Shown: positions 1-20,000 of the stretch, in pieces
How positions within the stretch are numbered: the first letter of the stretch is position 1
Layout: each line of letters opens with the position of its first letter
Sequence record: SRR20825010_6182
DNA length: 20,000 nucleotides
Reading direction: 5' to 3' (one strand)
Program-made: the position numbers and the translations under genes
Notes under the pieces: generated by a model
The model's database searches: none
Seen by the model: only the letters and a program-made list of their open reading frames with translations
What the model was told of the DNA's origin: nothing

Positions 1-1
1 C

Positions 2-163
2 GCTAGAATCTATTTTAACCTGCAAAACTTTTTCATAATCACTGATTATCATGGTTATGATCCCGAAGTAAGTTCCTTTGGCGGTCAGTTTACCGAGGGT
101 ATTGAGTTAAATGGTTACCCGAAAGCATTAACCATGAATATGGGAATTAACATAACCTTATAA
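2..163 (+). CDS. SusC/RagA-family TonB-dependent receptor, C-terminal fragment (5' end outside window)
   Basis: Frame from base 2 reads ARIYFNLQNFFIITDYHGYDPEVSSFGGQFTEGIELNGYPKALTMNMGINITL*, with TAA at 161-163. The GYDPE...YP...GIN.L terminus is typical of SusC-like barrels, and a SusD-like gene starts 14 nt downstream. Confidence 0.92.
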   Translation, partial: ARIYFNLQNFFIITDYHGYDPEVSSFGGQFTEGIELNGYPKALTMNMGINITL

Positions 164-177
164 ATAATTTAAAAGTC

Positions 178-1650
178 ATGATAAAATATAAAATATTATT
201 AATTGTTTGTTGCCTATTTTTCTCTTGTGAAGATTTCTTGGACGAGGTCCCAAGATCTCAAAAAACAACTGTAGGAACATCATTAGTTGACGCTGAACAG
301 TCCGTCAATGGAATATATGCCTTTTTACGAGCACCCTATAATAAATCGGGATATGCAAAGATGGTATTCTCCATTTTAGAGGTTAGTACAGGGGCTATGA
401 AACCAGCTATTGGCACCCAAGATACTGATATGGAGGACGCCTATAAATTGATATATAGTTCAAGTAATTCCAGCGCATCATCATTCTGGAGTACATACTA
501 TTCTGGAATAGAGGCTGCAAATATTGCTATTGCTTCCATTCCGGCAATCACAGATACTGAATTGACGCCAGCAATTTCCAAGGCTTTATTGGGAGAAGCC
601 CATTTTTTAAGAGCATATTACTATTTTGAACTCGTTCAATTATTCGGAGATATCCCGCTAAATATTGTCCCTTCAACCTCATTGGAAGATGGAACCTTGC
701 CAAAATCAAGCGTACAGGAAGTTTACGAAACCGTAATACTTCCGGATTTACTATTTGCTGAAAGCGCTGGTTTGCCCAACACTTCTACTAGTGGGAGAGT
801 TACCAATGGTGCAGTGAAATCCTTGCTGGCCAAGGTATATTTAACCATGGCCGGAAACCCTCTAAATCAAACAGACAAATATGCACTTGCGCGGGACAAG
901 GCCTCTGAGGTAATTACCGCGGATTGGTATAATTTGTTCGAATCCGATGGTTCATTGACCTGGTTTGATAAATTAAACAATCCAGCTTTTGATAATACTG
1001 GTGAAAATATATTCATGGTGCAATATGAAGGAGGATCAATTGCATCTTCTATTTCTACATATTTCACCCCTTTGGGTGGCGAGGATATTACCAATCAGAG
1101 CTTACATTTTGGAGGTATGGAGCCAGAGGTTGATTATATCAATACTTATGATGGAGCAGATTTGAGAGGACAAAACCAAGGATTCTTTTTCAATGAGTTT
1201 GACGGAGTTACTTTTAATAATTCTGTATACAAATATTTTTATCAAGAATTTAGAAATTCAAATGGATTGTCCAGTAAAAATGTTCCATTGCTAAGATATG
1301 CGGACGTATTATTGACGTATGCGGAGGCCCAAAACGAGACGACTTCAGCTGATGCATCAGCTTATGATGCATTAAATTCAATCCGACTCAGAGCGGGTTT
1401 GGCTGAGGTCTCTGGTCTAAGTAAAGAAGCGTTTAGGGAAGAAGTTTGGAAACAACGTTTTTGGGAATTCCCAGCAGAAGCTGGGTTAATATGGTTTGAT
1501 CAAAGAAGGACGGGCAAGGTTTTTAATGGTGGCGGTTTTACGGATCTAGTGGGGAGCACTTTACCTAACGGCAGTACCTTAACCGCAGATAACCTGTATT
1601 TTCCAATACCTCAAAACGAAGTAGTTCTTAATCCAAATTTAGGGGATTAG
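178..1650 (+). CDS. RagB/SusD-family outer-membrane glycan-binding lipoprotein
   Basis: Lipoprotein signal (FFSC, Cys17) followed by EDFLD. SusD motifs GEAHFLRAYYYFELVQLFGDIP, LLAKVYL, LRYADVLLTYAEA, LNSIRLRAGL and C-terminal YFPIPQNEVVLNPNL. Confidence 0.96.
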   Translation: MIKYKILLIVCCLFFSCEDFLDEVPRSQKTTVGTSLVDAEQSVNGIYAFLRAPYNKSGYAKMVFSILEVSTGAMKPAIGTQDTDMEDAYKLIYSSSNSSASSFWSTYYSGIEAANIAIASIPAITDTELTPAISKALLGEAHFLRAYYYFELVQLFGDIPLNIVPSTSLEDGTLPKSSVQEVYETVILPDLLFAESAGLPNTSTSGRVTNGAVKSLLAKVYLTMAGNPLNQTDKYALARDKASEVITADWYNLFESDGSLTWFDKLNNPAFDNTGENIFMVQYEGGSIASSISTYFTPLGGEDITNQSLHFGGMEPEVDYINTYDGADLRGQNQGFFFNEFDGVTFNNSVYKYFYQEFRNSNGLSSKNVPLLRYADVLLTYAEAQNETTSADASAYDALNSIRLRAGLAEVSGLSKEAFREEVWKQRFWEFPAEAGLIWFDQRRTGKVFNGGGFTDLVGSTLPNGSTLTADNLYFPIPQNEVVLNPNLGD

Positions 1651-1680
1651 AGCCATTTTGTAGTTAACAGTTTTATTGTG

Positions 1681-1695
1681 AGTTAGTTGAGTTAG
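1681..1695 (+). repeat. AGTTAGTTGAGTTAG motif upstream of a hairpin (copy 1 of 2)
   Basis: 14/15 identical to 14054-14068, and in the same context: T-rich spacer, then a stem starting AAGGGTG. Confidence 0.6.
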
Positions 1696-1703
1696 TTTTA
1701 TAG

Positions 1704-1738
1704 AACAAGGGTGGTTATTACAACGGCCACCCTTGTTT
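1704..1738 (+). terminator. Stem-loop after susD (terminator, attenuator or mRNA-stabilising hairpin)
   Basis: AACAAGGGTGG (1704-1714) pairs perfectly with CCACCCTTGTT (1727-1737). The U-tract is weak. Confidence 0.7.
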
Positions 1739-1912
1739 GCTTAAATTACATAAAGGAATCACAGTGAATACCTTAGTGTTGTGGATATTTGAAAATAATC
1801 AAATAAGAAACTAAAGTTTAATATATTAAGAAGAAAGTCGAAAATTATTAAGGGTGTGAACGCATGTTTTTTGTGCGCTACCTGTTAGTCTAATTAAAAT
1901 CAATTATCGAAA

Positions 1913-4786
1913 ATGAAAAAATATTTGCAATTATTTGTGTTTTGTTTGGTAGCTGGTTATTCCTTTGTGCTCTCAGCCCAGGGTCAACAGACCGTGGCCA
2001 TAAAATATGTAAAGCCATATGAGTATGTGACATCAGATAATAACCTAATGGCCAAAGCATATCTATCCGGTGACAACACCAATTTCTATAGGACTATAGC
2101 TTTTGAAAGCGGACAGACCGTGAAAGTTGAACAAAAAGATGATAAGGCTTGGGTCTGGCTACCGGTAATAGGGGAGCCCGAAATGATAGAAATCACGGCC
2201 AGTAATAGGAAAATGAACCAGGAGCAACTCTTTACCCCATTAGTAACCTCGGACTGGGGATATTTCAGCGAGGGTACATTCCATATAATTTCATCTTCCC
2301 ATCAAGATATAGCCTGGATGGATACCCCGGAATATTGTATGCACGAAAGGGTTAACGAGATTATTGCCCCCGCGTTGGATATAATGAAATCTGACAAGGA
2401 TTACTATTTCGGAATGGAACAGGCCTTAAATTTAAAGGAATTCGTGGAAGCACATCCAGAGAGAAAGGATGAGGTTATAGAACGTTACAAGGAAGGCAGG
2501 TTTACCTGGGGAGCAACATACAACCAGCCATATGAAGGTATGCAGATGGGCGAGCAATTGATTAGGGAAATGTATTTTGGCAAGCTCTGGATCAAAGAGA
2601 ATTTTGATGGGGTTTTGGAAGAGACTGCTTTTAATACTGATGTACCTGGGAGAACATTGCAATTTCCCCAAATTTTGGCAAAATCAGGTGTAGAAAACCT
2701 TTTTGTGTCCAGAATGAGGGAAGGTTTTTATGATTGGCATTCACCGGATGGTTCTTCAGTACTTACCTACACCCCAGGTAATTATGGTTGGGCCGCCATG
2801 TTTTATAAGCTATTTGAGGAAGATGCTATCGAGGCCCTGCACAAAATCCAAAATAGGGTTAAAATGTGGAGCGATTATTATAAGAAACACAATTTGCCCC
2901 CGCATTTTGCAATAGTATTAAGCAACGACGCTTCTGGTCCCGTGGATTATGGACATGTAGTGAAGGAATGGAATGAAATTGTGGCCAAGACAGGGGCCAA
3001 TATACCTAGTTTAAGACATTCTACGGTAACCAGCTTCCTTTCAGAAATTAAACAACCGGGAGCCAAGTTTGAGGACCTACAGGGAGATCGCCCTAATATT
3101 TGGGCATATATACACGGCCCAGGGCATCACAAGGCTATAACAGCTTCTAGAAAGGCGGGTAGGATTCTACCTTCAGCGGAAATTTTTGGCACTGTGGATG
3201 CGTTGCTAAACAAAAGTTTTGATCAATATCCAACATCACGATTATCAAAAGCGTTCGAAGAATCAATATATCCAGACCATGGATGGGGAGGAAAAAACGG
3301 TCACATTACCGATAGCATTTTTAAGGATAAATTGGAGTTTGCGGCCGATGAGGCCGATAAACTGTTACAAGCATCTCTAAATTCCATTTCTGAAAAAATC
3401 AAAACAGAAAAATCCAATGGGATCGTGGTGTACAACGATCTTTCTTGGAAGCGAAGTGGATTGGCTTCAGCAAAAATAGACAATGCAAATGCATATTATG
3501 TTATAGATGATAGGGGTAATGTGGTCCCTTCGCAAACAAGTACTGGGAATAGTAACGAAATACAATTCTACGCCTCGGATATTCCTTCACTTGGATATAA
3601 AACCTTTTATTTAAGAAAGGGTAAAAAAAGTTCTAAGGTAAATAAAGCGGTTGCACCTAATTCTTTGACGAACGACTATTATACCATGCACCTTGGCAAT
3701 GGGGGAATTAGTTATTTGTTTGATCATAATTTGGGAGCTGAAATCATGAATACCACACGTTTTTCGGGCGGTGATATTTTATCAATGGGGTATAATGGAA
3801 ATGGTGCTGGGGAATTTACCCAGATGACCGAACCCAATATGGAAGATTATGACAAGATGAGCAACCATAATGGCAATTGGGAAATAGTGGCAGATGGTGC
3901 AGTGTACACTGAATATGAAAATAAGGCAAAATTTAAGCACATATCTACGGTAGCCCAGAGAATTCGGGTATTCCATCAGGAGAAAAAAATAGATTTCTTC
4001 ATAGATTTTCATAACTGGGACGGTACACATAACAGGGAGTTTAGGTTTGCAGTGCCCCTTAATATGGAGAATTCCAAGATTAAATATGAGGTGCCTTTAG
4101 CTATAGCTGAAGTAGGGAAAACCGAGATGAAGAATGCCCCGGGAGGTTGGGCATGGGGCGGAACCTATGATCAAAAGCCCGTAACCATACATCCACGTGA
4201 AGTGATGAACTTTATCGCGGCCGAGAATGAAGATTTTGCCGTAACCGTGGCTACCGATGTAGCTTTGGCCGATTGGATAGACCCTACAAGAGAAGCAGTA
4301 GATTATACCGTTCTACAAGGGATTTTGATGGCTTCACATAAAAGTTGTCATGGTGAGGGCAACTGGTATCATCAGACTGGAGACCATCATTTTAAGTTTT
4401 CTTTGGCATCTCACAAGAAAGATGAAAGTACCTCTTTCCAGTTTGGAACAGCTTCTAACCACCCCTTAAGAACGGTATTGAAGCCTAAATCCAACACCAA
4501 AGGAGATCTGGCTCAAGAAATGAGTTTTTTCAATGTTTCGGACCCAATGGTTCGTATCAGCACTATTAAAAAGAGTGAGAAAAATAATGATGTAATCATG
4601 AGGTTGGTAGAAATGGAAGGGAAAGATAAGGAACCTACAATAAAGTTGGCACTACCTTTCAAGGAGCTGATCAAAACCAATTTAATAGAAGAGGAACAAA
4701 GTAAATTGCCTTTATCAGGTAAAGATTTTAAGGTAAATGTAGGTCATAATGCCATAGATACATACAAACTAATTTTTTCCAAATAA
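1913..4786 (+). CDS. Glycoside hydrolase family 38-like (alpha-mannosidase-like) protein, secreted, paralog A
   Basis: Sec signal peptide. SHQDIAW matches the GH38 HxD..W Zn motif, and GEQLIREMYFG, NTDVPG (nucleophile region) and WHSPDGSSV are present. The C-terminal ISTIKKSE..DVIMRLVE..G..TNLIEE region is typical of GH38 C domains. Confidence 0.85.
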   Translation: MKKYLQLFVFCLVAGYSFVLSAQGQQTVAIKYVKPYEYVTSDNNLMAKAYLSGDNTNFYRTIAFESGQTVKVEQKDDKAWVWLPVIGEPEMIEITASNRKMNQEQLFTPLVTSDWGYFSEGTFHIISSSHQDIAWMDTPEYCMHERVNEIIAPALDIMKSDKDYYFGMEQALNLKEFVEAHPERKDEVIERYKEGRFTWGATYNQPYEGMQMGEQLIREMYFGKLWIKENFDGVLEETAFNTDVPGRTLQFPQILAKSGVENLFVSRMREGFYDWHSPDGSSVLTYTPGNYGWAAMFYKLFEEDAIEALHKIQNRVKMWSDYYKKHNLPPHFAIVLSNDASGPVDYGHVVKEWNEIVAKTGANIPSLRHSTVTSFLSEIKQPGAKFEDLQGDRPNIWAYIHGPGHHKAITASRKAGRILPSAEIFGTVDALLNKSFDQYPTSRLSKAFEESIYPDHGWGGKNGHITDSIFKDKLEFAADEADKLLQASLNSISEKIKTEKSNGIVVYNDLSWKRSGLASAKIDNANAYYVIDDRGNVVPSQTSTGNSNEIQFYASDIPSLGYKTFYLRKGKKSSKVNKAVAPNSLTNDYYTMHLGNGGISYLFDHNLGAEIMNTTRFSGGDILSMGYNGNGAGEFTQMTEPNMEDYDKMSNHNGNWEIVADGAVYTEYENKAKFKHISTVAQRIRVFHQEKKIDFFIDFHNWDGTHNREFRFAVPLNMENSKIKYEVPLAIAEVGKTEMKNAPGGWAWGGTYDQKPVTIHPREVMNFIAAENEDFAVTVATDVALADWIDPTREAVDYTVLQGILMASHKSCHGEGNWYHQTGDHHFKFSLASHKKDESTSFQFGTASNHPLRTVLKPKSNTKGDLAQEMSFFNVSDPMVRISTIKKSEKNNDVIMRLVEMEGKDKEPTIKLALPFKELIKTNLIEEEQSKLPLSGKDFKVNVGHNAIDTYKLIFSK

Positions 4787-4794
4787 TAATCATT

Positions 4795-5190
4795 ATGGGG
4801 CTTATTGAAAAGATTTCAAATGAAAAAGCAGGATTCCATCCTGTTGTGGTAAAGGATTGTTGGCAGGTGATCAAGGTGAATTATTCCCAGCAAAATGAAT
4901 TGGATAAAATAGATTCCCTTATCCGTAATGGAAATAATGCTCTGGCCCTGTGCTTATTAAAAGGTAGGGCGGTATTGCTCATTCAGAATTCGGAAAAAAA
5001 CGCAGTGTCATTAAAAGCTATAACCATGGTTAGGGGATCATCCTATGTTATCCCCGAAAATGTTGGCTATAATATAGCAATGGAAAAGGGTTGTCAACTA
5101 TTTGCTGTGGAAAGTCCCTATAACCGTACTGAAAATGTGCGAAAAATACCTTTGACCAATGCGGAATTGGAGGTTATAAAAAAAATGTAA
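4795..5190 (+). CDS. Hypothetical cupin-like protein; degenerate paralog of 7472..7891
   Basis: Aligns with 7472..7891 (GFHPVVVKDCWQV..NY vs GYHPFIIKDGWQL..NY; YVIPENVGYNIAME vs YNIPKGVWHNIAME). Starts 8 nt after the GH38 stop. Confidence 0.75.
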   Translation: MGLIEKISNEKAGFHPVVVKDCWQVIKVNYSQQNELDKIDSLIRNGNNALALCLLKGRAVLLIQNSEKNAVSLKAITMVRGSSYVIPENVGYNIAMEKGCQLFAVESPYNRTENVRKIPLTNAELEVIKKM

Positions 5191-5212
5191 ATAAAGAACT
5201 TAAAAATTAAGA

Positions 5213-5917
5213 ATGGAAACAATTGCACCCTTGTGGAAAAATGATGACGAGCTATTTAAAATAGCCAAAGAAGAACTATTCGTTGCCCTAGTAGGAGATA
5301 TTTTGGATACCTTAGGTTACCAGCATCAATTTTTGCCGCCCAATATTAAACCACTAAACCCTGATTTTGTGCTAATTGGGAGGGCAATGCCCGTATTGGA
5401 AGCAGATGTATTTGAGGAATCAGCGCAAAATACTAACAATCCGTTGATGAAAAAGCCCTTTGGAATCATGTTCGAAGCCTTGGACGACCTTAAAAAAAAT
5501 GAGGTGTATATCTGTACGGGTTCATCACCAAGGTATGCCCTTTGGGGAGGCTTAATGAGTACCAGGGCAATGAAACTTATGGCTGCTGGAGCAGTAATGG
5601 ATGGCTACTCTAGGGATACCAACGAAGTACTTAATTTAAATTTTCCTACATTTTCTTTTGGTGGTTATGCTCAAGATCAGGGACCGCGAGGCAAGGTGAT
5701 AGATTACCGTGTGCCCATTGAAATTAAGGGGACAAGGATAAATCCAGGGGACATAATTTATGGTGACAGGGATGGGGTGTTGATTGTGCCAAAAGAAGTG
5801 GAAACCAAAGCATTTATGGGCGCTATTGAAAAAGCCAGAGGTGAGCAATTGGTTAAAAAGGCCTTGGAAAACGGAATGAGCACCGTTGATGCTTTTAATA
5901 AATTTGGAATTATGTAG
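5213..5917 (+). CDS. RraA/HMG-aldolase-family protein (putative class II pyruvate aldolase)
   Basis: Motifs VGDILD, IGRA, ALWGGLM, DGYSRD and INPGDIIYGDRDGVLIVP. Confidence 0.88.
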   Translation: METIAPLWKNDDELFKIAKEELFVALVGDILDTLGYQHQFLPPNIKPLNPDFVLIGRAMPVLEADVFEESAQNTNNPLMKKPFGIMFEALDDLKKNEVYICTGSSPRYALWGGLMSTRAMKLMAAGAVMDGYSRDTNEVLNLNFPTFSFGGYAQDQGPRGKVIDYRVPIEIKGTRINPGDIIYGDRDGVLIVPKEVETKAFMGAIEKARGEQLVKKALENGMSTVDAFNKFGIM

Positions 5918-5956
5918 CCGTGCCAAGATAGGGATGCATTAATAGAAAAATAATTT

Positions 5957-7414
5957 ATGAAAACTAAAAAATCCAACTATTTGTTGGGAATAAGCTTCGT
6001 CTCAACCATTGGAGGTTTTCTCTTTGGTTACGATACCGCAATTATATCGGGATGCAATACTTTTTTGGAACAGCATTTTAATTTGTCCGCTGCCGAGCTT
6101 GGTTGGTTGGTGTCGTCGGCATTGTTGGGAACCATTTTAGGTTGTGTAGTTGCAGGGTCAATAACAGACAGATTAGGACGAAAAAAAGCTTTGATCATAG
6201 CGGCAATTTGCTTGACTATTTCGGCATTTGGCTCTATGTTGCCCCCACAGTTCATGGGTGATCTGGATCAAGCTTATTGGCTTACTGCCAACGAAAAACA
6301 AGCATATACATTTTTAATATTGGTCCGTATTGTTGGTGGGATAGGTGTGGGTGTCACCTCAGTAGTGGCTCCTATTTACATATCGGAACTTTCCTTGCCC
6401 CAAAACAGGGGTAGAATGGTGTCCTTATATCAATTATCCATAACCTTGGGCATTCTTTTGGCTTTTTTAGTAGACTGGTTGGTCTTGACCAATGCAGGAA
6501 ATGCCGCAGGAGTAATTTCCAATGAACCTTCTGGGTTTTGGCAGTGGCTTTTTGTGGATGAAATTTGGAGAGGCATGTTTGGAACGGAAATACCTATTGC
6601 CTTGTTGTTCTTGATTTTATTATTCCTAGTGCCAGAAACACCAAGATGGCTTATTTCAAAACAGCGATATAACGAGGCCGAAAAAATTATGGTAAAAATC
6701 AATGGAAAAGAGTACGCCCAAAAGCAAATGGCTGAAATAAAAGAGGTGGTTAAATTAGAAAGCGGGGGAATAAGTGAATTATTAAAGCCTTTTTTAAGAG
6801 TTCCGTTGTTAATAGGTGTATTACTTCCCATGTTTTCCCATTTGAGCGGGATAGCAGCCATTATGTATTTTGCTCCGAATATTATTAACGAATCCATACA
6901 GAGTGTGGAGAGCTCCTTTTTGGGGGCTGTATTGGTAGGTGTGGTCAATAGTGCGTTTACATTCGTCGCGATTATGAATATTGAAAAATTTGGACGAAGA
7001 AAGCTGTTACTTGTTGGAGTTGTTGGGGCGTGTATTTCCCTAACGGGCGTGGGGATTTTGTTTGCATTAGGATCCCAATACGTAATTATTCCTTTATTGA
7101 TGTATGTGGCTAGTTTCGCGTTTTCGTTCGGACCCATCGTTTGGGTGATTATCAGTGAAATTTTCCCTACACGCATACGTGGGTTGGCAGTTTCCATAGG
7201 TAGCTTCGCTTTAATGGTTACCGGGTTTTTTATCACCTTGACCAATCCTATATTAATAGAAGAAATTATGCCTTCGGGTACCTTCTTTGTTTATGCGGCT
7301 TTAACCTTACCGGCTATTTGGTTTATTTGGAAATATGTACCCGAAACAAAAGGAAAGACCTTAGAGGAAATTGAAATGTATTGGCGACAGGACAAGAGCA
7401 ATAATAGAATATAA
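5957..7414 (+). CDS. Sugar porter family MFS transporter (XylE/AraE-like H+ symporter)
   Basis: Motifs GGFLFGYDTAIISG, DRLGRKK, PIYISE...RGRMVSLYQ, PETPRWL, EKFGRRKLL, SEIFPTRIRG and PETKGKTLEEIE, with multiple hydrophobic segments. Confidence 0.96.
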   Translation: MKTKKSNYLLGISFVSTIGGFLFGYDTAIISGCNTFLEQHFNLSAAELGWLVSSALLGTILGCVVAGSITDRLGRKKALIIAAICLTISAFGSMLPPQFMGDLDQAYWLTANEKQAYTFLILVRIVGGIGVGVTSVVAPIYISELSLPQNRGRMVSLYQLSITLGILLAFLVDWLVLTNAGNAAGVISNEPSGFWQWLFVDEIWRGMFGTEIPIALLFLILLFLVPETPRWLISKQRYNEAEKIMVKINGKEYAQKQMAEIKEVVKLESGGISELLKPFLRVPLLIGVLLPMFSHLSGIAAIMYFAPNIINESIQSVESSFLGAVLVGVVNSAFTFVAIMNIEKFGRRKLLLVGVVGACISLTGVGILFALGSQYVIIPLLMYVASFAFSFGPIVWVIISEIFPTRIRGLAVSIGSFALMVTGFFITLTNPILIEEIMPSGTFFVYAALTLPAIWFIWKYVPETKGKTLEEIEMYWRQDKSNNRI

Positions 7415-7471
7415 ATTAAAGACCTACGATTTTCTAAAAGAGGTCGTGTTGGGTTGTAGGTATTATAACAC

Positions 7472-7891
7472 ATGATTAAAGAATACAAGACAAAAGAAAA
7501 AGGATATCATCCATTTATTATAAAGGATGGGTGGCAATTGGCAAAATTGAATTATACGGAAGAGCAGCATATAGACAAGATCATCCAATTGGATGTACAC
7601 TTGGAAACAGATGAAGTTTTTGTTGCCATTGCTGGGAAGGCGGTGCTAATAGCTGCCGAAATAGTCGATAAAGTACCGAAGTTTGAATTGGAACCAATGA
7701 AAATTAACCAAATCTATAATATCCCGAAAGGAGTCTGGCACAACATAGCCATGGAGGAAGGAAGCGAAGTCTTAATCGCAGAAAAATCAAATACCCATAT
7801 TTCAGATTTTGAACATTTTGCCCTTAATGATCTTCAGAAAAAGGAATTGGGAATTATGGTCAAGGGGGAATTGGAATCGCTAAAAATCTAA
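7472..7891 (+). CDS. Cupin-fold protein with intact putative metal site (ureidoglycolate-lyase-like motif pattern)
   Basis: DVHLETDEVF (H43, D47/E48) and YNIPKGVWHN (H90) match the two cupin motifs. Confidence 0.75.
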   Translation: MIKEYKTKEKGYHPFIIKDGWQLAKLNYTEEQHIDKIIQLDVHLETDEVFVAIAGKAVLIAAEIVDKVPKFELEPMKINQIYNIPKGVWHNIAMEEGSEVLIAEKSNTHISDFEHFALNDLQKKELGIMVKGELESLKI

Positions 7892-7912
7892 TTGATTAGA
7901 TAAGAATAAAAG

Positions 7913-8713
7913 ATGAAAGAAATAGATCTAAAAGGGAAAAAGGTTTTGGTAACTGGAGGAAGCAATGGGATCGGAGCAGAAATTTGTAAGCAATTTGCTA
8001 GCTGTGGTGCGGATGTTTTTATCAATTATTATAAGAACAAGGAAAATGCAGAAATTCTAGCCAGTGAAATACGTGAAGCCCATGGGGTAAAAGTAAGCTG
8101 TTATGGGGCGGATGTTTCCAATGGTGCTGAGGTAGAAAAATTATTCCAACAAATGGACGTGGACATGGGCTCTATTGATGTTTTGGTTAATAATGCAGGT
8201 TGTGAGACCGTAGAACATGTTTTAGATATGGAAGAAAGCGAATGGGATAGGGTCCTTAACGTTAATTTGAAAGGCCCTTTCCTCTGTTCACAACAAGCTG
8301 CCAGGAGAATGGAAAACATGGGTGGTGGGGTAATTATCAACATCTCTTCCATTCATGATACCGTACCAAGAAAAGGGTTAATACATTACTGTTCTGCCAA
8401 AGCTGGACTTAAAATGTTTTCTAAATGTCTGTCTTTGGAACTAGCGGACAAAGGGGTTAGGGTAGTCTCCGTTGCACCGGGTGCAATTGAAACCAATATG
8501 AACAGGGAGGAGATAAAGAAATTTGGTAAGGACAAGTTTGAACAGTGGATTCCGCAGGGGCGTATAGGAGAGGTATCGGACGTAGCAAATACCGTTGTTT
8601 TTATGGCCAGCGATTTGGCTAATTATATCAATGGAGCGGATATTTATATTGACGGGGCATATATGAACCATACTATACAATATGATCCCAGACCTAAAAG
8701 AGAAAACAAGTAA
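7913..8713 (+). CDS. SDR-family oxidoreductase, glucose-1-dehydrogenase-like
   Basis: TGGSNGIG Rossmann motif, VNNAG, NISSIH, catalytic YCSAK, VAPGAIET and IPQGRIG. Confidence 0.92.
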   Translation: MKEIDLKGKKVLVTGGSNGIGAEICKQFASCGADVFINYYKNKENAEILASEIREAHGVKVSCYGADVSNGAEVEKLFQQMDVDMGSIDVLVNNAGCETVEHVLDMEESEWDRVLNVNLKGPFLCSQQAARRMENMGGGVIINISSIHDTVPRKGLIHYCSAKAGLKMFSKCLSLELADKGVRVVSVAPGAIETNMNREEIKKFGKDKFEQWIPQGRIGEVSDVANTVVFMASDLANYINGADIYIDGAYMNHTIQYDPRPKRENK

Positions 8714-8728
8714 CCCAATAATTATATC

Positions 8729-9874
8729 TTGAAAAAAATCACATTAAAAGGCATTGCTTGGGACCATCCCAGAGGTTATCAACCTCTTAGAGCGACCTCT
8801 GAGACATTTAAGCAATTACATCCTGAGGTAGATATTCTGTGGGATATCCGTTCCCTTAAAGAGTTTGGGGACATGCCAATAGAGGATCTGATTGAAGTCT
8901 ATGATCTAATAACTATTGATCATCCTTATATGGGGCAAGCCAATGCCAACAATCTGCTGTTACCTTTAGACAAATTGATTCCGAGGCATAGCTTGGAGAA
9001 ATTGAAGGAGGAGTCCGTAGGTCCCAGTTACCAAAGTTATTATTATAATGGCAATCTTTATGCTATAGCTGTAGATGCTGCGGCCTTGGTTGCTGCATAT
9101 AGGGAAGATCTAATTTTAAAATTAGGTCTAAATGTTCCTAAAACTAGAGCGGAACTATTGGATTTCTATAAAAAAACACCGAGTTCCCACATGGTAGCAT
9201 GGCCCTTATGTGCCACCGATCTTTGGTGCACTTTCCTAACCTTATGCGCGCAGGATGGTGGTAGGGATTTTATAAAGGATAAAACAATCGAAAATCGTTT
9301 AGGTATACAAGTCCTGGATGAATTAAAAATACACTTGGAATACCTTCATCACGAATCCATAAATTGGAATCCTATCCAGATCTTAAACCGTATGGCTGAG
9401 GAGAATGAGATACTCTATTCCCCATTTTTATTCGGTTATACCAATTATTCCAGATTGGGATATGCTAAAAACCTCGTGAAGTTTGGGAATAGCCCAACAA
9501 ATCCTAATATCGAAGTTTCTACTATATTGGGTGGGGTGGGCCTTGCCATATCTGCGCATAGTGAGCATCAGGATATGGCAGCAGCCTATATAAATTATGT
9601 GGCAAAGGCAGAGACCCAAGAGGGGATTTATACCAAAAATGGAGGTCAACCAGGGAATCTTAAAGCATGGCAAAATCAGGGGAACAATACGTTATGTAAC
9701 AATTTTTTTGCCTCAACCATAGACACCATGAATAAAGCGTATGTGCGTCCCCAACACAAGGGATGGAACAAATTCCAGGAACAAGGTGCAGATCTATTGC
9801 ATAACGGTCTTGTAAAGAACATTCCTTCGGATACCATAATGAAAAAATTAAATCAGTTATACCAATCTATTTGA
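8729..9874 (+). CDS. Carbohydrate solute-binding-protein fold, no signal peptide (TTG start)
   Basis: Begins MKKITLKGIAWDHPRG. Segments YDLITIDHP, LLPLD, YYYNGNLYAIAVD...AYREDL and LGGVGLAISAHS..A..YI resemble family 1 SBPs. No hydrophobic N-terminal leader. Confidence 0.78.
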   Translation: MKKITLKGIAWDHPRGYQPLRATSETFKQLHPEVDILWDIRSLKEFGDMPIEDLIEVYDLITIDHPYMGQANANNLLLPLDKLIPRHSLEKLKEESVGPSYQSYYYNGNLYAIAVDAAALVAAYREDLILKLGLNVPKTRAELLDFYKKTPSSHMVAWPLCATDLWCTFLTLCAQDGGRDFIKDKTIENRLGIQVLDELKIHLEYLHHESINWNPIQILNRMAEENEILYSPFLFGYTNYSRLGYAKNLVKFGNSPTNPNIEVSTILGGVGLAISAHSEHQDMAAAYINYVAKAETQEGIYTKNGGQPGNLKAWQNQGNNTLCNNFFASTIDTMNKAYVRPQHKGWNKFQEQGADLLHNGLVKNIPSDTIMKKLNQLYQSI

Positions 9875-9875
9875 A

Positions 9876-10643
9876 ATGGATAGTAAGTACAAAAATATAA
9901 ATCTAAATATAGACAACAAGGTTGCTGTACTAAAGTTTAACAGGCCAGACCAGCTAAATGCCATGAACAGGCAAATGATGGATGAAATTATTGATGGTAT
10001 TGTAACTATCAATAATAATGAGGATGTTAAAGTGGCCGTTATCACTGGGAGGGGACGTGCTTTTATGGCTGGTGCGGACATTAAGGAGTATGGAAGTCAA
10101 ACCGCAGAGCAGTTTAGATCGTTTCAAGAAAGGGGCATAGCCTTGTATGAGGCCATTGAAAATGCTCCCAAGCCGTGGATAGCGGCAGTGAACGGATTTG
10201 CATTGGGAGGCGGTTTTGAAATTGCGCTTGCCTGTGATTTGATTTTGGCCAGTGAAAACGCCAAGATGGGGCTGCCAGAAGTATTTTTAAGTTTGATTCC
10301 CGGGGGAGGGGGTACCCAACGACTTATTCAAAAGATAGGCGTAAACCGTGTAAGGGAAATGTTATTTTTGGGAGGGCAATATTCATCCGAACAACTTCAC
10401 GCATGGGGAATCGTAAACCAGATTGTGCCTGACGGGGAATTTGATGAAACCATATGGCTATATGCGGAGAAACTAAGCCGTAGATCACCTAGTGCCATCA
10501 AACAACTGAAAAAATTGGTTCAATTAAGTCTTACATCCTTGTCTTTTGATCAAAAAATACAGGAGGAAGCCAAGACCGTAACCAAACTTTTTTACAGCCC
10601 TGAGGCAAAAAAAGCTATACAAGACTTTATTGAAAAAACATGA
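9876..10643 (+). CDS. Enoyl-CoA hydratase/isomerase (crotonase family)
   Basis: FNRPDQLNA, AFMAGADI and GFALGGGFEIALACD oxyanion motifs, plus GLPEV..LIPGGGGTQRL. Both catalytic glutamates are present. Confidence 0.95.
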   Translation: MDSKYKNINLNIDNKVAVLKFNRPDQLNAMNRQMMDEIIDGIVTINNNEDVKVAVITGRGRAFMAGADIKEYGSQTAEQFRSFQERGIALYEAIENAPKPWIAAVNGFALGGGFEIALACDLILASENAKMGLPEVFLSLIPGGGGTQRLIQKIGVNRVREMLFLGGQYSSEQLHAWGIVNQIVPDGEFDETIWLYAEKLSRRSPSAIKQLKKLVQLSLTSLSFDQKIQEEAKTVTKLFYSPEAKKAIQDFIEKT

Positions 10644-11695
10644 AAGCTGCACTTTTGATTTTATTTATAGGAAGTTATACGGAATATCCGATACCTGGTT
10701 TTGGAGGTATAGGCCATGGAATATATACCGTTCAATTGAATACCGAAACCGGTGAGTTGACAACTTTACATACCATGATGGCACGTAACCCCAGTTATTT
10801 GGTGGTTAGTGATGACAATCAGTTTTTGTACTGCGTTAACGAATTGGACGAAAGCGAAAACCCTAAAGTAGGGGCTTATAAAATCAATGCTGATTATTCG
10901 TTGCAATTTTTGAACGAACAACCCATAGCCGGGGGGTATCCATGCCATATCAAAACCTTTGGCAATAATGTATTGGTGGCCTGTTATGCAACAGGGAATA
11001 TTCATCAGTTTCCAGTTGAAGCCTCAGGGAAATTAGGCCCCGCGGTACAACAATATAGCCATGTCGGAAGTAGCGTTAATAGCGACCGTCAAGAAGCGCC
11101 TCATGCACACCAGATTGCCGTACATCCCAATGGCAGGGATGTTTATGTATGTGACCTAGGAATAGATATTATCAAAGCCTACCATTTTAAAGGAAAGAAC
11201 TTGGTGCCAAATGATATAAAGGATTGTAAAATATCAAAAGGAAGTGGCCCACGTCATATGGTTTTTGATGCCGCCGGAAATTTGGGATATGTAAACAATG
11301 AGTTGACAGGTACCGTTTCCGTTTTGAAACGTAAAGAAGGCTCTTTTGATGAAGAAGAAATCTATTCGGCCTTGCCCAATGATTTTACGGGGGTGCCAAG
11401 TGGATCGGCCATACGTATCCACCCTAATGGTCAATTCCTATACGTCGCCAATAGGAAATTGGAGGCAATAAGCATTTTCAGAATATATAAGGACAAACTT
11501 GAACCAATAGAATATCAGTATACCAAGGGTGAGGAATTACGGGAATTTAACATTACCCCGGATGGAAATTGGTTAATTGCTTGCCATCAGAACTCCCATG
11601 ACACAGTGGTATACCAAATAAAAAGTGACGGAAGATTACAGGAACGTTATCGCACTAAGGAAATATTGTCCCCGGTCTGCGTTGTTTTTAATTAA
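10640..11695 (+). CDS. Lactonase, 7-bladed beta-propeller (6-phosphogluconolactonase/Pgl family)
   Basis: Motifs FIGSYT, NPSYL, PCHI, ACYATG, RQEAPHAH, DLGID, GSGPRH, NELTGTV and YVANR. ATGA overlap with the upstream gene. Confidence 0.93.
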   Translation: MKAALLILFIGSYTEYPIPGFGGIGHGIYTVQLNTETGELTTLHTMMARNPSYLVVSDDNQFLYCVNELDESENPKVGAYKINADYSLQFLNEQPIAGGYPCHIKTFGNNVLVACYATGNIHQFPVEASGKLGPAVQQYSHVGSSVNSDRQEAPHAHQIAVHPNGRDVYVCDLGIDIIKAYHFKGKNLVPNDIKDCKISKGSGPRHMVFDAAGNLGYVNNELTGTVSVLKRKEGSFDEEEIYSALPNDFTGVPSGSAIRIHPNGQFLYVANRKLEAISIFRIYKDKLEPIEYQYTKGEELREFNITPDGNWLIACHQNSHDTVVYQIKSDGRLQERYRTKEILSPVCVVFN

Positions 11696-11747
11696 TAGGT
11701 TTAACTAAACCGATTTAGAAAAATATAAATACTTATAAATAAGGATA

Positions 11748-12920
11748 ATGAGCAATAACAGTAATCAAAATGTAGGTCCATTGAAAGGATTGGTCGTGGC
11801 CGATTTTACACAATTGGCTCAAGGACCTTGGGCAACGCAGATGTTGGGAGATATGGGGGCGGATATCATTAAGATAGAACCGGAAAAAGGAGATTGGATG
11901 CGGCACTATGCATATGGGAACCTTTACCCCAACGGTGAAAGCATTTCATTCGTTAGTTTCAATAGAAATAAACGCAGTATTGCTTTAAACTTAAAAGATC
12001 CAGAAGGGGTAAAAATAGCTATGTCAATTATTTCTAAGGCTGATATTCTTGTTGAGAATTTTCGCCCCGGAATTATGGACAGGTTGGGTCTTGGGTATGA
12101 GGAAATTAAAAAAACAAACCCCAAATTGGTGTATTGTTCAAGTTCTGGTTATGGATCTTCGGGGCCATATTTACATAGGGCAGGGCAAGATTTGTTGGCA
12201 CAATCCATAGGTGGCGGTTCGGCTCTAAATGGGAAAAAGGGAGATATGCCTGTGGTTACTGCCGTTGGACAGGCCGATTTATTGACCAGTTTATTTATAA
12301 ATCAGGCAATAATGGCTGCCCTTTACTCTAGGTCAAAAACGGGAAAAGGCCAAAAGATCGAGGCGAACTTGCTGAACTCTGTGGTAGGCTTCCATATACA
12401 GGAAATTACGGCATACCTGCACAAAGGGGCAAACCCGGAACGCAGTGAAAGTGGTATCCCGAATCCCTGGTTGGGAGCACCATATGGGCTCTACAATACC
12501 AGTGATGGATATATCGCCATCGGTATGAACTCCGTACAAAAATTGGCTCAGGTCATTGGCTTGGAAAAATATGATTCAGAAGTTTATGCTTCCAATAACA
12601 TAATAGAAAGTAGGGATGAAATTCGATTTGACTTCGATGCTGTTTTTCAATCTAAAGCGACCGAGGAATGGTTGGCCCTGCTGCTGGAACATGATATTTG
12701 GTGCTCCCAAGTCAATAGCTTCGATGAAATGGTCAATGACCCTCAGATAAAACATAATGAAATGATCATAGAAATTGAGCACCCAACAATTGGCAAGGTT
12801 AAGACTACCGGTTTCCCCGTATGGTTCAGTGACACCCCACAAAAAATATACAAGTCGGCACCCTTGCTAAATGAACATGCCGATGAAATACTCAGGGAAT
12901 TCTGCGATTTTAACGAATAA
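11748..12920 (+). CDS. CaiB/BaiF family III CoA-transferase
   Basis: Motifs PLKGLVVADF, GPWATQMLGDMGADIIKIEP..GD..R, NRNKRSIALNLK, ENFRPG..DRLGLGY, GQAD (catalytic Asp position) and APLLNEH. Confidence 0.95.
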   Translation: MSNNSNQNVGPLKGLVVADFTQLAQGPWATQMLGDMGADIIKIEPEKGDWMRHYAYGNLYPNGESISFVSFNRNKRSIALNLKDPEGVKIAMSIISKADILVENFRPGIMDRLGLGYEEIKKTNPKLVYCSSSGYGSSGPYLHRAGQDLLAQSIGGGSALNGKKGDMPVVTAVGQADLLTSLFINQAIMAALYSRSKTGKGQKIEANLLNSVVGFHIQEITAYLHKGANPERSESGIPNPWLGAPYGLYNTSDGYIAIGMNSVQKLAQVIGLEKYDSEVYASNNIIESRDEIRFDFDAVFQSKATEEWLALLLEHDIWCSQVNSFDEMVNDPQIKHNEMIIEIEHPTIGKVKTTGFPVWFSDTPQKIYKSAPLLNEHADEILREFCDFNE

Positions 12921-12955
12921 GGAATAAATACATAAACAACTAAAGTGACATAGCT

Positions 12956-14017
12956 ATGAAATTAGGATTTGGTCTGTACAGACATATGTTGAACACCGAG
13001 CACTATAATTTTGCCAAACAATGTGGCGCCACACATCTAGTAATTCATTTGGTGGACTACTTTGGCCATAACAAGGACAATGCAGACCAGCCTATTGGGG
13101 GGAAGGAAGGTTGGGGACATGCAGGGGACCCAAATAAAATTTGGTCCTTGGAGGAGCTTTTGGTCATAAAGAAGGAAATAAATGATCATGGATTGGAACT
13201 TGAGGCCATTGAGAATTTTGATCCGGCACATTGGCATGATATTTTGTTGGATGGCCCGAAGAAAGAAACTCAAATAGAAAATCTAAAAGAACTAATTCGC
13301 AATGTCGGTAAAGCAGGTATCCCAGTATTCGGGTATAATTTTTCTTTAGCGGGGGTATCTTCAAGAGAAATTGGTCCTTATGCTAGAGGTGGGGCTTTAT
13401 CTGTGGGAATGTCAAAAGGAGATGAAACGCCAATTCCAAATGGAATGGTGTGGAATATGGTTTATGATGAAAATGCTCCTGAAGGTGTTTTGCCTAAAAT
13501 AGAGCACGACGAACTATGGCAACGGTTACAATATTTTTTAAATGAATTGATTCCTGTTGCTGAAGAAGCCGGAGTGAAATTGGCCGCGCATCCGGATGAT
13601 CCACCAATGCCATACATTAGAAATACACCAAGATTGGTATATCAACCGGATATGTATCAAAAATTGATAGATATGAAACCGAGTCCTTCAAATAATTTAG
13701 AATTCTGTTTGGGTTCTATTGCCGAAATGACCGAAGGAGATGTATATGAGGCCACCGATACCTATAGTAAACAGGGAAAAATCAGCTATATCCATTTTAG
13801 AAATGTGGTTGGAAAAGTTCCAACATATAAAGAAGTCTTTGTAGACGAAGGGGATATAGATATGTTCAAAATTCTTAGAATTCTTAAGAAGAACAATTTT
13901 GATGGGGTGCTGATTCCCGACCATACCCCCCAGATGAGTTGTGACGGTTCATGGTATGCCGGAATGGCTTATGCTATGGGATATATGAAAGCAGGATTAA
14001 AAGCAATAAATGAATAA
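12956..14017 (+). CDS. uxuA: Mannonate dehydratase (UxuA family)
   Basis: Motifs GLELEAIE, YNF, LWQRLQYFL..LIPVAEEAGVKLAAHPDDPP, FCLGS, IHFRNV, FVDEGDIDM and PDHTP. Family assignment is strong; the exact substrate is not shown. Confidence 0.88.
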   Translation: MKLGFGLYRHMLNTEHYNFAKQCGATHLVIHLVDYFGHNKDNADQPIGGKEGWGHAGDPNKIWSLEELLVIKKEINDHGLELEAIENFDPAHWHDILLDGPKKETQIENLKELIRNVGKAGIPVFGYNFSLAGVSSREIGPYARGGALSVGMSKGDETPIPNGMVWNMVYDENAPEGVLPKIEHDELWQRLQYFLNELIPVAEEAGVKLAAHPDDPPMPYIRNTPRLVYQPDMYQKLIDMKPSPSNNLEFCLGSIAEMTEGDVYEATDTYSKQGKISYIHFRNVVGKVPTYKEVFVDEGDIDMFKILRILKKNNFDGVLIPDHTPQMSCDGSWYAGMAYAMGYMKAGLKAINE

Positions 14018-14053
14018 GTAAAGCATTGCCAATATGGGTCAATGGATAATGAT

Positions 14054-14068
14054 AGTTAGTTCAGTTAG
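14054..14068 (+). repeat. AGTTAGTTCAGTTAG motif upstream of a hairpin (copy 2 of 2)
   Basis: 14/15 identical to 1681-1695, followed by a T9 run and a stem starting AAGGGTG. Confidence 0.6.
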
Positions 14069-14082
14069 ATTTTTTTTTAGAT

Positions 14083-14118
14083 GAAGGGTGCACCATGAAT
14101 TACGGGTGCACTCTTTTC
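14083..14118 (+). terminator. Stem-loop after uxuA (probable intrinsic terminator or processing hairpin)
   Basis: GAAGGGTGCACC (14083-14094) pairs with GGTGCACTCTTT (14105-14116) using G-U wobbles. Confidence 0.7.
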
Positions 14119-14173
14119 AAGAAAAGGATTTTCCATTACCGGATTTGACCACTTTTATATAATAAAGACAATT

Positions 14174-16876
14174 ATGACAAGGAAAATTTATCAGATTGTA
14201 ATAATAATTTCAATTCTTCTTATTAACCAATTAAGAGGGCAAAAAAAATTTAATAGTGATCGGGAAACCTATGATTTGCTGAAATCATTGTCCAATTCCA
14301 AGCTGGGAAGTGGAAATGTGCTTTTATTTACAACCACACACGAAGATATTGCATGGTTGAACGAGCCCGAAATTTGTAAGATTGATAGGGACAAATTATG
14401 GTTAACACCATATATGGATCGATTGAAGTCAGAATCCGACTTTAAAATGGACATAGAGCAGTCTTCTATAGTCATGGAGTATTTACACAGACACCCAGAG
14501 GAGAAGGAAAACTTCATCAAGTTTGTTAAAGAAGGACGGATCTGTATAGGGGGTGCATATGTACAAACTTATGAAGGCATGTATTCCGGAGAATCCTTGG
14601 CTAGGCAATTTTATTTCGGTAAAAAATGGTTGCAAGATAATCTAGATGGGTATCAGACCAACGTGTACTTCAATAACGATGTGCCGTCCAGGACTATGCA
14701 AATGCCACAATTGGCCAGTAAGGCAGGAGTCAATAATTTTGTTTTTGCCAGACACATAAAAGGATTGTTCTATTGGGAATCTCCAGACGGATCTAAGGTG
14801 CGATGTTACAGTCCAGGAAACCACTATATGGAATTCTACAATCTATTGGGGCAAAAGGATTCGGTTGCAATAAAAACCATGGCGAAAGAAGCGGTAGACT
14901 GGTATACTATTTATAATAATACATCCTTAAGTAATACGGTAATGCCCGCTATGTTGAATTATGAGTTTATTTGGCCCCAAGAACCAGTGAAGAATTCCGT
15001 TCCCTTTATGAATAAATGGAATTCTATAACACAAATCGAGTTAGATGGCAAAAATCGTATTAATGTAAATCTACCTAAGTTCAGGTATGCTACAGCAGAC
15101 GAGTTTTTTGAAAGCGTAGTGGCAACTACATCAATAGGAAAAACTATAAAGGGTGAACGTCCAAATACTTGGGTCTATATACATGGAGCTGGACACCAAA
15201 AGGCGCTAAGAGCAAGTCGGGAAGGCGATATTTTAATGACCAAGGCAGAAAAGTTTGCTACGGCCAATGCACTTATTGATGGTTCGTTCAACAAATATCC
15301 GGGACGGGAACTTTACGATGCTTGGGAGTCTAAGATTTATCCAGACCATGGCTGGGGAGGTAAGGGAGGCGATGTTACCGACAACCTGTTTCTACAAAAG
15401 TTTCTATTCGCCAAATCCGTGGCTGAAAAGATATTGGATGAATCTCTAGAAGCCATTGCGGGAAAGATTTCGTTCAAAAAAGAAAATGGCTCACCAATTG
15501 TTGTTTTTAATAGTTTAAGTTGGGAGCGTTCAGATCCAGTTAATTTTAAAATTAATTTTCAATCCAAGGATGCAAAGAACTTTCAGTTGTTAACTGAAGA
15601 AGGCGGAAATGTACCAGTACAATTATCGGAATTGACTTATTATCCTAATGGATTCATACAATCCGCCAAGGTGAATTTTGTGGCTAATAATCTTCCTTCT
15701 ATTGGGTATAGAACATTCTACTTAAAATCATCCGATGAGGTAGAAAAGAACATGGTAGCTAATAATACTGGCACCTTTGAAAATGCCTATTACAAAGTAA
15801 AGTTTGGTGACGGAGGTTTAGAGAGTATTTATGATAAAGATTTGCAAAAGGAACTGATTGACGCCAAAAGCTTTAAGGCCGGTGAAATCTTTGCGATGAA
15901 TTCAGAAGGTAATGGTGCTGGAGAATTTGCTGAAGTTCAGCAACCAGATGTCAGCTTTTTTGACAGACTTGCCAGTAGTACAACCAAATGGCAGTTGGAG
16001 GATGATGGCCCGATATATACTAGTTATAAAATGAGGCAGAAGATGAAGGAAGCTGTTGTTGAATTGAAAATTACGTTTTATAATTCAACAAAGAAAATAG
16101 ATTTCGATGTTGATCTATTGAACTGGGACGGTATTATTTACAGGGAATTTCGAATGGCCTTGCCATTGAATATGCAGAATGGGGAAGTTACTTATGAAGT
16201 TCCATTTGGGGCAGTCACTGTTGGTAAGGATGAATTAAGAGGTACTGGAGGGGATTTTTATAATACACCGGTACGTGAAATTCATCCAAGAGAAATTGAA
16301 AACTGGATATCTGCAAGTAATTCAGAATTTGGGGTAACATTGAGTTCTAGTGTTGTAACCGCTGATTGGATAAATCCAATAGATTCTTTAAGTACACGGA
16401 CTATTTTACAACCCATACTTTTGGCTTCGCGTAAAAGCTGTCATTGGGAGGGTAATAATTATCATCAAACTGGCGATCATCATTTCAATTTTAGCATAAC
16501 CTCACATTCTAGTGGATGGAAAAATGGGCAAAGATTTGGAAAACAATCAAATGAAAAACCAAATGTTGTGGTTCATCCGCACTCTTATAGTCAAACTTCA
16601 TTACCTGATAAATTGAGTTTTTTCAGTGTAGATAAGGAGAATGTGGTTATTTCTACTGTGAAGAAGGCAGAAGATGATCAAGATGTAATTATAAGGGCGT
16701 ACGAAACAGATGGGGATGATGTTGATGCAGCTATTTCCATGTTCAAACCTATCACAAAGGCGTATTTGACCACCTTGATAGAACAGCCTATTTGGGAAAT
16801 TAATAATGATAAACAAAAAATTGAACTGAACCTAGGTCACAATTCCATTGAAACGATAAAAATTGAGCAATATTAA
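14174..16876 (+). CDS. Glycoside hydrolase family 38-like protein, probably secreted, paralog B
   Basis: Hydrophobic N-terminus. Motifs THEDIAW, SGESLARQFYFG, NNDVPS, FYWESPDGSKV, IYPDHGWGG, VVFNSLSWER and ISTVKKAED..IIRAYE. Collinear with 1913..4786. Confidence 0.85.
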   Translation: MTRKIYQIVIIISILLINQLRGQKKFNSDRETYDLLKSLSNSKLGSGNVLLFTTTHEDIAWLNEPEICKIDRDKLWLTPYMDRLKSESDFKMDIEQSSIVMEYLHRHPEEKENFIKFVKEGRICIGGAYVQTYEGMYSGESLARQFYFGKKWLQDNLDGYQTNVYFNNDVPSRTMQMPQLASKAGVNNFVFARHIKGLFYWESPDGSKVRCYSPGNHYMEFYNLLGQKDSVAIKTMAKEAVDWYTIYNNTSLSNTVMPAMLNYEFIWPQEPVKNSVPFMNKWNSITQIELDGKNRINVNLPKFRYATADEFFESVVATTSIGKTIKGERPNTWVYIHGAGHQKALRASREGDILMTKAEKFATANALIDGSFNKYPGRELYDAWESKIYPDHGWGGKGGDVTDNLFLQKFLFAKSVAEKILDESLEAIAGKISFKKENGSPIVVFNSLSWERSDPVNFKINFQSKDAKNFQLLTEEGGNVPVQLSELTYYPNGFIQSAKVNFVANNLPSIGYRTFYLKSSDEVEKNMVANNTGTFENAYYKVKFGDGGLESIYDKDLQKELIDAKSFKAGEIFAMNSEGNGAGEFAEVQQPDVSFFDRLASSTTKWQLEDDGPIYTSYKMRQKMKEAVVELKITFYNSTKKIDFDVDLLNWDGIIYREFRMALPLNMQNGEVTYEVPFGAVTVGKDELRGTGGDFYNTPVREIHPREIENWISASNSEFGVTLSSSVVTADWINPIDSLSTRTILQPILLASRKSCHWEGNNYHQTGDHHFNFSITSHSSGWKNGQRFGKQSNEKPNVVVHPHSYSQTSLPDKLSFFSVDKENVVISTVKKAEDDQDVIIRAYETDGDDVDAAISMFKPITKAYLTTLIEQPIWEINNDKQKIELNLGHNSIETIKIEQY

Positions 16877-16885
16877 GTCTATAAA

Positions 16886-18277
16886 ATGAAAAGAAGAAAA
16901 TTCATCACAGTTACAAGTACTTCTGCTATTGCAGTTACTGGAGTTTCACCTTTATTAACGTGGGCTTGTAGTGAACCTAAATCAAGTGCTACTTTGCTGA
17001 AAGAACAGGCTTTGTTAGCTTTTAAAAGATTTGAAGAAGTTTGGGATTTTCAAGATTTTTGGAAGAGGGGAAATACCTTCGACGCCTGTTTGGTTTTTGT
17101 AGAAGCCCTGCAACAACGTTGGCCGAAGGATAAGGAAGTTGAAGCAATACAAGAAAAAGTGGGGGAAATGTTGAAGGAAAACCTAACTTTTTTTAAAAGC
17201 TACGACCCTGGAACACTTTGGGCAGATGATTTTGGTTGGTGGGGTCTACTGGCACTCAATGCGCGCAAGCACCTTCTGCGAATAGGGGACATGGAACTAG
17301 CCGATAAATACCTAAAATTGTCAACCGATCTATGTTGGGAATACAAAAGGAAAACTGCCTATGACCATACGGATGCTGCCAGACCTGTTTTACATGGTTG
17401 TAGAAATGGAGATGCAAATGGGGATAGTTTGGGCGTTAAGAACACTGTTACCAATGTTTTGTTGTTCTTGCTTTCCTCACGAATTTATCGCCTGTCATTG
17501 ACCGAAAATATAAATGACAACGACAAATATTTAGATATGGCCTACCGCCAGTGGGTATGGTTCAATGAGTGGTTCAAATTAACTGAATACCGATATTTAA
17601 AAGAACTATCTACTTCGGGCGCTTTAGTTCAAGAACGACCCATGGCATTTTTTGAAGGGTCTACGTATCAAGAAAAAACACACCCCACTTGGGCCGAGGG
17701 TTGGGTGTGGACAGGCGACCAAGGAATGTTGGTTGCCGCTTTGACCGATATGTTAGCGATTAAAAATGAGTTGTCTACCTATCTTACAACAAATAATATA
17801 GATTCCAATTTTGACTTAAAAGCCTATGAATCTAGATTAAAGGATATCATAAAGTCAATAGGCAAAGGTGTTAAAAATGCCATGGTCGCTAATGTGGACG
17901 GCATTATCCGTGAGGCACCATGCCTTCCTAGCTTTGGACCCGAACATGGAAGGGATTACCTCGCCGGCCGTGGTATTATGATGCGATATTTAGGCAGCGA
18001 TGAAGCAAGAGCTCTAATAAATGTTGACCTGACTGGAAATATTGAAAAAACTTTAGCTGCCATTTGGAGTACACGTGATTTAGCAACCAATCAGTTTCAA
18101 CCCGAATTTACGAGCCTACAAAATGATAAGCTTTATGTGGAGCAGTTCCGAAAACTTTGGGGCTTTGCCGATGATGTGTATCAATGGGATATAGAATCGA
18201 TGAAAGAGAAAAATAAAAATGGAGTGTGCCAGTCCATAGGGCTCGACCTCATTGGTGCTGCTATTAAAGGAATGTGA
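16886..18277 (+). CDS. GH76-like (alpha/alpha)6 glycoside hydrolase, Tat-exported lipoprotein
   Basis: KRRKFI twin-arginine motif and lipobox TWAC (Cys28). [10 protein letters not shown] resembles the GH76 catalytic DD motif, KNTVTN resembles KNAIxN, and WTGDQG resembles WTYNQG. Confidence 0.7.
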
Positions 18278-18298
18278 AATTAAAGGAAATAGGTAAGA

Positions 18299-19240
18299 AT
18301 GAAAATTAATTATAACCTCTTTTTGGCAGCGATGGTTTTATCGCTAATAGTCTCCTCAGCCACAGTATATGCACAAAAAAAAGAAACGAATTTCGAAGGA
18401 CGTTGGGATATGACAATCGATCACAATGGCAATTATGCTTCATCATGGTTGGAGATAAAGCCTTGGGGGTATACAAAAGTGGGGACATTTTTACATACAG
18501 GAGGATATCCTAGACCACTTTCAGAAATAAATATAAAGGACGATTACTTTTATTTCTCGGTCCCATGGGAATCAGAGAAAAGAAAACTTAAATTGGAAGG
18601 TAGGATCAATGGCGATAGTTTACAAGGTGAAATTCACTACCCCGATGGTAAAAAGTACCATTGGTCCGCGGTTAGGGCCCCAGAGCTTCCATATGTTAAA
18701 AACCCCGCTTGGGGTACGCCTATAGTACTATTCAATGGTGAAAACTTGGAGGGTTGGCACACTAGGGGAAATAATCAGTGGGTTGCAGAATCTGGAATCT
18801 TAAAGAGTCCCAAAGCTGGGTCTAACCTAATTAGTGATATGGAGTTTATGGATTTTAAACTGCATTTGGAATTTAGGTATCCAGAACATGGAAACAGTGG
18901 GGTATATCTTCGAGGAAGATATGAAGTCCAGATTTTCGACAGTAAGGGAATGAGGCCGTCCAGTGATCAATTCGGAAGTATTTTTGGTTTTTTGGAGCCC
19001 AATGAAATGGTTGCTAAAGGTCCAGGTGAATGGCAAACCCTGGATATTACTTTGGTTGGCAGGAGGGTTACTATTGAGTCCAATGGATCTATAATAATCA
19101 ATGACCAGCGAATACCAGCTATTACAGGTGGGGCATTGGATAGCAAAGAAGATGAGCCCGGTCCATTTATGCTTCAAGGAGATCATCATCCTATCGAATT
19201 CAGAAATATAATTGTCACACCCATGGTTACAGGTATGTAA
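18299..19240 (+). CDS. DUF1080 (3-keto-glycoside hydrolase/hydratase-like) protein, secreted
   Basis: Signal peptide and an N-terminal beta domain (GRWDMT). DUF1080 motifs LFNGENLEGW, DFKLHLEF, GNSGVYLRGRYEVQI, GEWQT and LQGDH..IEFRNI. Confidence 0.9.
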   Translation: MKINYNLFLAAMVLSLIVSSATVYAQKKETNFEGRWDMTIDHNGNYASSWLEIKPWGYTKVGTFLHTGGYPRPLSEINIKDDYFYFSVPWESEKRKLKLEGRINGDSLQGEIHYPDGKKYHWSAVRAPELPYVKNPAWGTPIVLFNGENLEGWHTRGNNQWVAESGILKSPKAGSNLISDMEFMDFKLHLEFRYPEHGNSGVYLRGRYEVQIFDSKGMRPSSDQFGSIFGFLEPNEMVAKGPGEWQTLDITLVGRRVTIESNGSIIINDQRIPAITGGALDSKEDEPGPFMLQGDHHPIEFRNIIVTPMVTGM

Positions 19241-19415
19241 TGTCTAGTAAAATAGGAACAAGCTTTAACATCAAGTTCTCAACTTCTGAATTGTAAATAT
19301 TTAAAATAGATGGGAAATTTTAAGTTTTATTCGAGATGAAAGAAAGGTCACAAACCTGTATTTCAAAGTATGTTTTAAACAATGTAGATTTGGTTTTAAC
19401 TGCGTTACAATGAAC

Positions 19416-19450
19416 AAGGCCTTCAAAAGATTGAAGGCTTTTTTGTTTTT
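19416..19450 (+). terminator. Intrinsic terminator
   Basis: GCCTTCAA (19419-19426), AAGA loop, TTGAAGGC (19431-19438), then TTTTTTGTTTTT. Confidence 0.8.
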
Positions 19451-19455
19451 AGATG

Positions 19456-19475
19456 GGTACAACAGAGGTACAACA
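19456..19475. repeat. Direct repeat GGTACAACA x2, 11-bp period
   Basis: GGTACAACA at 19456-19464 and 19467-19475. Confidence 0.6.
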
Positions 19476-19481
19476 AAGGGA

Positions 19482-19880
19482 TCAAGTACGATTTCTAGGT
19501 ATTTGGTTATTTATGCAAACAATTGTGCTCCTGGTTATAAAATAGTTCAGGATAGATCTATAGTTGAGCGATATCGTGTTTGCAATAGTGTTGAAGGCCC
19601 TAAAGCCGGTGTTTTCCACATCTTTGTACCAATGTGCCAGTTTTGTATATGCCGTTTGAATTGAAGTTGCCGTATTGAATATGTTCCTGAGTCCTTGGAC
19701 CAGGTCAAAGGCAGTCTTTATATCGGGGTATTGATCGAACAATATCCAGCTTCTTTCGGATTGGTTCCGGGTCCAATTGTTGGGCGATTTATAAAGTAGG
19801 TGCCTACTTCTGGCCAAGAGTTGTTTTTTGGTGTCCCCATTGCCAAATTCTTTTGGGACGAAGGCCCAGTTCTTTGCATC
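19482..19880 (-). pseudogene. ISL3-family (ISAon1-like) transposase internal fragment
   Basis: Minus frame reads AKNWAFVPKEFGNGDTKKQLLARSRHLLYKSPNNWT..Q..R...LF.QYPDIK...KLAHWY...F.TIANTI..NY.SILNYF..RST. An in-frame TAA lies just upstream (19881-19883). Similarity stops near 19524, before the expected NAxAESFN catalytic-Glu motif. No inverted repeats seen. Confidence 0.85.
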
Positions 19881-20000
19881 TTATTTCTAAATCCTATCTC
19901 AAGTTTTCCATAACCTTAAAAACATCACTATATTGTTGAAACATCAGGTTGAATGCCAAATCAATAAATAATGGAATCTGTGGCTATTTTCGGAAGGTCG

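What the first reader, a model, noticed from the sequence alone, without database searches (positions are those of the whole stretch)
1..19240. SusCD locus coupling alpha-mannosidase-like enzymes to an unnamed CoA-linked sugar-acid catabolic cassette
Seen: one co-oriented, tightly spaced gene run. Exported proteins (SusC/D, 2x GH38-like, GH76-like, DUF1080) flank a block with an MFS importer, SDR, lactonase, UxuA-type dehydratase, RraA-type aldolase, two cupins, a family III CoA-transferase, a crotonase and a leaderless SBP. Established: Bacteroidota alpha-mannan PULs normally rely on GH76/GH92/GH38 and route mannose through a kinase and mannose-6-phosphate isomerase, and CoA-thioester chemistry is not part of that scheme. 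No GH92, kinase or isomerase is in this window. Inference: a complete uptake-to-central-metabolism pathway for an unusual or modified glycoside, possibly undescribed.
Basis: partly seen in the sequence, partly recalled or inferred. Interest (0 to 1): 0.82.

Follow-up and report, generated by a model that had tools for sequence, protein, structure and literature searches.

The report
Candidate O-methyl-mannose breakdown locus
A conserved gene cluster in marine Bacteroidota probably lets them eat methyl-capped mannose from algal or animal glycans by stripping the methyl group off the sugar acid as methanol, partly through a coenzyme-A step not described for sugars; this is a prediction from gene context, not yet tested.

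Summary
The gene run is real and conserved. In 33 full-length related loci the SBP-fold gene and crotonase occur in 32, a GH38-like gene in 31, SDR 31, RraA 30, UxuA-like 28. It has two layers. The core (odd GH38, sugar porter, cupin, SDR, lactonase, UxuA-like, RraA) also exists without the CoA genes (L175, L177). The SBP/crotonase/CoA-transferase triad is a plug-in used across phyla. Plain mannose fits poorly: related genomes already hold phosphomannose isomerase and canonical UxuA, and the GH38s have lost the His-Asp pair that grips mannose O3/O4. Close orthologues of the UxuA-like gene sit beside a second glucuronate isomerase; 4-O-methyl-glucuronate and 3-O-methyl-mannose would both give 3-O-methyl-mannonate. 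Sister triads sit beside GH139 (2-O-methyl-fucosidase family) and the G6Me-demethylating P450. Best reading (about 0.5): O-methyl-mannose catabolism, releasing methanol by elimination; triad probably for the 2-O-methyl isomer. No enzyme step is shown, and controls cannot separate methyl sugars from other sugars of the same glycans. The scan met a related operon before on other DNA (e1-5256093), read as oxidative mannose breakdown with the CoA genes unexplained. Ten literature searches found no description.

The parts
2..163 (+). 3' end of SusC-like TonB-dependent transporter
   Evidence: translation equals the C-terminus of the 1059-aa TonB-dependent transporter in A. troitsensis
178..1650 (+). 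SusD-like lipoprotein
   Evidence: Pfam PF14322/PF07980
1913..4786 (+). GH38-fold glycosidase A, signal peptide; Zn ligands H130, D132, D243, H456 kept; D-H-G-W-G-G in place of canonical H-D; proposed O-methyl-mannosidase
4795..5190 (+). cupin paralogue A, lacks the His/Glu motif of cupin B; optional
5213..5917 (+). RraA/HMG-aldolase family protein; proposed non-phosphorylated 2-keto-3-deoxy-hexonate aldolase
   Evidence: PF03737; 30 of 33 loci
5957..7414 (+). Sugar-porter MFS importer (XylE-like)
   Evidence: 26 of 33 loci
7472..7891 (+). cupin B with H43-E48 and H90; proposed mutarotase (inferred by position: sister loci carry mutarotases or aldose epimerases)
   Evidence: 30 of 33 loci
7913..8713 (+). 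SDR, glucose-1-dehydrogenase-like; proposed aldose 1-dehydrogenase
   Evidence: NF005559 above cut-off; PDB hits FabG and Bacillus-type glucose dehydrogenases
8729..9874 (+). leaderless MalE-fold protein; triad member; proposed enol-ether hydrolase or cytoplasmic binder
9876..10643 (+). crotonase with both catalytic Glu motifs (GGGFE 111-115, LPEV 133-136); triad member
   Evidence: 32 of 33 loci
10640..11695 (+). 7-bladed beta-propeller lactonase
   Evidence: PF10282; 27 of 33 loci
11748..12920 (+). family III CoA-transferase (GQADL motif at 174); triad member
   Evidence: PF02515; below all NCBIfam equivalog cut-offs
12956..14017 (+). divergent UxuA-family enzyme; proposed 3-O-methyl-D-mannonate methanol-lyase
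14174..16876 (+). GH38-fold glycosidase B, same D-H-G-W-G-G loop; the acid/base loop reads NYEFIW instead of ND
16886..18277 (+). divergent GH76-like lipoprotein (ADDFGW motif); optional
   Evidence: PF03663 34.5 bits; 8 of 33 loci
18299..19240 (+). DUF1080 3-keto-glycoside hydrolase family; not part of the conserved unit
   Evidence: 0 of 48 loci
19416..19441 (+). terminator-like hairpin closing the run (consensus match only)
   Evidence: sites overall no more than in shuffles (20 vs 17.4)

Best explanation
A LacI-controlled utilisation locus for O-methylated D-mannose, such as the 3-O-methyl caps of algal and invertebrate oligomannose N-glycans and mannans. SusCD imports oligosaccharide; periplasmic GH38-fold enzymes with a rebuilt O3/O4 pocket release the methyl-mannose; the sugar porter imports it. 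Core route (all steps inferred): cupin anomerase, SDR oxidation to the lactone, lactonase, then the UxuA-like enzyme eliminates the C3 substituent of 3-O-methyl-D-mannonate as methanol, giving 2-keto-3-deoxy-gluconate (KDG); the RraA-family aldolase cleaves KDG to pyruvate and glyceraldehyde (or KdgK/Eda where present). Plug-in route (inferred, weaker): for an isomer the metal dehydratase cannot take, most likely 2-O-methyl-mannonate, the CoA-transferase makes the thioester, the crotonase removes the 3-OH to give a 2-methoxy-enoyl-CoA, CoA passes to the next substrate, and the leaderless MalE-fold protein hydrolyses the enol ether to KDG and methanol (or only binds an intermediate). Shown here: gene identities, co-conservation, the two-layer structure, active-site motif changes and genomic associations. 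Not shown: any substrate or reaction.
For: (1) Ordinary routes already exist: 5 of 5 related genomes hold a type I phosphomannose isomerase family match; 10 of 10 hold a canonical UxuA at 390-448 bits besides the divergent one. (2) This GH38 subfamily goes with the oxidative cassette: 6 of 6 carriers among 201 Flavobacteriaceae genomes also carry the UxuA-like gene, against 5 of 195 others. (3) Zn ligands and nucleophile are invariant in 32 of 32 aligned members, but H456 is followed by Gly and the D-x-F motif reads D-V-P (43 of 49 GH38-like ORFs have DHGxG). In S. pyogenes GH38 the Asp after the Zn His (D352) contacts the mannose O4 and O3 equivalents (PMC2815779, passages). (4) Terminal 3-O-methyl and 3,6-di-O-methyl mannose cap Chlorella N-glycans and resist jack bean alpha-mannosidase (PMC6344472, passages). 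GH92 is in 15 and GH85 in 8 of 33 loci, GH125 and GH130 in a few. (5) 79%-identical UxuA-like orthologues, nested inside the cassette clade (quick tree, SH-aLRT 97), sit with a second glucuronate isomerase and a gluconate-5-dehydrogenase-like SDR in G013 and G180, which also keep a canonical uxaC-uxuA pair. Uronate C4 becomes mannonate C3, so 4-O-methyl-glucuronate gives 3-O-methyl-mannonate (established chemistry). (6) Sister triads: a GH139 gene lies between the two CoA-transferase genes in L084, directly upstream of the SBP gene in Rufibacter, and in L153. 7 of 8 GH139 genomes (query source left out) and 8 of 11 G6Me-type P450 genomes carry the SBP family, which is in 17 of 201; the P450 cluster is 8-13 kb from the SBP gene in three genomes. 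(7) In rhizobial and roseibial L-fucose loci the triad coexists with L-fuconate dehydratase, as it does here with UxuA-like. (8) Crotonase acts on (2S,3S) substrates such as 2-methyl-3-hydroxybutyryl-CoA, and D-mannonate is (2S,3S); MaoC replaces it in rhamnose/fucose loci, never both (52 ECH, 24 MaoC, 0 both of 88 loci). The stereochemistry is recalled, not tested.
Against: No biochemical, fitness or expression data. Controls weaken the methyl link: 4 of 5 agarase genomes and 6 of 11 GH78 genomes also carry the SBP family, so the association follows the polysaccharide (agar, RG-II), and any of its sugars could be the substrate; genomes are not independent and the GH139, GH78 and agarase queries came from SBP loci. 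The L084 GH139 is closer to 9HMB than to 9HYQ; one of the two solved GH139 enzymes released no 2-O-methylfucose (figure legend), and I did not establish which PDB id it is. Several Bacteroidota fucose-type loci have the triad with no other dehydratase (L141, L144, L159, L168), which fits a plain CoA-dependent dehydratase. The GH38 loop cannot be aligned without gaps; invariant D455 might replace the lost Asp. The uronate loci have no GH67 or GH115 hit; their 784-aa and 591-aa neighbours match nothing. Only 2 such loci were seen. The SBP gene also occurs without a family III CoA-transferase nearby (6 of 88 loci; also the second copy in L069). The agar-type triad uses a crotonase on a presumably L-galacto sugar, against a strict stereochemical rule. 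Phosphomannose isomerase may serve biosynthesis only. Only 1 of 48 window-type loci has the P450 within 10 kb.
Confidence: 0.5

Rival explanations
1. Non-phosphorylative oxidation of plain D-mannose (mannonolactone, mannonate, KDG, pyruvate + glyceraldehyde), parallel to the kinase/isomerase route; the triad is a CoA-dependent dehydratase for mannonate or another unmodified aldonate.
Against: Canonical UxuA and PMI already present; two dehydrating systems for one acid would be redundant; GH38 pocket is altered; does not explain the duplicated uxaC loci or a third, SBP-fold component.
Confidence: 0.2
2. The sugar is a mannose homomorph blocked at C6 (D-rhamnose, 6-O-methyl- or 3,6-di-O-methyl-mannose, D-lyxose), which forces a non-phosphorylative route like the L-rhamnose Lra pathway; the triad handles its 2-O- or 3-O-methyl form or the three-carbon product.
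For: A non-phosphorylative aldolase is in 30 of 33 loci although KdgK homologues exist in 5 of 5 genomes; the conserved Phe of the GH38 D-x-F motif is Pro; 6-O-methyl and 3,6-di-O-methyl mannose occur in algal N-glycans.
Against: KdgK is in 6 and Eda in 5 of 33 loci, which need a free O6; the uronate-isomerase loci yield a hexonate with a free O6; no aldehyde dehydrogenase in the cassette.
Confidence: 0.15
3. The substituent is not methyl (sulfate, acyl, lactyl or aminoethylphosphonate on O2/O3 of mannose) and is eliminated by the same chemistry.
For: Elimination logic is the same; sulfatases lie near some loci; phosphonate-substituted mannose N-glycans exist (PMC12507850, passages).
Against: No sulfatase, esterase or phosphonate gene is part of the conserved unit; hydrolases normally remove such groups; importer is a neutral-sugar porter family.
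Confidence: 0.08
4. Mannosylglycerate (digeneaside) catabolism, with the triad acting on the glycerate part.
For: Only NCBIfam hit of both GH38s is mannosylglycerate hydrolase; an MGH1-like gene lies near some loci.
Against: Scores 82 and 128 bits against a cut-off of 1138; no glycerate kinase in the cassette; sister triads sit in fucose, rhamnose and agar loci unrelated to glycerate.
Confidence: 0.04

Closest known systems
Non-phosphorylative oxidative aldose pathways (L-rhamnose Lra, L-fucose of Xanthomonas/rhizobia, archaeal mannose oxidation; recalled except the fucose loci seen)
   Same: dehydrogenase, lactonase, dehydratase, aldolase in one operon with a transporter
   Different: UxuA-family rather than enolase/IlvD dehydratase, RraA-family aldolase, an extra CoA triad, embedded in a SusCD locus with GH38-fold enzymes
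Bacteroides alpha-mannan and high-mannose N-glycan PULs (GH76/GH92/GH38; PMC4978465 seen as search listing only)
   Same: SusCD, GH38, GH76-like, often GH92/GH85/GH125 nearby
   Different: GH38 lacks the H-D pair; an oxidative cytoplasmic route is attached; GH76 is weak and optional
P450 demethylation of 6-O-methyl-D-galactose in marine Flavobacteriaceae (PMC10033563, passages; PDB 6G5O)
   Same: proposed job: removing an O-methyl from an algal sugar; the cluster lies directly downstream in A. troitsensis
   Different: that route is oxidative, needs O2 and gives formaldehyde; the proposed one is an elimination on the sugar acid giving methanol
Hexuronate pathway UxaC-UxuB-UxuA-KdgK-Eda
   Same: UxuA fold with HPDDPP, C251, H280, PDH motifs kept; orthologues sit with a UxaC paralogue
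   Different: below the family cut-off; coexists with canonical UxuA; here fed by an aldose dehydrogenase
CaiB/CaiD carnitine-type CoA-transferase plus crotonase cycles (recalled)
   Same: family III CoA-transferase paired with a crotonase or MaoC to dehydrate a 3-hydroxy acid by CoA recycling
   Different: sugar-acid context and a third, leaderless MalE-fold protein; all named equivalogs fail their cut-offs

Membership tests
GH38 alpha-mannosidase | GH38 fold and domain order | tested here: met
   Pfam GH38N above cut-off; model pLDDT 86, best Foldseek hits all GH38, TM 0.6-0.7, 12-16% identity
GH38 alpha-mannosidase | Zn ligands H-x-D, nucleophile Asp, second His | tested here: met
   H130, D132, D243, H456 in 32 of 32; H456 equivalence rests on sequence position
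GH38 alpha-mannosidase | Asp directly after the second Zn His (binds O3/O4) and Phe of D-x-F | tested here: not met
   G457 and P245 in 32 of 32; canonical QFHD/HPHD; role
GH38 alpha-mannosidase | hydrolysis of alpha-mannosides | not testable with these tools
   needs assay
Mannosylglycerate hydrolase MngB | NCBIfam equivalog score | tested here: not met
   82 and 128 vs 1138 bits
D-mannonate dehydratase UxuA | NCBIfam cut-off | tested here: not met
   156 vs 191; 126 vs 199.6; Pfam family met
D-mannonate dehydratase UxuA | metal-site motifs | tested here: met
   HPDDPP 212, EFCLGS 249, HFRNV 280, PDH 321 align with 3BAN
ABC transporter solute-binding protein | MalE-type fold | tested here: met
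   pLDDT 96, TM 0.75-0.85 to sugar SBPs
ABC transporter solute-binding protein | export signal and cognate permease genes | tested here: not met
   no hydrophobic leader; no ABC permease in the window or among recurring neighbours of window-type loci
Enoyl-CoA hydratase (crotonase) | two catalytic Glu motifs | tested here: met
Family III CoA-transferase of known substrate (Frc, CaiB, SucCD-type, Mct) | equivalog cut-offs | tested here: not met
   best 245 vs 750 bits; Pfam PF02515 met
HMG/CHA aldolase LigK | equivalog cut-off | tested here: not met
   48 vs 304.5; RraA-like family met with GGLM, DGYSRD, GDRDGV motifs
Yeast alpha-mannan PUL | GH76 plus GH92 as conserved core | tested here: not met
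   GH76-like 8 of 33, GH92 15 of 33, none in the window

The most novel reading that the evidence does not exclude
The leaderless MalE-fold protein, CoA-transferase and crotonase/MaoC form a widespread, oxygen-independent sugar O-demethylation module: 2-O-methyl aldonates are CoA-activated, dehydrated to an enol ether and hydrolysed to a 2-keto-3-deoxy acid plus methanol by an enzyme evolved from a transport binding protein, while a UxuA subfamily eliminates methanol from 3-O-methyl-mannonate. Variants would serve 2-O-methyl-fucose (RG-II), methylated agar sugars and methyl-mannose in Bacteroidota, rhizobia, Vibrio and Streptomyces.
Probability: 0.3. Interest if true: 0.92.

Novelty: new variant of a known kind. 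Interest (0 to 1): 0.8.

Why it matters
O-methyl caps protect algal, fungal and invertebrate glycans from ordinary glycosidases. The only bacterial sugar demethylation I found described is the P450 route for 6-O-methyl-galactose. If right, this locus supplies a GH38 subfamily that removes methyl-mannose (useful for glycan analysis), a methanol-releasing route that could feed marine and rhizosphere methylotrophs, and a function for a large misannotated 'ABC binding protein' family (1406 hits) and for the unexplained CaiB/MaoC genes in rhizobial fucose loci. Each step can be tested with purified enzymes and synthetic methyl sugars.

Tried and rejected
No whole genome is held for the window, so genome context comes from A. 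palladensis and A. troitsensis (90-98% identical proteins). Search for SBP fusions among longer proteins: none, weak evidence. Complex prediction of CoA-transferase monomer with the SBP-fold protein: no verdict. Promoter and terminator scans at chance level. Literature searches without a description of this pathway: (0-9 hits, none on it); one search identified GH139. PMC5507952 passages were irrelevant; PMC2816705 was a wrong id; a paper on the Geobacillus glucuronate cluster was not held, so whether methanol elimination from 3-O-methyl-mannonate has been proposed for UxuA in older or subscription papers is open. No supplements were read. The 784-aa and 591-aa proteins of the uronate loci matched nothing in Pfam or PDB. 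The careful UxuA tree did not finish; the quick tree was used. DUF1080 as part of a 3-keto-glycoside route: rejected, not conserved. Five distant CoA-transferase loci (L048-L051, L053) were dropped from the 53 before counting.


Full report
Observation. The window holds one co-oriented run from the tail of a SusC-like gene (2-163) to a DUF1080 gene (18299-19240). The DNA is Arenibacter-like: the CoA-transferase is 98% identical to that of A. palladensis. No genome is held for the window; in A. troitsensis a whole susC and a LacI-family gene lie upstream.

Conservation. A scan of genome contigs with the CoA-transferase gave 53 loci; I kept 48 at 61-99% identity and dropped 5 distant ones. Of these, 33 hold more than 20.5 kb. 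In those 33: SBP-fold 32, crotonase 32, GH38-like 31, SDR 31, RraA 30, cupin B 30, UxuA-like 28, lactonase 27, MFS 26, GH92 15, GH76-like 8, GH85 8, KdgK 6, Eda 5, DUF1080 0 (the CoA-transferase is 33 by construction, and partial hits at locus edges count). Gene order varies between families.

Two layers. Searching 201 Flavobacteriaceae genomes with the UxuA-like protein found 11 carriers. Two of them (L175, L177) have GH38, RraA, MFS, cupin, SDR, lactonase, UxuA-like and GH76-like in the window's arrangement but no SBP, crotonase or CoA-transferase. Conversely the triad stands alone in a Saprospiraceae MAG (L005, L006) and, with only a TRAP transporter and IclR, on a Vibrio plasmid. The triad is therefore a plug-in. 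An earlier scan note on other DNA (e1-5256093) also called the CoA genes optional; I confirmed that part and saw its M24 gene in three loci.

Why not plain mannose. Five of five related genomes have a phosphomannose isomerase family match and KdgK homologues, and ten of ten have a canonical UxuA elsewhere. The window's UxuA-like protein keeps the metal motifs but fails the family cut-off. All six genomes with this GH38 subfamily carry the UxuA-like gene. The GH38s fold as GH38 and keep the Zn ligands and nucleophile, but have D-H-G-W-G-G where solved members have H-D, and Pro for the Phe of D-x-F. In S. pyogenes GH38 that Asp contacts the equivalents of mannose O4 and O3 (PMC2815779, passages). 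The loop differs in length, so D455 may compensate; I could not inspect this in 3D. Chlorella N-glycans end in 3-O-methyl and 3,6-di-O-methyl mannose that resist jack bean mannosidase (PMC6344472, passages); O-methyl mannose is reported for several microalgae, and 2-O-methyl-mannose for moulds (PMC12507850, passages and a reference title).

The uronate clue. In G013 and G180 a 79%-identical UxuA-like gene sits with a glucuronate isomerase and a gluconate-5-dehydrogenase-like SDR (below cut-off), with RraA (83%) in G013. Both genomes keep a separate canonical uxaC-uxuA pair. The two proteins nest inside the cassette clade in a quick tree of 68 rows. Because isomerisation and reduction turn uronate C4 into mannonate C3, the common 4-O-methyl-glucuronate gives 3-O-methyl-mannonate, the same acid that SDR and lactonase would make from 3-O-methyl-mannose. 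A UxuA-type elimination at C3 would then release methanol and give KDG. This is inference from two loci, and no known 4-O-methyl-glucuronidase family was detected there. 3-O-methyl-glucuronate with 4-O-methyl-mannose would fit equally in form but both are rarer (recalled).

The triad. The SBP-fold protein models as a MalE-type fold (pLDDT 96), has no leader, and keeps a set of polar and aromatic residues across phyla. Of 88 held loci with this family and at least 4 kb each side, 82 have a family III CoA-transferase within 9 kb, 52 a crotonase, 24 MaoC, none both (not independent: many were selected through the CoA-transferase and some repeat a genome). In 80 metagenome loci found through the SBP alone, 58 show a CoA-transferase, 34 MaoC and 11 a crotonase, many contigs being short. 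MaoC versions lie in L-fucose loci of Sinorhizobium, Labrenzia, Nitratireductor and Thalassospira, in two cases visibly beside L-fuconate dehydratase, and in Bacteroidota loci with RhaT, GH78, GH28, GH88, GH141 and DUF5703. DUF5703 is GH139: its PDB hits 9HMB and 9HYQ are the structures deposited by the GH139 2-O-methyl-fucosidase paper (abstract and passages). Among 201 genomes the SBP family is in 17; GH139 in 9, of which 8 have it; the G6Me-type P450 in 11, of which 8 have it; 14 of 17 have one or the other. Controls with an agarase (4 of 5 after removing the query's genome) and a GH78 (6 of 11) are also enriched, so the link is to agar and RG-II as such. Both carry 2-O-methyl sugars (RG-II; agar recalled), but other sugars are not excluded.

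Mechanism proposed. A 2-O-methyl aldonate cannot chelate the metal of an ordinary dehydratase through O2 and would give a stable enol ether. Thioester activation solves the first problem; a third protein would be needed for the second, which would explain why the SBP-fold gene travels with every variant. Crotonase stereochemistry, (2S,3S), matches D-mannonate, and MaoC matches 3R sugars such as L-rhamnonate and L-fuconate (recalled); the agar-type crotonase is a likely exception. The alternative, a CoA-dependent dehydratase for unmodified aldonates, is supported by fucose-type loci without another dehydratase.

Comparison and novelty. It works like a non-phosphorylative oxidative sugar pathway inside a SusCD locus. 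It is not a yeast-mannan PUL, MngB, canonical UxuA or an ABC binding protein by the tests listed. Ten full-text searches of the open library found no description of the cassette, of a CoA-transferase/MaoC step in sugar-acid catabolism, or of methanol elimination by a UxuA-type enzyme; subscription papers and supplements were not seen. I rate it a new variant of a known kind, with a 0.3 chance that the triad is a new type of sugar demethylation system. Confidence in O-methyl-mannose as substrate is about 0.5; in the exact division (3-O-methyl by UxuA-like, 2-O-methyl by the triad) about 0.3. Interest 0.8.

Noticed in passing
window 19482-19817 (-): ISL3-family transposase fragment after the locus (PF01610).
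   Followed up: no
L002 17038-20869; G020:C20:995388: AraC + G6Me-type P450 (best hit 6G5O) + ferredoxin + reductase + Zn-ADH + esterase directly downstream and co-oriented in A. troitsensis; 46 kb away in G020.
   Followed up: partly
L179 5031-10400; L180 9000-19192: Second glucuronate-isomerase loci with the UxuA-like gene, an Nramp-family transporter, and unclassified 591-aa and 784-aa secreted proteins; candidate 4-O-methyl-glucuronate route and possible new glycosidase families.
   Followed up: partly
L069/L070 (G001:C17:68000-104000): Second A. palladensis locus about 60 kb upstream: SBP paralogue (58%) with no CoA-transferase, two more UxuA-like genes, FAH-family hydrolase, APH kinase and enolase, suggesting a diketo-acid to glycerate exit.
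   Followed up: partly
L009, L010, L014, L018, L029, L034, L185: A second MFS (41%), SDR (34%) and CoA-transferase (45%) module follows the cassette, next to GH92: probably a further sugar variant.
   Followed up: no
   Followed up: partly
L107, L113, L115, L138, L150: A family I CoA-transferase (PF01144) also accompanies the SBP-fold gene.
   Followed up: no
L065, L066, L072, L074, L076, L078-L082, L084: Fucose/rhamnose-type Bacteroidota loci carry a second leaderless SBP (about 25% to rhizobial ABC binding proteins) and two CoA-transferase paralogues.
   Followed up: no
L071, L073, L074, L075, L077, L157, L090: Agar-type triad with an aldehyde dehydrogenase whose best PDB hit is 6J75 (recalled as 3,6-anhydro-L-galactose dehydrogenase); candidate 2-O-methyl-anhydrogalactose route.
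   Followed up: partly
L068; L078, L080, L081: MaoC-type triad beside four-carbon acid sugar kinase and PdxA genes, with an AMP-dependent ligase in Methylobacterium.
   Followed up: no
L067: Vibrio plasmid holds only TRAP transporter, IclR and the triad, suggesting the triad alone converts an imported acid to a common metabolite.
   Followed up: partly
L004, L008, L044, L069, L087, L182, L185: A 727-aa MGH1/GH63-like protein below Pfam cut-off recurs beside the cassette.
   Followed up: no
window 14174-16876, residues 261-270: GH38 B subgroup (5 of 32 aligned) has N-Y/F-E-x-x-W where the others have the acid/base Asp; acid/base may be Glu.
   Followed up: no

Follow-up and report, generated by a model that had tools for sequence, protein, structure and literature searches.

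A leaderless MalE-fold protein encoded among sugar-acid and CoA enzymes probably has an intracellular role

We describe here a protein of the solute-binding (SBP) type, encoded in a 20,000-nucleotide stretch of DNA (the window), that has a complete MalE-type sugar-binder fold and neither an export leader nor ABC transporter partners, and whose gene lies in an operon for sugar-acid catabolism. The protein is not a transporter component and probably has an undescribed intracellular job. The reading that we favour, to which we give slightly less than an even chance, is that it acts as a cytoplasmic ligand-binding or catalytic accessory in a CoA-dependent branch of sugar-acid catabolism.

Results

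The SBP-like gene lies within an operon of 10 genes separated by intergenic gaps of -4 to 57 nt (Table 1); a promoter and terminator scan of the operon gave counts equal to those of shuffled controls. The first-pass annotation had assigned import to an MFS protein and had placed the crotonase start 1 nt past the SBP-like stop, and both statements agree with the coordinates in Table 1. The SDR scores above the cut-off of the NCBIfam glucose 1-dehydrogenase subfamily (227 bits vs 215). The crotonase carries the motifs GGGFE (E115) and GLPE (E135), 20 residues apart, which we take to hold the catalytic Glu pair by analogy to mitochondrial enoyl-CoA hydratase, and D177 of the CoA-transferase, presumably the catalytic Asp by analogy to Frc/CaiB, is invariant in 80 aligned homologues. 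Judged by these residues, both the crotonase and the class III CoA-transferase look active. No CoA ligase (AMP-binding family, CaiC-like) was found by Pfam among the 15 large ORFs of the window.

Table 1. Features of the window and the assignments of their products
Feature	Position	Strand	Evidence and remarks
SusD-like outer-membrane glycan-binding protein	178..1650	+	Pfam SusD-like_3, SusD_RagB; marks a Bacteroidota polysaccharide utilisation locus
GH38 alpha-mannosidase, signal peptide	1913..4786	+	Pfam Glyco_hydro_38N/C; hydrophobic N-terminus; surrounding polysaccharide locus
Small cupin-like protein A, 131 aa	4795..5190	+	paralogue of B, 27% identity
RraA-like class II aldolase/decarboxylase family protein, 234 aa	5213..5917	+	Pfam RraA-like, E 3e-30
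MFS sugar porter, the operon's importer, 485 aa	5957..7414	+	Pfam Sugar_tr, E 6e-105; NCBIfam sugar porter subfamily, above cut-off
Small cupin-like protein B, 139 aa	7472..7891	+	no Pfam match; weak WbuC cupin match, 27 bits, below cut-off
SDR, sugar 1-dehydrogenase-like, 266 aa	7913..8713	+	Pfam adh_short
SBP-like protein, leaderless, MalE/CUT1 fold, 381 aa	8729..9874	+	TTG start; Pfam, AF2, Foldseek
Crotonase-type enoyl-CoA hydratase, 255 aa	9876..10643	+	Pfam ECH_1, E 6e-63; 1 nt after the SBP-like stop
7-bladed beta-propeller lactonase, 351 aa	10640..11695	+	Pfam Lactonase, E 1.8e-89; 4-nt overlap with the crotonase
Class III (CaiB/BaiF) CoA-transferase, 390 aa	11748..12920	+	Pfam CoA_transf_3 (PF02515), E 1.6e-109
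UxuA-like sugar-acid (mannonate) dehydratase, 353 aa	12956..14017	+	Pfam UxuA, E 1.4e-55; NCBIfam mannonate dehydratase, below cut-off
Second GH38 alpha-mannosidase	14174..16876	+	Pfam; surrounding polysaccharide locus

A complete solute-binding fold without a leader

The SDR stop codon (TAA, 8711-8713) lies in the same frame as the SBP-like ORF, 15 nt 5' of its TTG, and only five sense codons (PNNYI) separate the two; no leader can therefore be encoded upstream, as had been proposed. The N-terminus of the protein, MKKITLKGIAWDHPRG, contains no hydrophobic stretch on inspection of the sequence, and there is no lipobox, since the first Cys is residue 161. Strand 1 spans residues 4-11 of the AF2 model (pLDDT 97.8), which shows a full-length MalE-type fold and bears out the earlier observation that the protein starts directly at its first beta-strand.

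The assignment to the sugar-binding proteins rests on several searches. Pfam SBP_bac_1 (E 3.6e-13; 50.6 bits, cut-off 26) and SBP_bac_8 (E 5.2e-12; 46.6 bits, cut-off 27) both match, the top Foldseek matches are all CUT1 sugar SBPs (TM 0.77-0.85, probability 1.00), and the matches in the ESM Atlas are solely clusters named 'ABC transporter substrate-binding protein'. Identity to any solved SBP is only 14-20%, the best sequence match in the PDB having an E of 1.2e-5. No other Pfam family, the NMT1/Thi5 and MqnA/MqnD families included, was matched at E<=0.01, nor was any NCBIfam model; the SBP fold fills the whole 381 aa in Pfam and AF2, and a DNA-binding or signalling domain is absent. These features support a cytoplasmic location for what would be a repurposed SBP.

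A large family under purifying selection

The first-pass annotation had called the protein an orphan, a status contradicted by the size of the family: one search returned 1406 homologues and another 1566 representative clusters at 50% identity for E<=1e-3, or 442 for E<=1e-30. Members of the leaderless family occur across Bacteroidota and on plasmids of Pseudomonadota and Streptomyces; the homologues are full length (~380 aa), with the same conserved strand at their start. In an alignment of 150 sequences (31-92% identity) with the window protein as first row, 42 columns are at least 90% conserved, 8 of them invariant and 34 not. Family members, the window protein included, open with the strand-1 motif G-x-x-W-D/N-H-x-R-G. 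Across these 150 sequences P66 never varies, and W11, H13, R15, D64 and H65 reach at least 90% conservation, so the WDHPRG and IDHP motifs, which had been put forward as candidate functional residues, are indeed present and conserved family-wide; by homology to MalE, we assume that the conserved motifs lie on ligand-contacting loops or in the cleft. The gene is under purifying selection, with a dN/dS of about 0.15 (0.146-0.159 in comparisons with three Arenibacter orthologues and 0.10 with one from Maribacter).

A conserved neighbourhood of CoA enzymes

The genes for the RraA-like protein, MFS porter, cupin, SDR, SBP-like protein, crotonase, lactonase, class III CoA-transferase and UxuA form a conserved operon in 63 Bacteroidota loci, the RraA-like and cupin-like B genes of the window having their counterparts in these related loci, and this oxidative mannose operon sits within GH38/GH76 polysaccharide loci. 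The gene order is identical in Flavobacteriaceae, Marinilabiliales, Cytophagales, Saprospiraceae and Flavihumibacter. The next gene 3' of the SBP-like gene is the crotonase gene, often overlapping, in 50 of the 56 loci with downstream DNA, and the SDR gene lies directly 5' in 29/58 loci, typically 12 nt away. A class III CoA-transferase is encoded in 47 of the 63 loci, a count which, like every neighbourhood count given here, is inflated by relatedness. It is likewise present in all seven annotated plasmid loci (Alpha-, Beta- and Gammaproteobacteria, Cytophagia), several of them with 4-nt overlaps, and within 3 kb in 34/37 distant metagenome loci having at least 1.2 kb of both flanks, or in 17/19 of those with at least 3 kb of both flanks; the distant loci also bear a crotonase, a MaoC hydratase or a class I CoA-transferase. 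Among 401 Flavobacteriaceae genomes, 24 have both the SBP-like and CoA-transferase genes, 2 only the former, 6 only the latter and 369 neither (Fisher p 8e-31, kinship being ignored). A weak search of 7999 longer-protein candidates revealed no fusion of the SBP-like protein with an enzyme, and a predicted complex of the SBP-like protein with the CoA-transferase, run without alignments or controls, scored 0.01 against a mark of 0.34 and so weighs neither for nor against contact between the two.

Neither a transporter component nor a remnant

No ABC permease or ATPase family was matched by Pfam in the 15 large ORFs of the window, in line with what had first been noticed there. BPD_transp_1 was equally absent from the 63 related loci, as searched through 118 cluster representatives of 265 unassigned ORFs, and their single ABC_tran match lies ~6.7 kb off on the opposite strand. 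That the protein might still be exported, through a mis-called start or a non-classical route, and serve an importer encoded elsewhere is nonetheless suggested by the public labels of its relatives ('extracellular' or 'ABC transporter substrate-binding protein') and by one of the 150 representatives (P0201), which has a 56-residue N-terminal extension resembling a Tat or Sec signal. We hold this to be very improbable: the in-frame stop excludes a longer N-terminus, both a hydrophobic stretch and a Cys are missing from the N-terminal region, and, among the homologues in which the motif was found, the equivalent of W11 stands at position 25 or earlier in 245/251 (111/116 close homologues and 134/135 representatives). 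The first-pass annotation had proposed surveying the leaders and neighbours of homologues, and the survey shows them to be mostly leaderless, with no permease set against the 47 CoA-transferases in the 63 loci. Two Arenibacter genomes, relatives of the window, have one BPD_transp_1 match each, and in those distant loci that encode permeases, these adjoin an additional SBP that bears a lipoprotein or Tat signal. The stop codon, the leaderless homologues and the missing permeases led us to reject export coupled to a distant ABC partner. A few relatives (L059, L060, L061 and L063) carry truncated copies, matched over residues 2-76 only, and might point to a decaying, truncated former ABC component with no present function. 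For the window gene this is close to inconceivable, since the protein is full length with a complete and confidently modelled fold, the dN/dS values are low against Arenibacter and Maribacter alike, the 42 columns are conserved and several phyla hold hundreds of full-length relatives; the conservation data rule out a truncated remnant, in line with the earlier reading of a repurposed SBP.

A strong but non-obligatory tie to the CoA-transferase

Four genomes (G004, G005, G282 and G197) have an intact SBP-like gene and no PF02515 match, so the protein is not an obligate subunit of the CoA enzymes, and we dropped the idea of a fixed CoA-transferase subunit. Two of their loci (L015 in G005 and L152 in G282) keep the SDR, SBP-like, lactonase and UxuA genes without crotonase or CoA-transferase, and minimal operons made up of RraA, MFS, SDR, SBP-like, lactonase and UxuA genes were found. 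Six copies from loci lacking the CoA-transferase (L006, L015, L017, L046, L048 and L050) match the window protein at no fewer than 39 of the 42 conserved positions, their sole changes being S103T (two copies) and T330I (one), which means that the SBP-like protein has some use without the CoA-transferase. Gene content is nested, the CoA-transferase within the crotonase, the crotonase within the SBP-like gene and this within the core operon; two genomes (G053 and G076) have complete core operons without any of the three genes. Of the idea that the protein is a partner of the CoA enzymes, the neighbourhood tie across phyla therefore stands and the obligate subunit does not; the tie, as judged from gene content, appears strong and non-obligatory.

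Hydratase type and sugar series

Markers of L-6-deoxy sugars (Amidohydro_2, MR_MLE, RhaT) occur in 7/10 loci with a MaoC-type hydratase vs 1/74 with a crotonase. D-mannonate and L-rhamnonate/L-fuconate have opposite configurations at C3, and the substrates of crotonase (S) and MaoC (R) are opposite in configuration too, so that the type of hydratase would fit the stereochemistry of the sugar. A search for specificity positions, that is, columns conserved at 70% or more in both crotonase groups yet different in the MaoC group, found none in the SBP-like protein. With 42 columns conserved and none tracking the hydratase type, we infer from the alignment that the ligand may be common to all lineages. 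A class I CoA-transferase-like protein takes the hydratase's place as product of the third gene in 24 of 80 distant loci, and a simple transferase-plus-hydratase cycle does not explain these.

Discussion

The operon would serve the oxidative, non-phosphorylative catabolism of D-mannose inside an alpha-mannan (GH38/GH76) utilisation locus, with import by the MFS porter, oxidation to the lactone by the SDR, and then lactonase, UxuA-type dehydration and RraA-type cleavage as the probable steps. To these the SBP-like gene, as the first of three, the crotonase and the class III CoA-transferase would add an accessory module. In the reading that we favour, the SBP-like protein would enclose a small anionic ligand shared by every lineage, perhaps the CoA part of a thioester, perhaps a generic head group of sugar acids or lactones, and would prepare this ligand for, or hand it to, the CoA-transferase/hydratase pair; the latter might carry out a CaiB/CaiD-style CoA-dependent 2,3-dehydration (or 2-epimerisation) of the aldonate, here D-mannonate. 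Several points speak against a CoA module of this kind, among them that the proposed dehydration would duplicate the UxuA step, the complete core operons of G053 and G076 do without it, and the window contains no CoA ligase for priming. A bolder proposal, which we consider rather unlikely, gives the leaderless MalE-fold family an essential part, either catalytic or in presenting the substrate, in an undescribed oxidative sugar branch that depends on CoA. In one form of it, the SBP-like protein would open the aldonolactone with CoA, or hold the aldonate as it becomes an aldonyl-CoA thioester, which a stereochemically matched hydratase (crotonase for D-manno and MaoC for L-6-deoxy sugars) would dehydrate before the class III CoA-transferase passed the CoA on from the thioester.

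Two other explanations leave CoA chemistry aside. The protein could work in the core steps from sugar to aldonate with no involvement of CoA, and might do so by mutarotase- or lactone-isomerase-like catalysis through its conserved His and Asp, or by holding an unstable intermediate beside the SDR. The minimal operons, the SDR gene so often immediately upstream, the longer retention of the SBP-like gene than of crotonase and CoA-transferase in the nested series, the essentially unchanged conserved residues in genomes lacking any PF02515 protein, and a paralogue whose cluster uses an SDR and an FAH hydrolase instead of CoA enzymes are all consistent with this. We nevertheless find it doubtful, because the constant neighbour in distant and plasmid loci is the class III CoA-transferase, whereas the types of dehydrogenase, lactonase and dehydratase vary among distant loci; moreover, one plasmid locus (L065) already has a dedicated L-rhamnose mutarotase beside the SBP-like gene, complete core operons do without that gene, and the invariant pocket is independent of the sugar series. 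The intact solute-binding fold could also act as a cytoplasmic sensor of the sugar or of an intermediate, modulating a LacI/AraC regulator or a transporter and doing no chemistry. A LacI-family regulator is encoded in 28/63 loci and AraC in the paralogue loci, and genes for transporters (MFS, RhaT, TRAP or ABC) recur close by. Such a role is improbable: LacI-type regulators have their own effector domain, the SBP fold leaves no room for a DNA-binding or signalling domain, and the gene lies between enzyme genes, with start-stop overlaps with the crotonase or CoA-transferase that fit stoichiometric co-production with enzymes better than a regulator.

The protein shares features with three groups of known systems and differs from each: (i) With CUT1 SBPs such as the trehalose/maltose-binding protein of T. 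litoralis (1eu8), GacH (3jzj), T. maritima MalE3 (6dtq) and SmoF (7yzs) it has in common the two-lobe class II fold and both Pfam families; unlike these importer proteins, it lacks the signal peptide, the lipobox and the permease and ATPase genes, its gene is found amid those of cytoplasmic enzymes, and the residues of its pocket do not vary across widely differing sugar contexts. (ii) In the carnitine system of E. coli, CaiB and CaiD are a class III CoA-transferase and a crotonase that acts as a CoA-dependent dehydratase. Here too the two enzymes are encoded together, the class III CoA-transferase with its conserved Asp and the crotonase with its two Glu, and the same logic, by which a hydroxy-acid becomes a CoA thioester and then loses water, would by analogy fit an aldonate. 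However, we know of no SBP-fold protein in the Cai system, the window has no CaiC-type ligase, the context is sugar-acid catabolism, and in other lineages MaoC or a class I CoA-transferase-like protein stands in for the hydratase. (iii) Intracellular SBP folds are familiar from LysR effector domains, the HMP-P synthase Thi5/NMT1, MqnA/MqnD and HisG, in which a periplasmic-binding fold is likewise reused in the cytoplasm. Those proteins belong to other SBP clusters and Pfam families, and ours is by contrast a relative of the MalE-type sugar binders.

By its core enzymes, namely the SDR, the lactonase, the UxuA-type dehydratase and the aldolase-family protein, the operon appears to match the chemistry by which D-mannose is degraded oxidatively and without phosphorylation, through aldohexose dehydrogenase and mannonate dehydratase (PMC6901390). 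That route is not known to need either CoA enzymes or an SBP-fold protein, whereas the operon here has three extra genes. No account of the family, or of a CoA step in these sugar operons, was found in the literature outside subscription journals; the matches to 'CoA' in PMC9213526 are to the word 'coast' only.

In hundreds of genomes, the labels 'extracellular' and 'ABC transporter' are almost certainly wrong for both location and role, and they mislead the annotation of transport and of carbohydrate loci, notably in marine Bacteroidota that degrade alpha-mannan. The family marks a recurrent three-gene module (the SBP-like gene, a class III CoA-transferase and a hydratase or class I CoA-transferase) that seems to have been grafted onto non-phosphorylative sugar pathways in several phyla. 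Once its role is understood, sugar-acid catabolism would gain a step, and there would be a clean case of a transporter receptor turned cytoplasmic protein; if the bolder proposal is true, no MalE-type binding protein would have been drawn into CoA-thioester chemistry before this one. These ideas are testable, since the proteins are soluble and few ligands come into question, and a pair of CoA-transferase and SBP-like genes is present on pSymB of S. meliloti 1021.

A leaderless member of a large family

The first-pass annotation had described the ORF at the head of the table as an orphan solute-binding protein (SBP) fold devoid of signal peptide. The encoded protein begins with MKKITLKGIAWDHPRG, has no N-terminal hydrophobic stretch and contains its first cysteine at residue 161. 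The TAA that ends the preceding SDR gene (8711-8713) is in frame with the ORF, five sense codons before the TTG, and therefore no N-terminal extension can be encoded. In Pfam, the protein matches SBP_bac_1 (E 3.6e-13, above cut-off) and SBP_bac_8, while no NCBIfam model matched. An AlphaFold2 model built with 150 aligned homologues (pLDDT 97.8, pTM 0.94) places strand 1 at residues 4-11, and Foldseek against the PDB returned only CUT1 sugar-binding proteins (TM-scores 0.77-0.85, 14-20% identity), including GacH, T. maritima MalE3, the T. litoralis trehalose/maltose-binding protein and SmoF; on sequence alone the closest solved relative scored E 1.2e-5. The protein is thus an intact MalE-type fold without a leader, as judged from the in-frame stop, motif offsets and hydrophobicity. 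Only the word 'orphan' was wrong in that description: homologues at E<=1e-3 numbered 1406 in a word-indexed search, and when 50%-identity representatives were searched exhaustively, 1566 clusters reached E<=1e-3 and 442 reached E<=1e-30.

The N-termini of these homologues align on one shared motif. The best 120 of the 1406 (56-92% identity) are nearly all 379-388 aa long; among them the motif was located in 116, and in 111 of these the conserved Trp (W11 in the window protein) is no further in than position 25, while 4/120 are N-terminally truncated. The same holds for 134/135 motif-bearing sequences among 150 representatives, of which only one, P0201, carries an export-signal-like extension. 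An alignment of 150 sequences, 31-92% identical to the window protein, has 8 invariant columns (D59, P66, G268, G269, G271, G306, Q307 and W314) and 34 more that are at least 90% conserved, including W11, H13, R15, W38, R41, D64, H65, D116, R125, Y230, Y237, Y240 and R340; presumably, by homology, the conserved residues lie in the cleft. WDHPRG and IDHP, already flagged as motifs, are family signatures because their residues (W11, H13, R15, D64, H65, P66) are conserved family-wide.

With dN/dS of 0.146-0.159 against three Arenibacter orthologues and 0.10 against a Maribacter orthologue, the gene is intact and under purifying selection; these values and the intact ORF rule out a remnant. In two other loci, from Jejuia and Flaviramulus (L059, L060), only the first ~75 codons are left (matching residues 2-76) despite ~7-10 kb of further DNA. 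Both loci lack the crotonase, and the Flaviramulus genome has only a partial CoA-transferase, as though the entire module were decaying there. L061 and L063 likewise match residues 2-76 only, the contig stopping inside the gene.

Coordinates of the ORF under study and of other features (L-numbers, loci of relatives)
Record	Position	Strand	Feature
Window	8729..9874	+	SBP-like ORF, 381 aa, TTG start
Window	4795-5190		Small paralogue, 131 aa
Window	7472-7891		Small paralogue, 139 aa
Window	16886-18277		463-aa protein, weak GH76 match (E 2e-8)
Window	18299-19240		DUF1080 / 3-keto-disaccharide-hydrolase-domain protein
L002, Arenibacter palladensis	11148-12971		607-aa ORF, equivalent to window 9876-11695
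L013	11915-13093		M24 (prolidase-fold) protein
L111	3162-4526		M24 (prolidase-fold) protein
L121	3651-4931		M24 (prolidase-fold) protein
L048	1626-7986		Paralogue cluster
L066, Rufibacter plasmid	11661-12788		Second SBP-like protein
L069, Persicobacter plasmid	10445-11677		Second SBP-like protein
L090	5082-6872		Class I CoA-transferase-like protein
L151, S. meliloti 1021 pSymB	731300-733585		CoA-transferase/SBP-like pair

Linkage to cytoplasmic enzymes in Bacteroidota

When one genome per species was scanned by pattern, 63 loci with the SBP-like gene were obtained; the nearest are from Arenibacter (87-90% identity), which is thus the probable genus of the window. Comparison of all their ORFs with the window proteins revealed a conserved co-directional cluster, comprising RraA-like, MFS, cupin, SDR, SBP-like, crotonase, lactonase, class III CoA-transferase and UxuA-like dehydratase genes, which occurs in Flavobacteriaceae, Marinilabiliales, Cytophagales, Saprospiraceae and one Flavihumibacter. 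GH38, GH76, GH92 and SusC/D genes adjoin it, and in some lineages the lactonase precedes the SBP-like gene. In the window, ten genes (4795-14017) are spaced by -4 to 57 nt and, as reported initially, the crotonase gene starts 1 nt past the SBP-like stop. By ORF picking, the crotonase is the next downstream gene in 46/58 full-length loci; it is displaced by an overlapping ORF in three further loci and reads as one ORF with the lactonase in L002, so that overall it is the next gene in 50 of the 56 loci having downstream DNA, the junction often overlapping by 4-44 nt. A CoA-transferase homologue is present in 47/63 loci, and 9 of the other 16 stop within ~2 kb downstream of the SBP-like gene. The SBP-like gene is, therefore, tightly and often overlappingly linked with genes of cytoplasmic enzymes, and we infer that its product is cytoplasmic, with a role in sugar-acid catabolism.

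The absence of an ABC partner, noted for the window (its 15 large ORFs include an MFS sugar porter but no ABC permease or ATPase), extends to the relatives. Within 10 kb, 265 ORFs of 100 aa or more were matched by no window protein; we clustered these and scanned all 118 representatives with Pfam: none was a BPD_transp_1 permease, and the sole ABC_tran ATPase lay ~6.7 kb off, on the opposite strand, between unrelated genes. Two Arenibacter genomes contain one BPD_transp_1 match each. Among distant loci having at least 3 kb of flank, ABC permeases occur within 4 kb in 5/19. In the three whose downstream ORFs were both read and scanned (L108, L115, L133), separate 431-458-aa SBP_bac_1 proteins with a lipoprotein- or Tat-type N-terminus adjoin the permeases; those transporters thus have a receptor other than the leaderless protein.

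The protein groups with the CUT1 solute-binding proteins by fold and Pfam family. An export signal and cognate permease genes, two defining features of that functional class, are both lacking here, and annotation as a transporter component would be inappropriate. The periplasmic-binding-protein fold is reused in the cytoplasm elsewhere, as in LysR effector domains, Thi5 and MqnA/MqnD. Full-text searches outside subscription journals turned up no account of the family, nor of any CoA-dependent step in such sugar operons.

Distant relatives keep the CoA-transferase

Using P0148, a homologue 37% identical to the window protein, tblastn matched 148 plasmid records, including Sinorhizobium pSymB, Ensifer, Azospirillum and Streptomyces. 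In all seven annotated plasmid neighbourhoods inspected (S. meliloti, Roseateles, Rufibacter, Microbulbifer, Roseibium, Persicobacter, Jannaschia) a CaiB/BaiF CoA-transferase adjoins or lies near the SBP-like gene, several overlapping by 4 nt, and 6/7 also contain a crotonase or MaoC hydratase; sugar-type dehydrogenases, a lactonase or dehydratase, and TRAP, RhaT or ABC transporters surround them. Scanning metagenomes with 73 aligned distant members yielded 80 loci; ORF calling was crude in those of high GC and was supplemented by HMM searches in all stop-to-stop frames. Profile HMMs placed a class III CoA-transferase within 3 kb of the SBP-like gene in 56/80, in 34/37 of those flanked by at least 1.2 kb on each side and in 17/19 of those flanked by at least 3 kb, all neighbourhood counts being inflated by relatedness. 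The third gene of the module varies: crotonase, MaoC hydratase or, in 24/80 distant loci, a ~590-aa class I CoA-transferase-like protein (PF01144, weak 3-oxoacid CoA-transferase match) that replaces the hydratase. Its gene lies between or beside the other two in L073, L074, L076, L090, L093, L097, L112, L118, L126 and 15 more.

Two plasmids (L066, L069) encode an additional SBP-like protein that has diverged strongly (18% identity to the first) and has no obvious leader, in a rhamnose-type order (RhaT, SBP-like, CoA-transferase, CoA-transferase, second SBP-like, Gfo/Idh/MocA and, further on, MaoC); the two transferases are 54% identical, giving two binding-fold proteins per two transferases. 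The L151 pair spans 2286 bases in S. meliloti 1021 versus 2288 in the query strain, and at this site no gene is annotated in many RefSeq Sinorhizobium records; in the laboratory strain 1021 the pair may be a pseudogene with a frameshift, which would account for the lack of functional data.

Co-occurrence and its exceptions

Of 401 evenly drawn Flavobacteriaceae genomes, 26 carry an SBP-like homologue (E<=1e-40) and 30 a CoA-transferase homologue: 24 have both, 2 only the former, 6 only the latter and 369 neither (Fisher p 8e-31, uncorrected for relatedness). The six CoA-transferase-only cases comprise four proteins of 31-32% identity and two fragments, partial or at a contig end. No PF02515 match was found in genomes G004, G005, G282 and G197, though the SBP-like gene is present. 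The exceptions show that gene content is nested, CoA-transferase within crotonase within SBP-like within core: (i) G053 and G076 have the full core operon and none of the three module genes; (ii) G005 (L015) and G282 (L152) keep RraA, MFS, SDR, SBP-like, lactonase and UxuA, with crotonase and CoA-transferase both absent; (iii) G020 (L006) and G322 keep the crotonase, the CoA-transferase being absent from the locus, with a 45-46% paralogue elsewhere in the genome; and (iv) no clear case of an orthologous CoA-transferase without the SBP-like gene appeared among the genomes and loci compared, the two candidates being a contig fragment of 528 bases and a locus in which the SBP-like gene survives as a truncated remnant and the CoA-transferase is partial. 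Six SBP-like proteins from CoA-transferase-less loci match the window protein at 39 or more of 42 conserved positions, the sole changes being S103T (two) and T330I (one).

Arenibacter has a second copy, a paralogue of 57-58% identity, which lies in a different cluster with a periplasmic GH63-like enzyme, UxuA-like, MFS and SDR. On the opposite strand the cluster (L048, L046) carries UxuA, lactonase, SDR, FAH-family hydrolase, APH-like kinase and enolase, and it includes no CoA enzymes; it looks like a diketo-hydrolase route to pyruvate and glycerate, then PEP, replacing the CoA module.

Proposed role

The core genes fit an oxidative D-mannose route, in which periplasmic alpha-mannosidases act first and MFS import follows; the SDR would oxidise the sugar to the lactone, the lactonase would act next, UxuA-type dehydration would give 2-keto-3-deoxygluconate, and RraA-family cleavage, or a kinase plus KDPG aldolase, would complete it. 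The PfkB kinase and KDPG-aldolase families each occur in 6/63 loci. The chemistry of this route is already known (PMC6901390).

In the window, the CoA-transferase has the invariant Asp (D177) and the crotonase keeps both glutamates (E115, E135), so that both enzymes look catalytically competent. In our best reading, the SBP-like protein, crotonase and CoA-transferase would form an accessory module handling an aldonate as a CoA thioester, by analogy with CaiB/CaiD. L-6-deoxy-sugar markers (Amidohydro_2 lactonase, MR_MLE dehydratase, RhaT) occur in 7/10 MaoC-type versus 1/74 crotonase-type loci (Fisher p 2e-7, uncorrected for relatedness). The 3-OH configuration of D-mannonate corresponds to an (S)-3-hydroxyacyl-CoA, the substrate of crotonase, and that of L-rhamnonate and L-fuconate to an (R)-3-hydroxyacyl-CoA, the substrate of MaoC; the pairing of hydratase type with sugar series would fit such a module. 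Because many polar and aromatic residues are near-invariant across differing sugars and no alignment column in the family tracks hydratase type, the ligand would be common to all lineages, and we argue for, e.g., the CoA moiety or a generic acid/lactone head group, not a specific sugar. Sequence is compatible with binding, delivery or catalysis.

The suggestion that the protein partners CoA enzymes is supported by its linkage to CoA-transferase and hydratase across distant relatives and weakened by the four genomes without PF02515. This persistence in the absence of any class III CoA-transferase, together with a proposed reaction that duplicates UxuA and a class I variant left unexplained (two CoA-transferases, no hydratase), counts against the CoA module, and no priming ligase for a CoA cycle is present. 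The main rival, in which the protein acts independently of CoA beside the SDR and lactonase, strikes us as rather unlikely; that it is a sensor is more doubtful still, and export or decay is essentially excluded by the missing leader and the purifying selection.

Other features of the operon

The L002 ORF starts as crotonase and has lactonase as its best match; in the window these two genes overlap by 4 nt. Either the fusion is genuine or an assembly error of a single base produced it, and a genuine fusion would tie the crotonase functionally to the lactonase. M24 proteins occupy the lactonase position in L013, L111 and L121, operons without the beta-propeller lactonase. The two small paralogues of the window are 27% identical and without a match in Pfam; for one of them NCBIfam gave a weak WbuC-cupin match under cut-off, and copies are kept in the operon across related loci. 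The 463-aa protein, with a Tat-like N-terminus, is followed by the DUF1080 protein, which has a signal peptide, and both belong to the surrounding mannan locus.
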